Shown: positions 1-64,000 of the stretch, one piece after another | Position numbering within the stretch: the first letter of the stretch is position 1 | How the letters are laid out: every line of letters begins with the position of its first letter | Assembly (NCBI GenBank): GCA_963758525.1 | Contig: CAVWVQ010000003.1 | Span: 2,656,001-2,720,000 of the forward strand | Origin: an uncultured Phycisphaerales bacterium | GTDB lineage: Bacteria; Planctomycetota; Phycisphaerae; Tepidisphaerales; Tepidisphaeraceae | Direction of reading: 5' to 3' | Length of the DNA stretch: 64,000 nucleotides | The notes under the pieces: model-generated | What the model was told of the DNA's origin: nothing | Seen by the model: the letters and a program-made list of their open reading frames with translations, nothing else | Database searches by the model: none | Made by a program: the position numbers and the translations under genes

Positions 1-3000
1 GCAGGTCACACTCTGCAGGCCATGCGCGATGGCGCTCAGGTCATCTATCAGGCGTGCGTCGAGGCCGCACCGTTCCGTGGTTACGCCGACTTTCTGAATC
101 GACAGGGGGGCATCTCATCCCTGGGCGCACACCACTACGAAGTCTGGGATACGAAGTTGGCGAAATCCGCCAAGCCGTATTTCGTGATCCAGCTGTGCGC
201 CTATGCCGAAATGCTCGAAGTGCTGCAAGGCCGCCGGCCGGAGGGCGTGGAGATTGTGCTGGGCACCAACGATCGCCGGCGTTTCAGGACCAACAACTAT
301 TTTTACTACTACCGCTGTCTGAAGAACGGTTTTTTGAAGTTCCAGGAAAAGTTCGACGCAGAACAGATGCCTCATCCCGGTTTCTCACGGGGCTACGGGC
401 GCTGGAGCGACGTGGCGGAGAGGATCCTGGCCGAATCCGACCACCTGATTGGCGTGGCACGGATGACCCGAACGCAGGTGAAGCGGCTGGAAGCTGCCGG
501 CATCACGACGATCGCGGCGCTGGCCGCTTCCAATCAGTCGACAATCCTCGGCATGGACCCCCTGATCCTGGCCCGGCTCAGGAAACAGGCGCAGCTGCAG
601 ATTCAATCTCGTGGCAAAGACACGCCGGCATTCGAGGTGGTGGCACCGCAGGCCGACGATCCCCGGCGCGGGCTGGCGCTTCTGCCACCTCCTTCGCCGG
701 GGGATGTGTTCTTCGACATGGAAGGCTACCCCTTTGCGGCCGACGGATTGGAATACCTGTTTGGAGCCACATATCAGGAAGGGAAAGAGTTGCGGTTCGC
801 CGACTGGTGGGCGCACGACGCGATTCAAGAGAAAACCGCCTTCGTGGGGTTTGTGACCTGGGCGCACCGGCGATGGAAGCGCGACCCGGACATGCACATT
901 TACCACTACGCGGCCTACGAGCCCTCGGCGCTGCGACGGCTCATGGGTAAGTTTGCCACCTGCGAAGTCGAGGTGGATGAGCTGCTGCGGAACCAGGTCT
1001 TCGTGGACCTCTACACCGTGGTGCGGCAAGGCGTGGTCGTCGGGACGCCGAGCTATTCACTGAAAGACGTCGAGCGGGCGTACATGCGGCCGCGAACCGG
1101 GTCGGTAACAAGCGCTTCTGGATCGATCATCGCATATCAAGCATGGATGGAGAGTGAGCAGCCGCAGAGCTGGCAGGGCTCCCCGATCCTTCGGGAGATC
1201 CGTGATTACAACCAACTGGACTGTGATTCGACGTTCGAGCTCGCGGTCTGGCTGCGCAGGGTGCAGGCCACGCATAACATCGCCTACCTTCCGGAGAAGA
1301 CCGACGCGCCTGGCGACGCGGATCACGAGGACCCCGGCAGGGAGAATCCCAGCAAGGCTCTGGCCGAGAGACTCCTGAAGGAGATTGAAGACAACAAGGT
1401 CACCGATCCCGAGCGCCGGCGGGTGCAGGAGTTGTTGGCGTGGCTGCTGGAGTTCCACTGGCGAGAAGCCAAGCCGGTCTTCTGGCTCATGTTTGAGCGC
1501 CACGACATGACCGAAGAAGAGCTGTCGGCTGACCTGGACTGCCTCGGCGGCCTGCAACGAACCAAAGAACGACCGATACCGGTAGATCGCTCGCGGTTGA
1601 TCGGCTACCGGTACGACCCTGACCAGGACACCAAACTTTGTCCCGGCAGTAAATGCTTCTTTGCTCACGACCTGAGCGCGAAGGTCACCATCGAGACGAT
1701 GGACCGGCAATAGGGGCTGCTCCAGATTCGGTTCGGTCCATCCGTACCAGAAGTCCCTGACCGACTGAATCTAATTCCCAACGAGTACGTATCTGCAAGG
1801 TCGATCTCTGACGCCGTCTGCCGCTACGTGGATGGATGGAGCCACGGTCAGATTCGATCGCAGGCGGTCGATGATCTGATCCACCGCCGGCTTCCCTGGA
1901 TCAAGAGGCATGCGGGCGGCGCAGTGGTGCCGGACGGCGTCGATCTGCTGCCGGCGCTGACCGACGTCATGCGGCGGCTGGATCACACGACGCTGTGTAT
2001 CCAGGGGCCACCGGGATCGGGCAAAACATTTACCGCGGCGCATGTCATCGCCGAGCTGCTGCGTGACGGCAGACGGATCGGGGTCATGGCCAGCAGCCAC
2101 AAGGCGATCCTGAACCTGATGGAGGCGATCGCCGAGGCCGTTGAAGAGAAAGGGATCACCGCACGGCTGGTGAAGGTGGGTGGCGACGCTGATGAACCGT
2201 TGATCGCAACCGGTGTGGTTGAGCATTGCCCCCAAAACTCAGCTGCCGCAGAGGAACTGGGGTCTCGAAGCCTCGTGCTTGGGGGGACTGCCTGGCTCTT
2301 CAGTCGACCGGAGCTGGAAGGGCAGTTGGATTACTTGTTCGTGGACGAAGCTGGACAGGTTTCGCTGGCGAACATCGTCGGCAGCGGGCCGTGTGCCAGG
2401 AACATCATCCTCGTGGGCGATCAGATGCAGCTATCGCAGCCGACGAAGGGATCGCATCCCGGCGAGAGCGGCCTATCCGCGCTCGATTACCTCCTCCAAG
2501 GACACGCGACGATCCCGCCCGAACTGGGCGTGTTCCTGAGCAAGACATATCGTATGCACCCGGAAGTCTGCGAATTTATCTCGCAGGCCGTGTACGAGGG
2601 GCGGCTGAAGTCTCATCCCGATACCGCCAGGCAGGCGGTCCTCTGCGGTGATAAAGACCACGGAATGATCCGACGGCAGTCAGGCGTGAGCTTTGTGCCC
2701 GTCGAGCATGAAGGCAACGCCCAGGCAAGCGACGAGGAAATCGAGATCATCGAGGCGATCATCAGGCAGTTGCTCGGCAGGTGCGTGGTTGAGCGTGATG
2801 GTACGCAACGGGATTTAACGCTCAGCGACATCCTGATCGTCGCGCCGTACAACATGCAGGTCCGGCGACTGCAGGTCCGGCTGGGAACCAATGCTCGCGT
2901 TGGCACGGTCGACAGTTTCCAGGGCCAGGAAGCTCATGTGGTGATTGTCTCTATGTGCGCGTCGAGCGTGGAAGACAGTCCACGCGGGCTTGAGTTCCTG

Positions 3001-3168
3001 TTGAACAAGAACCGCATCAATGTTGCGGTGTCCAGGGCAAAGAGCCTCGCGATTGTGGTGTGGTGCCCGAATCTCATGGCAGCACGCTGCCGCACGATCG
3101 AGCAGATGGAACTCGTGAATCTGTTTTGCTGGCTGGCGGCATATGCGGAAGAGTTGTCGGCCCGATAG
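1..3168 (+). pseudogene. TM0106-family RecB-like nuclease / RNase H-like / SF1 (DNA2/UPF1-like) helicase, split by one in-frame TAG at 1711-1713; 5' end lies outside the window
   Basis: ORFs 22..1713 and 1828..3168 are in the same frame and the sequence between them reads open (GLLQIRFGPSVPEVPDRLNL). Motifs: YEVWDTKLA..QLCAY nuclease, FFDMEG/HYAAYE/YNQLDC RNase H-like, QGPPGSGKT, VDEAGQ, VGDQMQL, TVDSFQGQE, RINVAVSRAK. Confidence 0.85.
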
Positions 3169-3197
3169 GTGGGCACACGATGTGCGGGGGGCGTCGC

Positions 3198-4247
3198 CTA
3201 ACCCACTCTTGGCGAGCGATCCTCAAAATGCATAGGTAGCGCAATGTCGTAAATTTTCCAGAACGGATCATGTGAACCGCCATCTTCGAAGTGCGCAGCT
3301 TTCACAGTGTGGGGCATTCGCGGCTCCTTGAGGTATGTGACGTACCGACTCAGCGCAGGCAGATAATCGCCTGCGGCAATGTACGAGGGTAACGTAGCGA
3401 CGAATGTCAGTCCGTTGATTCTGAAAAGCAGCGATACCGCGAACAGCATCTCTTGGGACCTCTCAAACACCGGATGGCCACGAAATTCAGGATCGAATCT
3501 ATCAGCGTAATGGAGGAGGAACCATTTGCTTGTCAGCGTGTCTCCCAATGGAATGAGCGAATCGTTCAGTACAATTTTCACGCATCCCCTGAAGGGGCCG
3601 AAGTATTCCCCTGCCTGTTCTTTTGAGGCACGCTCCTCGAAAAAACGAGCGAGCGGACGCCTCACGAAATCAGCAGATGGATTACCCACCCACCTGTATC
3701 CGGCGATGCGAAACATCGCCAGATAGGCGCACTTCAGAAATGAGCCTATCAAGGCCGGTTCTGCCAATACGATAGAAGCTTCAAGTTGAACAGGCCTAGT
3801 CAAATCAAACCCCTCGATTGCGATCTTCACAAAACGGTGAGGGAAACTGTTGGTCGGTCCGTTAATCGAAAAACGCGGGAATCGCTTTCCCATCTCGGCA
3901 AGGTTCTTCTGATTGGGAGCGGCGGCTATGACCGGAAAGCGCTCGTCACCACTGACGACAGCAGCGGTGTCCGCCTTGTCAACGAACTCGTCTGATGCCA
4001 TTTTTGGAATGTTGAGATACTTGATGAGGTCGGGCTCAATCGTGCGACCGAAGTAATTGTCAACATCCTTTCGCTGGATCACCTTTAGACGTGAACATTC
4101 TTTGATAGCCGCGTTCAGGACATGCCCATCGCAAAGCTCCGCCTTTGGATCATCGTACAGTAGAATAGGGCAGAGGAATCGCTCCGGCGCGACGCCAATA
4201 CAGGCTTGGAGGTCATTGGCAAACCATTTCAACTGCTCTTCGTTCAT
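3198..4247 (-). CDS. Hypothetical protein, possibly HNH-like nuclease (349 aa)
   Basis: Long ORF in AT-richer sequence. Start moved to ATG 4247 (MNEEQ). N-terminal FLCPI...CDGHVLN...DNYFG resembles HNH-type motifs. Confidence 0.5.
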   Translation of the reverse strand: MNEEQLKWFANDLQACIGVAPERFLCPILLYDDPKAELCDGHVLNAAIKECSRLKVIQRKDVDNYFGRTIEPDLIKYLNIPKMASDEFVDKADTAAVVSGDERFPVIAAAPNQKNLAEMGKRFPRFSINGPTNSFPHRFVKIAIEGFDLTRPVQLEASIVLAEPALIGSFLKCAYLAMFRIAGYRWVGNPSADFVRRPLARFFEERASKEQAGEYFGPFRGCVKIVLNDSLIPLGDTLTSKWFLLHYADRFDPEFRGHPVFERSQEMLFAVSLLFRINGLTFVATLPSYIAAGDYLPALSRYVTYLKEPRMPHTVKAAHFEDGGSHDPFWKIYDIALPMHFEDRSPRVG

Positions 4248-4387
4248 CGCGCCTTCGATGCACTTCCAATCCCGTGGTGATCGAAGCATACGCAGCCTTG
4301 CTAAGCCTCTCCATCGGGGCTGTTCCGTTTTGACTGTTTGCTGGCGTGGGACCGCTCCCAACGTTAATCTTTTCCCACGCGGGGAAC

Positions 4388-7300
4388 ATGAGCACTCAAT
4401 CGAACATCCACTCTCCGAACTTCTCGTTTCTAGGCAGGCACGGCGAAGTCCTACTCAGGTACGGTGCCTTGGCCGAGCGATACGTCTTTGACGATCCCAA
4501 CTCCGCACTGATTAAACTTCGCCAGCTTGGCGAGGCGCTCGCGAAGAAGATCGCCGCGTCCATCGGCTTGGCGATCGATCCCGACATCGACTTTCTTGGT
4601 CTGTTAAACAAGCTCCGCGATTCCGGGGTGCTGACACCCGAGGTCGCCGAGCTTTTCCACGGTCTCCGCAAGGCGGGCAACGCGGCCGCCCATGACGGTG
4701 TCGGGACACAACGCGAAGCACTGCATCAGCTCAAGATGGCTCGCATCCTCGGAGTGTGGTTTCAGAAGGCATTCGGAAACGAGCCGAAGTTCAAGGCCGG
4801 TCCCTTCGTGCCTCCGCCCGACCCGCGCCAGGCTGAATCAGCCCTCGTTGCGGAACTCGATCAGCTCCGCAAACAACTCGCCGCTGGCGAAGCGGAAACC
4901 CACACCGCGAAATTGACCGCCCAACAAGAGGCGAAACTCAGACAGGACGCCGAGGTCCGCGCCAGCGCCATGTATCACGACCTGGAGGCGGCCTTCGCTC
5001 TCGCCGAAGATGCTGAACGCCGCCTCGAAGCCGACCGTCGGCAATTCGCGCAGGCACTCGCCACCCAACAGGCACAGGTGGTGCAACAGGCTACAGTTGC
5101 TCCGGCTACCGTTCAGGCCACCATCAGCCTGGCTATCCAGGCCGGCAACGCGCTCGATCTCTCCGAAGCCGATACTCGTAAGCTCATTGACGCCGAACTC
5201 CGAGAGGCCGGCTGGGAAGCCGACACCCCTCTCCTCCGCTATGCTGCCGGCACCCGACCACAGAAGGGGACCAACATCGCCATCGCCGAGTGGCCCACAG
5301 CCTCCGGCCCCGCTGACTACGCCCTGTTCGTCGGGCTCGTCTGCGTCGGCGTGGTTGAGGCCAAGCGCAAGAACAAGGATGTGGCCGGCTCCATCGAGCA
5401 GGCCAAACGCTACAGCAGGGGTTTTACGTTCGACGCTAATCAAACCGCAACGGGAAGCCCGTGGGGTTCTTACAAGGTCCCGTTCCTATTCGCCACCAAC
5501 GGCCGGCCATTTCTTCGGCAACTCATCACCAAGAGCGGCATCTGGTTCCTCGACGGCCGCGCCGCACACAATAACGCCCGCGCCCTCCAGGGTTGGTACA
5601 CGCCCAGCGGCCTGTTGGACCTCCTCAAACAGGACGAGCAGGCCGCCCAGGAAACCCTCCGTGCCGAGCCAACCGACTACCTGCCGCTCCGCGACTTCCA
5701 GAAGCGTGCCATCGCCGCCGTCGAGAAAGCGCTGGAGCAATCCCGCCGTCAACTGCTCATCGCCATGGCCACTGGCACCGGCAAGACCCGAACCAGCATT
5801 GGCATGGTTTACCGCCTGATCAAAGCCAAGCGATTTAACCGCGTCCTGTTCCTCGTGGACCGTTCCGCCCTTGGCGAGCAGGCCACCGACGCCTTTAAGG
5901 ACGTGCGACTTGAGAGCCTCAAGACCTTCTCTGACATTTATGACGTGAAGGAGATGGGCGACCTCCGTCCCGACGCAGACACTCGTCTTCACGTTGGCAC
6001 CATCCAGGGCATGATGCGCCGCATCCTCCTCTCCGAGGACCGCGAGCCCATCCCCGTCGATCTCTATGATTGCATCGTCGTCGACGAGTGCCATCGCGGC
6101 TACCGCTGGGATGACCTGATAATGAAAGACGGCATCGAGCAGCTCAACTTCTATAAATCCCTACTCCTGCACCTGGGCACCAAGGGCTCTGGTCGCGTGC
6201 AGGCGATCTTCGCCGACGCCACGACCTCGCTCCGCCAGCCACGCAATCTGGCCAAGCTCGTGACCGACATTGATGCCCTCGACTGGTATTCTGCAAAGAG
6301 CGAAGGTCTTGGAGATCTCTATGAAGGGCTGTTGGAGAAGAATGCCAACGAGAAGAAGTCCGGTGCCGGGCAGTATTTCACGCCACGACCACTGATCGAG
6401 TGCATGGTCGAGCTCACCCAGCCCCAGGCTGGCGAGTTCGTGCAGGACCCTGCTGCCGGCACCGGCGGCTTTCTCATCGCCGCCGACCGGTACATCAAGG
6501 CCCGTACCGACGACCTCTTCAAGCTTTCCGTGCGCCTGCAGGATTTTCAGAAGCGCCAAGCATTCTACGGCATCGAGCTTGTCCCCGACGCCCACCGCCT
6601 GCTGCTGATGAACGCTATGCTGCACGATATTGAAGGTGATCTGATTCTCGGCGATACGCTTTCCGCCGACGGTGCCAAGCTCCCCGTCGCCGATGTCATC
6701 CTCACCAATCCGCCGTTCGGCACGAAGAAAGGGGGCGGTCAGCCCACCCGTGACGACTTCACCTACCCCACTTCCAACAAGCAGCTCTGCTTCCTCCAGC
6801 ATGTTTACCGTGGCTTGCGTCCCAGCACCAAGGAGAAGGTTAGTCGTGCGGCCATCGTCCTGCCGGACAACGTCCTGTTTGAAGAAGGCGTCGGTGCCCA
6901 GGTCCGGGCTGATCTGATGGACAAGTGCAACTTACACACGATCCTTCGCCTGCCGACCGGCATCTTCTACGCGCAGGGTGTCAAGACCAATGTCCTGTTC
7001 TTCACCCGCGGCCTGGCCGCGAAGGACACCGGCAACACTAAGGGCGTCTGGATCTACAACATGCGGGCCAACATGCCTGCTTTCGGCAAGCGCACGCCTC
7101 TCACCATCGAGCATTTCAAAGACTTCAGGGTCGCCTATGGTCGCGACCCGCTCGGCCAATCGAAGCGGAAAGACCATGGGGAGGAAGGACGCTTCCGCTA
7201 CTTCACCCGCGAGTTCATCCGCGACAAGAAGGGCGAAAGCCTCGACATTTCCTGGCTGAAGGACGATAGCGACGGCAGCAACGAAGTGCTGCCCGATCCT

Positions 7301-7399
7301 GATGAAATCGCGGCTGCGATAACGGCGAAGCTGAAGACGGCGATGAAGGAGATGGGCGAGCTTGTGGAGATACTGGAAGGGCAGGAGGTGGACACGTGA
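4388..7399 (+). CDS. hsdR-hsdM: In-frame fusion of the N-terminal half of type I restriction subunit R (EcoKI-like) to type I methyltransferase M
   Basis: HsdR part: DUF4145-like N-terminus, PADYALF..VEAKR nuclease, ATGTGKT, DECHRGY. HsdM part: RWDDL..EQLNFY, GQYFTPR, DPAAGTGGF, NPPF. Junction at GGCTAC 6098-6103. Confidence 0.85.
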   Translation: MSTQSNIHSPNFSFLGRHGEVLLRYGALAERYVFDDPNSALIKLRQLGEALAKKIAASIGLAIDPDIDFLGLLNKLRDSGVLTPEVAELFHGLRKAGNAAAHDGVGTQREALHQLKMARILGVWFQKAFGNEPKFKAGPFVPPPDPRQAESALVAELDQLRKQLAAGEAETHTAKLTAQQEAKLRQDAEVRASAMYHDLEAAFALAEDAERRLEADRRQFAQALATQQAQVVQQATVAPATVQATISLAIQAGNALDLSEADTRKLIDAELREAGWEADTPLLRYAAGTRPQKGTNIAIAEWPTASGPADYALFVGLVCVGVVEAKRKNKDVAGSIEQAKRYSRGFTFDANQTATGSPWGSYKVPFLFATNGRPFLRQLITKSGIWFLDGRAAHNNARALQGWYTPSGLLDLLKQDEQAAQETLRAEPTDYLPLRDFQKRAIAAVEKALEQSRRQLLIAMATGTGKTRTSIGMVYRLIKAKRFNRVLFLVDRSALGEQATDAFKDVRLESLKTFSDIYDVKEMGDLRPDADTRLHVGTIQGMMRRILLSEDREPIPVDLYDCIVVDECHRGYRWDDLIMKDGIEQLNFYKSLLLHLGTKGSGRVQAIFADATTSLRQPRNLAKLVTDIDALDWYSAKSEGLGDLYEGLLEKNANEKKSGAGQYFTPRPLIECMVELTQPQAGEFVQDPAAGTGGFLIAADRYIKARTDDLFKLSVRLQDFQKRQAFYGIELVPDAHRLLLMNAMLHDIEGDLILGDTLSADGAKLPVADVILTNPPFGTKKGGGQPTRDDFTYPTSNKQLCFLQHVYRGLRPSTKEKVSRAAIVLPDNVLFEEGVGAQVRADLMDKCNLHTILRLPTGIFYAQGVKTNVLFFTRGLAAKDTGNTKGVWIYNMRANMPAFGKRTPLTIEHFKDFRVAYGRDPLGQSKRKDHGEEGRFRYFTREFIRDKKGESLDISWLKDDSDGSNEVLPDPDEIAAAITAKLKTAMKEMGELVEILEGQEVDT

Positions 7400-9528
7400 G
7401 CGATGAGGATGACATCCTTCCTGCCGGTTGGATCGAGGCTCCGATCAGTGACTTGGCCGTTGAAAGGGTCGAGCAGTCTGGTCCCACAGAAGCCAGCGTC
7501 TTCACTTACATTGATATTGGCAGCGTCGATAATGCGGCGAAGGCAATCGTCAGCCCGAAAGTGATGGAATGCCGGTCGGCACCGAGTAGGGCACGTCAAA
7601 GCGTGAAGACTGGTGACGTCCTTGTTTCAATGACGCGACCGAATCTCAACGCCGTCGCATGCGTACCGCCAGAACTTGACGGAGCGATAGCATCGACTGG
7701 CTTTGACGTTCTCAGATCCTCCGAGATTCACCCGGACTGGATCTTTGCCCACGTCCGGTCGCAGCCATTCGTGGAGAAGATGACGTCTCTCGTGCGTGGA
7801 GCACTCTATCCTGCGGTGAATTCACGCGAAGTGCGGAGCTATGTCATTTCTGTGCCACCTGTGGCCGAACAGAAAAGAATCATCTCGAAGATTTCATCAC
7901 TGGAGAATCGCAGTCGCAAAGTCCGCGAAGCATTGGAAGCAGTCGGTCCATTGTTGAACCATTTCCGGCAATCGGTCTTGGCGGCGGCGTTCCGTGGCGA
8001 CCTCACGGCTGACTGGCGTGCCGCCCATCCCGACACCGAGCCCGCCAGCGCCCTGCTCGCCCGCATCCGCCAGGAGCGCCGCCACAAGTGGGAAAAGGCC
8101 GAGCTGCCCAAGATGAAAGCTAAGGGCAAGAAGCCCACCGATGACAAGTGGAAAGAGCGGTATGAGGAGCCGGAGCCGGTGGTTGACGCCGATTTGCCGG
8201 ATTTGCCGGAGGGGTGGTGCTGGTGCCCTTTGCACGAAGTCGGATACTTAAATCGGGGGAAATCTCGTCACCGTCCTCGAAATGCCGAACACCTTTACGG
8301 CGGTGCTTATCCGTTTGTCCAGACCGGCGACATTGCAAACTCCGGCGGTAAGATCCTGAGACATTCGCAGACTTATTCTGAGGCGGGCTTGGAACAAAGC
8401 CGGCTCTGGCCAACCGGAACTGTATGCATCACGATCGCGGCGAACATAGCAAGTTCCGCGGTTCTCACCTATCCCGCTTGCTTTCCTGATAGCGTGGTTG
8501 GCGTCATCCCGGATTCTCAATTGTGTTCGCCAGAGTTTCTTGAGTTCTTTCTGCGGACGGCCAAGGAAAACCTTGAGCGCTTCGCTCCTGCGACTGCCCA
8601 GAAGAACATCAACGTCGGCATACTAAACGACGTCGCCGTACCTCTCCCACCATCAGGCGAATTACGTGAACTTGTGAGTCGAGTCACGCACGCTTTTAGG
8701 GCGATTTCATGTGTGGAGATTCAAGTCTCTGACGCCCTGCGGGACTTGAGTATTCAAGACCAATCCATCCTCGCCAAAGCCTTCCGTGGCGAATTGGTAC
8801 CGCAAGATCGCAATGACGAGCCGGCGTCGCTCCTGCTGGAGCGCATCCGCGCCGCCCGTGAGCCCGGGGAGAGCAACGACAACGGCAATGGCACTCGCCG
8901 CAAGGGACGACTTAACCACCAGCCTGACGTTGCCGCAACCGACGATGGGCCTCGTCCCGCTTTGGAAGGCAAGCCAGCAGCAAAGGACAAACCAGATGCC
9001 ACCGCCAAACAGTTAGAGCTATTCCAGAAATCCGACGGCCGCACAACCCATGGGAATGTTGCGGTCGCGTCTACCGCTCTACCGATCGACGTGACCGACC
9101 GCGACGAGGTGATGGCTGCCGTGCGCGAGGTATTCACCGACGGCGTCACCCGTGACCGCGAGACGGCCTTGCGGGAACTGTCCAACGCGTTGGGCTATGG
9201 CCGGCTGGGAGCGCGCATTCGCGATGCGCTCGATGGCGATCTTCGCACAGCCGTCCGCCGTGGCATCCTGGAAAATACTCCGGCCGGCTTGCGCATCCTC
9301 TGCCGCAACATCTCCGATTACGACCGCGATTTCTTGATTGAGCAATTGTTGGCCGGCATTGGGACCAATTGGTGGGACCGCGAGGTGTTGATCGAGGGCA
9401 CCGCCCGCTGGCTAGGCTATCGCCGCACCGGACCTGTGATTGCGGAGACGCTTGCAAGCGCCATCACCCTGGCAATCCGGCGTGAGATTCTGTCTGCCGA
9501 TGGTTCGCGCGTCCGACGGCTGAAGTAA
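7396..9528 (+). CDS. hsdS: Type I restriction-modification specificity subunit with a C-terminal extension
   Basis: GTGA overlap with hsdM. LPAGW / LPEGW TRD starts, PPVAEQKRI, QSVLAAAFRGDLT, QSILAKAFRGELVPQD..EPASLLLERI. Confidence 0.9.
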   Translation: MSDEDDILPAGWIEAPISDLAVERVEQSGPTEASVFTYIDIGSVDNAAKAIVSPKVMECRSAPSRARQSVKTGDVLVSMTRPNLNAVACVPPELDGAIASTGFDVLRSSEIHPDWIFAHVRSQPFVEKMTSLVRGALYPAVNSREVRSYVISVPPVAEQKRIISKISSLENRSRKVREALEAVGPLLNHFRQSVLAAAFRGDLTADWRAAHPDTEPASALLARIRQERRHKWEKAELPKMKAKGKKPTDDKWKERYEEPEPVVDADLPDLPEGWCWCPLHEVGYLNRGKSRHRPRNAEHLYGGAYPFVQTGDIANSGGKILRHSQTYSEAGLEQSRLWPTGTVCITIAANIASSAVLTYPACFPDSVVGVIPDSQLCSPEFLEFFLRTAKENLERFAPATAQKNINVGILNDVAVPLPPSGELRELVSRVTHAFRAISCVEIQVSDALRDLSIQDQSILAKAFRGELVPQDRNDEPASLLLERIRAAREPGESNDNGNGTRRKGRLNHQPDVAATDDGPRPALEGKPAAKDKPDATAKQLELFQKSDGRTTHGNVAVASTALPIDVTDRDEVMAAVREVFTDGVTRDRETALRELSNALGYGRLGARIRDALDGDLRTAVRRGILENTPAGLRILCRNISDYDRDFLIEQLLAGIGTNWWDREVLIEGTARWLGYRRTGPVIAETLASAITLAIRREILSADGSRVRRLK

Positions 9529-9864
9529 CCTGTCGCACGACGCGCGAAACGCCAATTGTGGAAGCCATGTGTCGATGGAGGGACGCAGATCAAAGCATCC
9601 TGTGGCCAAAACGGCGTATGTGTCGCTGAAAAAGTAGGAATCGCGTATGAACAAAGTCGATCCTCAACTCACCGGCGACCCCGTTCGAAAGGCGATGAGT
9701 AGACTAAAGGGAGTGGAGTTTCGTGGCCCCGAAGAACTCGCCGAGTTCCTGAAGAGGGAAGGTTTGAAGCTTCTCCCGCTGGTGCAGGTCGGCCATCGCC
9801 GCAATCAGCGAAAAACGCGTGCTATTTCTTTAATCGCCTGGAGGCCAATCGTGCGCGCTGCATT

Positions 9865-10197
9865 TCAAGACACTGTCCAGCGGTAGTCATAGTGGTCGAC
9901 TATCGTATCGCTCTGGTCCCGGCAATTCGGAAACGCGTTGTAGAGTATGGCGTTGACCTTGTCATGATCCCCGCCTCTGGGCAATTGTATCTCAACATCG
10001 TTTCGCCAGCCTCCTGGGGCAGTAACGCTGATGCCCTTTAATCCCAGCGATTTGAACAGATTGCGGATGGCGGCGGCCAGTTCTTTTGCCGGAACACTGC
10101 GGTCGACAAAATCAGGCTTGACCGCGTTGGGATCGATTGTGACCAACTTAGCTTGCAACGCTCTCGTTCTGGCCTCTAGCACATCGCGGTCACTCAT
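9865..10197 (-). CDS. Hypothetical protein (110 aa), weak resemblance to LPD29-like domains
   Basis: GGAG RBS before the ATG. AAAIRNLFK..GISV..DQSDTIVDHYDY pattern. Confidence 0.4.
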   Translation of the reverse strand: MSDRDVLEARTRALQAKLVTIDPNAVKPDFVDRSVPAKELAAAIRNLFKSLGLKGISVTAPGGWRNDVEIQLPRGGDHDKVNAILYNAFPNCRDQSDTIVDHYDYRWTVS

Positions 10198-10489
10198 GTC
10201 GTTCTCCGTCAGATGGCATTATTTCCTGCCAGCATATTGTCAGAGAGCTGTCAGTGGGGCGTTGGTCGCGTCAATTATCCAACTGCAATGGAAGGGTTAA
10301 GTGAGCACGCGGAGATTTATCGTCCGCTCTCGCAGTGTTCCATGTAAGGGCCACATCCACGCCACATGTCGCCTACGCGCCTTTCACTGTGTACTCCTGC
10401 TCGTGCCACCGAATCGATCACCCGATCGATTAATGCTGGGACGGTTGCTTCCGATCACGTCACGATATTTCTGCTCAAGCTGGTGGAAC

Positions 10490-12610
10490 TCATTTTGGCC
10501 CGGGCTTTAGCTTTGGAACAAGCCCTAACTCCTTCATATCGTCAACAGTTTCGGGGATCCATTTCAAGGCGGTCTTCGGATTGCGGCGGACTTTATAGGG
10601 ATCTTCGGCAAAGTGTTTGGCGACCTTCGCAGCGATTTCTTCCGCCGTGCCACCTTCGAGCAAGCACTCCCACAAACAGCGGTCATAAGGATCGCGCGGG
10701 TACTTTACATGAGATCCGCCGGCACTGGCGGTGGAAGGCGCGGGCGGAAGGCCGGCGGCTTCATTGAGTCGGTCGGGGTTCCAGACCTGGTTCGCGATTG
10801 CGACGTATAGTTGCTGCCGTGCTTCAATGTCGGCTTTCTTGAACTCCTTGTGCCCGACAAACGGAAGGCCCGCTTGTTTTAGCTTTTTGAGTGGCGGATT
10901 GCGGTCGTACGCATCCGGATTGAGGGATTGCGCCAGCAGATTCTGTTCCAGGTATTTCGGCAATTTCTTGGCATATGACCAGTCATTGTAGCTAGCGTTG
11001 AAAGTTTTCGGCAGCAGCAGAAGCCCCCCGAGGCGATTGCGATATTCGTCGAAATCCGTTTTGTGTGTAAACTCTTCCTTGTGCTGATCCCAATGGTCGG
11101 CCCAGATGTGCTCCACCTCGTAGCCGTTCTTGCGACCTTCGGACATGAATTCTTCAAAATGCGACGCCAGACCGCCGTGCACTTCGATGAAATCTGTCAT
11201 GCGGGCCAATAGCCATTTGATCGAATAACGATTCATCTGGGTCAGCCCGAACGTAGGACGGGTGTCAAAAGTTTCTTCCTCGTCGTCCAGGCGCTTGCGC
11301 AGGATCGTCACGAGCTGCTCCGGGGACTTTCCCCGAATGTCACGCATGATGAGAAACATGGCGTATTGCATCGTCGAGTAGGCGATCGAGCGGTAGTTCC
11401 AAATCCGGCGTGCGATAAGAATGTCCACAAAAGACGCGACGATTTCTATTTTCTGTAGCCGCGTTGCCTCATCATCGGCGATCTTTAACGGGGCGAGGAG
11501 CAGCGGATATTGAAGGGTAAAATCGAGCCACGAGTTTGCGTAGACGATTTCAAAGCCCTTAACGGGCTTGAGGGAAGCGCGGGAAAGCAGCTCATACTGG
11601 CCGGAGTAGAATTTGAAGTCTTGTTCGACAAACCGGACGTAATCGGCGGACTTTGCGAGCCCCAGTCGCTCTTCGTTCTCCTTCTTCCGCACCCAGCGAT
11701 GGAACTCCGTGCCCAGACGGTCAAAATCACCGGGCTGCGCGCCTTTCTTGCGTTCCCGGATTGAATCCGCGTATTGGCTGCGCAGCCACGCTTTGACCGC
11801 ATCCGTCGGTTCTTCCTTATCGATTTCGAGAAGGCGATTGGTGGTCTGCTTCCAAATGGCGTTGACGCGATCGCGCTCGCCCTCGTCGGTGACGTTGGCA
11901 ATGAGGTAGCTCTTGAGCATGTCCAGCGGTGCCAGCGAGAGGCCGCGGTCATTCATGGTCTCAAAAATTGTATAGGCATCATCGTCGGAGTAAGCCGTGA
12001 TCTCGACGACGTGAACATTGGTGAGCAGCCAGTCCAAGAAGAAAGGCAGCGCCTGATCGTCGATGTCGGGTGGAAAATCTTCTGCGATCTCCTGATAGCG
12101 GGCGACCATGTTGCGTACCGCCTCCGGATCTTTGACCGTAGGGCTGTAATGCTTGCCGGCGTAGAGAGCGTCGAGGCATGGAGTGCGTTCGGGCACGTCG
12201 ATATTAAAAGATTTCTTACCGTACGTGACGGAGAGAATCAGATGATTCACAGGAACCCGTCGCTCTTCCGGTAGACCACGCTGCCGATGGTGCAAGTAAA
12301 TTAGGAACAAAGTCAATGTGGTGAGGCGCTGCTGGCCGTCGATGATGAAGCTCTGACCCTTCTTCTGGCTGAGGATAATTGAGCCGAGAAAGTAGTGGCC
12401 ATATTTCGCGACGGCGTCACGTTCCTGGTCTGGCTCGTAATGTTCCAGAAATTTCCTGCACAAGTCGTCAATCAGTTCGACGAGCTGCTTTGTCTGCCAC
12501 TTGTATTCACGCTGGTACGGGTCAATGGCGTAACGACGACTGAAAAACAATTCCCCGATGGTGCGGCCTTTGCCATCAATATCTTGGCGTTGAACTTCGG
12601 ACGTGCTCAT
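10490..12610 (-). CDS. gmrSD: GmrSD-family (DUF262 + DUF1524/HNH) modification-dependent restriction endonuclease
   Basis: YQREYKW, IIDGQQRLTT and FETMNDRG (DUF262). EVEHIW and NRLGGLLLLPKTFNAS (DUF1524). Confidence 0.88.
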   Translation of the reverse strand: MSTSEVQRQDIDGKGRTIGELFFSRRYAIDPYQREYKWQTKQLVELIDDLCRKFLEHYEPDQERDAVAKYGHYFLGSIILSQKKGQSFIIDGQQRLTTLTLFLIYLHHRQRGLPEERRVPVNHLILSVTYGKKSFNIDVPERTPCLDALYAGKHYSPTVKDPEAVRNMVARYQEIAEDFPPDIDDQALPFFLDWLLTNVHVVEITAYSDDDAYTIFETMNDRGLSLAPLDMLKSYLIANVTDEGERDRVNAIWKQTTNRLLEIDKEEPTDAVKAWLRSQYADSIRERKKGAQPGDFDRLGTEFHRWVRKKENEERLGLAKSADYVRFVEQDFKFYSGQYELLSRASLKPVKGFEIVYANSWLDFTLQYPLLLAPLKIADDEATRLQKIEIVASFVDILIARRIWNYRSIAYSTMQYAMFLIMRDIRGKSPEQLVTILRKRLDDEEETFDTRPTFGLTQMNRYSIKWLLARMTDFIEVHGGLASHFEEFMSEGRKNGYEVEHIWADHWDQHKEEFTHKTDFDEYRNRLGGLLLLPKTFNASYNDWSYAKKLPKYLEQNLLAQSLNPDAYDRNPPLKKLKQAGLPFVGHKEFKKADIEARQQLYVAIANQVWNPDRLNEAAGLPPAPSTASAGGSHVKYPRDPYDRCLWECLLEGGTAEEIAAKVAKHFAEDPYKVRRNPKTALKWIPETVDDMKELGLVPKLKPGPK

Positions 12611-12689
12611 GATTTCCCTTTCAGCAGTTCATCAAGCAGACCATCTGCTTCCTTTTCCAGGGCGAGAATGTCGGCACGGAGGACGTCTA

Positions 12690-13609
12690 GGCTCTGTCTG
12701 ACGGATCGAATGTTCGGCGCTCGTTAGGTATTGCGCGTTCTTCTATGATCGTCATGATGTTCTCCACATGGAGGACAGATGGCGCACTACGAACTCACGG
12801 ATGATCACTGGAACCTGATCAAGGCACTTTTCCCCGTACAAAAACGTGGCGGACGATGGAACGACCACCGCATCACGCTCAATGGGATGCTCTGGATTCT
12901 TCGCTCCGGAGCTCCATGGCGAGACATGCCCGAACGCTACGGGAAATGGAAGAGCGTCTATGATCGCTTCAACCGCTGGCGGCGCGAAGGCTTCTTCGAT
13001 CGCATCCTCAAAGCACTGCGGATTCGACTCAACAAGGAGGGCAAGATCGATTGGGATCTCTGGCTCGTCGACGGCTCCAATGTGCGTGCTTCTCGCGCTG
13101 CCGCCGGGCGCGCAAAGGGGGCGCGGCCTCGACTTCGAACCGGCCGACCACGCGCTGGGCCGCTCGCGCGGCGGATGGGGATCAAAGTTCCACGTGGTTA
13201 CTGACGGAAAGGGCCTTGTGCTCGCCGTCACCGTTACCGCGGGGCAAACGCACGAATCCACGCAGCTCCACAAGGTGATGCACGCGGTGCAGCACCCCTG
13301 CACATCGGCTGGCCGGGGAAGATCGCGGGCGACAAAGGGTACAGCTACGAAACCGTTCGCCAGTTCCTGGCCGATTGCGGGATCGAAGCCGTCATCCCGC
13401 GCAAATCCAATCAGCCACGACCAAAGGGCGAGCGATTCGATAAAAGCAGCTACCGCAAACGAAGCCGCATCGAGTGTGCTATCGGATGGCTCAAGGAATG
13501 TCGTCGGCTGGGAACACGCTATGAGAAGCTGGCTCTTAACTTCTTGAGCTTCGCCAAACTCGCTATCATGCTGAAATACCTGAGGGTTCTCGATCCGTCA
13601 GACAGAGCC
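12690..13609 (+). mobile_element. IS5-family insertion sequence (IS427-like), 920 bp
   Basis: Perfect 20-bp terminal inverted repeats GGCTCTGTCTGACGGATCGA (12690-12709 / 13590-13609). TA target duplication (12688-12689 / 13610-13611). Confidence 0.92.
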
Positions 13610-13612
13610 TAA
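12779..13612 (+). pseudogene. IS5-family transposase, frameshifted near 13115 and 13300
   Basis: LRSGAPWRDMPERYGKW; VDGS; LGRSRGGWGSKFH (second frame); GDKGYS..YRKRSRIECAIGWLKECRRLGTRYEK (back in the first frame). Confidence 0.85.
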
Positions 13613-14168
13613 CGACCACAGAGGCTGATAGAATACGGCGAACATTGTCAGCCCCATGCGCCCGCGGTTGGATCAATCATAACCGTTTCATACCGCTTGT
13701 CGTCCTGAAGATGGCACTTGCTGTGCTGAACATCTGAAAGCAGCCGGAACAAGTCGCCGTCTGTGTCTTCGGCGATCCATTCCGCAAGAGACAACGCCTG
13801 CTGGGCCGACAGCCGTGTGCCATCGATGATGAACGTCAAGCGGATGCCGTATTCGTCGCAGTCGAACGGTTCAGGATCAGGACTCACGATGGGGATGAGC
13901 GACGACCCCACTCGTGTGGCAAATTCCCGTCCGCAGTTGCCAAGCACCCGAAGAAAGGGTTGCAGACCATCAGGTCGGTTCAAAGTGTCTCCTTTCGTAT
14001 TGGCATACAACCGGGGCACGATCACGCGGCTCCCCATCCGCCAGCTTGATGACCAGCGGTATGCCTGCTGGCACTGACAGCGTGCAGTCAGTAGTCGCAA
14101 ATAAATTCGGCTGGTGGCATGTTGGCGGTTAGACTGCCGGCGGCTTCACGACTGAATGGGGACTTCGC

Positions 14169-14771
14169 ATGGGTACTGGATCTGTCGAGGGAGGTGTGAT
14201 GACTAACGAACTGCCATCCGGCTGCATAACGCTCTCTGAAGCAGCCGTGCGATTCGGCCTGTCGACTGACGCGTTATCGATGCTGCTGGTTAAAGCTCGG
14301 GTTGAAGCTGAGATCTACGGCGGAGTCCGTATCCTGTCGCGCGATGCATTGACCCGATTGGAAAATTTCTTGTCGGCACTTCCGCTGGTGCACGTCAGCC
14401 AGCGGCACAAAAAGTTCCGTAAACATGTGAAGCAGGTAAAATCTGCGAGCCCGCGGACGTTCACGGCGATAGAAAAGGCTGCTGATAAACTTGACCCTAG
14501 AGCCACCGATCAGGCGATCCGATCACTCCAAGAAAGATTTTCCACAGACAACTCCGTCACGCAGCCCGGGCCGGGTCTTGCCGAAATCGAGAAGCAACGG
14601 CGTTTACGGGAGAAGCAGCAGCAGCGGCTTGCCAAGCGGCAGGCTACAGAGCATCAGCGCGCGGTGGAGCGGCGGCTTGCGGAACAGAGCATTGCGCTGC
14701 AACAGCTTTTGGCGAAGCGAACGCCGTCGACCTTCTTTGGAAGTACAGGGCCGGACTACCCGGATTCTTGA
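14169..14771 (+). CDS. Hypothetical protein with possible N-terminal HTH and C-terminal coiled coil
   Basis: ITLSEAAVRFGLSTDAL is excisionase/MerR-like. GGAGG RBS before the internal ATG at 14199. Confidence 0.4.
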   Translation: MGTGSVEGGVMTNELPSGCITLSEAAVRFGLSTDALSMLLVKARVEAEIYGGVRILSRDALTRLENFLSALPLVHVSQRHKKFRKHVKQVKSASPRTFTAIEKAADKLDPRATDQAIRSLQERFSTDNSVTQPGPGLAEIEKQRRLREKQQQRLAKRQATEHQRAVERRLAEQSIALQQLLAKRTPSTFFGSTGPDYPDS

Positions 14772-14786
14772 CGCGACAACGGATCT

Positions 14787-15323
14787 TTACCGCAGCGTCG
14801 GCCCGATACACTCGGCCGCCTCGGCACCGCTTAGAGTCTTCCGCACGGCCAGCAATTCCGCAAGCCGTTGAATCTTGTCGCGGTGGCGACGGACCAAGCG
14901 GCGGGCCTCAATCCTCAGTCGGGCGAGGTAGGCTTGGTGGATGTCGTCGCCCATGTACGATGTCCCGGAAGGATAAACGCCGTACTCTCGCGAAAGCCAG
15001 AAAGCGTTCTGGTTGTCCGCTCCCCCGTTGCTTTCCGGCGCATCGGGATCAATCAGCCACTCGGCTTCCATGCCCGCGTAACTGCCGATGATCGCCATCC
15101 GGGCAATCGCTCGCCGCTCGCGTTTGGTGTGTGCAATATACCCCAGCGGGGGCGGCGATGTGCAGCAGCCATTGGCGTCGTCGTGCGGTACGCAGGTGAC
15201 GGAATTGACCGCAAGGCCTTGGACAAGGTCGGCAACTGCATGTCCGGCTTCGTGCCAGCATGTGGCCATTTGCTGCGCTTCGGTGCGGCGGTTCTTTTTT
15301 GGGCCTGTTTTCTTCATTTTCAT
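14787..15323 (-). CDS. Small M41-like (FtsH protease domain-like) zinc metallopeptidase
   Basis: TCWHEAGHAVA, YAGMEAE, GGAD, IQRLAELL..RKTLSG. Start codon uncertain. Confidence 0.65.
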   Translation of the reverse strand: MKMKKTGPKKNRRTEAQQMATCWHEAGHAVADLVQGLAVNSVTCVPHDDANGCCTSPPPLGYIAHTKRERRAIARMAIIGSYAGMEAEWLIDPDAPESNGGADNQNAFWLSREYGVYPSGTSYMGDDIHQAYLARLRIEARRLVRRHRDKIQRLAELLAVRKTLSGAEAAECIGPTLR

Positions 15324-15529
15324 GGCCTTCCTTTTGCGCGCTTCGGTGTCGCCCCAGCAGCAATAACTATACGACATCTCCGGGTTGGGCGACGTCAGGC
15401 TGGAACGCGCATTCGCGATGTGCTCGACGCCGATGACCTCACCACGTCAGTCATTTCGAATAAATTCGGCCGGGAGCGCCTCGATGGTTATACTTACGAT
15501 GGCAACACAGCTTTTGACGGGGAGTTCGG

Positions 15530-16237
15530 ATGGGGAACGGATCAATCACTCACTCAGCGACGGCGGCACCGCCTCTACCTGACCTGACGCCGGCGGCCAT
15601 GAAGATCCGCTTCAAAGACAAATGCACCGCCATCGGCACCCGGCATCGCAACTGGCAGGTTCGCGTCCACCGCTCTCTTTCCTGGCTGAAGCGGGCAGAC
15701 CAGTTCACCGACGAACAATCGGAAGCCCATTTCCTGTTCCTGTGGATCGCCCTGAACAGTCTCTACAGCGGATGGGATCCTGCCACGAACGCGCCGGGTT
15801 TCGACACGCAGGCGCGCGATGAATTTCTCCGTCGGGCGTGCGAGCGGGACAAGCCGCTGCTGGCTCAGATGCTCAAGGATTGCCGTGGGCTGGTGAAGAA
15901 ACTGCTGGAGAACCCGTTTCTGGCGGCGAGTTTCTGGAAACAACCAGACCATCCCCAGGCCAAGACGTGGGCTACGGCGGATGCTGGGTATCTGGACCGG
16001 CACCTGAAGAACGGCGAAATCAGCATCGTGCTGATCCAGGTGATGCACCGGCTGTTCATCTTCCGTGGCCAGCTTGTTCACGGGGCCAGCAGCGGGGGCA
16101 GTCGGCTGAACCGCGGCTCAATGAAGTATTGCCTGTGGGCGCTGCAGAAGTTCGTGCCGCTGCTGGTGCATGTGGTGATCGAGCACGGCTGTCACGATGA
16201 GTGGCCAGATTTGTGCTATCCACCGTTGTCGGGATGA
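15530..16237 (+). CDS. HEPN-domain protein (putative RNase toxin/defence effector)
   Basis: RVHRSLSWL..FLFLWIALNSLY and the Rx4H motif RGQLVHG. Start uncertain (ATG 15599 is an alternative). Confidence 0.7.
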   Translation: MGNGSITHSATAAPPLPDLTPAAMKIRFKDKCTAIGTRHRNWQVRVHRSLSWLKRADQFTDEQSEAHFLFLWIALNSLYSGWDPATNAPGFDTQARDEFLRRACERDKPLLAQMLKDCRGLVKKLLENPFLAASFWKQPDHPQAKTWATADAGYLDRHLKNGEISIVLIQVMHRLFIFRGQLVHGASSGGSRLNRGSMKYCLWALQKFVPLLVHVVIEHGCHDEWPDLCYPPLSG

Positions 16238-16893
16238 ACCGCAACTGAATCGGGACTTCGTGATCGCGGATCCGTCAGACAGTTTTGACGTTTGAGGCAC
16301 GGACACTTCAGCCGGACCTCTTTCAACGTCTGAGCAGTCAGACCGTCTGGTAATGATGTCTGTTTTGACGATCCGCCGTTCGACTGCGATGATTCGAGGC
16401 GACAAAGCGAAGGAAGAGAAATGAAAACAGTAGAGGCGGAGGAGATGCCGTTGGGCCGGCGAACCCCCCTGGATGACGACGACGTGAGTTCTTCCAGATT
16501 CAAGAGTAGCAAGTGACTCGATTGAAGATCCAAGCAGGTAAGCTATGCCAAAAGGTGAACTCAAGCGACTCATTATAGAATATGACGACGTCTCGCGTGA
16601 CTTGCGGAATTATCAGAGTGCTGCCGTTCGGGCGATGAACGGCATCGACCTCACTCAACAACAGATTACCGAAATGCTGGCGAAAAAGGCTGCAGCTTGC
16701 CGTAGACATTCGTGCTGCGGTTGCTTCACAGCCTTCTTCAGTCGAAGTCCTTCTCGATTGGATTCTTCGCTCAAACTAGCCGCTATCCGTCTCGACAATT
16801 TCGTCCGCAAAAAGAACTTGTGAAAGAGAAGGCACCAGGCGATTGATCGCCTTGTCGAGCGGATGACGCACGAGGCAATGCAAGCTGGAGTGT

Positions 16894-17493
16894 GTGATCA
16901 TGGGATCATTTTCAACAAGATTTCATGATGCTGTGGTGTATGCGGTCGAGCTGCATGCGAGCCAGCTCCGCAAATCAACCGACATACCGTACGTCTCCCA
17001 CCTGTTTGGCGTGGCAGGCCTGGCGATGGAGTACGGGGCGACGGAGGACGAAGCGATCGGAGCATTGCTCCACGACGCAGTGGAAGATCAGGGCGGCAAG
17101 CCGACCCTCGAAGAGATTCGCCGACGGTTTGGCGATGGCGTCGCCGCGATCGTCCAGGGCTGCACCGACACGGATGTCCAGCCGAAGCCGCCGTGGCGCG
17201 CCCGCAAGGAGGCATACATCGCCCACGTCCGCCACGCCAGCCCGTCGGTTTGCCTGGTTTCGGCGTGCGACAAGCTGCACAACGCCCGCTGCATCTTGAG
17301 TGACGTCCGTTTCGAGGGCGATGCGGCATACAGCAAGTTCACCGGAGGGAAGGACGGCACGTTGTGGTACTACCGCTCGCTGGCAGATGGATTCGTCGGC
17401 AAGATTCCGATGCGTCTCGCAGACGAGCTGGAACGTGTCGTAGCGGAGCTTGAGCGCCTGGCGTCGAAGAATCGGACGGAACTGATCGGGTAA
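16894..17493 (+). CDS. HD-domain hydrolase of the RelA/SpoT hydrolase (Mesh1 / small alarmone hydrolase) type
   Basis: H.Q.RK..PY..H, LLHDAVED, CDKLHNAR. Confidence 0.85.
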   Translation: MIMGSFSTRFHDAVVYAVELHASQLRKSTDIPYVSHLFGVAGLAMEYGATEDEAIGALLHDAVEDQGGKPTLEEIRRRFGDGVAAIVQGCTDTDVQPKPPWRARKEAYIAHVRHASPSVCLVSACDKLHNARCILSDVRFEGDAAYSKFTGGKDGTLWYYRSLADGFVGKIPMRLADELERVVAELERLASKNRTELIG

Positions 17494-17535
17494 AGGCTAT
17501 CGTGGACAAAGCGAGATGGCTGCGGTCCGCTGAAA

Positions 17536-18465
17536 TTGCGTGACCCTTTCGTTAGACCTCGGGCCGGGACCATTGTAACGGTCGAAGGGCAGGGCGAGCA
17601 CGTTGCAGGAAATAATTGGCTCGATGGTGTGAACGTGGGACGACAAAAAGAACACTCCGTGCTTGACGAGGTGTTCGAACGGCTGAAGGTGACCCCGATC
17701 TGGTTCGGACCTGTACTTGCGCTCGTAGTATTCGTCTTTTTCCGATTCGCGATCCCACTGCTCATGCCATCAGCAAAGCCGGGATTCTCGGTTTCTTCGC
17801 TATTACTTCAGATGCTGCCGCTGCTTTCCTGGCTGGCCGGTGGCGCTCTATTGCTGGCGTGGTTCATGGCTGAACTCTGGAAGCTATTCAACCGTCGTCT
17901 TCTCGACGGCCAAACAGGACTCGCAAGCATTCGAGATGTCTCATGGCAGGAGTTCGAGCGTCTGGTCAGTGAAGGCTATCGACGCATGGGCTATGTAGCG
18001 GAGGTCGTCGGAAGCGCATCGGGCGATGGTGGTGTAGACATCAGACTCACCGGGTTCGGCGAGAAGGTACTTGTTCAATGCAAGCAGTGGCGAGCGTATA
18101 CCGTCGGCGTCACGACTGTTCGGGAGTTGCTCGGCGTGGTCGTCAGCCAGAGGGCAGATAAGGGCATTCTGGTAACTTCTGGAAGGTTCACGCAGCAGGC
18201 CAAGCTGTTCGCCGCCACGAATCCTGCCATTGAGTTAGTAGATGGTCCGGCACTGTTCGAGCTGATTCGTGCGGTACAGAAGAGTTCCGACAAGCGGAAT
18301 GCGTTTCCCGGTCAACCGACCATTCCGGTGGCACATTCACCAGAATGTCCCTCCTGTCGTTCGGAGATGGTCCTACGCATCGCACGCAAGGGAGCTAATC
18401 CCGGCTCCCGATTTTGGGGCTGCCCGAACTACCCTCGCTGCCGGGGAACCAGACCTGCCATTTGA
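17536..18465 (+). CDS. Membrane-anchored Mrr-family restriction endonuclease with a topoisomerase-type C4 zinc finger
   Basis: Two TM segments; WQEFERLV, GDGGVDI, VQCKQW, LVTSGRFT; CPSC..FWGCPNYPRC. True start probably near GTG 17635. Confidence 0.85.
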   Translation: MRDPFVRPRAGTIVTVEGQGEHVAGNNWLDGVNVGRQKEHSVLDEVFERLKVTPIWFGPVLALVVFVFFRFAIPLLMPSAKPGFSVSSLLLQMLPLLSWLAGGALLLAWFMAELWKLFNRRLLDGQTGLASIRDVSWQEFERLVSEGYRRMGYVAEVVGSASGDGGVDIRLTGFGEKVLVQCKQWRAYTVGVTTVRELLGVVVSQRADKGILVTSGRFTQQAKLFAATNPAIELVDGPALFELIRAVQKSSDKRNAFPGQPTIPVAHSPECPSCRSEMVLRIARKGANPGSRFWGCPNYPRCRGTRPAI

Positions 18466-18785
18466 CCAGCTCAAGCGCGCCGAAGGCATCCTTCTGGCGA
18501 AATGTACATCGGGTTCGCCAGTTTACGGAACGTCGTAATCAACTTGCCGCGACAGTGAGCGAATGGTTTGGAGCAATCGGCCAGGCGTAAGATCGATGCA
18601 CTTGTGGTGAGTATCCCGAGCACCTCCTTGCGAATGAAGTGACCGAGCGGGTATGGTTACGAATTCACGGTCCTGGGCGGCTGCACGATATTGCCGTGAG
18701 GGGTGGGCGTATCCCTTCCTCTTATTCGCGCGATTCTATGGAGCTGAGTCATCAGGGATCGTCTCTCAGGAAAGGGAACGGCGCT

Positions 18786-20624
18786 ATGTCTGGAAATCGG
18801 CCAAACGTTTCGGGCAATCGATCTGCGTCACTACCCTTTTCTTGACGTCGTCAGCTGAAGCCATTCTTCATTGTCGAACGACTGGAGGATCGAACGCTTC
18901 TAAGCGGAATTACGACTCTGGCGTCGTTCAACGGTACCAACGGCAGCAATCCTGTCGCTGGCTTGGCACTTGACAGCAGCGGGAACCTCTTCGGTACAGC
19001 CAATTCCGGCGGTGCGAATTCCCAAGGCACCGTGTTCGAACTCGCCAACGGTAGCAAGTCGATTACAACCGTCGCTCCGCTCAATGGTAGCGGTGCGGCA
19101 AGTATTCAGGACGGGGTAGTGATGGACGGCAGCGGTAATCTGTTCGGTACCAGTTGGGGCGGAGGTGTGGATGGGGAGGGGACAGTGTTTGAAATCGTCA
19201 AAGGCTCTAACACGCTTACTGTGCTGGCTTCTTTTGATGGCGGCAACGGCGCTCATCCATACGGCAGCTTGATTTTGGATCGAAGCGGAAATCTTTTCGG
19301 TGCCACATCCGTGGGGGGTGATAGCAACAACGGCACGATATTCCAGATTGCGAGCGGCAGTAACACGATCACCCCACTTGCTTCATTAAATGGTGCAAAC
19401 GGAAGCTACACCGCGGCTTCATTGGTGATGGACAGTACCGGGAACCTTTACGGTGTGAGCACAGGCGGCGGCGCTAATACCAACGGAAGTGTCTTTGAAC
19501 TCGGCAACGGCGCAAACACGATCACGACGTTGGCGTCCTTTGACGGTAGTAACGGCAGTTATCCCAATGGTGCCCTGGTTTTGGACAGCGAGGGGAACTT
19601 ATACGGCACCACCGAAATTGGTGGGGATAACGGTAACGGCACAGTGTTTGAAATCGCCAAGGGTAGTAACGCGATCAGAACGTTGGCTTCGTTCAATGGG
19701 AACAACGGCGCAAATCCTTATGCCGGTATGGCATTCGATGCAGCCGGCAACCTCTTCGGGACTGCTTGGGCCGGTGGCGATAACGGTGATGGCACGGTGT
19801 TTGAGGTCGTCAAAGGAAGCAGCACCATCGCGACCCTGGCATCGTTTAGCGGTAGCGATGGGAGCAATCCGGTTGGGGGAGTGGTCATAGACAGTTCGGG
19901 AAATCTATACGGCACTACCAGCAAGGGCGGTGCGAATGGCGTGGGGAGCGTCTTCGAGTATTCCCCAACGGCATCGTCTGACTCTCCGGGCGTCACTGGC
20001 GCACAACTTGTCAAAATAATGCCAGTACTTGGGATCACGATGGCTACGCAGCTTGCACCTGCTCTTAACGCTGCCTTGGCGGAATTTGGGATAAACACCA
20101 AGGTGCGTGAGGCATGTTTTCTTTCTCAGATAGCGGCTGAATCGATTCAGCTTACCGATTGGGATGAGCAGATAAGCGCTATAAGTGGACCAAATTATAT
20201 CAATTACACGACGTTCAGCCCGATTAAAAAAGATGTTGTCAGAGCAAAGTCGTTTGGAATGACGCTCGCCAACGACGGTCTGCTCTATCATGGCCGAGGC
20301 CCTATCCAACTGACTTGGCTTACCACTTACACCCAGGCGAGCCGGTATCTCTTTCCAGCAGATCCGCTGCTCCTTGTGAATTCACCGACGCTAGTCAGCG
20401 ACACTACCCAGCCACAATATGGATTTCGAACTGCGGGTTGGTTTTGGACCAGGGCGAAATCGAAAAATCTGAATATCATCGCGGACACGCTAAATCCCGC
20501 AAAGAGCGCATCGGTTCAACAAGTGAATAAGCAGCTCACGAAGATCGTAACGGGCGGCTTAAATGCGACTACTGTGACTACGCGGCTGAAATTTCTAAAA
20601 CGAGCACTTGCCGATCTCTCCTGA
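18786..20624 (+). CDS. Secreted protein with a LEPRxLL-type motif, GloVer (Gloeo/Verruco) tandem repeats and a C-terminal GH19 chitinase/lysozyme domain; in-frame TGA at 18843-18845
   Basis: In frame upstream of ORF 18963 is VERLEDRTLLS. About seven repeats of DSSGNL(F/Y)GT..GG..GTVFE follow. GH19 motifs: FLSQIAAES, YHGRGPIQLT, TAGWFW, TKIVTGG. Confidence 0.8.
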
Positions 20625-20779
20625 GATTTCCGTATGCGGTAGATCTCTGCTCTCCGCACTAGCAAGACCGATCTGCCCGCAGGGAAGGCCGCGTTGCAGG
20701 ATTTGATCGGCAACCTGGAGCAGGCGACGCAGCAATAGGGGGGTTACATAAAAGAGCTGGTCCTGATACACCCCGCGGA

Positions 20780-21212
20780 ATGGCACGTTACACACTCCTG
20801 ATCTTGTTTTCCTGGCCGGCGCGGGCGGCGCGGGCATCCCGATTCAGGTCGCGTCCAATCACCGGCTGGGGGAGGCGGTCAAGTCGCCGGCGATGAGCGT
20901 GGCTATATCCTTCCTGATCGGGGGATTGGCGATGGCTCTCCTGGTCGCAACTGGATTGACAGGATCGGGACGCCTTTCGGGAGCCACTTCTGCGGCGTGG
21001 TGGGCGTGGGTGGGCGGATTGCTAAGCGCGACCTTTGGCCGCAATCGGGCGCGGGTGCGGTGATCGCCGCAACAGTGTTCGGTCAACTATTTGCCGCCGC
21101 TGTGCTGGACCACTTCGGCTGGCTCGGCGTGCCGCAGGTGCGGATCAACTGGTGGCGCGTCTGCGGCATGCTTCTTCTTCTGGGTGGTGCGCTGCTGATG
21201 CAAACGAAATGA
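20780..21212 (+). pseudogene. DMT (YdcZ-like) transporter, frameshifted and internally deleted
   Basis: GIPIQVASNHRLG..SFLIG..WWAWVGGLL and, in another frame, GQLFAAAVLDHFGWLG. Confidence 0.75.
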
Positions 21213-21324
21213 TGTCATGCCCGCTATCGACGGCGCAAACGCTTCGGAGTCGGGCATGATGTCGTTTAATGGATGCATAACGAATCGCGAGTCTCGCCAG
21301 CCCATTTCCGCGTAAACTCCATGC

Positions 21325-21579
21325 ATGCGATGCGATGAGGTATCAGCCTGGCAAGCGCAGAAAATTTCGTCGTGGCTCACGCCAACCCTCGTGAGGCTGG
21401 TCAAGCTTCACGCCCGTATGGTTGCGAACGACTTCTCCGATAGCGATCCGTTGATGGCGAAAGTCGTAGCGGCCAAAGAGGCCGTGCGCGAATTGCAAGT
21501 GCAGTTGCATGATTTGGAAGCGAAGCGGCAACGGTCAGAAGAAGCGCCGACATGGTTGAAGGCGCGTGGCGTTGATTAA
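21325..21579 (+). CDS. Hypothetical 84-aa coiled-coil protein (copy 1)
   Basis: Near-identical ORF at 40021..40275 with several synonymous differences. Confidence 0.6.
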   Translation: MRCDEVSAWQAQKISSWLTPTLVRLVKLHARMVANDFSDSDPLMAKVVAAKEAVRELQVQLHDLEAKRQRSEEAPTWLKARGVD

Positions 21580-21606
21580 TCTGGTTCCATCGAACGACAA
21601 CGGAGA

Positions 21607-21887
21607 GTGCTGATGCGCCGCTCGCGTTTCTATGCCGGCATACTCATGGTGCTGTTGACGGCTGCTGGCATCACATCAGCGGACACCCTCAAGGTCGGGC
21701 CGGGCGAGAAGTTCGCCAAGCCTTCGCAGGCGTTTGCCGCCGCCGCGGAAGGCGATGTCATTGAAATCGCGGCCGGCGAATACAGGGGTGACGTCGCCAT
21801 CATTCAAACTAATAAGCTTCTGATTCGTGGGATGGGCAGACAACCCGTGAAAATCCCCGCCGATGGCAAGAACGCTGGCGGCAAGGC
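21607..21887 (+). pseudogene. Truncated 5' fragment of the beta-helix protein gene at 40303
   Basis: Identical to the 40303 ORF up to GKNAGGKA, then unrelated sequence. Confidence 0.85.
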
Positions 21888-22470
21888 TCGATCGCGCAGG
21901 GGCTCGATCGGACGTCGTCGCCAACGGATACGATCCTTGCAGTCCAATTTAGTGGCGAAGTCAAGCGGGTGTGGGAGACTGTCACACAACAGCAATGATT
22001 AACCCAATCAAACTGATCGTCCTCATCATGGCAACCTCTGGCGCGGCAGCCGCGGCCCAGGCGGAGAACGGCCAACCGCTGCTGCTCTCCTACGGCGATA
22101 CCTGCATCGGGACTTAGTCGAGACCCCCAGGGAGGGGGACCAGACTATGGCCATCCCCCAATCGCTGCTCGCGGCCAAACGCTGTGCAAACGATGTTGAT
22201 GAACTCTGGTGGAATCCGAATCCAGGTTCGCCGGGAACGCCAAAGGTCCTCATCGGAAAGGCGGATGACGGCGCTGCCCATCATCAATAGGAGCAACACT
22301 AATTAGTCAAACACGGATCGTATCGGTGGCTTGACCGCTCACGCCGCTCCCGCCTGGCCCGCTGCCAATGCTGATACGCCGTCGCCGGCGGCGTCGAGAA
22401 CTTCCAGCGATATAGGCCTTGCATTATTCCCGTGTGGAACGGGGCGGGTTAATCCACGCCCGAACTGCAT

Positions 22471-22944
22471 CTAAGGAGCAACAGCCACCACCCCGACATT
22501 CGGATCATCGGGGCACGGTACCTGCAGGACGCTCCGGCTTTTGTCATTCGCCTGATCCACCCAATCCTTATCACCCGGCTTCTTAATCAATACCTCTGAA
22601 GGGGAGAGCCCCATTGCCGTTATGCCAGCGGCATGCATCCGCTCCAGTTCATCCTTTCCTTTTGGCGAGTACTTCAGGAGATACCCTGCAAATTCCTTCT
22701 TACCGCAACTGAAGACGTAGCACTGAACCGCTTCTTTGCCGTTGTGATCCACGGGCGCGACGAGCTTGCTGTTGTCAGCAAACCAGGTTTTTCCGTCATC
22801 GACCGTGAAGAACACGCTGGCCGGGCCCAGCTGGCGGTGAGAACGGAGTTGCGAGATCGAGACCGCAATTGCAATCACGGCAGCCGCGATCACTGCGGCG
22901 ATGAAGATAATCGGATTCCGGTTGATGGTTTCGCGCACCGACAT
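22471..22944 (-). CDS. Uncharacterised membrane-anchored 'DDG' prepilin-partner protein (paralog 1)
   Basis: N-terminal TM helix. FFTVDDGKTWF, PVDHNGKEAV, VFSC, YLLKY, KKPG..WV and CP are shared with the ORFs at 25784 and 53212. Confidence 0.8.
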   Translation of the reverse strand: MSVRETINRNPIIFIAAVIAAAVIAIAVSISQLRSHRQLGPASVFFTVDDGKTWFADNSKLVAPVDHNGKEAVQCYVFSCGKKEFAGYLLKYSPKGKDELERMHAAGITAMGLSPSEVLIKKPGDKDWVDQANDKSRSVLQVPCPDDPNVGVVAVAP

Positions 22945-22995
22945 ATTGGGCACCTCTGGCAGGTTGATTCATCCGAACGGCGACTGACGTGTCCA

Positions 22996-24042
22996 TCACT
23001 GATCCGGCGTATTCATTCTGATCTTGTCGTCGTCCCAGTTGAGGTAATAGTGCTCGATGTACGCGATGCCCGAGTTCCAGGTCGGCCCGCCGTTGGCTGC
23101 TATATTCGGCGTTGCGGTTGTTGACGTCCACGGCTGCCATGTCCATCGGTCGTGATTGCAGTTGGTATAGTAGCCGCCCCAGGTGGTGTGATCGGAGGTC
23201 GCGGGAGAGCCAAGCGGAATATTCCCGTACCCTCCCCGATTACCCTGGGAAAAGCTCTTCTCCAGATTATCGCTGGAATCGGAGAGGATCTGGGCGGACC
23301 CGTCGAAGAACGCGCAGGAGAGTCCCTTGTTATGACCGACTTGCAACAGCGCGTCCTTTCTCCAGAAACTGCCAGTCCAGGCTTCCCAGAAGATGTCCAT
23401 CACCATCGGAGTATCCGGAGCGGCCCGGGTGATGTTGTGAGCCCAGGCCCAGTTGCACTTTCGCTGAGCTCCCGAACCTATGTTCGCTGCCACCGAGGGA
23501 GCATAAGCTGTATCGGCAATGGCGACGATGTAGCCCCCGTTCAGGTCGCCGTTAAACGCGCCACCAGGCCATGCGCCATTCCACAAGCCTGGATTCCACG
23601 TCGTTCCATCGCTGATGCTGGTCAACTGCGGAGCCGATTGCCAGTCGAAGCTCCACAGATCATCAGATGCCCGGCCCGGGCAATAGCAAAGATGCACATC
23701 GGTCAAATAGTTGCGGTAGAGCAGCGTTCCAGCTCCAGTCGGCCAGGTCTTGATGGCCCCGTTCACATAAATCTTTTGGGCAGGGCTGCAGCGCAGGAAG
23801 AACGTGTACCCGACCGGCCATCCCGTTCCATCGACGATGTTCGCGGGGAGTGAGCCCTTATTCTCGTTGGCATACATCAGATTGGCGGCCGCGATCTGCC
23901 GGACATTGCTGAGACACTGAATCTGTCTCGCTGCCTGCCGCGCCTTGCTGAGCGCGGGCAACAGGAGACTGACCAGTATCGCGATAATGCCAATCACGAC
24001 GAGCAACTCAACAAGAGTCAAACCGTTTCTTGGTTTCCGCAT
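22996..24042 (-). CDS. Type IV prepilin-like protein (N-terminal cleavage/methylation, H-X9-DG motif)
   Basis: [51 protein letters not shown]. Confidence 0.9.
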
Positions 24043-24057
24043 ATTTGCACGTGCGAA

Positions 24058-24089
24058 CTATTTGAGCCGTGGATCGCCCAGCGACACGA
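24058..24089 (-). repeat. Orphan copy of the last 10 codons plus stop of the fecR-like gene (cf. 26334-26365)
   Basis: CTATTTGAGCCGTGG(A/G)TCGCCCAGCGA(C/G)ACGA, 30/32 identical. Encodes VSLGDPRLK*. Confidence 0.85.
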
Positions 24090-24130
24090 GACATGGATGC
24101 AATGGTTTCACAAGCTTCCCGGTGAAAAAC

Positions 24131-24865
24131 TCACTGCGTCGCGACGTTGTCCCCGTAGAACTCATTGACGGTGCGGACCCACTCGTCGGCCAGAAGTTGC
24201 TGGCCGCTGAAGGTGGGATGAACTCCGTCCCAGATCCAGTAATCCGCCGGGGCGCGCTTGCAGGCATCTTCGTACACGTTCTGCAGTTTCACGAGGGGCG
24301 CATGGTACTTCGTTGCGAGATTCGCGACGATCTCCTGCCGCTTGAGCAATTCCATGTGGTATGCGTCCCAGTTCTCTTTCTTCTTGCCAGTGGGCAATCC
24401 GAATGGCTCGCACAATACCAGGCGCACGTGCGGCAATGCCTTGACCGTCTCAGCCAGCAATTCGTCGTAGCGCTGCTGGTAATCAGCTGCGCTGACGCCG
24501 CCGTTGAGATCGTTGACCCCGACCAGAATGCTCAGGATGTCGGGCTTGAGATTGAGCGTGTCTGTCTTCCACCGCGCCGCAAGATCATTGACCTTATTTC
24601 CGCTCACGCCCCGGTTAATGAACGTCAGATGTCGCTCCGGAAGCATCGCGCCATATTTGGCTCCGATGATAAACGCGTAGCTATGGCCCAGCACGTGATT
24701 GGGATCGGCGCTTCGACCGCGATTCATGTCGGTAATCGAGTCACCTTGAAAGAGGATGACGTTCCCTTCCTTAAAGGCAGGCATCTCGTTCTTCTCGGCC
24801 GCTGAGGCAATTACAGCTCCAACCAATGGGACGAGACTGGCGATTAAGGTGAGGTAATGTCGCAT
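24131..24865 (-). CDS. Secreted SGNH/GDSL hydrolase (esterase)
   Basis: Signal peptide; FQGDSITD, NRGVSG, GVND and DGVHP blocks. Confidence 0.9.
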   Translation of the reverse strand: MRHYLTLIASLVPLVGAVIASAAEKNEMPAFKEGNVILFQGDSITDMNRGRSADPNHVLGHSYAFIIGAKYGAMLPERHLTFINRGVSGNKVNDLAARWKTDTLNLKPDILSILVGVNDLNGGVSAADYQQRYDELLAETVKALPHVRLVLCEPFGLPTGKKKENWDAYHMELLKRQEIVANLATKYHAPLVKLQNVYEDACKRAPADYWIWDGVHPTFSGQQLLADEWVRTVNEFYGDNVATQ

Positions 24866-24879
24866 TTCAAGCGTGTCCT

Positions 24880-25698
24880 TTAGTACCACCACCACTGCCC
24901 CCATTGCTGGCCGTTCCAGTGCTCCGCGGACATATTGCCGACTGCTGAGCTGGCTGCATTATTAAGAGGGTTGACATAAGGTGCCGTGACCCACTCCCCG
25001 TGACCATCGGTAAACACCTGATTCGCTCCCGATACGTGCATCAAGCCCGCTGCGTCCTGATAAAATGCGTGGTTGATTGTCCATCCAACGCGGAACGGGT
25101 CCGCCGTCGCATATTGAACAATGTCGCCGAAGAGCGGGAGCGGTGCCCCATTGTTGGTTGAATCGACGGATTCGAGTCCGATGCGAGTAGGGCGCATCGC
25201 CGCCTTCCTCTCATATGATTGAATGGGCGGCAACCCCCACCCGTTGCCGAAATACATGTACGAAGTGCATACTGTATCAAAATAGACGAAATTGTTGCGC
25301 GTGTTGAAGTACGGGTTGCTGGGACATTCCCAGACTTCGCTGATGGCCTTCGGCTGATCGGTCACTGTGCCCGGGTCAGGGTAACCCATGGCAATGTACA
25401 TCCGAGTGATCATCCCGTTCACCCACATCGCCGATTGTGCCGGATTGTATTTGAATGAGTTGGTTCCGTTCTGGTGATTGCGCAGATCGAGCGGATAGCG
25501 TCCCTTGTTCTCGTTGGCATACATGATGGCGCTCAATCCGATCTGCCGAAGATTGCTCAGGCACTTGGTTTTATTGGCGGAATCGCGGGCCCTGGCCAGC
25601 GCCGGGAGGAGAAGCCCAATCAGCACCGCGATAATGCCGACTACCACCAATAGCTCAACAAGGGTAAAGCCGCTGCGAGTCTGCTCCGCTCGAACCAT
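24880..25698 (-). CDS. Type IV prepilin-like protein (H-X9-DG motif)
   Basis: [52 protein letters not shown]. Confidence 0.9.
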
Positions 25699-25783
25699 AA
25701 TCAACCTCGTGCTTTCTGCGGCGCGATCCAATTCGCGATTGCCGTAAAGCATAAGTGGCTGTCGGTGGTTGGCAGGCCTGCTC

Positions 25784-26314
25784 TCACTTGGTCGCTCCGT
25801 TGTCAGAATCAATGGGAGAGACCGGCACGAGACCCTCGGATCCACCGCCAGGACAAACCGGGGTGATGATGCGGAGGTATTCCTTGTAGGCAACGGGCTT
25901 CGTGATATCGCCTTGCACCCATATTATCTCCGCCGGTCGCTTCACTTCCATCGGTTCATCAATCATATCCGCTGCCGGCTTGTTTGCAGCGAATGCCGCA
26001 GTGATCCGCGCCTTTGCGGCATCGCTGTAGCGTTCAAGATAGCCAACGAACGGCCTGCCTGCCCCGCAGCGAAAGACCTCCGCCCGGACTGCTTGTTTAC
26101 CGTTGTGATCGAATGGCGCAAGCCTGGATCGATCGTCGATGAACCACGTTTTGCCGTCGTCGTCAGAATAAAACACCTTTGCGATTGAAACCGCAGCGCT
26201 CGCCCTTCCCTTCAAAAGCTGGATGAGAATAAACGTCAGCGCGATGAGAATCGCGACCACCGAAGCGGCCATCAAAAGTTTCTGCTGTCGGTTGATCGTA
26301 TCACGCACACTCAT
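25784..26314 (-). CDS. Uncharacterised 'DDG' prepilin-partner protein (paralog 2)
   Basis: TM helix; [37 protein letters not shown]. Confidence 0.8.
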
Positions 26315-26333
26315 TTGGATTCTGCACCAGCGA

Positions 26334-27941
26334 CTATTTGAGCCGTGGGTCGCCCAGCGAGACGACATCCCAGTCTAAACCATCACCTCCGTCGGTCGAT
26401 ACCAATGTCAGCGAATGCGCGGCGGGTTCGATGGGAACGTCAACGTCGAACGGCGGGTCCATGAGATGGATCAATTTGTGTGAACGGAGATCGCCGTCCA
26501 CGAACACCCAGAACTCCGATCGATCGGAGACTTTCCGACCAGTTCGTTCGACATATGCATTGATGTTCACGCACACAGCCACAAAATGCGAGAACGGCCG
26601 GTTGGGGTGCGCATTGCGAAGGGCATCGAGATCGAAGGTAATCCCTTTGTTTGCATGGAGCCGGAGTAATCGATGACCCGAGGAGGCGTAATCGATCGCC
26701 CCGATCCTGCCCGTGTTTGTCGGCTCAATACCCACCCGTGTCTCGATGTTTCCGGGCCAAATGTCCTGATATGCAAGATTGCAGGTCGGCGGAAAAATGT
26801 ACTGATCTCCAGCCGCGTCGAGCGTGTCAGGCTTTGGCCCGCCATGCGGGATGAAGACGCCCAATGGCAGGGAGGGACAGGGATGGAACTTCCCATCCCC
26901 GGGAACGCCGCGATTCAGTGCGGTCTGAACGCTGCGCTTATCTGTCGGCACCGGAAGGATCGTCCCACTCGCGATATCGATCCCGCCATTCGACTGGCGC
27001 TGCGTTCCGTCTCCGCCGGCGATCAGGTCCACCAGATCAATTGCCGGGACATCCTGGACAAAGTTTCCCGTGTGGCACTCAATCCTTTGCGCCGAACTGA
27101 CGCCCACATCGACGCGGGCGGCCTGCTCGGCCGAGAGGAGCAGCGCGGCTCCGCCGGCCTTGGGCGTTACTTCAACCGTGCCGCGGATGACATGCGTTTC
27201 GGTATTGCCTGCCTTGTCCACGATGATGCCGAACTCGGTGCCCAGATCGACGGTGCGTGAGGAAGGAGTCACAATGGTAAATCCGTGGGCGTTGGGAGGT
27301 ACGCTCACCGTGATTTTGCCGAGTTGGAGCGAGACGCTGTTCTGAGATTGAATTTCGAAATGAGAGGGCCCCTCGACCACGAGTGAAACGCCATTGTCCA
27401 GGCGGATCTGGGCCAACCCGCTGGCCAGTTGCAGCGGTCCAGCAGGAAGGGGCTGCCCGTCGTGTGGTGGCTGAACTGCGGTGTCCCAGACGGCCGAGGC
27501 GCTGGCGACCAGATCTCCGCCGGGTTTGGCGGGACGAAGAATCGACCAGAGCACAATACCAACAAGAACCGGGATCGCTATTGCAGCGGCGAGCCGCCAA
27601 AGCCGGCGCTGTGACGAAGATTTTGGCGGCGCGACGGGCGTTGTGGCAGGGGGCTGGGGTGATGCATCGGGTGCCGCGTCGGAGCTGGCCTCGTTTTCAG
27701 GTTCCAGCGTGATGGAAGGAAGAATCATCGCGTCGTCAAGTGAAGTGCCCAGAGAGGCGGTTTCTTCCAGAAGCTGGCGACCGCGCATGACCTGGCGCAG
27801 GCGCTGGTGGATCATCGACGCTCTGGTCACGATCCTGGCGTGAAGGGGATCTTCCTTCACCCAACGGCAGAGTTCAGCCGCCTCGGCTTCGTCCAGAAGC
27901 CCGTCGAAGTGTTTATCGAGAATTTCCATCGGGTCTTTCAT
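26334..27941 (-). CDS. FecR-domain anti-sigma factor with a C-terminal NPCBM/NEW2-like domain (cassette A)
   Basis: N-terminal helical domain, TM segment, FecR motif TVDLGTEFG..ETHVIRGTVEV, C-terminal HANKGITFDL..VFVDG..LTLVSTDGGDG..GDPRL. Confidence 0.85.
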   Translation of the reverse strand: MKDPMEILDKHFDGLLDEAEAAELCRWVKEDPLHARIVTRASMIHQRLRQVMRGRQLLEETASLGTSLDDAMILPSITLEPENEASSDAAPDASPQPPATTPVAPPKSSSQRRLWRLAAAIAIPVLVGIVLWSILRPAKPGGDLVASASAVWDTAVQPPHDGQPLPAGPLQLASGLAQIRLDNGVSLVVEGPSHFEIQSQNSVSLQLGKITVSVPPNAHGFTIVTPSSRTVDLGTEFGIIVDKAGNTETHVIRGTVEVTPKAGGAALLLSAEQAARVDVGVSSAQRIECHTGNFVQDVPAIDLVDLIAGGDGTQRQSNGGIDIASGTILPVPTDKRSVQTALNRGVPGDGKFHPCPSLPLGVFIPHGGPKPDTLDAAGDQYIFPPTCNLAYQDIWPGNIETRVGIEPTNTGRIGAIDYASSGHRLLRLHANKGITFDLDALRNAHPNRPFSHFVAVCVNINAYVERTGRKVSDRSEFWVFVDGDLRSHKLIHLMDPPFDVDVPIEPAAHSLTLVSTDGGDGLDWDVVSLGDPRLK

Positions 27942-27945
27942 GCAG

Positions 27946-28455
27946 TTACGACGCCATCCTCGCCTCTATACAGTCGCGCAGCGCCGCGCGCACGCGGTGC
28001 AGCGCGACATTAATCGCCCGAATATTGCTCCCCATCCGGCGGGCGATGTCATTGGGTTTGAGATTCTCCTGATAGCGCATTTCAACAAGATTCCGCGCCT
28101 TGTTCGCCAGCCGTTTGAGGCAGTGATCCATCGCATCGTGCAGGGGGCCCTGTTCGTGCTGAGCCTGGACGTGAGCCTCGGCCAGGGCCTGCAGGGCCTC
28201 CGAATCGAAGACCAACTTGTCGGCCGACTGACGCCGGTGCGAGTCCATCGCTTTGTTGCGGGCGATCCCGATGACCCAGGCATTGAACGACTGTGGCACG
28301 CTCCGCGACGGTTCGTGCGAAAGGACCGCCGCCGCCACTTCCTGCAAAACGTCCTGGGCGTCGTGGTAATCGGGAATCAGCAGTGATATGTAGGAATCAA
28401 CCAGCGGCTGAGCCGCCGCCCATTTCCTGGCGACATCTTCAATCGCGCTGTTCAT
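27946..28455 (-). CDS. ECF sigma-70 factor (cassette A)
   Basis: DAQDVLQEV, FNAWVIGIARNK, region 4 LVEMRY..IA..ALHRVRAALRDCIE. Confidence 0.92.
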   Translation of the reverse strand: MNSAIEDVARKWAAAQPLVDSYISLLIPDYHDAQDVLQEVAAAVLSHEPSRSVPQSFNAWVIGIARNKAMDSHRRQSADKLVFDSEALQALAEAHVQAQHEQGPLHDAMDHCLKRLANKARNLVEMRYQENLKPNDIARRMGSNIRAINVALHRVRAALRDCIEARMAS

Positions 28456-28520
28456 GCGGGAAGTCTCCCGAAATGCCTCAGACAGGTCCGAATCGCCTAA
28501 TCCATCATCCCTCGCCACTT

Positions 28521-28552
28521 ATTACGTCGCAACTGATACCCCGATTCTTACA
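28521..28552 (-). promoter_or_regulatory. Putative ECF promoter for sigma operon A
   Basis: TGTAAGAAT-N14-CGACGTAAT on the minus strand. Confidence 0.7.
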
Positions 28553-28576
28553 ACGAAATGCCCATTTTTATTTTTC

Positions 28577-28608
28577 TGTAAGAATTTACCGGCCAATTAC
28601 GACGTAAT
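28577..28608 (+). promoter_or_regulatory. Putative ECF promoter for surface-protein gene A
   Basis: TGTAAGAAT-N14-CGACGTAAT on the plus strand. Confidence 0.7.
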
Positions 28609-28674
28609 GGGGAACGCCGGTATGTCTGGCAACGGCGTTACATTCCAGGTTTTGCGAAGGAACGGTGGAGAGAG

Positions 28675-31600
28675 ATGCAAAATCGCAACGAGGTCATCGG
28701 CGGACGAACTATCTCCCGTACACTCAGACGCCGGCAGAAGGCAACCCGACGCATGCCGCTGGCAGCTGCCGCGGCGGCAGCAATCGCCTCGGTCTTCCAC
28801 TCCGGGATGGCCAAAGCGAACACTGCCGACAACGTCACCAACGGACAGTCCGACCTGGGTGCGTCGGGAACGTATGGAGGTGGGTCGCCCACCACTTCCA
28901 GCGATGTGACATTCACCAACGTGACCTACAGCCCAACAGCATTTACGCTAAACACCAACGCGGCCAACCCAAACATTGGCACACTGGATGACTTGGACGC
29001 TACCCAGACGCTCACGATCCAAAACACGACCAGTGGCTCCACCACCACGATTACATTGAACGGCGGCTCCAATTCGACCGCTTCACCGGCGAACGCCGCT
29101 GACCTGCTTTATGTCGCCTCCGGCGGCACGCTCTCGATGGGTACGGCTGGGGCTGGCACCCTGGGTCTGGCGCTGGCATCCAGCGGGAACTTCGATATTG
29201 CCGGCACCGCCAACGTCACTTCGGCCATCTCCGGCAGCGGCTTTGGCTTCACCAAGACCGGAGCGGGTTCGCTGACGCTCTCAGGCCCAAACACCTATAC
29301 TGGCAATACCGGCGTCGCGATGGGCAATACGACCGGATTAAACACCTCCAGCATCCTCAATCTCTCCTATGCAGCGAACCAGACGAACATCATCAATAAC
29401 GCCGCGAACAGCTCGGCCCTCATCCTTGGCGGCAGCCTGACTTCGGACGCGACTACTGTTCTCGGTGGAGGTCGATTGACCCTCACGGGCGTCGCCACCA
29501 GCACGAACACTCAGAGCTTCAATGGCATGACGGTCGGAACCGGCGGCAACAACATCGTCTTTGCGAACAATGCAACCGCGAACACGATCGCCCTCAATGT
29601 GGGCGCCATCAGCCGGACTGTGGGCGGCACGCTGCACATCACGCAACCGACCGGCACGGTTTCGGCCTCGAACGGTGTGGCGACCACGACCGGCACGGCG
29701 AGCACGATCCTGACGGACGCGAACGGAACGGCCTACGCCACCGTCGGAGGAACCGCAGCGGCGGCGGGAGATTGGGCGGCAAAAGATGCGACCAACGGCT
29801 TCATTGTCGGCGGTTCGACGCTTGGCGGTTTTTACACTACTGCGACTTCCGCTGCGACCTTCAGCGGAAATGCGGATGTGACGACCGGATTCACTGCGAC
29901 TGCCGGCACGACGGTCGCTAGCATCCGGATGAACAACAACACGGCCCAAACGCTGAATATCAACAGTAGCGGCAATACGACCGTGAGCACGGGCGGCATT
30001 CTCTTCGGATCGACGGGCAACTCAGTCATCACCGGCACGGTCACTGCCAAGCTGATCGCAGGCGCTGGCAAAGAACTCGTCTTCATCAACACCAGCACCG
30101 GCACGCCGCAGATTAATGCAGTCATTGGCGATAGCACTTCGGGTGCTAGCAGCGTCACCTACCGCGCTCTGCAGCTTACTTCGGGCAACGGACAGTTCCA
30201 AGTCGGCAGCGCCGGCAACACCTACACTGGCAACACCTACATCGAGAGCGGTCGGGTTCAAACGGCCGTCAGCACTGCGTTCGGCACCGGTGCCGGTGCA
30301 AACGTTTACATCGATGGAAACACCAACGGCCAAGCCTATCTTGTCGGCGGCACGTATGCCAACCACTTCTACCTCGTCGGCAACGGCTGGAATGAGAGTG
30401 GCGGTCCTTACGGAGCGCTTCGCCTTCAGGGTGCAACCGTCTCGGGTCAAGTCACTCTTCTCGGCAATGCCACGATCAGTGATCAAGGCGGAACTGGAAC
30501 CATCAGCAATGTGATCGACGACGGCGGCAATGCCTACGCACTGACCGTCAATGGCGGCAACACGCTGAATCTCAACAACGTGAATACCTATACCGGCGGC
30601 ACAACGCTGAACGCCGGTACGCTGGTCTTCGGCAACGCCTCCGCTTTTGGCAATGGAACTGTGACGCTGGCAGCCGGCACGCTCAAGGCTGGTGGCAGCG
30701 GCTTTACTCTCGCCAACAACGTCTCGGTGACCGGTGGCGCGATCTTAGATATGGCTGGAAACAATGTGGGGATCAGCGGCAACATCAGCGGCGCAACCGC
30801 CCTGAATGTTGCAACCAGCAGCCTCACTCCCACAACGTTGGCCCTCAACGGAAATAACAGCGGATACAGCGGAACAGTCACATTCGCCAATCGTGATGCG
30901 GTGAGTTTTAACTCGGCCAGCGCCGGTAGCGCCGCCGCCGCCTGGGTCTTCAACGACCCGGCCGGCGACCGCGTGAGAATCAACATCGGCAACGCCACCA
31001 TCAACTTCGGATCCATTTCCGGCAGCGGACAGATGCAAAACGACACTGGCAACTCGACGTCCATTGTCAGCGTCGGTGCTCTTGGCACGAGCACCACGTT
31101 CGGCGGAACACTGAAAAACAATGGGACCGGCATCCTTGCCCTTACCAAGGTCGGGAACGGGACGCTGACGTTGACGGGTGCGGGTAACACGTATAGCGGC
31201 GGGACAACGATTTCGTCCGGAACGTTGCGAGCCAACGTCGCCGCGGCCACGGGCACTAGTGCCGTTACAGTCTCGGCAGGCGTCTCGGGAAACTACACGG
31301 GCGGCGTGCTCGGGGGCAGCGGGACGGTCGGAGCGGTCGCGCTTGGAGCGGCGAACACCACTGCAAAGCAGGGCGGAATTATCACTGCCGGCGCCGACGG
31401 CTCGACGGCCGGGAAGCTCACCACCGGCGCGGAGACCTGGAACGGGGGCGCGGTCTATAACTGGAAGGTCACGAACGCCGGGACGGGTGTCACCGGTGCG
31501 CCGACTAAGACCAGCGCCCAGACCGGCGGAAATTCGACAACCTGGGACGATCTGGCCATCGGCGGCGCGTTGACCGTCGGCTCTTCGGGTTCGCCGATCA

Positions 31601-32058
31601 GCGTCGCCAACGGCAACGCATTTACCATCCAGCTATCCAGTTTGACGGGAAACCAGACGACGCCGACCGCCACGACCGGATTTGATGCCACCAAGAGCTA
31701 TAGCTGGATCATCGGAACCGTGAGCAGCATCAGCCTGAATGGGGCGGCCAACCTTCCCGTCACCACCAATACCGACACGAAACTGATTACCGGCGTAAAC
31801 ACCGATCTGTTCGCTCTCGATACATCCGGCTTCAACCTTGGAACGGCCGGCAACGCGCTTCCGAGCGGAGCCCCCGGATTTGAACTCGACGCAATCGGCA
31901 CCGGCAGCGGTGATAATATCGTGCTGAGCTATGAGGCCGCGCCCGAGCCGGGCACTGCGATGCTAGTTCTCGCCGGGGGTTTGCCAACGCTAATCGCACG
32001 TCGCCGACGACGGAAGCTGATCGTGAACGCGGAGAGTTCTGAGAGACGTGACGCATAG
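28675..32058 (+). CDS. Autotransporter-associated beta-strand-repeat surface protein with a PEP-CTERM sorting signal (cassette A)
   Basis: Signal peptide; repeated TKxGxGTLTLxGxNTYxGxT; G/T/N/S-rich; C-terminal APEPG + hydrophobic stretch + RRRRRK. Confidence 0.9.
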   Translation: MQNRNEVIGGRTISRTLRRRQKATRRMPLAAAAAAAIASVFHSGMAKANTADNVTNGQSDLGASGTYGGGSPTTSSDVTFTNVTYSPTAFTLNTNAANPNIGTLDDLDATQTLTIQNTTSGSTTTITLNGGSNSTASPANAADLLYVASGGTLSMGTAGAGTLGLALASSGNFDIAGTANVTSAISGSGFGFTKTGAGSLTLSGPNTYTGNTGVAMGNTTGLNTSSILNLSYAANQTNIINNAANSSALILGGSLTSDATTVLGGGRLTLTGVATSTNTQSFNGMTVGTGGNNIVFANNATANTIALNVGAISRTVGGTLHITQPTGTVSASNGVATTTGTASTILTDANGTAYATVGGTAAAAGDWAAKDATNGFIVGGSTLGGFYTTATSAATFSGNADVTTGFTATAGTTVASIRMNNNTAQTLNINSSGNTTVSTGGILFGSTGNSVITGTVTAKLIAGAGKELVFINTSTGTPQINAVIGDSTSGASSVTYRALQLTSGNGQFQVGSAGNTYTGNTYIESGRVQTAVSTAFGTGAGANVYIDGNTNGQAYLVGGTYANHFYLVGNGWNESGGPYGALRLQGATVSGQVTLLGNATISDQGGTGTISNVIDDGGNAYALTVNGGNTLNLNNVNTYTGGTTLNAGTLVFGNASAFGNGTVTLAAGTLKAGGSGFTLANNVSVTGGAILDMAGNNVGISGNISGATALNVATSSLTPTTLALNGNNSGYSGTVTFANRDAVSFNSASAGSAAAAWVFNDPAGDRVRINIGNATINFGSISGSGQMQNDTGNSTSIVSVGALGTSTTFGGTLKNNGTGILALTKVGNGTLTLTGAGNTYSGGTTISSGTLRANVAAATGTSAVTVSAGVSGNYTGGVLGGSGTVGAVALGAANTTAKQGGIITAGADGSTAGKLTTGAETWNGGAVYNWKVTNAGTGVTGAPTKTSAQTGGNSTTWDDLAIGGALTVGSSGSPISVANGNAFTIQLSSLTGNQTTPTATTGFDATKSYSWIIGTVSSISLNGAANLPVTTNTDTKLITGVNTDLFALDTSGFNLGTAGNALPSGAPGFELDAIGTGSGDNIVLSYEAAPEPGTAMLVLAGGLPTLIARRRRRKLIVNAESSERRDA

Positions 32059-32219
32059 GAATGACCTGTCCTGACGGCAGCCGGCCGCTGCCCGTTCTCC
32101 CTTCTCAGTAACGCCGATCGCGCCGGACGGTTCAACCAATTGTTCCCAAGTCATGCCCAGCGATTCTGATGTAATGGAATGACGAGCGGGAAAACAGCGG
32201 AAATACTGCGGTATTTCAA

Positions 32220-32336
32220 TCAGGAAGCCACGGGTTGCGGGACGCCGGACCCCATCCCATCGGGGCACGTTGGGATCATCATCGCCGGCGCAGTGGGATC
32301 GCTCTGGTGAATCCATTGTGAATCCCCGGGCTTTTT
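32220..32336 (-). pseudogene. 3' fragment of a fourth 'DDG' protein gene
   Basis: Encodes KKPGDSQWIHQSDPTAPAMMIPTCPDGMGSGVPQPVAS*, almost identical to the C-terminus of 53212..53691. Confidence 0.85.
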
Positions 32337-32542
32337 GGGACTTTCCAGATGGTCCCATTGGCTAAGAGAGACCACTCAAGCCAAAAATTGTTGCCGAAAC
32401 ACACATTGTGATCGCGATGGATATTTAGAGGAGGCGGCGTGCAGTACGGTCGATGCGGCGATACGCCGCTTCAGACTGCCGAGCCGGTGGAGCAGGCATT
32501 CGTTATCGAAGCGCCCGCAGCGCGCTGAGTGGGTGTCACATC

Positions 32543-34620
32543 ATGGCATGTAGATTTGTGGTGTTGAAACTATATTTTCTTCTTCCCGTCCTTTGTGGCG
32601 GCATCGTCGCGTTTGCAGACCCTGCGCCAATGCCCCCATCAAGCAGCATCTCCGCAGCGGAACGTAGTGATCCGGCGATTCCGTTCGTCCATCCCGGCGG
32701 GTTGCACAGCCAGCAGGATTTCGAGCGGATGAAGGCGAAAGTAGCGGCCGGCGAGCATCCCTGGATCGACAGTTGGAACGCGCTGATCGCACACCCGAAG
32801 GCCCGCAATACTTACAGGGCGGCGCCGCTTGCCAACATGGGCGACTTCAGGCAGCGCGCGTCGGCTGACGCGGTCGCCGCCTATCTCAACACGCTGCGAT
32901 GGCGCGTTTCGGGCGAGACTGCTTACGCGGACTGCGCGGTACGGATCTGCAACGACTGGTCCGCGCGCGTGAATACGATTTCCGGCGGAGGTCTGGTCGG
33001 CATTCCGATCTACGAATTTGCCGTGGCTGGCGAAACGCTACGGGATTATCCGGGTTGGGATCGCGCCGACTTGCGCACTTCAAGGCGATGATGGAGCAGT
33101 ATCTCTATCCCTCGTGCCACGAGTTTCTCGTGCATCATTCCGGGACGCCGGTGAGTCACTACTGGGCAAACTGGGATCTGTGCAACATGGACGGGATCCT
33201 CGCGATCGGTGTTTTGTGCGATGACCGCGCCAAGTTCGACGAGGCGATCGAGTATTTCAAGAATGGAGCGGGCAACGGCAGCATCAAACACGCGGTGCCG
33301 TTCCTCTATCCCGGCGGGCTGGGGCAGTGGCAGGAAACCGGGCGCGACCAGGAACACGCCCAACTCGGCATCGGGATGATGGGCACGTTCTGTCAGATCG
33401 CCTGGAACCAGGGACTGGATCTGTACGGGTACGACGACAATCGCTTTTTGGCCGCGGCGGAATACACCGCAGCGTACAACCTCTGGAAGCCCGTGCCGTT
33501 CACCTTCTACAACAACGCCGACAACGTGAATAACTATTGGCCGTCAGAAGAAACCTGGTGGGGGCGCGGGCGGCTGCAGCGCCCGATCTGGGAGATGATC
33601 TATAACCATTATGTCGTGCTCAAAGGGCTGGAAGCTCCTAACCTCAAAGCGATGGCAGAAGTCTACCGGCCGGAAGGCTTCGAACATGACGATAATTTCG
33701 GATTCGGGACGCTGACGTTTACGCTCAACGCCGCCGACTCACCGTATCCGCCGGCGCAGGCTCCGCCGGTTCCTCCTGGGCTGGTCGCGCAAGCGAGCAT
33801 CGGACGCGTGTGTCTCTCCTGGAAACCGTCGGAAACAGCTAACGGTTATATCGTGCAACGCGGAACCCAACGTGGAGGTCCCTACCAGACGATTGCGTCT
33901 TACATCGGAGCATATCCGGTCTATGACGACCAGAGCGTGACCAACGATACCACCTATTTCTACGTCGTCTCGGCGAAAAATCAGACCGGGTCCAGCGGTA
34001 ACTCGATTGCAGCAGAAGCAACACCTCGCAGCGCCGGCAAGCTTCCAGCGGACTGGCAGCAGACCGACATCGGAAAATGCAGCCGGCCGGGCGAGGCTGA
34101 ATATGCTGACGTCGGCAACCAGACGTTTGTGATCCGGGGCACGGGCGAGCACATCGGCGGCAAGGCCGACGGATTCTGCTTCGTTTGCAGAAAAGCAACC
34201 GGAAACATCACATTCAGTGCGCGACGGTCTGGCGTGAAGTTTTGCGGCGGGCAGTTGCAGAAAGTCGGCATCATGATCCGGGAATCTCTCGACCCGGGCA
34301 CAAAGACACTCGCCATGGTCTCCGGGGACTCCGGCTTCCGCGAGGCCAAATTCGCATCGCGCATCCTGGATGGAGATGACATGCATTGGCAGAACGGAAA
34401 TGCGTACACCGCCCCTGAGCAGCCAACGTGGTTTTGCCTGAAGCGGGTCGGCGACACCTTCACCGCATATCAGTCTATCAATGGAACAACCTGGTTTATG
34501 GTTGGCAAGCCACGGACCGTTCAAATGAATACCGATTGCTATATCGGGTTCGCAGTCGGTTCCAACAGTGATAAGGTTGTTGCAGCGAGCTTTGACAACG
34601 TAAATTTAAAACAGCAATGA
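32543..34620 (+). pseudogene. Secreted alginate-lyase-family protein with FnIII and a C-terminal beta-sandwich domain; frameshift near 33075
   Basis: FVHPGGLHS..RMKAKV; YWANWD; QWQETGRDQEH; FGFGTL; FnIII LSW..Y.V.R..YFYVVSA. ORFs 32453 and 32899 join across a single frameshift. Confidence 0.8.
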
Positions 34621-34874
34621 CCAAGCTCATTAAACTCTTCGCCTGAGAGCACTTTGACCACGAGCCGGTCGTCCTGTGCATGGCTAAGGCCACCACCGGC
34701 GGCTATGGCGCGCTGATCACCACGTCCAAAAGTGCAAAGATGATCAAAGAAGAGTTCGGTCTCTATGACCTGCTCGTGTCCGCCGAAGAAGACGTCCTCA
34801 TGCTCTTCCCGGCCCTGACCACCACACGCCAAACTGCCCAGCGCGGTCTCGACATCTTCGAAAAGTCCCTGTAG
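34617..34874 (+). pseudogene. Collapsed fragment of a class III aminotransferase
   Basis: PVVLCMAKATTGGY (PLP-lysine-like motif) joined to LMLFPALT..GLDIFEKSL. Confidence 0.5.
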
Positions 34875-35113
34875 CCGCCCCAAAAATAAGTTATCCAGCC
34901 GTTTTTGCCGGCGCGACCGGCGTCACTGAACGATAAAAGCCCCGCTTGCAGACGGGCGGCAGCTTCAGAATCACACGCTCTCGCTGGGAGGCGGAAAAGA
35001 CGGAGCGGTTCTTTTGACGACGAGTGATGGTGATCCGGTTTGTACAGTCTCGATCCGGACTCGTTCCCGCTGATCTACGGCCCCGATGAGCAGCGTGACA
35101 GTGCAAGGCAGTC

Positions 35114-36029
35114 ATGATTAGGAATAATTCAATCCTGGTCGTTATGGTGATGATGCTGGGCCTGTGTCGCGCCAGCACGGCTGCGGAATTTTTGCATCCT
35201 GGGATTACGCTCTCGAAGGCGGATCTCGAGGCGCTCAAGGCCAATCTGAATACGGAGCCATGGAAGTCGGCGCTGCGGCGATCGGCCAGAGTCATGTGAT
35301 GACGCGCGACCAGATCATTCGCTATCTGGCCAATTGCGTGGTGCGAAACATGGTATTGCTGGTGAACGTCACTCCCGACCGTCACGGGGTAATTCCGGAA
35401 CTGGAACAGCAACGGCTGCGGGAAGTGGGCGTTTGGCTGGCGAAGGCAGGCAAGGCCGTCTACGGCACGCGCGGCGGTCCGTGGGAACCGGTCGACAGAC
35501 AGTACGGCTGCTGCTACAGCGGAAACACCGTCTACCTCCACCTGCTAAAAGCTTATAGCGGCGACGCATTGCGCGTGCCGCCACTGGGTGATTTGCGCGT
35601 CGTCAAAACATACAGCGTCATCGGCGGCAAGAGTCTGAATTTTGCAGCCGATGACAAAGGAGGCATGGTAGTCCGCGGCATCGATCGGATCGTTTCTCCG
35701 GTCGACACGATCGTCGGCGTGCAATTCAGCGGTGAGGGCAAAAGCGTCTGGGCGGCCGTAGCTGAGAGGTGACGATGAGACAGGTGACGAATGACAGTCG
35801 GCGTCGCGCTGATCGTCACGATCCGCGGCCCTCCCTCTACGTCAATGGCGAAGCGGCCGGAGAAAACACCCACATGGCGTTTTCCCCCATTTGCCTCGGT
35901 CCCACCACGGAGAACTGCACCGGCAAATCCCAATTTGTCCGAGACCCATATTTGAACGGCAAGGTGGACGACTTCCGCATCTATCGAGGGCCGCTGTCTG
36001 CCGGCGAGGTGAAATCGCTTGCGACATGA
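35114..36029 (+). pseudogene. Collapsed carbohydrate-active gene(s): signal peptide + FLHPG lyase-like start, GH29 alpha-L-fucosidase C-terminal part, LamG fragment
   Basis: EFLHPGIT; LLVNVTPDRHGVIP..RLREVGVWL..AVYGTRGGPW; LYVNG..LNGKVDDFRIYRGPLS, each in a different frame. Confidence 0.75.
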
Positions 36030-36585
36030 GCAGCGCCTGCGTGAGCGCCAAGAACAGGCCTACCGGGACGCGTTTCCCCGGTGGCTGATTCAGCCCGTTG
36101 CAGCTCCGCGGCGTCTGCTTGAGGCCCTCGAAGATGCGATCCGACGGGTGCGGTTTGACGGGCCGAGCTTTAACTCTGCCGACCGCGATCTGCTCCGCGC
36201 CGTCAAGCAGGGGCGATTCGGTTCCCTGTTCGCCGAACTGCCGCTCATTGGACGGGATCGCCAGCCTCCAGCGGTGAAGCTGATATACAAGCTTGGTCTG
36301 CAGCTTTACGGGCTGATGCCGGAGTCGGTGTTGTCCGACTTACTGATCGACAACGACGTGCGTGTGGTTCTCCAGCGAGATTACCTCGTCGCCGTCTGTT
36401 CCACGCTCGCGCATCGCTACCTACAGACGGGCAGGGCATACTATTCGCCGTACCGTCCGGTCCTTGAACTGGACGGCATCCGCAAGTTTGTGGCGTTCAC
36501 CCGGAACGCTATCCGCCAGGTGTATAACTTGTGCGTTCCGCAGTGGCGGACGTACATTGGTCACGAGGACGCTTTCGAAGGGTAA
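36019..36585 (+). CDS. Hypothetical protein (copy 1), possibly partial
   Basis: 188-aa ORF kept in both repeat copies. Confidence 0.45.
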   Translation: MRHEQRLRERQEQAYRDAFPRWLIQPVAAPRRLLEALEDAIRRVRFDGPSFNSADRDLLRAVKQGRFGSLFAELPLIGRDRQPPAVKLIYKLGLQLYGLMPESVLSDLLIDNDVRVVLQRDYLVAVCSTLAHRYLQTGRAYYSPYRPVLELDGIRKFVAFTRNAIRQVYNLCVPQWRTYIGHEDAFEG

Positions 36586-36676
36586 ACGACGTCTGTGTAG
36601 TGCCGCGCGCCGCGGCGACTCCAGGCTCGCTTTGACGAAGAGTTCGTTCATCGTCCTGTGAAATGAGCCTTGATGG

Positions 36677-37705
36677 TCAGCGAGGCCGCCCGGTGGCTCT
36701 GCGCTCGTCTGGGGAGGGTACGACGAACGCGCGCATTTGCGTCTCCTTGTCGGCCAGATAGCGATCCGGGGCGAGCTGAATCTGATCGTCCACCGTCAGC
36801 CTGCCGTCGATAAAGCCGCCAACAGCGTCGAACTCATAGGGAATGTGGAACCGAGCCGGGTCGGTGGGGTCGGGTTGGCCGGCGAACAGTCTGAGCTGAC
36901 CCGCGTAGTCCACCGTCACGTTGCCTTTTTGTTGCCCGCTGTTAGTGATCAAGGTCGCGCCGGCGTTCAGGAACAGGGAACAGTCGCTCAGGACGGCCAA
37001 ATCGGCGTCAGACGTTGCCGGCTTCAGCGCTACACCCACGAGTTGCCGATTGGTCCGCAACGCGTAATTGCAAAAGAGACTATCATCCGAACCGTACTTG
37101 TTAATCGAGCTGTGAACGAGCTCAGAACAATTCTGCGAGCACGAGACGTAGACGACTACCAGCCGCACCCCAGCGGCCGTGCGACACTGGTGCAGGACCA
37201 GCATCGTCGTATGCGGCTGATTGAACAGCGGGCCGGAATGAAATAGCGTGTCGGGCACCGTGACGGTGGTCGGCATGCTCGCGGTGAACGGCGGCGCCAG
37301 CGCGCCAACCGGTACCGACACCATCTCCTTTGGCCGGTTGATCGTGTCAAATTGGCAAATCTGGTTCACCGGCCCCGCGGCCATGAGGCGCCCGATTCCA
37401 TCGGGGTCCTCCGCGTACAACAGCGTCCCCGGCGGGGCGAGGTAATCCATGCACTGCTGCTGGGCCGGCAGATACGCCGCTCGAACGATCGCGCGTTGCG
37501 CTTGCACCTTTCGCTCGGCCTGCCGCCGCTGGAAATCCGCCCACTGCTGGCGAGCACAACCGTTAAGGCCGGGGCCGACAACATAGACGCCCAGCATGAC
37601 CGTGTTGATCAGGGTGAGCAGGAGCATTAGCCGAAACGATCGCCGGCTGACGCCGGACGTCGACGGTGCGTACTGGATCGGCGTGGACGTGTGACGCTCG
37701 CTCAC
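36677..37705 (-). CDS. Hypothetical membrane-anchored protein (copy 1)
   Basis: 342 aa with an N-terminal TM helix; C-terminal FAGQPDPTDPARFHIPY..IDGRL. Start overlaps the upstream stop. Confidence 0.7.
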   Translation of the reverse strand: MSERHTSTPIQYAPSTSGVSRRSFRLMLLLTLINTVMLGVYVVGPGLNGCARQQWADFQRRQAERKVQAQRAIVRAAYLPAQQQCMDYLAPPGTLLYAEDPDGIGRLMAAGPVNQICQFDTINRPKEMVSVPVGALAPPFTASMPTTVTVPDTLFHSGPLFNQPHTTMLVLHQCRTAAGVRLVVVYVSCSQNCSELVHSSINKYGSDDSLFCNYALRTNRQLVGVALKPATSDADLAVLSDCSLFLNAGATLITNSGQQKGNVTVDYAGQLRLFAGQPDPTDPARFHIPYEFDAVGGFIDGRLTVDDQIQLAPDRYLADKETQMRAFVVPSPDERRATGRPR

Positions 37706-38271
37706 TTTCCATCTCCCGCGGGGGGCGACTTGGGATCATAGGCGCCGCTCCGTGGGGTCGTGTGCGGATTTGCCTCGTGGTAGGCCTTGGGACTGACGCT
37801 CACGATCAGCGGCGTGCCGTGGTACTGGCCCAGTTTGATCTTTTCTTCGATTTCACGCATTCCACTGCGGGCGTCGAGGCGCACAAGCTCCCCAAGCTTC
37901 GCGTCCTCCGGCACGCTAAATGCCTGGAGCTTACTCAGATTGACCAGGTCGATGTGAAACGTGCACTGCCCTCGGTCCACCAGCGCCACCACCGTTATGA
38001 CGATCGTCTGCGCACCGTCGCTGGCCGACGGATACTTGCAGCCGCTGGTCGTGGGGCTGTTGGTGTCTTTGCCGGTTTGAAGGGTCACAAAGCCGTCGGG
38101 CGTTCCTTTCGGCAGCTCGATCCGGAACCGTTGCACGAGACAGGAATTGTCGCTCACGAGCGGCACCTCTGCCGTGAACTGGATCGGCTGAGTCGTCGCA
38201 GCCTGTCCTCCGGCAAATGCGTGTCCGGCGAAGAAAAGGCCGAGCAGGAGGGAAATGAAACGATGACGAAT
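37702..38271 (-). CDS. Hypothetical secreted protein (copy 1); canonical start codon absent
   Basis: The frame extends to IRHRFISLLLGLFFAGHAFAGGQAATTQP (signal peptide) after a GAGGAG RBS. Confidence 0.55.
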   Translation of the reverse strand: MRHRFISLLLGLFFAGHAFAGGQAATTQPIQFTAEVPLVSDNSCLVQRFRIELPKGTPDGFVTLQTGKDTNSPTTSGCKYPSASDGAQTIVITVVALVDRGQCTFHIDLVNLSKLQAFSVPEDAKLGELVRLDARSGMREIEEKIKLGQYHGTPLIVSVSPKAYHEANPHTTPRSGAYDPKSPPAGDGK

Positions 38272-38377
38272 ACTTTGCTCCTCGCAGAGGGACTGACCGT
38301 CAGAATCGCTTCATCACGCATATCATCCGGCTCTTTCAGACGCCAGCAACCCCCTCAGCCGCTCAGCCGCCGTCGAA

Positions 38378-38854
38378 TTAACGATACGTTTCCGTGAGAT
38401 GGCCGTTATCAGTCTGTGGCTCCGAAACACTGGCCGACTGGAAGCGCCATGCACTCATTTGCGAAATCAACGTCCATACTCCGCTGATCAGCAGTAGAGC
38501 GGGCGCGGAGGCGATCAAGGAGAGATGGTGATCAATGAACCAGTGAGATAGTTCTATGATGAACGAAGCAGTTCCGACGAGGCAGACGATCATGGCCAGC
38601 CGCCTGACCAGGGGCGGAGATTTCAGGAAGGCGTACAACACCGCGCCAGCGGCATAGGCGACGAGGTAAGCAAGGACCTGAGCGAGTGAGTATTCGCTGT
38701 GGTACTCGTAGCCCCATCCATTGCTGTATCCATACGAAAAAAAGGTCCAACTGAGATCCGAACGACCCAACGGGGCCGTGATGAGAGTAAACGCTGTGCA
38801 GGCCAGCAACAGGGCAACGAGGTGCAGGATAATGAAGATGGACCACCTTGTCAT
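38378..38854 (-). CDS. Hypothetical integral membrane protein (copy 1)
   Basis: About four hydrophobic segments. Confidence 0.65.
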   Translation of the reverse strand: MTRWSIFIILHLVALLLACTAFTLITAPLGRSDLSWTFFSYGYSNGWGYEYHSEYSLAQVLAYLVAYAAGAVLYAFLKSPPLVRRLAMIVCLVGTASFIIELSHWFIDHHLSLIASAPALLLISGVWTLISQMSAWRFQSASVSEPQTDNGHLTETYR

Positions 38855-39358
38855 AACAGCCTCACATCGCCTCGCAGGCTGCTATCGCGAGCGGGTGCGG
38901 AAGGATAAACTGCAATTCTTTGGCGACTGCGAGCCTTGCAACAGCTCGCGGGCTATTTACACAAATGCTTCTTTTGATGCGATGAATCGAACGTAGGGAG
39001 GCCGGGCGAAGTTCCACCACACCAATCCAAAAACCAGTTTTTGATACTGTGGGCGGCCAAGAAGGGCCACGAGCTAATCTTGGCTTTTGAAGCGGGGCCG
39101 CTTTGATGGATGCAATGGGCGCGGCGGTTAGGTTCATTGGTGGCGCGGTGGATACGCCGCGAACCAATGCGCCGCTGTTCCAATCGCTCGGCTTCGCGTG
39201 CTCTTCGGCACGTCGCGCTAGATCGTAGGGTACAGAGTTGGAAACCGTGTCCAGCGGCCGCTGAAAAATACGGCGGATTCCACCTGTTTCGGAGTAAGTA
39301 TTGGCGATGGAGTGCAGGCGACGGCGATGAAGTGATTGCCGCCCTCCTGGACGCCCAA

Positions 39359-39880
39359 TCACCTGGTTGCGCCCATCCCGAATTGGTCGAAGAAGGCTGC
39401 ATATGCGACTTTAATCATGTCGTACAGCGGGGCACAATCGAGGGATCGTTGATTCGCAAAGTACAGGGCGGCATACGGGCACTCATCTGCAGCTGGCAGC
39501 GCAAATGCTTCGGGGGGGATCGAGTTTAAAACTTGCTCATTGCATATGGATTCAAGTGCAGCACGATCATCCGTTGCGTCGAGCCCAGACATGAAGACAG
39601 CGAAAGCATGAAGGGGCGGCTGCTCTTCATCTTCGGCTTGGGACAGGCGCATGTAACCAGCCGTATCTCCGCACCTGAAAAACGTGGCGGCGAGCCAACC
39701 ATCGGCGACGATCCTAAACGTTCCGTGTTCGAGCAAAGCCGACTTCATTTCCACGTACACTTCTTCGAGCTTGTCTGCGCTGCAGGCTGTCGCTCGCGGA
39801 TCGACAATTCTTCGGCAGCCCGGAGGATAAAAGAGCTTTCCGTGAAAATGAAATACCATGCTATACGCACATCGTGCCAT
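39359..39880 (-). CDS. Hypothetical protein (copy 1)
   Basis: 173-aa ORF conserved in both copies. Confidence 0.55.
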   Translation of the reverse strand: MARCAYSMVFHFHGKLFYPPGCRRIVDPRATACSADKLEEVYVEMKSALLEHGTFRIVADGWLAATFFRCGDTAGYMRLSQAEDEEQPPLHAFAVFMSGLDATDDRAALESICNEQVLNSIPPEAFALPAADECPYAALYFANQRSLDCAPLYDMIKVAYAAFFDQFGMGATR

Positions 39881-40020
39881 GCTTGACGACTGTTTTCGAG
39901 CTTTCAGCAGTTCCGCAGAGTTGAATTGACGTCAAAGCACGCATATTCGACCGCACGGCATTTAACAGATGCAAAACTAATCCTGATTCCCGCCGGGCCG
40001 TTTCGACGTAGACTCCATGC

Positions 40021-40275
40021 ATGCGATCCGATGAGGTATCAGCCTGGCAAGCGCAGAAAATCTCCTCGTGGCTCACGCCAACCCTCGTGAGGCTGGTCAA
40101 GCTGCACGCCCGCATGGTCGTGAATGACTTCTCCGATAGCGATCCGTTGATGGCGAAAGTGGTAGCGGCCAAAGAGGCCGTGCGCGAATTGCAAGTGCAG
40201 TTGCATGATTTGGAAGCGAAGCGGCAACGGTCAGAAGAAGCGCCGACATGGTTGAAGGCGCGTGGCGTTGATTAA
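40021..40275 (+). CDS. Hypothetical 84-aa protein (copy 2)
   Basis: See 21325. Confidence 0.6.
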   Translation: MRSDEVSAWQAQKISSWLTPTLVRLVKLHARMVVNDFSDSDPLMAKVVAAKEAVRELQVQLHDLEAKRQRSEEAPTWLKARGVD

Positions 40276-40302
40276 TCTGGTTCCATCGAACGACAACGGA
40301 GA

Positions 40303-41480
40303 GTGCTGATGCGCCGCTCGCGTTTCTATGCCGGCATACTCATGGTGCTGTTGACGGCTGCTGGCATCACATCAGCGGACACCCTCAAGGTCGGGCCGGG
40401 CGAGAAGTTCGCCAAGCCTTCGCAGGCGTTTGCCGCCGCCGCGGAAGGCGATGTCATTGAAATCGCGGCCGGCGAATACAGGGGTGACGTCGCCATCATT
40501 CAAACTAATAAGCTTCTGATTCGTGGGATGGGCAGACAACCCGTGAAAATCCCCGCCGATGGCAAGAACGCTGGCGGCAAGGCCATCTGGATCGCCGCCG
40601 GTGGTGACATCACCGTCGAAAACATTGAGTTTTCCGGTGCCCGCGTCCCTGACCGCAATGGCTCAGGTATTCGGGCGGAAGGCCTCAATCTCACCCTGCG
40701 CAACTGCCGATTCTACGATTGCGAGAATGGCCTGCTCGGCGGCAACGGCGAGATGCTCATTGAAGGCTGCGAATTTGCGCGTTGTGGCCCCGTCGCACAG
40801 CCGGCAACCCATTCGCTCTATATCGGCGAGAAATGCACCAAGCTGGTCTTCCAGTACAACTACTCCACCGACGCGATCGAGGGTCATCTGCTGAAGAGCC
40901 GGGCTCAGGAAAACTGGATCCTCTACAACCGTCTGACTGACGAAAACGGCACCGGCAGCGCTGTGGCCGACTTTCCCAACGGGGGTTACGTCGTCATGGT
41001 CGGCAATATCCTCCAGAAGGGGGCAAACGCTCAGAACACGCGCGTGATCGCTTACGGCATGGAGGGGATCAAGTACAAGCGGAACGCTCTATTCGTGGTG
41101 AACAATACCATGGTTTACGAGAACCGGCGCGCGGCGCGTTCTTCGTCAACGTGCAGCATGTGGCGGGGGATTTTGTGCCGGTGATTCGCAACAATCTCTG
41201 CGTCGGCAGGATCCCGCTGACCAACAGCCCCAAGCCGGACGCCGGCGGCAACCTATTGCTAAAGTCTCTCGATGAAGCCGGCTTTGTGTCCCCACGCGGG
41301 TACGACTACCACCTCAAGCACGGCTCGCCCGCGATCGACAGGGCCATCGACCCTGGCAAGGCCGACAATTTCGACCTGACGCCAGCGTTCCAATACCTTC
41401 ACCCCTGCGCCAGCGAGAAGCGTGCGACGGCCGGCCCGCTCGATATTGGGGCATTTGAGTTCGGGAGGAAAGAACCTTAA
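40303..41480 (+). pseudogene. Secreted right-handed parallel beta-helix protein, frameshift near 41130
   Basis: GDVIEIAAGEY; ITVENIEFSGARVPDRNGSGIR; GHLLKSRA; C-terminal DYHL..GSPAID..LDIGAFE in the next frame. Confidence 0.8.
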
Positions 41481-41712
41481 AAAAAATGCTTCCCCATCCC
41501 ACGGAGGCGAAACATGCCTGATGCACGAGTTTCTTCAAAGTCTTGGAGCCGCGGCGTTCGACCGCGCTGCCGGCTGGCGCTGCCGCGGCTGTTGCCAGCC
41601 CGAGATCGATCAACGGCTCGACAGCAATTCACATGACCGTCGCGCACTTCGTGGCCGGGCTCGTGGAAACAATCGAGCGGGCATTGCTGTGTTTTGTGTG
41701 CGAGCCGGCGAC

Positions 41713-42240
41713 TTAGAGCGGCTTGCGGCTCTTCGTAGCGTAGCCGCAATGTGCGAAGAAAGCCGTGGCGTCGGCCGGGCTCACCGCTGGCAGCGCCTCG
41801 GCGATCCCTTGGAGCAACCCCGGAACTGTCCGCTTGGCCAGCTTCCGCAAATGTTTTTTACCTTCGAGATTGCGTTCTCGATCGGATTGAAATCCGGTGA
41901 ATACGGTGGCAGCCGCAACACGCGGCAGCCTGCCTTCTCGATCAATTCGTCAACCCGCCGGTCGTTATGTGCGGCAAGATTGTCCAGCACCACGACCCGA
42001 CCCTTGCGCAGGACCGGGATTAATTCGTTGCCGAGAAACTCAACGAACTTCGCGGCAGTGGTGCCACCATCAAAACTGGTCGACGCGATGATGCCTTTGG
42101 TCGACAAGGCCGCGATGGTGCTGATGGTTTTAAAATGACTGTGGGGAACGCTGTCGACCACTCGCGCACCCGGTGCCGCGCGACCGTGCGTCCGCTGCAT
42201 CTTGGTATTGGCACCGAATTCGTCGAGAAAAACCAAACCG
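41713..42240 (-). mobile_element. IS630-family remnant (5'-truncated, frameshifted transposase)
   Basis: LVFLDEFG, VVLDNLAAH, LPPYSPDFNPIE; tail FFAHCGY..KPL* ending at a TA. Confidence 0.85.
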
Positions 42241-42333
42241 ATGATTCGCGTGCCGGCGAACCGGCCGAACCAGGCGGCTGCGATTCTCGGCGATGTCACC
42301 ACGGTAAACAGTTACTCCCAGACTAATGGCCGC

Positions 42334-44688
42334 CTATTTCGTCACGCTCAGCACGATCATTCCCACGATGCGCGTGGCGACTTCGGGGGTGTAGCCGACC
42401 ACGCCGTCCACATCTTCGCCAACCAGGCCGTTGGTGAGATCTTCGCGGCTGAAAATGATGGCGTTTTGGTTGTTGATTTTCATGACGCGCAGCCGCAGGC
42501 TTCTGGTCCCGCCGAGCACCTTCTGGGCGAAGGCGCGGTAAATCGGACGATCGCCCAGCCCGGGCGGATGAAGGGGATCGTCATCCGGGATGGTTATTTT
42601 CAGCTGATCCGCCGCCGGACCGAACGCGCTGCTCAGTCCGGTTTCCATGGAATCGGCAAACGCCGAAGAACCTCCGGCCGCGTCGATCAGCAGCGTCCCG
42701 CCGCGGTTGACGAAGTTTTTGATCTCGTCCCACTGCTGGGCGGTGAAGTCCACCTGGGCAGTCCCAGTAAGAGTTGCCAGCTTGAATTTGCCGGGATCGA
42801 GCTGGCCATGTCCCAGCTCGACGGTGGTGAACTTGTCGTCTATTTTATCGACGTCGTGATTGATGGCGGACATGTTGCGCCAGGCGCCGGGCTCGGGGTC
42901 CCAGTTGCCGGCGTAGGAAACTCGCGCGATTTGCAAGCTGCGCGTGGTGGCTATCGCGGGGTTCACCTCAATGTGGATGGAATTCCGCTTGTAGCGGATG
43001 CCGGTGCGTTCGGTGGCATATTCGAGGATGTCCACTCCCATTCCGTAGGGGATCACGTTCCCCTGGTAGGGCACCTGCCAGACGCGTGAGGGGTCCTGCT
43101 CGGGCGCCAGGATGACCAGTTCGCGAACCCCGTTGCTGAGTCCCAAAAGTCTCGGTTTGTTCGGCCATTTCTTCGTCGGGTACTGCTCGTTGGTAAAGAT
43201 GAGATGATTTCCCGGCAGCTCGCGAAATTCGTACCTGGGGAACATTTTTGAGCAGGCGCCTTTGAACGATTGCGTAAAGGATTTGCTGCCGCAGTCGGCA
43301 TTGGCTAGAAGCATTCCACCCTCCTCGACAAACTGGCGGAGCCTGGCGATGTCGCCGTCGCTCAGCGCCAGGGGCAGGGAGCCGGCCAGGTAGACAATCG
43401 GCGCCTCGTGCAGTTCCGCAACTGGCGTGGCGAGGGAGACGATGTTCCATTTGAGCGGGGTTTCCGTCTGGGCCGACATCCAGTGGCTCAGGTTGAACAT
43501 GTCGCGGGGGCGCTGGTTCCAGTGATCGGGCACCGGCTGTGCGCCCTTTTGCGGAGGAATGCTGGCGTAGGTGAGTTTGTCGATCACGACCGGAGCGTTG
43601 CCGTTGCTGAGAAAGAGCAGCGCGAATGCCGTTCCCGGAATGTTGCGGACGTTCATCCCCCAGATCTGTGTTGGATCGCCGAAAGATCCGTCAGGCTTTT
43701 GATCTGACACGAGGTGGTTGGAGCCGCTCTCAAACCAGTTGATGTTGCCGAGATACTTGTATCCCGACGCGACGCCGATGCGCTCGATTCCGTAGAGCGC
43801 ATACAGATGGGCAATGTAGTCGCGGCTATTGCGGTCCCCGGTGTAGATATGATCGAAATTCTGCGTGATCCATTTCATTCCCTGCTCGATATTGGCGTCC
43901 CTGGGGTTGCCATTGCATTCGCGCTCCTCGGCGGCGTGAACATAGTCGTGGGTGATGAACAGCGTGGCGACGCCGGCGCAGGTCATGGGAACGCTATCGT
44001 CCCCCCCATTCCCGCCCCCGTGCATGATGTAGGCCCATCCCCCGGCCTGGCTTTGATGGCGGCGCCACGCCTGGTCCATCGCGTCCCAGGTGGCCATGCC
44101 AACTTCGGCGTCATCCTGCGCCAGCGCCCACAAACCCAGCACCCCATATTGGCTGATGCTGTGGTCGTATGTGTCCGGCGGCATATTCGGATAGTGAAAC
44201 AGGCCGCGCGCCTCGCCTGCTGCTTTGATCAGGCTTGTGAGGTGAGCGGCGTCCTTAACTTCGAGGCTGCGCAACTCCCTGTTCTCGCCAAGGAACGACC
44301 ATATCTGGGCGCGCACGCCCAGAACATAGACATTGTCCGATTTTAGATGCATGAGGTATTGGATCGCCTTCGCCAAGCGCGCCGATGACGAACTCTCCCC
44401 ATCTGCCAGCAATGCGTAAGTTGCGATGGCCGTCAGGCCGCCCTCCGACTGGTGGGGCAATCCCGGATATTCCCAAAGTCCGCTGGGCTGCTGGACGCTG
44501 TACAAATAATCCTTCGCCCGGTTCATCGCGTTGCGGATTTGCTCGTCGCTAGCCGCCGCCGCCCCGGGGGCGATGATCCCAATCGCAAGTAATGCCAGGG
44601 CAATTCTCAGCCGCAGAAAGAAACTCCGACCGGCCGGTTGTGACGTTGACCCAGCAGGGCATCGGGCGGGGAAGGTCTGATCGATCAT
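42334..44688 (-). CDS. Secreted protein with prenyltransferase/squalene-cyclase-like repeats and two DUF4159-like domains
   Basis: YLYSVQQPSGLW, QYGVLGLW, QSQAGGWAY, QKPDGSF; LRQFVEEGGMLLA..F; NFVNRGGTLLID. Confidence 0.75.
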   Translation of the reverse strand: MIDQTFPARCPAGSTSQPAGRSFFLRLRIALALLAIGIIAPGAAAASDEQIRNAMNRAKDYLYSVQQPSGLWEYPGLPHQSEGGLTAIATYALLADGESSSSARLAKAIQYLMHLKSDNVYVLGVRAQIWSFLGENRELRSLEVKDAAHLTSLIKAAGEARGLFHYPNMPPDTYDHSISQYGVLGLWALAQDDAEVGMATWDAMDQAWRRHQSQAGGWAYIMHGGGNGGDDSVPMTCAGVATLFITHDYVHAAEERECNGNPRDANIEQGMKWITQNFDHIYTGDRNSRDYIAHLYALYGIERIGVASGYKYLGNINWFESGSNHLVSDQKPDGSFGDPTQIWGMNVRNIPGTAFALLFLSNGNAPVVIDKLTYASIPPQKGAQPVPDHWNQRPRDMFNLSHWMSAQTETPLKWNIVSLATPVAELHEAPIVYLAGSLPLALSDGDIARLRQFVEEGGMLLANADCGSKSFTQSFKGACSKMFPRYEFRELPGNHLIFTNEQYPTKKWPNKPRLLGLSNGVRELVILAPEQDPSRVWQVPYQGNVIPYGMGVDILEYATERTGIRYKRNSIHIEVNPAIATTRSLQIARVSYAGNWDPEPGAWRNMSAINHDVDKIDDKFTTVELGHGQLDPGKFKLATLTGTAQVDFTAQQWDEIKNFVNRGGTLLIDAAGGSSAFADSMETGLSSAFGPAADQLKITIPDDDPLHPPGLGDRPIYRAFAQKVLGGTRSLRLRVMKINNQNAIIFSREDLTNGLVGEDVDGVVGYTPEVATRIVGMIVLSVTK

Positions 44689-44787
44689 CGACGGCAGCTC
44701 TCGGTCGCAGGATCATACTTGACAATTGTGGAAGAACGTTCGGGCGTGAATTAACCCGACCGGTCCCACACGGGAATTCTGCAAGGC

Positions 44788-47700
44788 CTATATCCCTGGA
44801 AGTTCTCTGCTCCGCCGGCGGCGGGCGCTCAGCATCGGCAGCGCGCCGGCGAGCATCAGCATCGCCGAGCCGGGTTCGGGAGCGGCGTTGTAATCGAGGA
44901 CCAGATCGTAGGTACCGGAGACATTGACAAACTCCAGCGAGAAGATGCCTGTGGGCGGCGTGGCACCATTAATCGTCAGGCCGCTGCCGAAGTTGGATGT
45001 GTCGAGGGCAAAGACGTTGCTGCCGCTGCCGCTGGGAGTCGTCGTCAGCAGATTTGCGGTGCTGGTGCCGGACGTTGTGGTCAGTGAGCCGGCGGACGTT
45101 CCCGGCAGCGATGGAATGGTGTTGGACTGTCCGATGATCCAGCTATAGGTGCTCGTGTTGCTGGCGGTTGTCAGAGGACTGAGGTTGGCGGCCGCGATCG
45201 TGAACGGCTGATTTGATCCGCCCGACGAGACGGTCAGCCCGCTCATGCTGATGTCGTCCCAGTTCACGCCAGGCGTACCGCTGGCGCCGCTTCCGGGCGC
45301 CGCCGGTGTGGTTCCCAGCGCGGCGATCTTCCATTCGTAGGCCGCACCGCCGTTCCATGTCTCGTTACCCGTGGTGAGCTTTCCCGAGGTGAGGGCGTCC
45401 GCTCCCGCGGTGATGATGCCGCCATTCCTGGCAGCGGCATTTCCGGTGAGGGTGACCGCTCCTTTGACGGTGCCATTTCCACCAAGAATGCCGCCGGTAT
45501 AGGCGGTGCCGTTGCCTATCCCCACCGTCACGCTGCCGTTGCCAGTTGAGCTGGTGGCATTGTTAGCGCGAATTGTGCCAGCCGATATGGTTGTTCCGCC
45601 GGCATAAAGATTCTGCCCCGACAGCGCCATGGTGCCGGCGCCCGTCTTGGAGATTCCCGATCCGCCATTCTCCGCGATCACGCCACTCACGTTTAGATCG
45701 GTTACGGCGGCACCTTTGGCCACGCTGAACCCCAATGTCCCGCTGCGAATGACGAGCGGTGCGCTGATGGTTGATGTCGTGGCACTGGCGTTGGTGGTGA
45801 TCCCGAATCCCGAGCTGAAGTTGTAGCCGTGCATTCCATCGAACGCGCCGGTTTGCGACATCGTTCCGCCGGTGAGCACGAAGTTGGTGATGAAACCGTT
45901 GTTATTGGTGTTGACCGAGTTGTTGAGGGTGCCGCCGTTGATGTTCACCGTGGGCACCGAAGTGCCGCTGCTGTACCCAAGCGCATCATTGGCAGTCAGG
46001 CTAACAACCGCTCCAGAACTAATAGTGAGCGTGCCTCGAATGGTGCCAGCGGAGCCGCCGGTCGCCAACGTCAATGTTCCAGCACTCACTGTAGTCGCGC
46101 CCGTATAACTGCTTGCGCCGGACAGGGTCAGCGTCCCAGATCCGACCTTTATTAACGCGCCCGACGAGCCGTTGTCCTGGATAATGCCGCTGAACGTCGT
46201 GCTCGCATTCAGATTCCCGATAGCGAGATTACCCGCATCCTGGAGATAGCCGAAACCTGCGAGAGAACCAAAATTCACGGTCTCGCCGCCACTGACACGG
46301 AAGCTGGAACTCGCGTTGTTGCCGCTATTGCTGAAGACAACACTCGCATTGGAAAGGTCGAGAGTGGTAGTTGGTGCGAAGACGTTGACAGTTTTTTGAG
46401 TCCCGGCGGAAGTACTGTAGGTCAACGTACCTGTGAATCCGCTCCAGTTCACCCCGCTGCCGAGAAACACGGATAGAGCGGTGCCGCTCGAGTTTTGAAT
46501 CGTCGCACCTCCGCTGCCGGTCAAATTGCCGTTGATGGTTGAACCCCCAATGATGTCGATCGTTGACGAGGTGCCGGCGGCGGCAATGAGATTATTGCCC
46601 AACGTTACGGTGTTCATCTGCAGGGTGCCGCCGCTCAGGGTGACATTGCCTGTACCGAGTGCGGAATTGTTGTTCAATCGCAGTGTGCCGGCGTTGAGCG
46701 TCGTTCCGCCGCTGTACGTGTTCGACGCGGTCAAAATCGCCAGACCCGGACCATTCTTGACCAGGATCGTTGGGTGCGAACCATCAACGATTTGAACCTG
46801 GATCTCGCTGTCCGTCAGCGCTGTATTGGGATTGTAAAGAAATAATTCACCGCTGGTCAGGCCGGACGTGATATTCCCGCTTCCCTTGATCCACTTACTA
46901 TTGGCACCTTGATCGATGAGGCCACCGCTGGCGAGCGTCAGCGCGCCGTTAATCGTTATGTCGCCGCTGCCGTTTTCGATCAGCGTGTTGATCGTTCCGC
47001 CGGTGGTATTCAGGCCATCGCCCACCCAGTTCGCGGTCGATGAGGCGGTTGTTGTCGTGGCGGCGGCCGTGATGGTATAGGTGCCGCTGCTGCTGCCGCT
47101 GTGAGCCCAACTGTAGGTGCTGTTGCCGTTATCGATCACCGCCCAGCCGCCAATCATCCCGCCGTTCACATCCAAACTGGTGGTGGTAATGTTCCCCGTT
47201 GTGGTGAATTTGACGGTGCCGCCGCTGCCCGCGGTCTGCGTCAAATTGCCCAAATTGAGCGTGTCGGTGGAGACGGTGATATTGATAGCGGATTGCCCGC
47301 CCGCGTTGATCGTCGTGGTCGTAAAGGATTGCGAGTTCGTGCCGGCTTTCGAGTAATTGAATGTCCCGCCACCGAAGTTCAGGGCCGTTGAGCTCAGGGA
47401 GCCGGTGAGCGTGAGCGTACCGGCGTTAATGGTGGTAGGGCCGGTATAACTTTCCGTGTTGGAGAGTGTGAGCGTGCCCGTGCCGGTTTTCGTGAATCCG
47501 GCGCCGGAGTCGGAAATCACCGAGGCGATGGTTGCCGTGCCGGCGATGTCAAAGTTACCCCCGGCAGCGAGAGTAAGATTCAAAGTGCCGGTGCTGGCGT
47601 TGCCGATGGCAAGGTTGCCGCCGGATGCGATGTATAGGAGGTCGCCTGCGATTCCGGAAACCGAGTTGTTGCCGCCGTTGAGCGTGATCGTGCTGGTGCC

Positions 47701-48057
47701 GCTGCCGTTGGTGTTGTTGATGCTAAGCGTTTGCGTCGCGTCCAAGTCATTAAGCGTGCCGATGTTCAGGTTGAACGAGGGGGCATTCAGCGTGAATGCC
47801 GTGGGGGAATAGGTGGTATTGGTGAATTGGATGTCATTGGAAGTGAGTGGCGCACCACCACTAAAGCTTCCATTGCTCGTCAAGTCGGCTGAACCGTTGA
47901 GGACGCTGTTGGCCGTGTTCGCGCTCGCTCCCACGCTGCTTACAACAGTGGACAACGTCGCGGCCGCGGCCAGCGAAAGCCGTCTCATTGTCTTGTTGCG
48001 GCGAGCCAATTGGGGGGAAATGGTTCTGCCGCCGATGAATCCGTTGCGAACTTGCAT
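44788..48057 (-). CDS. Autotransporter-associated beta-strand-repeat surface protein with PEP-CTERM (cassette B)
   Basis: Paralog of 28675; TKTGTGTLTLSN repeats; APEPG..RRRRSR tail. Confidence 0.9.
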   Translation of the reverse strand: MQVRNGFIGGRTISPQLARRNKTMRRLSLAAAATLSTVVSSVGASANTANSVLNGSADLTSNGSFSGGAPLTSNDIQFTNTTYSPTAFTLNAPSFNLNIGTLNDLDATQTLSINNTNGSGTSTITLNGGNNSVSGIAGDLLYIASGGNLAIGNASTGTLNLTLAAGGNFDIAGTATIASVISDSGAGFTKTGTGTLTLSNTESYTGPTTINAGTLTLTGSLSSTALNFGGGTFNYSKAGTNSQSFTTTTINAGGQSAINITVSTDTLNLGNLTQTAGSGGTVKFTTTGNITTTSLDVNGGMIGGWAVIDNGNSTYSWAHSGSSSGTYTITAAATTTTASSTANWVGDGLNTTGGTINTLIENGSGDITINGALTLASGGLIDQGANSKWIKGSGNITSGLTSGELFLYNPNTALTDSEIQVQIVDGSHPTILVKNGPGLAILTASNTYSGGTTLNAGTLRLNNNSALGTGNVTLSGGTLQMNTVTLGNNLIAAAGTSSTIDIIGGSTINGNLTGSGGATIQNSSGTALSVFLGSGVNWSGFTGTLTYSTSAGTQKTVNVFAPTTTLDLSNASVVFSNSGNNASSSFRVSGGETVNFGSLAGFGYLQDAGNLAIGNLNASTTFSGIIQDNGSSGALIKVGSGTLTLSGASSYTGATTVSAGTLTLATGGSAGTIRGTLTISSGAVVSLTANDALGYSSGTSVPTVNINGGTLNNSVNTNNNGFITNFVLTGGTMSQTGAFDGMHGYNFSSGFGITTNASATTSTISAPLVIRSGTLGFSVAKGAAVTDLNVSGVIAENGGSGISKTGAGTMALSGQNLYAGGTTISAGTIRANNATSSTGNGSVTVGIGNGTAYTGGILGGNGTVKGAVTLTGNAAARNGGIITAGADALTSGKLTTGNETWNGGAAYEWKIAALGTTPAAPGSGASGTPGVNWDDISMSGLTVSSGGSNQPFTIAAANLSPLTTASNTSTYSWIIGQSNTIPSLPGTSAGSLTTTSGTSTANLLTTTPSGSGSNVFALDTSNFGSGLTINGATPPTGIFSLEFVNVSGTYDLVLDYNAAPEPGSAMLMLAGALPMLSARRRRSRELPGI

Positions 48058-48115
48058 GTCTCTCCGCCGGTTTTATTCGAACTGCCCACGGCGATGCACA
48101 ACCCGCCGTTCTCCC

Positions 48116-48146
48116 CTATGTCGCAGGCGGCACCCGAATCGTTACA
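48116..48146 (-). promoter_or_regulatory. Putative ECF promoter for surface-protein gene B
   Basis: TGTAACGAT-N14-CGACATAG on the minus strand. Confidence 0.7.
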
Positions 48147-48198
48147 AAAAATTGAGAATTCGGTTTCCCCGTCAGATTCTTCGCCGATGCCATTTTTG

Positions 48199-48229
48199 TG
48201 TAACGATTGGAAGGTTGGCTGCGACGTAT
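48199..48229 (+). promoter_or_regulatory. Putative ECF promoter for sigma operon B
   Basis: TGTAACGAT-N14-CGACGTAT on the plus strand. Confidence 0.7.
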
Positions 48230-48294
48230 CTGCAGGCAGTATGATGCGTCGATGACGTTGGCCTTGCGTCCCAGAGACGCATTCGAGTGTCCGA

Positions 48295-48819
48295 ATGAAT
48301 GAATCAATCGAGGATGTTGCCAGGAAATGGGCTGCGGCACAGCCGCTGGTTGCTTCGTTTATTTCCTTGATTGTATCGGACTTCCATAACGCACAAGACG
48401 TGCTGCAGGAGGTCGCGGCGGCGGTGTTGTCTCACGACCCATCCCGCAGCGTCCCCGAGTCGTTTAACGCGTGGGTCATTGGGATCGCCCGTCATAAGGC
48501 GTTGGATTTTCATCGCCGTCAGACCCGCGACAAACTGGTCTTTGACTCAGAGGCGCTGTCGATCCTCGCCGAGGTGCATCAGGAGGTTCGCCAGGACCAG
48601 GGGCCGCGCCGCGAGGCCATGGAGCATTGTCTCAAGCGGCTGGCTTCCAAGGCGCGCCGGCTCATCGAACTGCGCTACCAGGATGATATGAAGCCGGGCG
48701 CGATCGCCGGGGCGATGGGGAGTAACGTCAGCGCGGTGAAGGTCGCGCTCCACCGCGTGCGGGCGGCGCTGCGGGTCTGTATTGAGGCGCGGCTCAGTTC
48801 TGGAATCGAGCTGACATGA
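48295..48819 (+). CDS. ECF sigma-70 factor (cassette B)
   Basis: Close paralog of 27946; NAQDVLQEV, FNAWVIGIAR. Confidence 0.92.
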   Translation: MNESIEDVARKWAAAQPLVASFISLIVSDFHNAQDVLQEVAAAVLSHDPSRSVPESFNAWVIGIARHKALDFHRRQTRDKLVFDSEALSILAEVHQEVRQDQGPRREAMEHCLKRLASKARRLIELRYQDDMKPGAIAGAMGSNVSAVKVALHRVRAALRVCIEARLSSGIELT

Positions 48820-50411
48820 AGGACCCGATGGCACTTCTCGACGAACACTTCGACGGCATCCTCGATGAAGCCGGGGCGGCAGAGTTGTCGGCATGGGTGA
48901 AGCAGAACCGTCGCAACGCCCGCCTTCTGGTCGATGCCGCGCGGTTGCACCAGGATCTTCGCGAACTGTTCCTTGGCCGCCGGCTTTTGGAAGAGGCGGC
49001 ATCATCAGGCACTTCGCTCCATGACGCGATGATCCTCCCCGCTATATCGCTTCCAGCCAATGATGAAGCGGAGGCGCAGACCCCTCCGGTGGCAACGGTA
49101 CCGACTCGCATTGAACCATCGACGTCGCGTTTGCGTCATCGGTACTGGAAAATCGCCGCTGCGATCGCGATCCCGATTCTGGCCGGCATCGTACTCTGGT
49201 CAGTCCTTCGCCCCGCCAAACCCGGCGGAGCTCTGGTCGCCAGCGCCTCGGCCGTTTGGGACAATGCAGTTCAGCCACCACACGACGGGCAGCCCCTTCC
49301 TGCTGGACCGCTGCAACTGGCCAGCGGGCTGGCCGAGATACGCCTTAATAACGGCGTTTCACTCGTCGTTGAAGGCCCGGCGCATTTCCAGCTTCAATCT
49401 CAGAACAGCGTCGCGCTTGAACTGGGCAAAATTACGGTAAGCGTACCTGCCACTGCCCACGGATTTACCATTCAGACTCCCTCCTCGCGCACCGTCGATC
49501 TGGGGACAGAGTTCGGCGTCATCGTGGACGACGCCGGAAATACCGAAACGCATGTCATCCGCGGCACGGTTGAAGTAACGCCCACCGCCGGTGGCGCAGC
49601 GCTGCTCTTCTCGGCAGACCACGCGGCACGCGTCGATGTCGGCGCCACTTCGGCGCAAACGATTGAGTGCCACGCGGGGAATTTTGTGCAGGACGTCCCG
49701 GCAATCGACCTTGTGGACGTCATCGCCGGCGGAGACGGGACGCAGGGACGGTCAAATAGCGGGATCGATATGGCCACTGGCAAAGCCTTGCCGGTGAAAG
49801 TCCCGGCAGGCATGAACCCCGGGCCCGAACCAACGATTCGCGGAGACGGAAAGTTCCACCCCTGCCCCTCCCTGCCATTGGGTGTCTTCATCCCGCATGG
49901 TGGGCCGACGCCTGACACAGTCGACGCTGCCGGCCACCAGTATATTTTCCCGCCCACGAGCAACCTTGCGTATCAAAACATTTGGCCCGGATCCGCCCAG
50001 CATCTGCTGGGTGGCGATTCGCCTACCACTGGTATGACCAAAGAGAATGGCTACCCGGCGCCGGGTCACCGATTACTCGAACTTCATGCCAATAAAGGAA
50101 TCACGTTCGATCTCAATGCACTGCGCACCGCTCATCCCGACCGGCCATTCTCGCATCTCGTCGCCCGTTGCGTGAATATGAATGCATATGCCGAACCAGT
50201 GATCGGTGCAATAGTCTCCGATCGATCGGAGCTTTGGATATTTGTGGATGGCGATCTCCGTGCACACAAGCTGATTCATCGCATGGACCCGCCATTCGAT
50301 GTTGACGTTCCCATCGAACCCGCTTCGCATTTTTTGACATTGGTGGTGAGCGACGGAGGAGATGGCTTCGACTGGGACGTGGTGTCGTTGGGTGATCCAA
50401 GGTTAAAATGA
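48816..50411 (+). CDS. FecR-domain anti-sigma factor with an NPCBM-like domain (cassette B)
   Basis: ATGA overlap with sigma. Close paralog of 26334. Confidence 0.85.
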   Translation: MKDPMALLDEHFDGILDEAGAAELSAWVKQNRRNARLLVDAARLHQDLRELFLGRRLLEEAASSGTSLHDAMILPAISLPANDEAEAQTPPVATVPTRIEPSTSRLRHRYWKIAAAIAIPILAGIVLWSVLRPAKPGGALVASASAVWDNAVQPPHDGQPLPAGPLQLASGLAEIRLNNGVSLVVEGPAHFQLQSQNSVALELGKITVSVPATAHGFTIQTPSSRTVDLGTEFGVIVDDAGNTETHVIRGTVEVTPTAGGAALLFSADHAARVDVGATSAQTIECHAGNFVQDVPAIDLVDVIAGGDGTQGRSNSGIDMATGKALPVKVPAGMNPGPEPTIRGDGKFHPCPSLPLGVFIPHGGPTPDTVDAAGHQYIFPPTSNLAYQNIWPGSAQHLLGGDSPTTGMTKENGYPAPGHRLLELHANKGITFDLNALRTAHPDRPFSHLVARCVNMNAYAEPVIGAIVSDRSELWIFVDGDLRAHKLIHRMDPPFDVDVPIEPASHFLTLVVSDGGDGFDWDVVSLGDPRLK

Positions 50412-50424
50412 ATTAGGTGCATAG

Positions 50425-53181
50425 ATGCGGAAACGAGCACGCGATTTTACTCTTGTTGAGCCGCAGCGCTGCCTCAGGCGAAGATCCAAATCAGCTTTCA
50501 TCTCTGAAGGGGCTTCTTGTCAACGGCGAGACGGCTTGATTGCTAAGTTCCGTTCATTGCTCTCTCCGATCAGCTTCGCGCACTCCCCCTGCGCCCTTGG
50601 CGGGGAGGCTAACGAGGCGGGGGTTTGGGGGCAGAGCCCCCAAGTCTTTGTCGTTCTCGGCGGAACCGTGGCTGCCATCCGGCACCGCGCGGGCGGCGCG
50701 ATGCGGCGGTTGAATTCATCTCTATGCGGTCATCGGACGGACGGGTCGCAATGCCAGGCCGTGTGTTCCGAGCCGAATAAAACCTTGTTCGCGTCAACCG
50801 GGCCGAATTCACACTGTCGCAGTCACCAGCAGAACCCGAATCCGACGCCAGTGGCGTCCGATTCGAACCAATGCCTGCCGGGCCGAATGAAGCCGAGTCG
50901 CGGTCTCCAGATTGACGAGACATCGTCTTGCATGGCTGCAAGAACTATTGATGTCATAAGCGTTCCGCCGAACCGCTGGTCATGCCAGGATCATCTCCTC
51001 TTCTTGTTTGACAGGTTGTTGCTTAGCAGATTGTTGCTTGAGCCGGGCCTTGTTGGCCGCCCGCTCGTGTCCGGTGGGCTCCTGGCCCTGGTAGGCCGTC
51101 CCGTCGCGGACCATGGCAAAGAGGACACGCAGCAGGCGTCTTCCCATCGCGACGTTCGCCTTGGGCTTGACCATGTGTCCGATCAGCCGCTGGCGGATCG
51201 CCTCCTGCTTCGCGTCGGAGCGGCAGAGGGTGACCGCGGCCTTGCACAACGCCCAGCGCAGCGTGGCGCTGCCCGCCTTGGTGATGTGACCCGACTGGGT
51301 CCGGCCGGCCGACTCCTGGTTGTCGGGAGTCAATCCCGCCCAGAACTCGAGGGTGTCGGCGTTGGGAAAACGGGAGAACTCGCCGATCTCCGCGGCGATG
51401 ATGCACGCCCAGATCTCGTCGATTCCCGGCACGCTCTTGAGAATCGCAATCAGGGAGGCGAATCGCCGGTCGCGGTTGGCAAAAATGATTTTCCTGCGCA
51501 GGCATTCCCGCTGTCGCTCGATCAGGCAGACCAGGTCCAGGAAGTTGCCGAAGGCTTCGCGCTGCACGTCCTTGAGCAGATCGCCATTGGCCAGCAGCCA
51601 TTTCTGGGCGCCGGCGCCGTCCAGCTTGGGACCGCGAATGTTGGCGGCCAGGAGCATCGACCGCATGGCGTGCTTGGCGCGGGTGAGGGTGCGGGACAAA
51701 TGCCGCCAGTGCCGGCCGAGCTTGCGGAGCTGCATCACTGCTTCGGGGGCGATCCATCCCAGCGGGCACTCCCCGCGGGAGAGGCGCTGGGCGATGTCGG
51801 CCGCGTCCTTGCGATCGGTCTTGCGCCGCTTACCCCGGAGGTTGGACAACTGCGTCGCGTCGGCGATCTCGATCTTGTCCACGCAGGAGCGGAAGCGGTC
51901 GATGAACCACTCGACAAAGCCGACGGCTTCCACTGCCAGGCGGCTGGGACGCGGCAACGCCAGCATCCATTTTTCGATGCGGTCAACGCACTTGGTGTCA
52001 CAGGTCAGCGCGGCGATCTGCGTCCCCGAAGCATCGACAGCACACAGCGAGACGGTACACTTATGCAAATCCACGCCGACGAACGCGGCGTACGAAACAG
52101 GCACATCAGACATAACAAACTCCGTGTTAGGGACCAAGGGAACTTAGAACACTCCCGGAAGCGTAACGGCTTCCGCAGGCCCCTTCACGGTTTTACGCTG
52201 GTGGAACTCCTCGTTGTTATTGGAATCATCGCTGTCTTGATTGCATTATTGCTTCCGTCCCTCCAAAAAGCGCGACAGCAGGCCAGGTACGTCAGATGGC
52301 AGGCTTTCAGCCGTGATTTGTCGATGGATCCCAGCGTCATCGTCCATTACGACATGCAGAATGATGCGGGAACCTCCTTCCTGACGAATATGGCCATGGG
52401 TAATGCCCGAGACCCATCAATGGTCCCGTCCAATCTCGACGCGCAGATTCTCGACTGGTCGCAGAGCCCCTTTCCGCTGCTCTCGGTCAACTATCCCGGG
52501 CAGGTGGCCGCACTATGGTCGAATAGCGGGCGATTCCCGGGAAAGCCGGCCCTGTCGTTCAACCCAACGCTCACACCCAACGCCATGGCCTACATCGGAC
52601 AGCGGAACAATGGAATCGGTCGGATCGCCAACATGCTGCGCAAAACGCAGGCCTACACGCTTTTGTACTGGGTCTATGTGCCCCGTCCGGCTGTTGACAA
52701 CCAGCTCTTTGTGTATTGGGCTGGCAAGGGCAATTCTGCACAGATCGTGGTCACCACGGATATGGCCTGGGGCGGGAACGTCAACGCCTCGCAGGGGAGC
52801 GGTTTTGGCGGTTCCCCTACCATGACCTCATTTTCCACCGGAACAGGAGCGATTCCATTCACCTATGGGCAAGACTCGCGGTGGAATCTGTTTGCCTTCA
52901 CCAGCGATCGCAGATCTGGAGTTGCCAAGCTCTATCAGAACGGCGTGCTGGTCGCCTACCAGCAGTCGGGCAACCAGTTGATCGTCGGCCCTGACGTGGC
53001 GTATCCAACCGGCAGCGATCCTGGCGCATTGGTCTTTGGAAATTGGCCGAACCACGGTGAGAACAATATCGTCTGCGACGAATTTGGACTTTTCGACTCT
53101 GATCTTTCTCCCAACGACCCATTGATACTGGGCACCATTTCGCCACGCTTTTTCCCGATGTACACTGTGGGCGTGAATTAA
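50425..53181 (+). CDS. Type IV prepilin-like protein with a C-terminal LamG-like domain, carrying an in-frame IS1111-type insertion (host parts 50425-50500 and 52196-53181)
   Basis: Reconstructed native N-terminus [48 protein letters not shown]. LamG-like [24 protein letters not shown]. Confidence 0.85.
50514..50979 (-). ncRNA. Predicted seekRNA/bridge-RNA region of the IS1111-type element (exact ends unknown)
   Basis: Noncoding region 3' of the transposase with hairpins (about 50626-50641, 50813-50823, 50838-50864, 50926-50943) and segments matching the target and donor junctions. Confidence 0.6.
50980..52113 (-). CDS. IS110-family DEDD transposase/recombinase
   Basis: VGVDLHK, AVEAVG and KTDRKDA (DEDD); [30 protein letters not shown]. 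Confidence 0.95.
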
Positions 53182-53211
53182 CCTGACCGGCCCCCAAACC
53201 GATGCGTGTCC

Positions 53212-53691
53212 ATGGCGCTTAGAGAATTCTTCAGTCAAAACCCCAAGGCGGTCGCCACAGGGACCGTCCTGGTGCTGGCAGCTTGCCTTGTTGTGATCTT
53301 TTCCGAGTTGAACGGCGGCGGAAAACCCAGGTTGCCGATCATGCCTGATCAGGCATTTTACACCACTGACGACGGCGCTACCCTCTTCGCCGATTCCCTC
53401 TCCAAAGTTTCCCCAATCGACCATAATGGGCATCAGGCTGTGCGGGCCCACGTCTACAGCTGCGATGGAGGGCGCCATCGATGGGTGCAGTATCTGGAAA
53501 AGATGACCGAGAAAGAGAAAACAATCGCTGAATCTCCCGAGCAATCCCGCAGCCATTCGTTCGATCCTCTGATCAAAAAGCCGGGGGATTCAAAATGGGT
53601 CCACCAGAGCGATCTCACTGCGCCGGCGATGATGATCCCAAAGTGCCCCGACGGGATGGGCTCAGGCGTGCCGCAACCCGTCGCCCCCTGA
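53212..53691 (+). CDS. Uncharacterised 'DDG' prepilin-partner protein (paralog 3)
   Basis: TM helix; FYTTDDGATLF, PIDHNGHQAV, VYSC, YLEK, KKPG..WV, CP. Confidence 0.8.
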   Translation: MALREFFSQNPKAVATGTVLVLAACLVVIFSELNGGGKPRLPIMPDQAFYTTDDGATLFADSLSKVSPIDHNGHQAVRAHVYSCDGGRHRWVQYLEKMTEKEKTIAESPEQSRSHSFDPLIKKPGDSKWVHQSDLTAPAMMIPKCPDGMGSGVPQPVAP

Positions 53692-54099
53692 CCCTGAAAG
53701 CCGCTTGCGCGAAAAAGTCAGGCTGTGCCTTTCATCTGCGGGAATGCGAAGTACAGTTGGAAATGCGAAGGGGGTCAGCCCCAGGTCAGCCCAGCTTCCC
53801 GTTTGAAGCCGCACGTTTCGTTTTCTCCGGGCCCTTGCTGTTGTTCTCCTTACTCGGCCGCCACGGATTTCGCGCCGCGGGTGATCTCGAGTTCCAGTTG
53901 CCGCAAGCCCGTCGTGGGGGAGACGCAGCCGGGCGCGGCTGGTTGTTCTCAATTCATCTTCACCTTCGATATTGTCTTGCTTCGGGCTGCAGCGCGGCAT
54001 GCGATTGTACTGCAGGCGCAGGCGGGTCAACATCCTGCGCACAGTCCCCTCAACGATGCTCAAAAACAACCACAGAGAGGGAGGAGCGCACGGAGCACA

Positions 54100-54326
54100 C
54101 ACGCCGCGGAGCGTGCATTGCGCCCGGCGGTGGTGGCCCGGAAGATCAGCGGCGGGAGCCGCAGCAGAAACGGCGCGGAGGCATGGGCGACGCTTTGCTC
54201 GCTGCTCCGCACGGCCGATCAGCAGGGCCAGAATCTGCTCGAGACGATCAAGGCGATGTTAATTGGAGCATGGGCCGCGAAGCGGCCGCCGACCATGCCG
54301 GCGGGGCCGTGACTGCAGCCAGTTAC
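54100..54326 (+). mobile_element. IS66-family remnant (transposase C-terminus and right end)
   Basis: AERALRPAVVARKISGGSRSRNGAEA..SLLRT, followed by a GTTAC terminus. Confidence 0.7.
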
Positions 54327-54978
54327 CCCAAATAACTCGCGTTCGCCTGATGCATTCCCGTTCGTCATGGTTTACAGACTGACCCCTGCATCGGAAAGGT
54401 TAAGAATTGTTGAAGACGCAATTGTAGCGCAGGAAACAGTAGCATCAGGACAGACGCTGAGGGTTATGCTCCCGTCCTAGATAGGAAGCTGGGCGACCCT
54501 CTTCGCGCCTCCCGAATTTTCGGCGCACCCCCACAATTCATGATAAAACATCCGCTCGACAAGGCTTAGCCGATCACAGGAGAATTGAGCCGATGGGCAC
54601 CACTACCGCAGTTTCAGCGAAGCTAACCTGGAATGGCGTGCCTGCGAAGAAACATGGCGACTCCTTTGCCGACGCGACAAGAAATACCGCGTTTTCGGTG
54701 GAGTTCAAGCAGTGCTCTTTTTCACTAAAGTCCCTGTAGCCGCCCCAAAAATAAGTTATCCAGCCGTTTTTGCCGGCGCGACCGGCGTCACTGAACGATA
54801 AAAGCCCCGCTTGCAGACGGGCGGCAGCTTCAGAATCACACGCTCTCGCTGGGAGGCGGAAAAGACGGAGCGGTTCTTTTGACGACGAGTGATGGTGATC
54901 CGGTTTGTACAGTCTCGATCCGGACTCGTTCCCGCTGATCTACGGCCCCGATGAGCAGCGTGACAGTGCAAGGCAGTC

Positions 54979-55894
54979 ATGATTAGGAATAATTCAATCC
55001 TGGTCGTTATGGTGATGATGCTGGGCCTGTGTCGCGCCAGCACGGCTGCGGAATTTTTGCATCCTGGGATTACGCTCTCGAAGGCGGATCTCGAGGCGCT
55101 CAAGGCCAATCTGAATACGGAGCCATGGAAGTCGGCGCTGCGGCGATCGGCCAGAGTCATGTGATGACGCGCGACCAGATCATTCGCTATCTGGCCAATT
55201 GCGTGGTGCGAAACATGGTATTGCTGGTGAACGTCACTCCCGACCGTCACGGGGTAATTCCGGAACTGGAACAGCAACGGCTGCGGGAAGTGGGCGTTTG
55301 GCTGGCGAAGGCAGGCAAGGCCGTCTACGGCACGCGCGGCGGTCCGTGGGAACCGGTCGACAGACAGTACGGCTGCTGCTACAGCGGAAACACCGTCTAC
55401 TTCCACCTGCTAAAAGCTTATAGCGGCGACGCATTGCGCGTGCCGCCACTGGGTGATTTGCGCGTCGTCAAAACATACAGCGTCATCGGCGGCAAGAGTC
55501 TGAATTTTGCAGCCGATGACAAAGGAGGCATGGTAGTCCGCGGCATCGATCGGATCGTTTCTCCGGTCGACACGATCGTCGGCGTGCAATTCAGCGGTGA
55601 GGTCAAAAGCGTCTGGGCGGCCGTAGCTGAGAGGTGACGATGAGACAGGTGACGAATGACAGTCGGCGTCGCGCTGATCGTCACGATCCGCGGCCCTCCC
55701 TCTACGTCAATGGCGAAGCGGCCGGAGAAAACACCCACATGGCGTTTTCCCCCATTTGCCTCGGTCCCACCACGGAGAACTGCACCGGCAAATCCCAATT
55801 TGTCCGAGACCCATATTTGAACGGCAAGGTGGACGACTTCCGCATCTATCGAGGGCCGCTGTCTGCCGGCGAGGTGAAATCGCTTGCGACATGA
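54979..55894 (+). pseudogene. Collapsed lyase-like / GH29 / LamG fragments (copy 2)
   Basis: Same lesions as 35114-36029. Confidence 0.75.
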
Positions 55895-56450
55895 GCAGCG
55901 CCTGCGTCAGCGCCAAGAACAGGCCTACCGGGACGCGTTTCCCCGGTGGCTGATTCAGCCCGTTGCAGCTCCGCGGCGTCTGCTTGAGGCCCTCGAAGAT
56001 GCGATCCGACGGGTGCGGTTTGACGGGCCGAGCTTTAACTCTGCCGACCGCGATCTGCTCCGCGCCGTCAAGCAGGGTCGATTCGGTTCCCTGTTCGCCG
56101 AACTGCCGCTCATTGGACGGGATCGCCAGCCTCCAGCGGTGAAGCTGATATACAAGCTTGGTCTGCAGCTTTACGGGCTGATGCCGGAGTCGGTGTTGTC
56201 CGACTTACTGATCGACAACGACGTGCGTGTGGTTCTCCAGCGAGATTACCTCGTCGCCGTCTGTTCCACGCTCGCGCATCGCTACCTACAGACGGGCAGG
56301 GCATACTATTCGCCGTACCGTCCGGTCCTTGAACTGGACGGCATCCGCAAGTTTGTGGCGTTCACCCGGAACGCTATCCGCCAGGTGTATAACTTGTGCG
56401 TTCCGCAGTGGCGGACGTACATTGGTCACGAGGACGCTTTCGAAGGGTAA
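55884..56450 (+). CDS. Hypothetical protein (copy 2)
   Basis: Duplicate of 36019. Confidence 0.45.
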   Translation: MRHEQRLRQRQEQAYRDAFPRWLIQPVAAPRRLLEALEDAIRRVRFDGPSFNSADRDLLRAVKQGRFGSLFAELPLIGRDRQPPAVKLIYKLGLQLYGLMPESVLSDLLIDNDVRVVLQRDYLVAVCSTLAHRYLQTGRAYYSPYRPVLELDGIRKFVAFTRNAIRQVYNLCVPQWRTYIGHEDAFEG

Positions 56451-56541
56451 ACGACGTCTGTATAGTGCCGCGCACCGCGGCGACTCCAGGCTCGCTTTGA
56501 CGAAGAGTTCGTTCATCGTCCTGTGAAATGAGCCTTGATGG

Positions 56542-57570
56542 TCAGCGAGGCCGCCCGGTGGCTCTGCGCTCGTCTGGGGAGGGTACGACGAACGCGCGCA
56601 TTTGCGTCTCCTTGTCGGCCAGATAGCGATCCGGGGCGAGCTGAATCTGATCGTCCACCGTCAGCCTGCCGTCGATAAAGCCGCCAACAGCGTCGAACTC
56701 ATAGGGAATGTGGAACCGAGCCGGGTCGGTGGGGTCGGGTTGGCCGGCGAACAGTCTGAGCTGACCCGCGTAGTCCACCGTCACGTTGCCTTTTTGTTGC
56801 CCGCTGTTAGTGATCAAGGTCGCGCCGGCGTTCAGGAACAGGGAACAGTCGCTCAGAACGGCCAAATCGGCGTCAGACGTTGCCGGCTTCAGCGCTACAC
56901 CCACGAGTTGCCGATTGGTCCGCAACGCGTAATTGCAAAAGAGACTATCATCCGAACCGTACTTGTTAATCGAGCTGTGAACGAGCTCAGAACAATTCTG
57001 CGAGCACGAGACGTAGACGACTACCAGCCGCACCCCAGCGGCCGTGCGACACTGGTGCAGGACCAGCATCGTCGTATGCGGCTGATTGAACAGCGGGCCG
57101 GAATGAAATAGCGTGTCGGGCACCGTGACGGTGGTCGGCATGCTCGCGGTGAACGGCGGCGCCAGCGCGCCAACCGGTACCGACACCATCTCCTTTGGCC
57201 GGTTGATCGTGTCAAATTGGCAAATCTGGTTCACCGGCCCCGCGGCCATGAGGCGCCCGATTCCATCGGGGTCCTCCGCGTACAACAGCGTCCCCGGCGG
57301 GGCGAGGTAATCCATGCACTGCTGCTGGGCCGGCAGATACGCCGCTCGAACGATCGCGCGTTGGGCTTGCACCTTTCGCTCGGCCTGCCGCCGCTGGAAA
57401 TCCGCCCACTGCTGGCGAGCACAACCGTTAAGGCCGGGGCCGACAACATAGACGCCCAGCATGACCGTGTTGATCAGGGTGAGCAGGAGCATTAGCCGAA
57501 ACGATCGCCGGCTGACGCCGGACGTCGACGGTGCGTACTGGATCGGCGTGGACGTGTGACGCTCGCTCAC
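56542..57570 (-). CDS. Hypothetical membrane-anchored protein (copy 2)
   Basis: Duplicate of 36677. Confidence 0.7.
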   Translation of the reverse strand: MSERHTSTPIQYAPSTSGVSRRSFRLMLLLTLINTVMLGVYVVGPGLNGCARQQWADFQRRQAERKVQAQRAIVRAAYLPAQQQCMDYLAPPGTLLYAEDPDGIGRLMAAGPVNQICQFDTINRPKEMVSVPVGALAPPFTASMPTTVTVPDTLFHSGPLFNQPHTTMLVLHQCRTAAGVRLVVVYVSCSQNCSELVHSSINKYGSDDSLFCNYALRTNRQLVGVALKPATSDADLAVLSDCSLFLNAGATLITNSGQQKGNVTVDYAGQLRLFAGQPDPTDPARFHIPYEFDAVGGFIDGRLTVDDQIQLAPDRYLADKETQMRAFVVPSPDERRATGRPR

Positions 57571-58136
57571 TTTCCATCTCCCGCGGGGGGCGACTTGGGA
57601 TCATAGGCGCCGCTCCGTGGGGTCGTGTGCGGATTTGCCTCGTGGTAGGCCTTGGGACTGACGCTCACGATCAGCGGCGTGCCGTGGTACTGGCCCAGTT
57701 TGATCTTTTCTTCGATTTCACGCATTCCACTGCGGGCGTCGAGGCGCACAAGCTCCCCAAGCTTCGCGTCCTCCGGCACGCTAAATGCCTGGAGCTTACT
57801 CAGATTGACCAGGTCGATGTGAAACGTGCACTGCCCTCGGTCCACCAGCGCCACCACCGTTATGACGATCGTCTGCGCACCGTCGCTGGCCGACGGATAC
57901 TTGCAGCCGCTGGTCGTGGGGCTGTTGGTGTCTTTGCCGGTTTGAAGGGTCACAAAGCCGTCGGGCGTTCCTTTCGGCAGCTCGATCCGGAACCGTTGCA
58001 CGAGACAGGAATTGTCGCTCACGAGCGGCACCTCTGCCGTGAACTGGATCGGCTGAGTCGTCGCAGCCTGTCCTCCGGCAAATGCGTGTCCGGCGAAGAA
58101 AAGGCCGAGCAGGAGGGAAATGAAATGATGACGAAT
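57567..58136 (-). CDS. Hypothetical secreted protein (copy 2)
   Basis: Duplicate of 37702. Confidence 0.55.
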   Translation of the reverse strand: MRHHFISLLLGLFFAGHAFAGGQAATTQPIQFTAEVPLVSDNSCLVQRFRIELPKGTPDGFVTLQTGKDTNSPTTSGCKYPSASDGAQTIVITVVALVDRGQCTFHIDLVNLSKLQAFSVPEDAKLGELVRLDARSGMREIEEKIKLGQYHGTPLIVSVSPKAYHEANPHTTPRSGAYDPKSPPAGDGK

Positions 58137-58234
58137 ACTTTGCTCCTCGCAGAGGGACTGACCGTCAGAATCGCTTCATCACGCATATCATCCGGCTCTT
58201 TCAGACGCCAGCAACCCCCTCAGCCGCCGTCGAA

Positions 58235-58711
58235 TTAACGATACGTTTCCGTGAGATGGCCGTTATCAGTCTGTGGCTCCGAAACACTGGCCGACTGGAA
58301 GCGCCATGCACTCATTTGCGAAATCAACGTCCATACTCCGCTGATCAGCAGTAGAGCGGGCGCGGAGGCGATCAAGGAGAGATGGTGATCAATGAACCAG
58401 TGAGATAGTTCTATGATGAACGAAGCAGTTCCGACGAGGCAGACGATCATGGCCAGCCGCGTGACCAGGGGCGGAGATTTCAGGAAGGCGTACAACACCG
58501 CGCCAGCGGCATAGGCGACGAGGTAGGCAAGGACCTGAGCGAGTGAGTATTCGCTGTGGTACTCGTAGCCCCATCCATTGCTGTATCCATACGAAAAAAA
58601 GGTCCAACTGAGATCCGAACGACCCAACGGGGCCGTGATGAGAGTAAACGCTGTGCAGGCCAGCAACAGGGCAACGAGGTGCAGGATAATGAAGATGGGC
58701 CACCTTGTCAT
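58235..58711 (-). CDS. Hypothetical integral membrane protein (copy 2)
   Basis: Duplicate of 38378. Confidence 0.65.
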   Translation of the reverse strand: MTRWPIFIILHLVALLLACTAFTLITAPLGRSDLSWTFFSYGYSNGWGYEYHSEYSLAQVLAYLVAYAAGAVLYAFLKSPPLVTRLAMIVCLVGTASFIIELSHWFIDHHLSLIASAPALLLISGVWTLISQMSAWRFQSASVSEPQTDNGHLTETYR

Positions 58712-59216
58712 AACAGCCTCACATCGCCTCGCAGGCTGCTATCGCGAGCGGGTGCGGAAGGATAAACTACAATTCTTTGGCGACTGCGAGCCTTGCAACA
58801 GCCCGCGGGCTATTTTACACAAATGCTTCTTTTGAAGCGATGAATCGAATGTAGGGAGGCCGGGCGAAGTTCCACCACACCAATCCAAAGACCAGTTTTT
58901 GATACTGTGGGCGGCCAAGAAGCGCCACGAGCTAATCTTGGCTTTTGAAGCGGGGCCGCTTTGATGGATGCAATGGGCGCGGCGGTTAGGTTCATTGGTG
59001 GCGCGGTGGATACGCCGCGAACCAATGCGCCGCTGTTCCAATCGCTCGGCTTCGCGTGCTCTTCGGCACGTCGCGCTAGATCGTAGGGTACAGAGTTGGA
59101 AACCGTGTCCAGCGGCCGCTGAAAAATACGGCGGATTCCACCTGTTTCGGAGTAAGTATTGGCGATGGAGTGCAGGCGACGGCGATGAAGTGATTGCCGC
59201 CCTCCTGGACGCCCGA

Positions 59217-59738
59217 TCACCTGGTTGTGCCCATCCCGAATTGGTCGAAGAAGGCTGCATATGCGACTTTAATCATGTCGTACAGCGGGGCACAATCGAG
59301 GGATCGTTGATTCGCAAAGTACAGGGCGGCATACGGGCACTCATCTGCAGCTGGCAGCGCAAATGCTTCGGGGGGGATCGAGTTTAAAACTTGCTCATTG
59401 CATATGGATTCAAGTGCAGCACGATCATCCGTTGCGTCGAGCCCAGACATGAAGACAGCGAAAGCATGAAGGGGCGGCTGCTCTTCATCTTCGGCTTGGG
59501 ACAGGCGCATGTAACCAGCCGTATCTCCGCACCTGAAAAACGTGGCGGCGAGCCAACCGTCGGCGACGATCCTAAACGTTCCGTGTTCGAGCAAAGCCGA
59601 CTTCATTTCCACGTACACTTCTTCGAGCTTGTCTGCGCTGCAGGCTGTCGCTCGCGGATCGACAATTCTTCGGCAGCCCGGAGGATAAAAGAGCTTTCCG
59701 TGAAAATGAAATACCATGCTACGCGCACATCGTGCCAT
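59217..59738 (-). CDS. Hypothetical protein (copy 2)
   Basis: Duplicate of 39359. Confidence 0.55.
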   Translation of the reverse strand: MARCARSMVFHFHGKLFYPPGCRRIVDPRATACSADKLEEVYVEMKSALLEHGTFRIVADGWLAATFFRCGDTAGYMRLSQAEDEEQPPLHAFAVFMSGLDATDDRAALESICNEQVLNSIPPEAFALPAADECPYAALYFANQRSLDCAPLYDMIKVAYAAFFDQFGMGTTR

Positions 59739-59878
59739 GCTTGACGACTGTTTTCGAGCTTTCAGCAGTTCCGCAGAGTTGAATTGACGTCAAAGCACGC
59801 ATATTCGACCGCACGGCGTTTAACAGATGCAAAACTAATCCTGATTCCCGCCGGGCCGTTTCGACGTAGACTCCATGC

Positions 59879-60131
59879 ATGCGATCCGATGAGGTATCAG
59901 CCCGGCAAGCGCAGAAAATCTCCTCGTGGCTCACGCCAACCCTCGTGAGGCTGGTCAAGCTGCACGCCCGCATGGTCGTGAATGACTTCTCCGATAGCGA
60001 TCCGTTGATGGCGAAAGTGGTAGCGGCCAAAGAGGGTGCGCGAATTGCGCGTGGAGTTACATGATCTGGAGGCGGGGCGGCAACGGCCAGAAGAAGCGCC
60101 GACGTGGTTGAAGGCGCGTGGCGTTGATTAA
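59879..60131 (+). pseudogene. Frameshifted third copy of the 84-aa protein gene
   Basis: Matches 40021 but loses the frame after VVAAKE. Confidence 0.7.
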
Positions 60132-60234
60132 TCTGGTTCCATCGAACGACAACGGAGAGTGCTGATGCGCCGCTCGCGTTTCTATGCCGGCATACTCATG
60201 GTGCTGTTGTTGACAGTGACCTTCAACATCCCGG

Positions 60235-60536
60235 TTGAATGCCTGCCGGGTTGTCTACGTCGTGGATGACCAGGACGGGCGAGTGACGACGTACGGCTTT
60301 GCCTACGGAACGTTGCCGATCATGCAGAATCGGGTGAGGAGCGGTTCCTGGCTGAATGGGATCGACAGGACGACAGCGTGCAGTACGACATCCTCGCCTT
60401 CTCCCGCCCGCAGAAGTTGCTCGCCCGGATTGGTTACTCGTGGGTGCGACGACTGCAAAAGCGCTTCGGTCGCGATTCGGTGAAGGTGATGGCTCGAACG
60501 GTAACGCTGGTGGCGGGCCCTATGGCTCCGTCATGA
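60235..60536 (+). pseudogene. DUF1990-family 3' fragment, frameshifted near 60320
   Basis: NACRVVYVVD..YGFAYGTLP then HAESGEERF..YDILAFSRP..RRLQKRF. Confidence 0.75.
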
Positions 60537-60842
60537 AGGAAATCAATACATTTGCACGTCCTGCACGTTATCGCGTTCATCGCACAGAGAGTCGCGATCG
60601 CACTGCTGCTCCTGGTCTCTTTCGAGCTGCCGCTCCGACCGTAGTCCCAAATACCGCGCCAATCCAACCGGCTCCGCCCTGTGATCCAAATGCGATTTGC
60701 AAGAACAGCAATGCTTCAGTTCGGTGCGAACACCGCAACTGTCGCCCTGGGCCGGTGCCCCCTTCATTCTATGCGTTACGCTATGGCTTGCACCCCCGTA
60801 ACTTGCATTCTCCTCGCAGCTCGCTTTTGTCTTAAGGCAAAT

Positions 60843-61220
60843 ATGATTTTGATCGTGGACGATGAGAAAGACGCCGGAACGGCATTGGTGCGGTTGATAC
60901 GATATGCCGGTCACGAGGCCGCGTCCGTGACCGGAGGTGCAGCGGCGCTGGCCATGCTCCGCCTCCGCAAGCCTTCTTTGCTGGTCCTCGACGTGAACAT
61001 GCCCGAGATGGACGGTCTGACCGTTCTTAGAGCGATCAAGGAGCACGACGACTTAAAGGATGTGCGGGTAATGATGTACTCGGCAGATATGACCCACGAA
61101 ACGATGGTCGAGGCAAAGCGATTGGGAGCCGAGGACTTTCTGGTAAAGGGCACAGTTGCGATTGACCACCTTGTGGCCCGGATTTGCGATCTCGCGGGCG
61201 AACCAGTCAAGCCAGGCTAG
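60843..61220 (+). CDS. Single-domain response regulator (receiver)
   Basis: ILIVDDE, VLDVNMPEMDG, YSA, FLVK. Confidence 0.9.
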   Translation: MILIVDDEKDAGTALVRLIRYAGHEAASVTGGAAALAMLRLRKPSLLVLDVNMPEMDGLTVLRAIKEHDDLKDVRVMMYSADMTHETMVEAKRLGAEDFLVKGTVAIDHLVARICDLAGEPVKPG

Positions 61221-61303
61221 CAGCGTTTCGGGAGGAAGACTCGCCTACCCGCCCCCTCCGGCGGCCTGCATGAGATTGGCAATTCTCTGGCGAGTGCTTG
61301 GAC

Positions 61304-62482
61304 TCAACAGGTTCCCAAGCGCCGTTCCGGCAACAACAAGCGAAACGTCGAACCGATCCCTACCTGCGACTCAACCTCCAGTCTGCCCCCCAGAAGCTTG
61401 GTGGCCTGCGATGCGATGGACAGGCCCAGTCCGAAGCCCGGCTGCCCATGCGTGTAGCCCCTTGAGAAGGCATCGAACAAGCGACTCAGGTTTGCGGGTG
61501 CGATGCCCGGCCCCTCGTCGCTCACCCCGACTGCCCAGCCGTGGCCGCTCCCGTCGCCGTTCACTGCCGCTTTGGCCGTCACGCTTACAGTGCCGCGGGC
61601 GCTGTACTTGATGGCATTGCCCAGGAGGTTCTGCATCACGAGCGTGATCAACTCGCGGTCAGTTCGGGCCTCGGCCGCTTCAGGGACGTCCACCACCAGT
61701 GCCAGGCCTTTGCCCTTCGCTTCGTGGCTCTGCCGCGCGGTGATCTCCGAAAGCGCCAGCTTCAGGTTCAGTGGCTCCCATGTCGGCTCCACTGCCTCTT
61801 TGCGAAGGCGTTCGGCTTGCAGCAGGCGATCCATTCCTCCAATCGTGTGCGAGATGGACTTCTGGATCGACTTCACGTCTTCCACGCCGTCGGCGCAGTC
61901 GGCGATTCCCCCCAGTCTTTGACCGAGAAGCTCTAACACGAGTGTTGCGTGGTTGAGATGATTGCGCAGATCGTGTGAGAGGAATGTCATGTACCTGGAC
62001 TGCGACTCGGAAGCCGCTCGAATCTGTTCACGCTGGTGCTCGGTGAAGACGACGATTCCACTCTGGACGGCCGCGTCCACCGCCATGTTCAGAGCCACGT
62101 TCTGCCGCACGTCGAGCCGCTCGTTCAGTTCAGCCGAGACCTGTTCGATGATGATCCGCCGCAGCAGGCGATACTCGACCACCAGCTCCCGCACGTTGTA
62201 GTGCTCGTGGAAACGGGCCACCCCATGCACCTTGCTGTCCTCCATGAGTTGCCGGGTGGCTGCGGGCGTGTCTGATGCCAGGGCTTCCACGATCTCCCCC
62301 AGAATCATCGGCACGGAGTTTCGCAACTGGTTGAGTGTGAGTTCATCACTGTTGGGGAGCGTCTGCCGTACCGCCGCTTCCCACGCCGCAATGATCGACT
62401 GGGCGCGTGCTCTCAACGCGGCGGCGATGCGCGGGAAGGCATGGTGCACCAAGAGATCGAGGGTCTGATCTTCGACGGACAT
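61304..62482 (-). CDS. Cytoplasmic sensor histidine kinase (RsbRD_N-like sensor, HisKA, HATPase)
   Basis: LSHDLRN H-box, NLLGNAIKY, DEGPGI, GFGLGLSI. Confidence 0.92.
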   Translation of the reverse strand: MSVEDQTLDLLVHHAFPRIAAALRARAQSIIAAWEAAVRQTLPNSDELTLNQLRNSVPMILGEIVEALASDTPAATRQLMEDSKVHGVARFHEHYNVRELVVEYRLLRRIIIEQVSAELNERLDVRQNVALNMAVDAAVQSGIVVFTEHQREQIRAASESQSRYMTFLSHDLRNHLNHATLVLELLGQRLGGIADCADGVEDVKSIQKSISHTIGGMDRLLQAERLRKEAVEPTWEPLNLKLALSEITARQSHEAKGKGLALVVDVPEAAEARTDRELITLVMQNLLGNAIKYSARGTVSVTAKAAVNGDGSGHGWAVGVSDEGPGIAPANLSRLFDAFSRGYTHGQPGFGLGLSIASQATKLLGGRLEVESQVGIGSTFRLLLPERRLGTC

Positions 62483-63062
62483 TGCAAGGCTCCTAACCAG
62501 GAGTGGCGCGAGTGATGGCAGATTTCCTGCCCCCAAATTTCGTAACGATGTAACCGAGCGGTATCGCTTGGACCTGTGCGGATGGTGCTGAAAGCCGCGT
62601 CATTGTCTATTTTCGACACAGTCACGCCCATCCATAAAGTTCCTTTTCTCCAGCGATGGCGTCGTCATAGCTATTCCGGGGCGGACTGCTCCATCCCCGC
62701 ATCATAGAGGGATGGAGCTTCGATGTATTGCCTCCAACCATCGCTCCTCGTCGCGATGACTCGACTCTCCGGCTCACGATTGAGGCGGGGCCGGCACGTC
62801 GATCTTGACGCCAAACCGCCGGCACATTTTCCGGAACGTGGCGACCTTTTCTGGCGTGTTCAATGCCGCTTCCTGGGGAGACTCCGCCCAGAAGAGCACG
62901 TCGCGCCAGTCCCGCAGAGCCACATCAGTGAATTCATGAACACGCTTCGCATCTCTTCCTAAAACGCGACCTCGAATACAGTTGAAGAATAGAACGATTT
63001 GCTGCACCCGATCCCTCTGTCGGCGTGTAGAAATTCTGATCAACCGCGGCCCGAATCCTTCG

Positions 63063-63542
63063 TCAGATGGTCGAGAAGTGTTGATCAGTAGCAAGCTCAA
63101 AACCCTGAGCGGATGTCAATTGAGCAACTGCAGATATGAGTTGCAACGGCTGAAGAGGTTTGAGAAGTACGGCATCGAATCCTGCTCTTCGGTATTCCGC
63201 TACTTCTTCTGCCAAGGTAAATGCCGTCATTGCGATGGCCTTCAGCTGATGCAGCTTTTGTAATTCCTTGAGCAGTTCGCATCCGTCACCATCCCACAGC
63301 GCGATGTCACAGACGGCGAGACTGATCTGCTTTCTTTTTGCCACATCCAGCGCGGCCTGATACCCATCAGCGGTGCAGACGACATATCCATCTATTCTGA
63401 CAATCGCCGCAACCGTCACCAGAGATTCGATCGGCGCTGCAACGACGAGAATTCCGACCCGATTTGCCGGGATGATACTGAGTCGATCGTTGTGGGTTGA
63501 AACGGCCACTTTTAGCCCTCGCAGCACTCGCTCGGGACTCAA
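63063..63542 (-). CDS. Atypical single-domain response regulator
   Basis: CDIALWDGDG, AMTA, GFDAVLLKP. The N-terminal acidic pair is degenerate. Confidence 0.7.
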   Translation of the reverse strand: MSPERVLRGLKVAVSTHNDRLSIIPANRVGILVVAAPIESLVTVAAIVRIDGYVVCTADGYQAALDVAKRKQISLAVCDIALWDGDGCELLKELQKLHQLKAIAMTAFTLAEEVAEYRRAGFDAVLLKPLQPLQLISAVAQLTSAQGFELATDQHFSTI

Positions 63543-64000
63543 TGGTTCCTATGCTGCGCACTCCAACTTCTGAAGGTACAACTTCCGCAGCTGCCCTGCG
63601 AATCCGAATTGCTCAGCTTCTGAAATTCCTTACCCAGCCGGTCATGGCGTTTTAAGGTCGGAGAACTCGAACAATGGAAGCCTCTCTCAATTAGAAGGGT
63701 GCCACCCAGAGAGCGAGAGTACATCCTACGCACTCGACGCGCTCGGCATTCTGTTTCCGGATTGAATTCGACTGCCGGAATTCGACAGTTCCGCAGTTCG
63801 CCCCGCGTACAGCATTCCGCGATATGGCGAGAGAGAGGGACAGGAGCCGCGTTCGCAGTCGCTTCGCGCTGGCCGCACTGGAAAACCGCGCCGCACTGGG
63901 TCTTCACGGAGACCAAAGAAACTCCGCCGAAGAGGCGGCATCTCATTTTGCGGACCGCTTCGCAATGCGAAGAGTTTTAATTTCAGAGTGATTCGTTGCC

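What the first reader, a model, noticed from the sequence alone, without database searches (positions are those of the whole stretch)
22471..53691. Repeated ECF sigma - FecR/NPCBM - prepilin - DDG partner cassette with a divergent PEP-CTERM surface protein: candidate pilus-based glycan sensing/uptake system
Seen: two inverted copies (22471-32058 and 44788-53691) with the same gene set, surrounded by an SGNH esterase, a lyase, GH29 and beta-helix genes. There is no TonB-dependent receptor in either copy. Established: sigma-FecR pairs normally precede TonB-dependent receptors (FecIRA, Bacteroidota SusC/D loci), and planctomycetes have large prepilin/H-X9-DG families of unknown role. Inference: here a variable pilin plus a small partner takes the receptor position, and the anti-sigma senses carbohydrate through its NPCBM-like domain, giving a PUL analogue built on type IV filament subunits.
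Basis: partly seen in the sequence, partly recalled or inferred. Interest (0 to 1): 0.8.

Follow-up and report, generated by a model that had tools for sequence, protein, structure and literature searches.

The report
RNA-guided transposon hides in pilin leader
These repeated gene cassettes likely let a planctomycete sense plant sugars and display matching pilus and surface proteins, and one pilin gene carries a jumping element of a widespread family that lands in frame on the codons where pilin precursors are cut and rebuilds that cut site, so the cell's own peptidase would trim the intruder away.

Summary
The two cassettes are real. They are 2 of 11 sigma–FecR pairs in this genome, all within 8 kb of a prepilin and none near its 7 TonB-dependent receptors. 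The anti-sigma ends in a CBM51-fold domain, and an ECF-like promoter points only at the sigma and PEP-CTERM genes. The full gene set is not conserved: in relatives, FecR loci keep prepilin and PEP-CTERM genes but not DDG (0 of 20), and pilin–DDG pairs sit beside LacI/XylR regulators instead. Pilin and DDG are predicted to bind. "Pilin replaces the receptor" is unsupported; a glycan-induced surface-display locus is likely.

The stronger find is inside copy B: an IS1111-group element (50500-52194) inserted after the Phe codon of the prepilin G|FTLVE motif. Its predicted bridge-RNA guides spell those codons, its antisense frame is stop-free for 565 codons, and its end re-encodes a basic leader plus G|F. 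Relatives do the same: 52 of 65 abut a prepilin motif, and 34 of 38 complete elements are in frame and stop-free. Processing by prepilin peptidase is inferred, not shown. Earlier scan notes report hairpins and nucleases in prepilin leaders of other DNA, but no IS110; my literature searches found no description.

The parts
50500..52194 (.). IS1111-group (IS110 family) element, 1695 bp = 565 codons, inserted after the Phe codon of the prepilin G/A-F-T-L-V-E motif; stop-free in the pilin frame; its last codons read [13 protein letters not shown]
   Evidence: 4 of 4 genome copies have the same junction
50980..52137 (-). DEDD transposase, antisense and in codon register with the pilin frame
   Evidence: NF033542 185 bits, cut-off 140; PF01548+PF02371
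50700..50917 (-). predicted bridge/seek RNA core in the non-coding region downstream of the transposase
   Evidence: 30-sequence alignment, 23 of 53 predicted pairs with compensatory change
50888..50894 (-). predicted left target guide GGCTTCA (matches Gly/Ala-Phe codons plus A)
50808..50816 (-). predicted right target guide CAGTGTGAA (complement reads Phe-Thr-Leu codons)
50777..50784 (-). predicted donor guide GGTTTTAT (matches the joined element ends)
   Evidence: invariant in 30 aligned sequences
50718..50723 (-). predicted second donor guide AGAGAT (complement of the element's first bases)
50505..50513 (+). sub-terminal inverted repeat TGAAGGGGC (partner GCCCCTTCA at 52179-52187)
50425..53181 (+). 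copy B prepilin: native leader, element, then mature LamG-headed pilin from 52192; one 918-codon ORF
53206..53691 (+). DDG protein of copy B; single N-terminal membrane helix, Asp-box-like DDG motif; predicted partner of the pilin
48816..50411 (+). FecR-type anti-sigma with NPCBM/CBM51-like C-terminal domain (copy B)
   Evidence: 72% identical to copy A
48295..48819 (+). ECF sigma, TIGR02989 subfamily (copy B)
48200..48225 (+). ECF-like promoter motif facing the sigma (copy B)
48120..48145 (-). ECF-like promoter motif facing the PEP-CTERM gene (copy B)
44788..48057 (-). PEP-CTERM protein with autotransporter-associated repeats (copy B)
28675..32058 (+). PEP-CTERM protein with autotransporter-associated repeats (copy A)
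   Evidence: TIGR02595 15.3 bits, just under the cut-off of 16
28578..28603 (+). ECF-like promoter motif facing the PEP-CTERM gene (copy A)
28526..28551 (-). ECF-like promoter motif facing the sigma (copy A)
27946..28518 (-). ECF sigma, TIGR02989 subfamily (copy A)
26334..27941 (-). anti-sigma: N-terminal helices, one membrane helix, FecR beta domain (137-298), CBM51-fold domain (298-535)
25784..26317 (-). DDG protein (copy A, upstream of its neighbouring prepilin)
24880..25755 (-). prepilin with H-X9-DG motif
24131..24904 (-). SGNH/GDSL esterase
22996..24042 (-). prepilin with H-X9-DG motif
22471..22953 (-). DDG protein (copy A, directly downstream of prepilin)

Best explanation
The region holds two copies of a likely sugar-induced surface-display cassette, and copy B's pilin gene carries an IS1111-group element that sits in frame on the prepilin cleavage codons and rebuilds them with its own end, so that the pilin would be made with a 589-residue leader that prepilin peptidase would cut off. 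Element, step by step. Shown: the insertion point (after the Phe codon of G/A-F-T-L-x-E), length a multiple of three, no stop in the pilin frame through transposase and non-coding region, and a basic leader plus G|F encoded by the element's end. Predicted: a bridge RNA whose target guides spell Gly/Ala-Phe and Phe-Thr-Leu codons steers the recombinase to the one sequence that dozens of prepilin genes share. Inferred: ribosomes read from the native start through the element; the pilin's hydrophobic helix still anchors the chain; the host peptidase releases a normal pilin, so the insertion costs little. Cassette, step by step. Shown: linkage of sigma, anti-sigma, prepilin and PEP-CTERM genes with glycan-degrading enzymes and without a TonB receptor. 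Predicted: CBM51 fold on the anti-sigma, paired promoters, a pilin-DDG dimer. Inferred: oligosaccharide reaching the periplasm is bound by the anti-sigma itself; the freed sigma turns on its operon and the PEP-CTERM gene; DDG holds its own pilin in the inner membrane as a chaperone for one of the genome's type IV filament machines; pilin head and PEP-CTERM protein bind the glycan at the surface.
For: Element: 4 of 4 genome copies in prepilins at the same junction, although only 49 of 348 genomic matches to the guide consensus continue as FTL[VI]E. 52 of 65 related elements abut a G/A-F-T-L-x-E motif; 3 more contigs end within it, 1 has another flank, 9 gave no readable right end. Of 38 elements with both ends, 35 have a length divisible by three (27 distinct lengths in all, 1590-1899 bp) and 34 are stop-free in the pilin frame (31 of 34 clusters at 95% identity). 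Non-coding region stop-free in 36 of 38 in the pilin frame, 0 of 38 in each other frame, 0.5 expected after shuffling. Transposases use TTA/CTA 3 times in 1455 Leu codons and TCA once in 579 Ser codons. Controls: 10 of 10 other Planctomycetota IS110 transposases have 1-9 antisense stops; 109 of 680 host genes of like length have an open antisense frame. Guides match each element's own flank at synonymous positions: 29 of 35 against 19.9 shuffled, 17 of 35 against 9.6, 13 of 35 against 8.4. Two copies sit in consecutive minor-pilin genes of a PilB/GspE-PilC-PilM cluster; relatives sit in GspG-like and PilA-like genes. Cassette. Pilin B with its DDG: score 0.62, best control 0.00; the mark was reached by 116 of 157 solved complexes and 2 of 215 mismatched pairs; runs agree in at least 68% of contacts, partner pLDDT at least 78. 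Prepilin peptidase, secretins, assembly ATPases and exosortases are in the genome.
Against: No processing, translation or transposition was measured. 4 of 38 complete elements break the rule (three out of frame, one with two stops); 7 of 66 transposase stretches have antisense stops, four of them beside a prepilin motif; the distant element L251 has a stop just before the rebuilt site, followed by a Met. Some element-encoded leaders have hydrophobic windows up to 2.55 (6 of 34 above 2.0; the window's own 1.33), which might misroute the chain. Related elements are kin, so counts overstate independence. The guide match at Leu position 1 did not exceed shuffles (27 of 35 against 25.9). Cassette: DDG is absent from 20 of 20 FecR regions in relatives, and 42 of 86 DDG loci have no adjacent prepilin, so DDG is not an obligate partner. 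Only one pilin-DDG pair was folded, both chains have a membrane helix, and non-cognate pairs were not tested. No sugar ligand was tested. The promoter pattern was derived from the four sites it finds.
Confidence: 0.62

Rival explanations
1. One reading: pilin plus DDG act as the receptor that passes a signal to the FecR anti-sigma and take up glycan through a filament.
For: 11 of 11 sigma-FecR pairs have a prepilin nearby and no TonB receptor; prepilin in 15 of 20 FecR regions of relatives; pilin B's LamG head is homologous to the LamG sensor domain of a paralogous anti-sigma (E 4e-8).
Against: DDG in 0 of 20 FecR regions elsewhere; pilin-DDG modules more often beside LacI/XylR (17 of 44) than sigma-FecR (1 of 44); the anti-sigma has its own lectin-fold domain; copies A and B have 72% identical anti-sigmas but unrelated pilin heads.
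Confidence: 0.15
2. Each pilin-DDG pair is a substrate-specific adaptor that brings the co-encoded PEP-CTERM protein or enzymes to a type II secretion machine, and never forms a binding tip.
For: PEP-CTERM genes accompany 25 of 44 pilin-adjacent DDG loci; the predicted dimer packs the pilin's membrane helix against DDG's, which would keep it out of a filament; several GspE/PilB ATPases and 4 secretins in the genome.
Against: Lectin-fold (LamG) heads on four pilins suit glycan binding; no evidence of contact with cargo.
Confidence: 0.2
3. The cassettes diversify an adhesive coat or biofilm matrix and are unrelated to feeding.
For: Large repeat-rich PEP-CTERM proteins; remnants of shuffled gene ends around copy A.
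Against: Fourfold excess of degradative enzymes nearby (21 of 106 against 5 of 106); sugar-type regulators; CBM96, LamG and esterase domains on PEP-CTERM partners in relatives (6 of 15 tested).
Confidence: 0.15
4. The element simply knocks out or restarts the pilin: translation begins at a start codon near the element's end, and the open antisense frame is a by-product of high G+C content.
For: An in-frame ATG lies about 40 codons before the rebuilt site; L251 has a stop then a Met there; 16% of host genes of like length have open antisense frames.
Against: Restarting needs neither a length divisible by three nor a stop-free non-coding region 400-600 codons upstream, yet both hold (35 of 38, 36 of 38); every indel seen in the aligned bridge-RNA core is a multiple of three; other IS110s of like G+C have stops (10 of 10).
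Confidence: 0.17

Closest known systems
IS1111 group of the IS110 family, with bridge/seek RNA (PMC11187229 passages; PMC11208160 passages and section 12)
   Same: DEDD transposase, sub-terminal inverted repeats, long non-coding region downstream of the transposase, internal RNA loops matching target and donor.
   Different: The targets named in the passages I read are REP and attC sites; here the target is a protein-coding motif, the element is dual-coded (open antisense frame across transposase and RNA) and rebuilds a peptidase site.
Inteins and IStrons (recalled, no call)
   Same: Selfish DNA in a coding gene made harmless after insertion.
   Different: No splicing of RNA or protein is needed here; removal would be by a host peptidase acting on a leader it discards anyway.
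Piv pilin invertase of Moraxella (recalled; only a reference title seen in PMC11208160; the paper was not held)
   Same: A DEDD recombinase acting on type IV pilin genes.
   Different: Piv inverts host pilin segments; this is a mobile element inserting itself.
Hairpin and GIY-YIG elements in prepilin leaders (earlier scan notes e1-1902359, e1-7053426, e1-5267319; unchecked)
   Same: In-frame insertion at the prepilin cleavage site, some rebuilding it.
   Different: Those are 60-500 bp hairpins or nuclease genes in CPR bacteria and archaea; this is a 1.6-1.9 kb autonomous RNA-guided element in Planctomycetota.
FecIRA / Pup cell-surface signalling and Bacteroidota ECF-anti-sigma PULs (PMC7826278 passages)
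   Same: ECF sigma followed by a FecR-fold anti-sigma (Z 16.8 to PupR), near carbohydrate enzymes.
   Different: No TonB receptor or SusD; a CBM51, LamG or other jelly-roll domain ends the anti-sigma; prepilin and PEP-CTERM genes are the linked partners.
Verru_Chthon cassette (TIGR02596-TIGR02600; layout recalled) and Akkermansiaceae MUL2 locus (PMC13174399, first half read)
   Same: Prepilin-type genes beside large PEP-CTERM repeat proteins (Verru_Chthon); pilus-like genes tied to glycan use in PVC bacteria (MUL2).
   Different: Different proteins: the window's prepilins score 14-20 bits against cut-offs of 51-256; MUL2 is a single machinery locus with PilM, not a repeated regulated cassette.

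Membership tests
IS110 family, IS1111 group | DEDD transposase (PF01548 + PF02371) | tested here: met
   NF033542 185 bits over cut-off 140; both Pfam domains
IS110 family, IS1111 group | sub-terminal inverted repeats with asymmetric end extensions | tested here: met
   9-10 bp repeat, 7 and 5 bases from the ends; the paper gives 11-13 bp and 7/3 as usual, 7-17 bp as range
IS110 family, IS1111 group | long non-coding region downstream of the transposase | tested here: met
   480 bp in the window
IS110 family, IS1111 group | structured RNA with loops matching target and donor | tested here: met
   prediction only
IS110 family, IS1111 group | RNA-guided transposition through a circular intermediate | not testable with these tools
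   needs a mobility assay
FecIRA-type cell-surface signalling | ECF sigma plus FecR-fold anti-sigma | tested here: met
FecIRA-type cell-surface signalling | linked TonB-dependent transducer under the sigma's control | tested here: not met
   none within 39 kb of any of 11 sigmas; none in 20 FecR regions of relatives with a profile of the genome's 7 receptors; promoter motif before none of 7
Bacteroidota PUL | SusC/SusD pair | tested here: not met
   no TonB receptor in the cassettes
Bacteroidota PUL | clustered degradative enzymes with a sugar-type regulator | tested here: met
   21 of 106 against 5 of 106; LacI/XylR
Bacteroidota PUL | co-induction by the target glycan | not testable with these tools
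   needs RNA data
Verru_Chthon cassette | proteins A-D above their family cut-offs | tested here: not met
   only N-terminal matches far under cut-off
Type IV prepilin | basic leader, G/A|F, Glu5, hydrophobic helix | tested here: met
   PF07963 and TIGR02532 over cut-off for all three window prepilins; net charge +3 to +9 in the last 21 element-encoded residues of 34 elements
Type IV prepilin | cleavage by prepilin peptidase and assembly into a filament | not testable with these tools
   peptidase and machinery genes present
CBM51/NPCBM | CBM51 fold | tested here: met
   2vmi Z 14.8, rmsd 2.3, 137 aligned; Foldseek E 9e-7; Pfam score 21.6 is under the cut-off 23.9
CBM51/NPCBM | binding of galactose, GlcNAc or related sugars | not tested
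   binding residues not compared; no assay
Known protein folds (DDG protein) | match to a solved structure or curated family | tested here: inconclusive
   only weak Asp-box hits; best Z 2.7

The most novel reading that the evidence does not exclude
A family of RNA-guided IS1111 elements across Planctomycetota is naturally programmed to the codons of the type IV prepilin cleavage site. It keeps a 530-630-codon antisense frame open through its own transposase and bridge RNA and re-encodes the cleavage site, so host prepilin peptidase removes it at the protein level: a transposon made harmless by a host protease instead of by splicing. It lives on the large prepilin families, which in Tepidisphaerales form receptor-less glycan cassettes where each pilin travels with its own new-fold chaperone.
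Probability: 0.65. Interest if true: 0.88.

Novelty: new variant of a known kind. Interest (0 to 1): 0.8.

Why it matters
Bridge-RNA elements are studied as programmable editors, and the natural targets named in the passages I read are non-coding repeats. A family aimed at a conserved protein motif, with guides that vary at synonymous positions, shows how a guide RNA can exploit a large paralog family and how an element can stay harmless inside coding genes without splicing. It also predicts that prepilin peptidase accepts leaders of about 600 residues, a simple test. For annotation, such pilin genes are called as truncated or broken (the database gene for pilin B lacks its N-terminus, 285 aa). 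Separately, the cassettes give concrete genes, regulators and promoter motifs for the open question of how planctomycetes take up polysaccharide without SusC/D, and a first predicted partner for their unexplained prepilin expansions.

Tried and rejected
No RNA holder listed for the region; four DNA runs with small shares were laid: no contig bridged the insertion site, so no empty allele was seen, and no habitat is claimed. Rfam: no match in 20000-62000. DDG: no Pfam, NCBIfam or PDB sequence family, no fold match, Atlas hits only to unnamed Planctomycetota clusters with a recognition value under the reliable level; a missing match does not prove a new fold. The wide representative search never ran, so DDG's range beyond Phycisphaerae is only sampled (3 of 300 with a three-sequence profile). 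Idea that DDG loci always carry sigma-FecR: rejected. Idea of a target-site duplication at the IS: rejected, the ends are not duplicated. A loose promoter regex missed several paralogous cassettes whose paired motifs are visible by eye, so sigma-specific promoters are shown only for A, B and one more divergent pair. Similarity of pilins tracks that of their DDGs (Mantel rho 0.35, 22 pairs), but co-duplication explains this as well as binding, so it is not counted as support. A pair count on my own RNA structure was not obtained. Literature searches that found no description of the element or the cassette: (0 papers); subscription journals are mostly not covered. The supplement of PMC7826278 (ECF group descriptions) could not be read, and PMC3497475 and PMC178977 were not held; these may already describe planctomycete ECF groups with lectin-ended anti-sigmas or pilin neighbours.

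Full report
What was checked. Copy A reads, on the minus strand, sigma, anti-sigma, DDG, prepilin, SGNH esterase, prepilin, DDG, with a PEP-CTERM repeat protein divergent from the sigma. Copy B is inverted and reads sigma, anti-sigma, prepilin, DDG. The copies are close only in sigma and anti-sigma (74% DNA identity) and in part of the PEP-CTERM gene (66%). A's prepilins carry H-X9-DG motifs; B's has a LamG head. The host is inferred to be a Tepidisphaerales planctomycete: the DDG family is found in 124 of 140 genomes of its order, and named records that carry it are mostly titled Tepidisphaeraceae or Phycisphaerales.

The cassette in its own genome. The 6.47-Mb assembly (90.9% complete) has 28 DDG genes, 11 sigmas of this subfamily each followed by an anti-sigma, 65 prepilin motifs over the Pfam cut-off and 7 TonB-dependent receptors. 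11 of 11 sigmas have a prepilin within 8 kb, 10 of 11 a DDG and 10 of 11 a large PEP-CTERM gene; random positions give 12%, 5% and 6%, and 17 other sigma-like ORFs give 2, 0 and 1. No sigma is within 39 kb of a receptor. 26 of 28 DDG genes abut a prepilin. In 18 regions fetched around the other DDG genes, 21 of 106 unlabelled genes have glycoside hydrolase, lyase or carbohydrate esterase domains (GH2, 28, 29, 35, 63, 78, 115, pectinesterase, alginate lyase). The control gave 5 of 106, drawn at random from 191 genes in 18 evenly spaced regions. Genes cluster, so this is a fourfold contrast and not a test. Regions without a sigma often have a LacI or XylR-type regulator (L012-L014), and a D-2-hydroxyacid dehydrogenase recurs in 7 of 18 regions.

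Regulation. The anti-sigma model (pLDDT 78.5) has a membrane helix, a FecR domain (PupR, Z 16.8, rmsd 2.5, 130 aligned) and then a CBM51 fold (2vmi, Z 14.8, rmsd 2.3, 137 aligned). From my own knowledge, PupR uses that position for the subdomain that meets the receptor. Paralogs end in NPCBM-like, LamG or other jelly-roll domains. Each intergenic region of A and B has two back-to-back copies of TGTAA[CG]..-CGAC. The strict pattern occurs 4 times in the genome, all there, and a weight matrix scores them 33-34 bits with the next site at 18.6. The pattern was built from these sites, so what counts is the absence elsewhere, including before all 7 receptors. The predicted regulon of these two sigmas is their own operons and the PEP-CTERM genes.

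Conservation. Anti-sigma relatives occur in 18 of 140 genomes of the order. In 20 regions from 15 genomes, chosen from 32 matches for score and contig length, I found sigma in 19, prepilin in 15, a PEP-CTERM-like gene in 15 (pattern match; Pfam confirmed 7 of 15 tested), DDG in 0 and a TonB receptor in 0. From the other side, 96 DDG regions (40 hand-picked; 56 of 58, the two weakest dropped) reduce to 86 distinct loci. 44 have an adjacent prepilin; of these 25 have a PEP-CTERM-like gene, 17 LacI or XylR, and 1 sigma-FecR. Of the 42 without, 2 have LacI or XylR. So the conserved core is regulator + PEP-CTERM + prepilin, the regulator is exchangeable, and DDG is optional. PEP-CTERM partners in relatives carry CBM96 (3), LamG (2) or an acetylesterase (1) among 15 tested.

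DDG. It is a 160-180-residue protein with one N-terminal membrane helix and an Asp-box-like motif. The model is confident (pLDDT 91) and matches no solved fold (best Z 2.7). Folded with mature pilin B, it scored 0.62 against 0.00 for the best of three controls. The mark was reached by 116 of 157 solved complexes and 2 of 215 mismatched pairs; runs agree in at least 68% of contacts; partner pLDDT is at least 78. The two membrane helices pack together, and the best-placed contacts join DDG's variable linker (residues 41-49) to the LamG head. This supports binding and does not show it; one pair was tested. A cognate accessory gene behind a pilin recalls Pseudomonas TfpY/TfpZ (recalled).

The element. 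The 918-codon prepilin ORF of copy B contains, antisense, an IS110-family transposase. The element spans 50500-52194. All four copies in the genome follow a Gly/Ala-Phe codon pair and precede Thr-Leu-Val/Ile-Glu codons of a prepilin. Two of them are in consecutive minor-pilin genes of a cluster with a PilB/GspE ATPase, PilC/GspF, PilM and a nearby secretin. The element is 565 codons long, has no stop in the pilin frame, and ends [13 protein letters not shown].

Relatives of the element. A metagenome scan gave 63 loci, and two genomes of the order gave two more. 52 of these 65 abut a G/A-F-T-L-x-E motif in frame; 3 contigs end inside the motif; 1 (L157) has another flank and four antisense stops; 9 gave no readable right end. 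The prepilins include DUF1559-type, Phycisphaerae-type, GspG-like and PilA-like genes. Both ends were readable for 38 elements, the window's included: 35 have lengths divisible by three, 34 are stop-free in the pilin frame, and the set spans 27 lengths from 1590 to 1899 bp. At 95% identity they form 34 clusters, 31 with an intact member. The non-coding region is stop-free in 36 of 38 in the pilin frame, in 0 of 38 in either other frame, and 0.5 would be expected after shuffling. The transposases avoid the three codons that read as antisense stops (3 of 1455 Leu, 1 of 579 Ser, against 2.4% and 6.8% in host genes). In a sample of 400 phylum genomes, 11 had a transposase match; the 10 not beside a prepilin all have 1-9 antisense stops, and the one beside a prepilin (L251, 34% identity) has none within the transposase but one just after it. 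Against the rule: L161, L175 and L184 are out of frame and L153 has two stops.

Guide RNA. The non-coding region lies downstream of the transposase, between 9-10-bp sub-terminal repeats, as in the IS1111 group (PMC11187229, passages; PMC11208160, passages and section 12). Its aligned core folds with compensatory changes in 23 of 53 pairs. One internal loop holds G[GC]NTTYA on one side and the complement of TTYACNYTG on the other, which are the Gly/Ala-Phe-Thr-Leu codons. A second region matches the joined ends. Across 35 elements the guide agrees with its own flank more than shuffled pairs do at three synonymous positions (29 against 19.9, 17 against 9.6, 13 against 8.4) and not at a fourth (27 against 25.9). 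All gaps in that alignment are multiples of three.

Mechanism. From established knowledge, prepilin leaders stay in the cytoplasm and are cut at G|F by an inner-membrane peptidase. An insertion that keeps the frame and rebuilds a basic leader with G|F would therefore yield a normal pilin from a long precursor. The simplest rival, restarting translation near the element's end, does not explain a length divisible by three or a stop-free non-coding region far upstream. Read-through and cleavage are inferred: I put them at about 0.7, the glycan-induced cassette at about 0.75, the pilin-DDG dimer at about 0.65, and pilin as the signal receptor at about 0.15.

Comparison and novelty. The element is a member of the IS1111 group on every feature I could test. 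Its target and its way of staying harmless are not described in the passages I read (PMC11187229, PMC11208160, bioRxiv 10.64898/2026.08.14.744561) nor found by searches. Earlier notes of this scan describe small hairpins and GIY-YIG genes in prepilin leaders of other organisms (unchecked, read after I had the result); none names an IS110. The cassette works like a polysaccharide utilisation locus but lacks SusC/D. Pili as glycan-catching rods in planctomycetes is a published hypothesis (PMC12078418 and bioRxiv 10.1101/2024.01.10.575047, passages), and a pilus-like locus is tied to glycan use in Akkermansiaceae (PMC13174399, first half). Passages of bioRxiv 10.1101/2023.06.09.544357 added nothing. 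I found no description of this regulator-PEP-CTERM-prepilin-DDG module, but an unread supplement of PMC7826278 may bear on the sigma group.

Verdict. Observation partly confirmed; interpretation partly supported. The cassette alone would rate about 0.55. The prepilin-targeting element is the better-supported and more surprising result and sets the score at 0.8.

Noticed in passing
window 22351-22465, 24046-24089, 32220-32337: Remnants of gene ends around copy A: a PEP-CTERM 3' end (84% to copy B's), an anti-sigma 3' end just upstream of the second prepilin, and a DDG 3' end (89% to copy B's). They suggest cassette modules are shuffled by recombination.
   Followed up: partly
window 34862-40353 and 54727-60209: 5.5-kb direct repeat, 99.2% identical, with a GH29 fragment and unknown ORFs; a 623-bp part also at 21265-21887. 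Real duplication or assembly artefact not settled.
   Followed up: partly
G000:C3:687588-688565 and C3:4773008-4774204: Two prepilins without an element have leaders ending SRRPLHG|F, like the element's end: possible scars of past insertions; similar scars precede elements L185 and L187.
   Followed up: no
G000:C3:4929957, 655731, 3069659, 2261147; C4:80429: Several prepilin leaders contain a shared short repeat (reading QFTRRGGCLRA in some frames) and doubled FTLVE stubs, as if a small non-autonomous element also uses these leaders.
   Followed up: no
L003, L006, L012-L016: A D-2-hydroxyacid dehydrogenase paralog (8 genes in 7 of 18 regions) sits beside the PEP-CTERM or prepilin genes; also in 3 loci of relatives. 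Role unknown.
   Followed up: partly
window 52192-53178 and L006:14639-16366: The LamG head of pilin B and the sensor domain of LamG-type anti-sigmas share an N-terminal RW..S..L..DP motif (E 4e-8): the same lectin-fold module used on pilin and regulator.
   Followed up: partly
L034, L035, L039, L045, L050 and others: A class of DDG genes without a prepilin lies beside DUF883 and holin-like genes and a PfkB/cytidylyltransferase gene in many relatives; possibly the ancestral single-copy locus.
   Followed up: partly
window 42334-44688; L011, L022, L047: DUF4159/prenyltransferase-like genes recur near DDG genes.
   Followed up: no
window 18963-20624: GloVer tandem-repeat protein fused to a GH19-like domain.
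   Followed up: no
window 22-18465: Defence island: RNase H/helicase, type I restriction-modification pieces fused in one ORF, GmrSD, HD domain, Mrr.
   Followed up: no

Follow-up and report, generated by a model that had tools for sequence, protein, structure and literature searches.

How can an insertion sequence interrupt a pilin-like gene at the very codons where prepilin peptidase cuts and still leave a single open reading frame? This question is raised by a window of 64,000 nt (the whole stretch of DNA analysed) from an uncultured Phycisphaerales bacterium, corresponding to positions 2,656,001-2,720,000 of the forward strand of contig CAVWVQ010000003.1 (assembly GCA_963758525.1). The ORF list of the window contains a single ORF of 918 codons (50425-53181, plus strand) that crosses the entire IS insert, in agreement with the initial annotation, which had described an insert of 1695 bp and 565 codons, free of stops on the pilin strand. 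The same annotation proposed that the insertion is harmless, its encoded peptide being removed by the host's own pilin processing. The features involved, with positions in the window, are as follows:

50425-53181, plus strand: read-through ORF, 918 aa, made up of a 589-aa leader and a 329-aa pilin
50425-50499, plus strand: start and prepilin leader of the host gene, followed by its own Phe codon at the left junction
50500-52194, no strand assigned: IS1111-group IS110 element, 1695 bp, with 565 stop-free plus-strand codons (limits approximate)
50505-50513, plus strand: sub-terminal inverted repeat of the long end (TGAAGGGGC), pairing with 52179-52187 and conserved in relatives
50518-50523, minus strand: TTGACA -35 box, with TTGAC at the same place in 93 of 94 elements
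50690-50960, minus strand: predicted core of a bridge/seek RNA (approximate limits), with a target-binding loop and a donor-binding stem-loop
50715-50723, minus strand: predicted donor guide for the long end (AGAGAUGAA), found in 91 of 94 elements
50778-50784, minus strand: predicted donor guide for the short end (GGUUUUA)
50808-50816, minus strand: predicted target guide for the Phe-Thr-Leu codons (CAGUGUGAA), altered in retargeted lineages to fit non-pilin targets
50888-50896, minus strand: predicted target guide for the leader side (Gly/Ala and Phe codons), covarying with the left flank
50980-52113, minus strand: IS110-family DEDD recombinase/transposase, 377 aa, PF01548 and PF02371 over the cut-off
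52063-52065, plus strand: ATG in frame, lying opposite the His codon in the GVDLH motif of the transposase, not a conserved start
52132-52194, plus strand: element-coded basic tail with Gly(-1) at 52189-52191 and Phe(+1) at 52192-52194, including the short-end inverted repeat at 52179-52187
52192-53181, plus strand: predicted mature pilin-like protein, 329 aa, with an N-methylation motif and a LamG-like domain

Comparison of the junctions gave limits of about 50500-52194 for the element, accurate to a few bases, which kept the size first proposed for the insert and corrected its start, set before at 50425; the first 75 nt of the ORF are host leader, not alike among the four copies of the element found in this genome. 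After the end of the insert the pilin frame continues with TLVELLVV. The right junction reads TTT in 126 of 129 flanks and the left one is variable (C in 57, T in 40), as host Phe codons are, so that both codons, Gly(-1) and Phe(+1), come with the element, and the earlier claim that its end rebuilds a basic leader and the G|F site was confirmed. A class III signal has a leader ending in Gly/Ala followed by 20-25 hydrophobic residues, often with Glu at +5, and the protein encoded here has the Gly/Ala leader end, the hydrophobic stretch and a match to PF07963 above the cut-off (PF13385 matched below it). What it lacks is a short N-terminal leader, since 589 aa is far beyond the usual length of prepilin leaders; no Pfam family matched this leader peptide. 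Prepilin leaders are variable in length, end in Gly/Ala, stay in the cytoplasm following the positive-inside rule and are the sole part that is cut off (PMC10191384, in part), and we found no published test of prepilin peptidase on a leader of 500-600 residues.

By all the features examined, the insert appears to be an ordinary member of the IS1111 group. Its transposase shows the DEDD RuvC-like N-terminal and C-terminal Tnp domains of IS110 elements, and residues D15, E62, D100 and S268 are invariant, and D103 nearly so, among 34 sequences; we take the acidic residues and S268 to be catalytic. The fixed target and orientation of IS110 elements were also found: a single motif, F[TS][LM][VIL]E, marks the site in the four copies of this genome and in 123 of 131 right flanks. 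There is no target duplication, the element ends having only TT(Y)A in common. As for the group, a perfect 9-bp sub-terminal repeat (50505 and 52179) falls within the 7-17 bp described for IS1111 elements (PMC11208160, in part), and the long non-coding region (~480 bp downstream of the transposase gene versus ~80 bp upstream) is the one typical of them. IS110/IS1111 elements excise as circles (PMC11187229 and PMC13626964, both in part), and the ends joined on such a circle would give a TTGACA-17-TAAAAC junction promoter; four DNA sequencing runs yielded fragments of close relatives, with no circle joint among them. A plasmid collection contained only distant IS110 elements, all below 60% identity (28-31% among the best matches listed), and an Rfam scan of 50300-52400 returned a single match, with an E of 0.19, far below the cut-off.

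The four copies in this genome are 0-5 substitutions apart. Each of them occupies a prepilin G/A|F-T-L site, where it keeps the reading frame without any stop, and all share one orientation. Two of them occupy adjacent pseudopilin genes, one GspH-like, in an operon that also includes T2SSE and T2SSF genes, and in this pilB/pilC-type operon the stop and start codons of the genes overlap. One of the four occupied pilins ends after 36 codons. A six-frame motif count gave 80 pilin-like motifs in the genome, which also encodes a PilD-type peptidase with both domains; in Planctopirus, a large family of DUF1559 paralogs has been described, two members of which are essential (PMC10632474, in part). 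Over the whole collection of loci, 68 of 73 occupied pilin ORFs are still intact, with 100 codons or more, and an in-frame start is present upstream in 74 of 78.

If the open frame had a function, relatives should keep a length divisible by three, an open antisense frame and a G/A|F end. In this regard, 160 loci were collected from genomes and metagenomes, mostly of Planctomycetota where named, and the 94 with both end motifs were regarded as complete (61-100% protein identity, the four own copies included). Their 50 different lengths range from 1570 to 1899 bp, and still 87 of the 94 are multiples of three, 81 of them also stop-free, with Gly or Ala at position -1 in 140 of 140 ends; all three expectations of the initial annotation were borne out. 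The figures hold after clustering at 90% identity (66/73 multiples of three, 61/73 also stop-free), 80% (20/25 and 19/25) and 75% (10/14 and 9/14). The non-coding end of the element, held before to be ~480 bp of stop-free DNA, is stop-free indeed, and it is not empty, as it contains the predicted bridge RNA and the -35 box. Across the relatives, this end carries 37 stops in 12,556 codons of the pilin frame, versus 408 and 299 in the other frames of the same strand (a few elements, in which the transposase end is overrun, contribute a shortened segment), and it is open in 65 of 73 clusters versus 1.1 expected. The frame is preserved over 32 different lengths of the non-coding end: the 101-446 nt between the element end and the donor guide fall in one class modulo 3 in 66 of 72 cases, and for the short-end distance the figure is 122 of 126. 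No enrichment for multiples of three was seen among single alignment gaps of the non-coding end (48/183), and the rule concerns net length only. Only 0.25% of base shuffles left the 483-bp non-coding end of the copy in the window open. P-values from shuffling are overstated because relatives share ancestry and are not independent, and we consider that the size of the contrasts and the controls, rather than P-values, carry the argument for selection on the frame. These comparative counts rule out chance as the origin of the open frame. Elements not fully open are 13 of the 94, which include some of the retargeted or restart types described below, and 5 of 13 copies of a second family, also described below; among those of either family at pilin sites there are, for example, copies with 1-2-base indels (L046, L106, L219 and L221, from decay or assembly error) and with 1-2 stops (L032, L036, L038 and L053).

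The transposase gene itself tells the same story. The codons CTA, TTA and TCA, which are stops when read on the antisense strand, appear only 8 times in total in 73 genes (0.1-0.7% of their codon families), and GTA, ACA, GCA and CCA are used at about 3-4% in the same genes, so the transposases avoid exactly the codons that would close the opposite frame. The antisense frame is open in 125 of 135 transposases, compared with 202 of 1077 host ORFs (19%) when their in-register antisense frame was required to be open over 377 codons; with such a host background, an open transposase frame in one copy is weak evidence alone. Among other IS110 genes, most of them taken from the same family of bacteria, 3 of 28 have an open antisense frame, and none of 22 control IS110 elements was open across the gene and both flanks. 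A conserved antisense protein was considered and ruled out by the lack of protein-level conservation: mismatch rates are flat over the three codon positions (0.154, 0.160 and 0.174), as expected for the peptide of a throwaway sequence.

A close view of the element end shows a basic tail with a net charge of +5.1, whereas shuffling gives +1.45 and the two other frames +2.0 and +0.5; the charge is at least +3 in 60 of 61 elements. The -1 codon is GGT in 137 ends, GCT in two and GGC in one. Since the donor site, the inverted repeat and the predicted -10 box all share bases with the Gly-Phe codons, conservation of these codons has causes at the DNA level too. In the window, the insert is hydrophilic as well as positively charged at its end, with a hydropathy maximum of 1.33. 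Among relatives, a 19-residue window reaches a mean hydropathy of at least 1.6 in 39 of 61 insert peptides, and of 2.0 in seven, compared with ~3.1 for the pilin helix; such moderately hydrophobic stretches could disturb membrane targeting. The ATG at 52063, advanced in the initial annotation as an alternative start giving a 43-aa leader, is in frame and was rejected as a conserved start: it is a by-product of the GVDLH His codon, which is CAT in 15 of 60 relatives versus 109 of 375 other His codons (Fisher p=0.64).

The choice of target is probably steered by the element itself. Folding the alignment of 14 non-coding ends with RNAalifold gave 65 pairs, 33 of them changed on both sides, and only this fold proved informative for the predicted RNA, the window RNA folded alone being no better than shuffles (z 0.14). 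The leader-side guide matches its flank at the Gly/Ala position in 39 of 56 cases versus 25.3 in shuffles, and at two further positions in 26 versus 15.5 and 40 versus 29.2. For the Phe-Thr-Leu guide, covariation at the third positions of Thr and Leu was not significant among pilin targets (18/54 and 22/54), which G:T wobble covering those positions could explain. The long-end donor guide co-varies with the end sequence in L143, L144, L154 and L157; a second donor guide near 50664 was dropped, being not conserved in relatives. The order of the guides in the predicted RNA, with the top-strand match first, fits the IS1111 group, as far as a prediction goes. Altogether, the guides are predicted to match both target and donor, with support from covariation, and the element would likely be directed to pilin sites by its own bridge RNA.

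Nature has already performed several experiments with this arrangement. A second family of elements, ~33% identical to the first, has the same short end and the same target. Eight of its 13 complete HG|F copies are in frame and open (one with a single-codon flank), and the five not fully open comprise one in frame with a single late stop followed by ATGs and four with shifts of 1-2 bases. At locus L123 an element of each family forms a stack, across which a single frame of at least 1148 codons extends from a host-type start to FTLVELLVV. On the other hand, non-pilin guides were found in L018, L152 and L158 of the first family and in L217, L218 and the partial copies L230 and L232 of the second, whose retargeted members have the target motif RRRW-S/F-F and end in S|F. 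These retargeted lineages carry stops or have lost the frame, and they branch among or beside open elements in a quick tree, used for rough placement only given its long-branch warnings. This suggests that the open frame has been lost repeatedly on retargeting. A different situation is found at L024, L033, L057, L078, L096, L097, L099 and L150, without full read-through, where a purine-rich site, an ATG and a basic leader of 16-19 aa stand in frame with PxHG|F. Such restart lineages mostly have no upstream open frame, and a ribosome-binding site of their own, an ATG and a short basic leader are evident in them as what would be a minority second solution.

Taken together, these observations lead us to propose that the open antisense strand of the element serves as a disposable leader, cut off by the host peptidase to leave a normal pilin, a reading to which we give a probability of roughly 0.7. 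The element would insert, likely guided by its bridge RNA, at the prepilin-peptidase codons of pilin-like genes; ribosomes coming from the host start would read through it on its antisense strand; the pilin helix would anchor in the membrane with the ~590-residue leader remaining in the cytoplasm; and the host PilD would then cut after the element-coded Gly, releasing the normal mature pilin. The comparison of DNA sequences demonstrates the choice of target, the orientation, the kept frame with its stop avoidance, basic tail and Gly/Ala, and the loss of these features away from prepilin sites. From the same material we infer that the long precursor is translated, inserted in the membrane and cleaved. 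The first interpretation of the locus as harmless to its host is supported to this extent.

Other readings of the open frame have to be weighed. The frame could be kept to provide ribosome cover against transcription termination or lost coupling downstream, the fused pilin being poorly processed or degraded. Two occupied genes do adjoin in an operon with stop/start overlaps, the sequence of the element peptide is unconstrained, and the pilin strand has a terminator-like hairpin at 50619-50641, not above chance level. However, protection from polarity predicts neither the basic tail and the strict Gly/Ala at -1, nor the joint loss of Gly and frame in the retargeted second family, nor the lineages with an ATG and a short basic leader before PxHG|F. 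The tail, the Ser acquired on retargeting and the restart lineages favour processing over mere polarity protection, which we find unlikely as the full explanation and which is compatible with a disposable leader as a second benefit. Alternatively, the pilin might be made from an internal start, either opposite the GVDLH His with its ~43-aa leader or elsewhere, with read-through as a secondary matter. An internal start is what the eight restart loci evidently have, the His codon gives an ATG or GTG automatically, and one weak promoter-like match occurs at 52034-52061, yet an in-frame ATG within the last 60 codons is present in just 18 of 61 of the open majority, with CAT unenriched, and an open in-frame non-coding end 1.2 kb upstream is left unexplained. 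Moreover, the restart lineages have mostly lost the upstream frame, so the two routes behave as alternatives, and for the majority of elements an internal start seems quite improbable.

A switch by excision is a further candidate, in which the insertion inactivates the pilin, precise excision restores it and the open frame is incidental. Phase variation through precise excision is known for IS492. The departure of IS110/IS1111 elements as circles and the junction promoter conserved here speak in its favour, but excision needs no frame, and the frame, the avoidance of stops and the charge are strongly constrained and lost on retargeting, which makes such a switch very improbable as the reason for them. 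Finally, a shadow ORF of GC-rich DNA, helped by chance and shared ancestry, finds some support in the antisense-open fifth of host ORFs and in the common ancestry of the relatives. It is hardly credible for a frame that is maintained over 32 non-coding lengths, that the control IS110 elements never show across gene and flanks, and whose pattern is repeated in a family only 33% identical.

With respect to known elements, the one described here is like ISEc11, ISKpn4 and ISPa11 in its DEDD recombinase, sub-terminal repeats and long non-coding end (PMC11187229 and PMC11208160, both in part), and like the IS1111 group as described in the same sources in the order of its guides in the bridge/seek RNA (predicted here), its junction promoter, its fixed target and orientation and the natural reprogramming of its guide. 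Unlike that group, its target is the protein-processing site of a large host gene family, the whole antisense strand is kept translatable, and a Gly-Phe with a basic tail is supplied. The covered parts of PMC11208160 and PMC11187229 make no mention of an in-frame or antisense reading, and neither their supplements nor PMC13604230, as far as covered, describe harmlessness of the leader type. The remark in the initial annotation that such a strategy was undescribed for IS110/IS1111 elements agrees with our own search, which found no description in the literature covered, subscription journals and bioRxiv supplements lying outside it; novelty is meant here as not found.

Closer in effect are elements that live inside genes by other means, although their mechanisms do not appear to match. 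IStrons are likewise insertion sequences within genes, called harmless and removed after transcription (PMC4227781, in part), whereas removal here would take place in the protein, by a host protease. The group I intron ribozyme of IStrons was not found, the Rfam match at E 0.19 being all there was, and the comparison fails as well because a spliced element needs no open frame. Inteins lie in frame at a conserved site, are translated with the host and are removed from the protein. They differ from the present element in that its gene is on the opposite strand, a host enzyme would do the cutting, and the host N-terminal part would be discarded rather than re-ligated; no Pfam match to a Hint splicing domain was obtained and the peptide is not conserved. 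Moraxella offers another link between this recombinase family and pilins, since the IS110-family recombinase Piv/MooV inverts a host segment and switches the pilin type, unlike the mobile element described here, which inserts at the pilin cleavage codons. Rickettsia palindromic elements and in-frame MITEs are also mobile DNA tolerated in frame within host ORFs; the former are ~150 bp long, non-autonomous, found in unrelated genes and retained in the protein (PMC10969869, in part), unlike the pilin-site element, which is autonomous, of 1.4-1.9 kb and site-specific, and would be cut off. The likeness to IStrons, inteins and the Rickettsia elements would thus be one of effect, and the mechanism of none of them matches.

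These elements probably represent an old and widespread clade of RNA-guided insertion sequences excised by a host protease, with guides directed to a cleavage site shared by dozens of host genes, a recoded transposase and RNA, and tandem stacking. The disposable leader would explain how an insertion sequence can exploit a multicopy coding target, and the clade adds to the known bridge recombinases some whose predicted guides recognise a degenerate codon motif. It would also offer a natural instance in which selection acts on an antisense frame, complete with matched controls, and it predicts how long a leader prepilin peptidase tolerates. In genomes carrying such elements, annotation will miss the occupied pilins or label them as pseudogenes. 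If our proposal is true, next to RNA and protein splicing there would be a third route by which genes live with inserted elements, in which removal is outsourced to a processing enzyme of the host.

In the genome from which the window was taken, two pilin genes with no transposase nearby (C3:687715 and C3:4773150) have leaders that end in the short end of the element (…[12 protein letters not shown]), the terminal stretch coding for a basic tail followed by Gly-Phe. Both have the appearance of remnants left in frame by elements since deleted, and similar leaders, of the PLHG/LLHG type, are also found upstream of several related elements. In the same genome, the pilin downstream of the second element copy (C3:3873200-3873330) is only 36 codons long, and the sequence that would normally follow lies in another frame; this early stop may reflect either decay or an assembly error.

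The pilin-like gene occupied in the window is a member of a cluster (48295-53691) comprising an ECF sigma factor, a FecR-like anti-sigma factor, the pilin-like protein itself and a small 'TTDDG' membrane protein, and a small gene similar to the latter sits upstream of the transposase-free pilin at C3:687715. Within the host leader (50425-50499), 17 codons upstream of the real prepilin cleavage site, the motif occurs a second time in degenerate form (ARD|FTLVE), which may be an old duplication or an insertion scar. In a paralog near position 24000, on the minus strand, the leader is plain ([16 protein letters not shown]).

Within the non-coding end of the element, a GC-rich hairpin module (50605-50644) occurs in only some related elements and, when taken alone, matches unrelated contigs; it is possibly a small mobile repeat. 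At four other element loci (L217, L218, L230 and L232) we find a lineage that has been retargeted to a different N-terminal motif of planctomycete genes, MTAPRRRW-S/F-F-R/Q-L/F…, with one genome carrying three copies. Finally, the family of the window element and a second one, about 33% identical, are stacked at one site in loci L123, L116, L097 and L160, and in the first of these the stack reads as a single open frame, at least 1148 codons long. Such stacking of two families is explained by the regeneration of the target upon insertion.

Follow-up and report, generated by a model that had tools for sequence, protein, structure and literature searches.

An insertion sequence lies within a prepilin gene of the window, the 64,000-nucleotide stretch of DNA that was analysed as a whole (Table 1). 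Both junctions match their wording in the initial annotation, and excision of positions 50501-52195 in silico yielded a single restored prepilin ORF. The A at the junction is common to the target and to the element ends and forms a 1-base core, so that the boundary of the element is uncertain by one base. The genome carries four full-length copies that are 99.7-100% identical. All four are inserted in the antisense orientation after TTC A of F-T-L-[VI]-E codons, in four different prepilin genes, and this shared position makes a chance placement untenable. Two of the copies occupy minor-pilin genes that follow one another with ATGA coupling in a PilB/C/M/N/O-type operon, for a pilus or for type II secretion, and more genes of the operon lie downstream. 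The prepilin that follows genome copy 2 contains a frameshift about 30 codons past the element (a mutation or an assembly error). A paralogous locus that lacks the element resembles the window copy in its upstream FecR and its LamG-type mature part. The host genome also contains two Peptidase_A24 matches. An empty allele was sought in five relatives, in which no close orthologue was found (best match 40% over 108 aa); the contigs from four DNA sequencing runs, which are short, of low depth and uninformative either way, included no circle or empty-site joint.

Table 1. Features of the occupied prepilin locus, with positions in the window.
Feature	Position	Strand	Remarks
ECF-type sigma factor and FecR-like genes	48295..50411	+	Directly upstream of the prepilin gene
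Read-through ORF	50425..53181	+	918 aa: native leader, 565 element codons and mature prepilin-like protein; predicted leader 589 aa
Host prepilin gene, native start and leader	50425..50500	+	Ends with A-F and the first base of the Thr codon
IS1111-type element	50501..52195	-	1,695 bp, or 565 codons; runs antisense to the host gene; includes one shared core base
Non-coding region 3' of the transposase	50501..50979	-	479 nt
Sub-terminal inverted repeat, right end	50505..50513		9 bp, perfect
-35 box TTGACA, predicted circle-junction promoter	50518..50523	-	
Predicted bridge/seek RNA	50708..50925	-	Two similar internal-loop modules, repeated framework
Predicted donor guide, right end	50718..50723	-	Matches the element right end and core
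Predicted donor guide, left end	50778..50784	-	Complementary to the element left end
Predicted target guide 2, CAGUGU-GAA	50808..50816	-	G:U/G:T wobble pairing with TTC ACR YTG
Predicted target guide 1, GGCUUCA	50888..50894	-	Matches G/A-F-T codons up to the crossover
DEDD transposase/recombinase	50980..52113	-	377 aa from ATG; D15, E62, D100, D103; C-terminal GLTP....SAG
In-frame ATG, possible internal restart	52063..52065	+	43 codons before the site; antisense to the conserved His17 codon of the transposase
Replacement cleavage site	52174..52195	+	R-R-P-L-H-G|F and the first Thr base; element-encoded
Sub-terminal inverted repeat, left end	52179..52187		In the pilin frame, encodes part of R-P-L-H
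-10 box TAAAAC	52190..52195	-	17 nt from the -35 box after end joining; same bases are G-F-T on the pilin strand
Mature prepilin-like protein	52192..53181	+	329 aa; N_methyl motif and Laminin_G_3; same as the empty-allele product

By its anatomy, the element is placed in the IS1111 group. The transposase matches PF01548 and PF02371, scores above the cut-off for NF033542 and displays the traits of the group: the DEDD and PF02371 domains, the GL-P----S(t)G motif, sub-terminal repeats and, downstream of the transposase, a non-coding region that is long (359-713 nt across the 56 clusters of homologues described below). In the accessible parts of PMC11187229 and PMC11208160, the IS1111 elements ISEc11, ISKpn4 and ISPa11 likewise combine DEDD and PF02371 domains with sub-terminal repeats, a downstream non-coding region and a junction promoter, and the group resembles our element in carrying the top-strand complement 5' of the bottom-strand match, in its single orientation and in natural reprogramming. 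Sub-terminal inverted repeats, usually 11-13 bp in the group and 7-17 bp in the available text of PMC11208160, measure 9-12 bp in 53 of the 56 clusters. Some details differ. Terminal extensions of IS1111 elements are 7 bp on the left and 3 bp on the right, with no target duplication; here they are 7 on the left and 4 on the right plus one shared base, the 7/3 arrangement being obtained only if the outermost pair of the repeat is mismatched. At 377 aa the transposase exceeds the 330-350 aa given for the group, again from partly accessible sources, and, unlike in the IS1111 group, two guide modules, one for target and one for donor, are evident. The only solved relatives by sequence are the bridge recombinases of IS621 and ISCro4 (PDB 8wt6, 9t56), which match in the C-terminal domain with E ~1e-20 but have an IS110-group architecture and are distant in sequence. 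If the element moves through a circular intermediate, the joined ends would form a promoter, and the motif T[TA]GACN-17-TAAAAC, predicted to be that promoter, is present at 55 of the 56 computed end-to-end junctions.

Homologous loci were collected from genome contigs (27) and from metagenomes (the best 80 of 204). Together with the four copies of the genome itself, L003 and L002 (from the same-genus genome G001), and after removal of L033, which equals L002 in every measured feature, this gave 112 tabulated loci; both ends are present in 73 of them, which fall into the 56 clusters at 90% nucleotide identity. Most homologues on long contigs belong to Planctomycetota, a phylum in which the element is widespread. 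The two matches at 1e-40 among 401 genomes of a phylum sample, the element's own genome included, are no gauge of rarity, because MAG assemblies lose repeats. A protein search, which is free of context and speaks to family size only, produced 915 matches among 8,000 scored. In viral contigs, a junction-pattern search returned two matches, one unrelated and one an element end. A second clade of elements, with 33-37% identity, was reached through L139 and inserts at the same target base; the viral contigs contained no match to the protein of this clade.

The proposal that prepilin codons serve as a multicopy landing pad, made in the initial annotation, is strongly supported by the genome copies, by the flanks of homologues and by the second clade. 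Across the 112 loci, which include the best 80 of 204 metagenomic ones, tabulation of flanks revealed T-[LM]-[IV]-E at 80 of the 86 left junctions that retain 12 nt or more of flank, and [GAS]-F at 69 of 78 right junctions; the six remaining left junctions comprise two tandem elements, three non-prepilin sites and one T-M-V-V. A logo of 62 distinct target sites has conserved codon positions 1 and 2 and a free position 3. When the elements were removed from the genome in silico, 50 codon sites for G/A-F-T-L/M-x-E were counted, and TTC ACR YTG occurs at exactly four of these, the four that are occupied; none of the other 46 is. The two further prepilin motifs, at 24021 and 25668 on the minus strand of the window, have the codons attributed to them and are both empty. 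An additional 289 TTCACRYTG sites in the genome, 45 of them with an upstream G[CG]N, are also empty, which implies that additional recognition, or selection against other insertions, is required. The empty prepilin sites of the genome read TTT in 36 cases and TTC in three. This skew is no clear sign that hosts escape through a TTC-to-TTT change, since in a 61-genome set the same skew is seen where the element was not found (TTT to TTC 110:14 in G040, 49:16 in G012 and 68:28 in G002). Motif-encoding codons have been described as targets before: ISEc21, an IS110-group element, is RNA-guided and likewise uses conserved codons of a multicopy motif, namely those for the second D of IS3 transposases (PMC11187229). 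Its sites lie in the genes of other selfish elements, its non-coding region is upstream, and preservation of frame is not reported in the part of that source available.

The element is likely RNA-guided through two loops, as judged from a predicted RNA within the downstream non-coding region. In an alignment of 27 sequences, 24 of the 51 consensus pairs have compensatory changes; the single-sequence fold did not differ significantly from shuffles (z -0.57), and Rfam gave nothing at gathering score over 50300-52400, its one weak match lying far below. The variable slots of module 1 match the target to either side of the crossover and those of module 2 match the two element ends, and in both modules the slots follow the order described for IS1111 (PMC11187229, in its accessible part). 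An alternative guide candidate, CUGCUGGUGA at 50823-50832, was discarded as conserved framework that is repeated in both loops. Degenerate target codons are apparently read by wobble with the predicted guides. In many homologues the guide differs from the single observed target at one to three positions. In elements that have moved to other kinds of target, the predicted guides have changed with the flank: guide 1 and guide 2 are altered to fit the new non-prepilin flank in L086, as is guide 2 in L040, while in L094 and L095 the donor guide and the element end change together.

What the initial annotation missed is the main point of the locus, namely that the element is in frame, is free of stops and rebuilds the cleavage site. 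Among the homologues, element length is divisible by three in 51 of 56 clusters and in 34 of 39 distinct lengths (1,581-1,899 bp, in a sample that includes the best 80 of 204), and 48 of the 56 clusters are both in phase and stop-free in the pilin frame. Eight clusters depart from this: L032 and L091 contain one or two stops, L109 is frameshifted close to its right end, L040 and L086 are retargeted, and L079, L083 and L120 are of a restart type considered below. The stops of L032 and L091, like the one or two in L077, lie in the transposase antisense; single frameshifts occur in L109 and in L172-L174. The non-coding region alone keeps one phase in 31 of 36 distinct lengths. In the window copy it contains no stop in the pilin frame, against four and six in the other two antisense frames; across homologues the stops per antisense frame number 324, 248 and 50, where dinucleotide shuffles predict 210, and all 50 in the pilin frame come from six out-of-phase elements.

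The same avoidance is seen within the transposase genes. That of the window has no TTA, CTA or TCA codons among 365 counted. Under a codon null that overestimates about twofold in control genes, codons equivalent to stops on the pilin strand were seen seven times against 265 expected in 82 prepilin-targeting genes, of which 77 have none, and 58 times against 117 in 27 other IS110 genes, of which three have none. Eight retargeted genes, so labelled by their flanks and guides independently of stop counts, have 31 such codons against 74 expected, with one to seven in each and none without; the 13 genes with unknown flanks, which were kept apart, all have zero. In host genes, stop-antisense codons are absent from 231 of 1,953 long ORFs (12%). 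Because the elements are kin, p-values on such counts overstate the significance. In a quick maximum-likelihood tree (75 rows, prepilin group subsampled) the retargeted genes have three separate origins, and the three independently retargeted lineages have regained stops. In the second clade, nine complete elements have prepilin flanks; six of these keep the phase and hold zero or one stop, that one being directly followed by an ATG, and the other three have one frameshift each, inside the transposase. The antisense peptide is only weakly conserved (49% identity, against 72% for the transposase and 54% at four-fold sites), and what has been selected therefore looks to be translatability rather than sequence.

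Several observations bear on whether this openness is a by-product of codon usage, with the G-F-T arising from the -10 box and donor site and the insertions being ordinary knock-outs of redundant genes. In-register antisense frames are indeed often open in GC-rich genes, as in the 12% of host ORFs and in three of the 27 control transposases, and the same end sequence persists in retargeted elements. The open frame is nevertheless not mere codon bias, because the non-coding region by itself shows it too, as do transposases whose GC3 is near 0.5, each of which would be expected to carry 6-11 such codons and has zero. In-phase and stop-free non-coding regions would remain unexplained, as would those transposases and the new ATGs that appear at frame breaks. 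We regard this account as largely refuted already and as having hardly any remaining probability.

The element also restores what it displaces. In 47 of 48 stop-free elements, the left end encodes on the pilin strand a basic stretch followed by ...R-P-L-H-G-F. Of 105 junction readings, a number that counts re-fetched duplicates, 103 have Gly at residue -1 and 2 have Ala. Native prepilin sites have Gly or Ala at -1, and prepilin peptidase tolerates Ala there; Gly at this position is called critical in the available text of PMC4471445. Mean net charge over the 16 residues up to G-1 is +4.3 in the 48 elements, against -0.1 elsewhere in the inserts. The window fusion scores above the TIGR02532 cut-off at residues 588-610, and traits of a class III signal peptide are present at the rebuilt site (Gly -1, Glu +5 and a hydrophobic tract of about 21 residues). 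Leader length departs from this pattern, at 589 aa by read-through in the window against the 6-26 aa of described prepilin leaders (PMC4471445, as far as accessible). Conservation of the left end is by itself weak proof of a cleavage site, because the same bases serve as -10 box, donor site and repeat.

Elements with a broken frame offer the stronger evidence. Among 76 distinct left ends, 65 run unbroken into the pilin, and an ATG lies within 30 codons of the site in seven of eight broken-frame, prepilin-targeting left ends (three of them sisters), against three of the 65 read-through ends. Six restart elements would have a 16-19 aa leader. In L078, L079 and L083, a variant of the right-end repeat creates an ATG at base 7, which opens a frame of about 1,610 nt whose stop overlaps or abuts a new ATG with a 16-residue leader; the retargeted sisters L086 and L087 have ATA at the position of the ATG. 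A derived low-GC lineage thus appears to relay translation through new ATGs instead of reading through.

Target, orientation, whole-codon length, absence of stops, the rebuilt G-1/F+1, the basic residues that precede it and the loss of these traits on retargeting are all directly observed, and they point to the following model. SRP/Sec inserts prepilins so that the leader stays in the cytoplasm, and cleavage after Gly-1 on the cytoplasmic side removes the leader (PMC4471445, in the part available). The element inserts antisense into the Thr codon of G/A-F-T-L-x-E, keeps the frame open throughout and re-encodes G|F-T with its left end. Ribosomes would then read through the whole element, a precursor with a leader of about 590 aa would be inserted in the membrane, and the host prepilin peptidase would cut off the element-encoded stretch with the leader to leave a wild-type mature pilin; meanwhile, the open frame would spare downstream operon genes from polarity and maintain coupling. 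Since the insert starts one codon past the cut site and the site is re-created at its far end, the insert lies wholly within the part to be discarded. From these features we consider it probable that read-through and removal of the insert with the leader by prepilin peptidase preserve both the pilin and operon coupling, although the cleavage step is much less certain than selection for an open frame.

On a narrower account, the sole role of the open frame is to hold ribosomes on the mRNA, which would avoid Rho polarity and maintain coupling, while the fusion is degraded and the pilin is made by internal restart or lost. Rho is encoded in the genome. In addition, L078, L079 and L083 keep their frame of about 1,610 nt unfused to the pilin, which indicates that openness is valuable apart from fusion. 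Restart could use the in-frame ATG or GTG that lies about 43 codons upstream in all elements (always within about 41-65 codons of the site, antisense to the His codon), and membrane-like hydrophobic 19-mers, present in 8 of 48 inserts against 3% in shuffles, as scored on a hydrophobicity scale, could disturb the topology of a fusion. If the pilin were lost, however, Gly or Ala at -1 would be needless, with the proviso that these bases double as -10 box and donor site. If it were made by restart, an unbroken frame into the pilin would be needless, yet this is what the 65 of 76 left ends have, only three of them with a near ATG. We therefore hold this account to be unlikely, if a serious contender.

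That the antisense ORF encodes a functional protein, for example a regulator of transposition, with the fusion to the pilin incidental, is much less probable still. Two clades keep a frame of 530-630 codons as an ORF, and the low-GC lineage supplies it with an ATG of its own; its sequence, however, is poorly conserved, synonymous sites are near-saturated, no Pfam match covers the insert in the two fusions scanned, and the frame was lost in all three retargeted lineages. A domesticated Piv-like pilin recombinase, acting in gene shuffling or as an excision switch, is suggested by the family relation to Piv, by a target at the constant/variable boundary of pilin genes and by two complete elements with hybrid flanks, one prepilin and one non-prepilin (L055, L120), but is scarcely credible given near-identical complete mobile copies at many loci, native pairing of flanks at the three genome copies checked of four (the window copy and copies 3 and 4) and the fact that an excision switch would profit from gene disruption and not from staying in frame. 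L055 adjoins what appears to be another mobile element. The earlier suggestion that pilin genes are recombined with one another finds no backing in these flanks, which are native at the window copy and fit their operon at copies 3 and 4. The kinship with Piv that was invoked for it holds at the level of the superfamily; in the accessible part of PMC11187229, however, Piv groups with IS492/IS621, outside IS1111. Piv of Moraxella also acts at pilin genes, but as an invertase, and not as a multicopy element.

Returning to removal of the insert with the leader, this would represent a third intragenic lifestyle beside RNA and protein splicing, in which 1.4-1.9 kb of DNA, with a recombinase and a guide RNA encoded on one strand and an unbroken disposable peptide with a rebuilt protease site on the other, persists as stop-free, antisense-translated filler in a cleavable leader that is removed by a host peptidase. 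The strategy would extend over two clades at 33% identity and allow different elements to stack in tandem within one leader. We hold this reading to be fairly probable, if slightly less so than the removal itself. Inteins with homing endonucleases are also in frame, translated with the host protein, placed in conserved motifs and removed post-translationally. Our element is likewise in frame within a conserved motif and would share translation with the host protein and removal after it, but it has no self-splicing domain, its mobility gene is on the opposite strand, and its removal would be an N-terminal trimming without ligation; Pfam (in two fusion proteins) and NCBIfam detected no Hint domain in the insert. 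In tRNA- or tmRNA-targeting islands, the end of the element makes good the part of the target that it displaces. Here, unlike in those islands, only two codons plus basic residues are restored, and translation would run through the element itself. IStrons are likewise insertion sequences that are harmless inside genes and have their sequence removed from the gene product, but they remove themselves from RNA by a group I intron and often have a stop at the insertion point (PMC4227781, in the part accessible), whereas our element is kept free of stops, and a host enzyme would take it out of the protein. Rfam detected no group I intron over 50300-52400, and the ends, the transposase and the non-coding region account for the whole element. 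The IS1111 group also differs from our element, whose target is a coding motif of host genes and which is in frame, has no stops on the host strand and re-creates a protease site. In the full-text literature searched, largely outside subscription papers and ISfinder notes, we found no account of prepilin targeting or of hiding in a leader; the word "prepilin" does not occur in the searchable text of the seven supplementary files of PMC11208160, and processing of a prepilin leader of about 590 aa is not reported in the searchable literature. As proposed from the sequences, this way of being harmless is one for which we found no precedent.

For annotation, prepilin genes of this kind are liable to be called pseudogenes or truncated although they are probably intact. 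The homologues also provide an extensive natural collection of IS1111 two-loop RNAs, in which retargeting has occurred and degenerate codons appear to be read by wobble. If the model is correct, prepilin peptidases should accept leaders of about 600 residues, which would be of value for secretion engineering, and a mobile element would have converted a processing step of its host into self-removal at the protein level. This would explain how an insertion sequence can colonise dozens of coding targets at low cost, even in consecutive genes of a pilus operon.

Tandem stacks of elements were seen at the element ends at five loci of homologous elements (L079, L111, L126, L132 and L146). The left end of the element regenerates the target, and further elements land at that point. 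At L126 and L146, elements from both prepilin-targeting clades are joined together. Two more IS110-type genes flank L079; the end of one of them reads ...SLHGF, which suggests a third clade.

Within the element's own non-coding region, a GC-rich piece of ~50 bp matches many unrelated contigs with differing flanks; judged from these matches, it is probably a small repeated element nested inside the IS.

The native leader of the occupied prepilin contains a second, unused F-T-L-V-E, 17 codons upstream of the real site, preceded by Asp and followed by Pro. Behind genome copy 2 (G000:C3 ~3873290), the occupied prepilin carries a frame shift ~30 codons past the element, reflecting either a mutation or an assembly error. 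In the paralogous FecR-prepilin cluster, the prepilin reads L-T-L-V-E and is unoccupied, and its FecR is 71% identical to that beside the element. Across the empty prepilin motifs of the source genome (GC 61%), the Phe+1 codon is TTT in 36 cases versus TTC in 3, a skew present also in some relatives where no element was found. The gene of the 1,089-aa protein is divergent from the sigma-FecR-prepilin cluster, and the protein's tail is presumably PEP-CTERM-like.

Features of the window discussed here
Feature	Position	Strand	Description
Paralogous FecR-prepilin cluster	~24000-28000	minus	
1,089-aa protein	44788-48057	minus	passenger-associated repeats, PF12951
FecR	48816-50411		
Native leader	50425-50500		
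GC-rich piece	50592-50644		
ORF fragments	53595-54335		putative IS66-type transposase C-terminus, by resemblance

Some elements have changed target. The left junction of L167 (G595:C29), a clade-2 element, lies in a gene beginning ...W-F-Q-F-S-V-A-E-I-L-V-L, a start resembling an N-terminal motif that occurs in many copies among planctomycete membrane proteins, and the element's left end, R-P-L-H-S-F, is in frame with this new host gene. L094, L095, L098 and L099 form a subclade of low-GC elements that have been retargeted; their guides are new, their flank is of the TTGTA type, and they constitute a useful natural reprogramming set.

Follow-up and report, generated by a model that had tools for sequence, protein, structure and literature searches.

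How can a mobile element lie across the prepilin cleavage motif of a pilin gene and leave that gene readable from end to end? The question arises in a 64,000-nucleotide stretch of the genome of an uncultured Phycisphaerales bacterium (the window, to which all coordinates refer), where an IS1111-type IS110 element (50501–52195, minus strand; 1695 nt, or 565 codons) occupies a pilin gene read from the plus strand. An earlier reading of the window, hereafter the original prediction, had proposed guide segments of a seek or bridge RNA in the non-coding part of this element; it overlooked both that the host frame reads through the element and that the prepilin cleavage site is regenerated. Sequence comparison suggests, with moderate confidence, that this element, inserted antisense in a prepilin gene, is translated as a leader extension of about 565 residues that the host prepilin peptidase removes.

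Its sequence places the element in the IS110 family, with the layout of the IS1111 group. Its transposase/recombinase (50980–52113, minus strand; 377 aa) joins a RuvC-like DEDD domain to a C-terminal Tnp domain (Pfam PF01548 and PF02371), scores 185 bits against NCBIfam NF033542 (cut-off 140), has D15, E62 and the D100/D103 region and a GLxP----SA motif at 260–270, and counts ISCro4 and IS621 among its PDB relatives. Two features are typical of the IS1111 group: the long non-coding region lies 3′ of the transposase (479 nt, against 82 nt 5′), and a subterminal inverted repeat, here 9 bp and perfect (50505–50513 and 52179–52187), falls within the group range of 7–17 bp. Next to the right-end repeat lies a putative −35 box, TTGACA (50523–50518; together 50505–50523, minus strand), and next to the left-end repeat the donor end GGTTTTA (together 52179–52195, plus strand), which reads Gly-Phe-Thr in the pilin frame. 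The element likely leaves as a circle, whose joined ends would place TTGACA 17 nt before the TAAAAC of the left end; from this candidate promoter the circle would express transposase and RNA, and recombination would follow at an A shared with the target. The circle junction that had been predicted, GGTTTTATCTCT, is directly present as an end-to-end tandem junction in two sets of relatives (L071/L072 and L091), and only in such tandem copies; a consensus promoter scan detected none at the L071 tandem junction.

The genome holds four copies of the element, 99–100% identical to one another and with identical ends. All four share one insertion base and one orientation, antisense to a pilin gene, in the prepilin motif A/G-F|T-L-V/I-E; nearly all relatives listed are likewise antisense at G/A-F|T-L-x-E. 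Such site- and orientation-specific insertion without regular target duplication, a trait of the IS110 family, holds for the four copies and for relatives. The latter came from a genome scan (27 loci) and from a metagenome scan with the donor-loop pattern (at least 121 stretches), which after parsing gave at least 151 donor-loop matches, own copies counted in, with both target-loop units in 142 and 120 distinct loops. The genome loci are mostly Planctomycetota and, among the matches listed, the nearest titled relative by tree path is a Tepidisphaerales MAG (L003); viral contigs and plasmids gave no match, and the sequencing runs listed include no RNA data set that holds the element, which weighs neither way. 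Some of the full-length relatives, whose transposases are 56–100% identical, are near-duplicates, and clustering of 65 transposases leaves 44 groups at 90% and 16 at 80%. Paired matches in one genome (G369) had hinted at mini-elements, a candidate that was rejected when the 10 loci inspected proved to be paralogous flanks; 20 further regions served solely to count leader palindromes.

Among the matches listed, G-F or A-F closes 74 of the 83 distinct upstream flanks, 67 of these 74 with an in-frame ATG within 40 codons, and 67 of 71 distinct downstream flanks begin T-L/M-x-E. The element overlaps its target by a single A, the only base that target and donor have in common at the crossover (AC versus AT); right-end junctions of the relatives listed read AT in 82 of 88 cases and AC in 6.

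What directs the element to these codons is very likely a bridge RNA, whose existence the original prediction recognized and whose target guides it misplaced. The non-coding region 3′ of the IS1111-type transposase is indeed the predicted bridge or seek RNA region of an IS110-family element. Read on the transposase strand, it falls into four similar units, in each of which a box comes first, then a guide with AU or GU as its last bases, then a conserved tail; the predicted core (50678–50923, minus strand, bounds approximate) emerges from the alignment and consensus fold of 40 relatives, and an Rfam search of the region returned one match, far below threshold. All four predicted guides end at the crossover. 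The left target guide (unit 1; GGCUUCAU, 50887–50895, minus strand) corresponds to the Gly-Phe codons, lies outside the segment originally proposed and is unpaired in the consensus fold. Among the matches listed it shares 433 identities with the left flank in 74 element-site pairs, versus 374.5 ± 7.8 shuffled, in a permutation test that, like the others of guide-site covariation reported here, is inflated by kinship. The predicted right target guide (unit 2; CAGUGU, 50811–50816, minus strand) complements the right flank and covaries with it more weakly (286 versus 277 ± 3.8 shuffled, n = 63 pairs among the matches listed, p = 0.015). If G-U/G-T wobble is admitted, it pairs with the first 6 target positions in all four own sites and, over seven successive positions, in 63, 63, 43, 59, 47, 30 and 15 of the 63 listed. 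Tree-independent pairs agree in direction (3.9 versus 0.3 and 3.8 versus 0.0) and are too few to reach significance (median p 0.22 and 0.125). As in a bridge RNA, the target loop carries guides for both strands that covary with the sites, the left strongly and the right weakly. Relatives retargeted away from pilin genes point the same way: on the flanks available, the guides agree with both sides in L010 and with the left side in L144, L035/L152 and L078; the right flank of L070 does not match its guide. L078 is inserted where a tRNA array ends.

The donor half of the original prediction has fared better than its authors expected. The segments that it took for donor-binding are the likely donor guides, GGTTTTAT the left and AGAGAT the right: unit 3 carries GGUUUUAU (50777–50784, minus strand), identical to the element end 52189–52195 plus a T, and unit 4 carries AGAGAU, which matches the element end, with a GAA handshake (50715–50723, minus strand). 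The five strings put forward all lie where they were said to, and their chance frequencies were estimated from 5000 dinucleotide shuffles of the right-end body. The two donor strings occur together in 0.06% of shuffles, ATAAAACC in 0.3% and ATCTCT in 12.8%; of the target strings, TTCAC occurs in 54% and CACCAGC in 5.3%, and 52% of shuffles contain at least one 7-mer of the empty site. By these frequencies the donor matches are more than chance would give, which does not hold for the target matches in the form proposed. The donor assignment, billed as the weaker, is the stronger half. Since the scan pattern fixed the left donor guide, the relatives cannot serve to test its covariation; a contrast for the right donor guide comes from one element, L029, where the end reads A|GCTAT and the RNA AUAGCU, right end and unit 4 having changed together.

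It is very improbable that the target guides originally proposed, GCUGGUG followed by GUGAA, are the true ones. GCUGGUG does match the flank of this copy at 7 of 7 positions, and the order top strand, then bottom strand fits IS1111 seekRNAs as described in the available part of PMC11187229. The full match is confined to this copy, however: the corresponding flanks of the other three read GTTGGTG, ACTGATC and ACTGATC, 4 of 7 in the last two. The two strings, although present, do not tile the empty site exactly as had been claimed, the element sharing one A with its target. The covariation between segments and target sites across homologues that had been suggested as a check gives GCUGGUG no link to the sites (234 versus 237 ± 4.4 shuffled) and GUGAA some association with the left flank (332 versus 321.8 ± 3.1, p = 0.002). 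CACCAGC belongs instead to the 3′ strand of a stem inside the target-binding loop, together with an invariant scaffold box (50824–50833, minus strand), and pairs with approximately 50875–50883. In this helix, assessed on the 40 of 92 parsed RNAs that were aligned, 89.4% of cells are paired and 73 are changed on both sides, a score matched by 0 of 500 shuffles and approached by none of the slid registers, which score far lower. The small ACTG/CAGT hairpin that was to separate the two segments is absent from the consensus fold of 40 relatives. TTCAC was partly correct: the corresponding GUGAA takes in the final two bases of the right target guide and also the GAA (50808–50810, minus strand) at the handshake position, placed by analogy with IS621 in the available part of PMC11208158, and is very probably not the guide it was taken for. 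A GAA stands 3′ of both right guides, which accounts for TTCAC, and the handshake G/A of the target loop adds no information once the left guide is known. Polarity also separates the two sets, for the original target pair would begin 5′ at the crossover and the donor pair ends 3′ there. A plus-strand RNA, which would give the original target pair the IS621 polarity, was rejected because it would reverse the donor guides.

Insertion so directed leaves the host frame open. In the window 918 codons (50425–53181, plus strand) run from a native leader (25 codons) through the 565 element codons into the pilin helix and a LamG-like domain, with predicted cleavage between 52191 and 52192, and in the other three copies, too, a fused frame begins at the native start of the pilin gene and crosses the entire element. 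Among the matches listed are 68 distinct full-length elements of 1548–1905 nt, 63 with a length divisible by three and 61 without a stop in the pilin frame; by guide type, the frame is open in 61 of 66 pilin-type elements (the exceptions are L002, L082, L084, L095 and L100) and in neither of two retargeted ones (L010 and L070). The same 61 elements have 5–33 stops in each other frame of the strand.

The element end reads as a basic leader, ...RRPLHG-F, whose last 25 residues average 7.7 K+R and 0.6 D+E. TIGR02532 scores above its cut-off at residues 588–610 of the fused frame and, as in class III prepilin signal peptides, a hydrophilic leader with Gly/Ala at its end precedes a hydrophobic helix of 20–25 residues with Glu5, TIGR02532 and PF07963 scoring above cut-off on fused frames; the motif stands at residue ~589 of the fused frame, not at the protein N-terminus. 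Scored with Hessa scale values, the own extension has no membrane-like segment (sum +8.0, versus −3.9 for the pilin helix), and three relatives have one near the extension start (sum ≤ 0). No ribozyme, self-splicing or protein-splicing domain was detected in the element or its fused frames (Rfam, none near threshold; Pfam; no intein family). The host genome has two A24 prepilin peptidase matches above cut-off, and copies 3 and 4 occupy consecutive pilin genes in a PilB/PilC/PilM/PilO cluster (type IV pilus/type II secretion). Prepilin leaders vary in length and end in Gly or Ala, after which the peptidase cuts on the cytoplasmic side (available part of PMC10191384); the literature searched offered no precedent for a leader of more than 500 residues processed in this way.

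The following course of events can be proposed. Guided by the predicted, suitably expressed and processed bridge RNA, the element would insert antisense at the G/A-F|T-L-x-E codons of a prepilin-type gene; the host pilin transcript would pass antisense through it, and the ribosome would make the native leader, 565 residues and then G-F-T-L-x-E. The pilin helix would enter the membrane with the basic stretch inside, and the host prepilin peptidase would cut at the G-F re-created by the element end, giving a normal, working mature pilin. Insertion regenerates the target at the element end, and hence tandem copies arise; the element may re-enter that site to form arrays and may leave its end behind as a permanent leader.

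Could the open frame be accidental, a product of high G+C content, antisense codon bias and shared ancestry, with the insertions disabling redundant pilin paralogues? The genome has 54 matches to the motif, and some host genes are broken: the gene of copy 2 is frameshifted after 36 residues, a platform gene near copies 3 and 4 is split, and among the relatives listed, of 30 downstream genes whose stop is visible, 7 are shorter than 80 aa. The donor end can also be read as a −10-like box, and non-pilin outgroups already have a similar end, so its coding for G-F may be co-opted. Antisense in-register stops are missing, moreover, from 12% of long host genes (205 of 1688) and from 7 of 17 control IS110 genes; the pilin-targeting L029 is one of these 7. 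An open frame over a GC-rich gene is thus not rare, and the non-coding ends carry the test. In 90 right ends among the matches listed (of 97 distinct; seven were excluded as non-pilin, including L095, which actually has pilin-type guides), the pilin frame contains 22 stops in 9452 codons, versus 186–359 in the other five frames; the 90 ends, of 36 different lengths between 140 and 521 nt, share one phase in 86 cases, and 85 of them are stop-free. With the RNA excluded and L095 included (n = 88), the outer right ends have 22 stops, all in 6 elements, versus 180.6 ± 12.7 in shuffled sequence, eight times more. The transposase genes agree: TTA, CTA or TCA occurs 4 times in 22,687 codons of 63 pilin-type genes (a count that leaves out L100, which is short, and L063 and L068, missed by the pattern), versus 32 in 6161 codons of 17 other IS110 genes; host genes have 0.75% per codon. 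Retargeting undoes the pattern, since L010, 91% identical to the stop-free L106 and inserted in a gene that we take to be Rpn-like, has uncompensated indels, a lost phase and 21 stops. Mere accident is accordingly a highly improbable explanation, and selection very probably keeps the pilin frame open in this family, so far as sequence can tell. That the frame encodes an accessory protein of the element, with a function of its own and freed by cleavage, is very unlikely too. It is open over 515–635 codons in the 61 elements, and a 734-aa fused protein (P0001) has been called in a database; such a protein, however, would depend on a host start codon, its lengths vary freely in multiples of three, and retargeted elements lose the frame. 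In the outer right end the three codon positions are substituted about equally (0.162/0.170/0.177); selection on the amino acids is not apparent there, which is how a disposable linker should behave.

A more serious, if still doubtful, alternative is that the frame is kept open against polarity, so that the pilin operon is translated, and that pilin is made from an internal restart in the left end, the fusion being a tolerated by-product. The candidate restart is an ATG or GTG opposite the histidine of the transposase DLH, 45 codons upstream, or a nearer ATG. In L029, a distant relative (34% identical transposase; 1395 nt; 583 relatives of its own) that lies in the prepilin motif and ends HG-F, a single stop is directly followed by an ATG that would open a 34-residue leader; in L002, L221 and L084 a stop precedes the ATG at −45; and in a low-GC lineage (L113, L134, L137 and L095; three in pilin-like sites), with an early stop and shifted phase, the stop falls near codon 12 and is followed two bases later by an ATG in the open frame. 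Two pilin genes of the own genome have left-end-like leaders with their own ATG. These stop-then-ATG forms, together with the five pilin-type exceptions, the early stop, the membrane-like segments of three relatives and the broken host genes, favour restart in some lineages. Against restart as the general route, 61 of 66 pilin-type elements are stop-free, so that translation from the native start necessarily yields the fusion, and the phase is held to the exact pilin frame. Selection for the ATG opposite the DLH histidine was considered and dropped, CAT being no more frequent there (16 of 60) than elsewhere (124 of 379), and the 12 commonest sequences upstream of the internal start have no clear ribosome-binding motif. 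Removal by the prepilin peptidase would then be the likeliest reason for the kept frame, and cleavage of the long fusion is fairly likely to be the main route to mature pilin.

The bridge RNA alone adds to a known class, and its clean four-unit layout and natural retargeting may be useful for engineering. Leader mimicry, if true, would explain how an RNA-guided element lives inside a large family of coding genes, with three layers of information, i.e., transposase, guide RNA and stop-free antisense frame, in one sequence. It makes testable the processing of leaders of more than 500 residues by prepilin peptidase and selection on planctomycete pilin-like genes for processing, and pilin genes with these elements may be wrongly annotated as disrupted. 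No description of an in-frame, leader-mimicking element was found in the literature searched, a search that lay outside ISfinder and most subscription journals. The displayed portions of the supplements of PMC11208160, searched by term, gave nothing on this arrangement either.

Judged by the available parts of PMC11187229 and PMC11208160, the element resembles IS1111-group members of the IS110 family such as ISEc11, ISKpn4 and ISPa11 in its DEDD and Tnp domains, its long non-coding end 3′ of the gene, the subterminal inverted repeats, a candidate junction promoter motif, guides ordered top strand then bottom strand, insertion at one site in one orientation, and natural reprogramming. It differs from the elements described there, which target REP, attC and short linear sites, in that its target is a conserved protein-coding motif, and from that group in its full-length antisense frame and re-created protease site, alongside 9-bp perfect repeats and a 377-aa transposase. 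With the IS621 bridge RNA, as presented in the accessible portions of PMC11208158 and PMC13626964, it shares two loops, in each of which the left guide serves the bottom strand and the right guide the top strand; the IS621 structure shows the two guides overlapping at the core, with handshake bases after them (PMC11208158, same portions). Unlike in IS621, the RNA here lies 3′ rather than 5′ of the transposase, the shared core is an A instead of a CT dinucleotide, and a repeated box precedes each guide. In-frame insertions of MITEs and palindromic repeats (available part of PMC3184786) also fuse a repeat with the host reading frame; they are short, non-autonomous and kept in the protein, whereas the elements here are autonomous, 1.4–1.9 kb long, predicted to be cut off, and composed of the three overlapping layers.

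The closest parallels in outcome are elements removed after the gene has been expressed. Inteins are mobile elements removed after translation by protein splicing. IStrons, according to the available part of PMC4227781, resemble the present case in that insertion is predicted to be harmless through removal after transcription or translation, and leader mimicry would be their protein-level counterpart, a host-protease-dependent analogue of IStrons and inteins alike. Unlike IStrons and inteins, the element would be removed by a host peptidase, with one cut and no re-ligation, and from cleavable leaders only. The odds lean modestly towards a third route to harmlessness inside a gene, next to RNA splicing and protein splicing, in which RNA-guided homing places 1.4–1.9 kb of DNA, disguised as a leader, where a peptidase would excise its product.

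Sequence that resembles the left end of the element also occurs in leaders of pilin-type genes that have no transposase. Two pilin-type genes of this kind, L246 (G000:C3, at about 687690-687732) and L247 (G000:C3, at about 4773125-4773167), lie in the genome of the element itself, and their leaders end in RRPLHG-F. Both leaders contain the left-end repeat and the hairpin of the element, each with its own ATG; they are probably element remnants that by now are used as leaders. Of the 30 motif hits in another genome, G369, 10 carry a GC-rich palindromic repeat that keeps the frame within the pilin leader (L187, L188, L191, L192, L200, L201, L205, L207 and L213; the count includes one locus twice), and these pilin leaders put up with inserts. 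The native leader (window 50425-50499) carries a degenerate D-F-T-L-V-E motif, 18 codons upstream of the real site.

The cleavage codons re-created by the left end are themselves occupied among relatives, with tandem or abutting elements in L071/L072, L091, L047, L048 and L095. The neighbor in the last three is a different end, which also reads PLHG-F through synonymously changed codons. Other relatives have been retargeted naturally: L010, whose host gene we take, from its motif, to resemble an Rpn-type nuclease; L078, inserted at a tRNA-like sequence that closes a 10-tRNA array; L035/L152, adjoining sequence that resembles a tRNA T-arm; and L070/L144. The distant, pilin-inserted relative L029 is the center of a large second subfamily, with 583 proteins at E <= 1e-60 (subfamily proteins P0002-P0121).

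Within the element, a hairpin at window 52156-52175, also present upstream of the transposase in relatives, changes in sequence and is conserved in structure, and next to the ribosome-binding site of the transposase the terminal repeat recurs as an inner copy. These features may control translation. The outer right end has a G/C-run motif (window 50619-50643) that looks like small palindromic repeats and is shared with the related locus L003; longer relatives have another common block of about 250 nt at this place.

The window holds further repeats: a direct 5.5-kb duplication with 99.2% identity (34862-40353 and 54727-60209), and a 0.6-kb repeat with 96% identity (21265-21887 and 39961-40583). 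A cassette with genes for ECF sigma factor and FecR-like proteins is present in two paralogous copies, inverted relative to each other (26336-28459 versus 48291-50409), and a pilin-type gene without interruption is found close by, at 25671 (-). Finally, a 924-bp element (12688-13611) with perfect 22-nt terminal inverted repeats, its transposase-like gene split over two frames, is presumably IS5-like.
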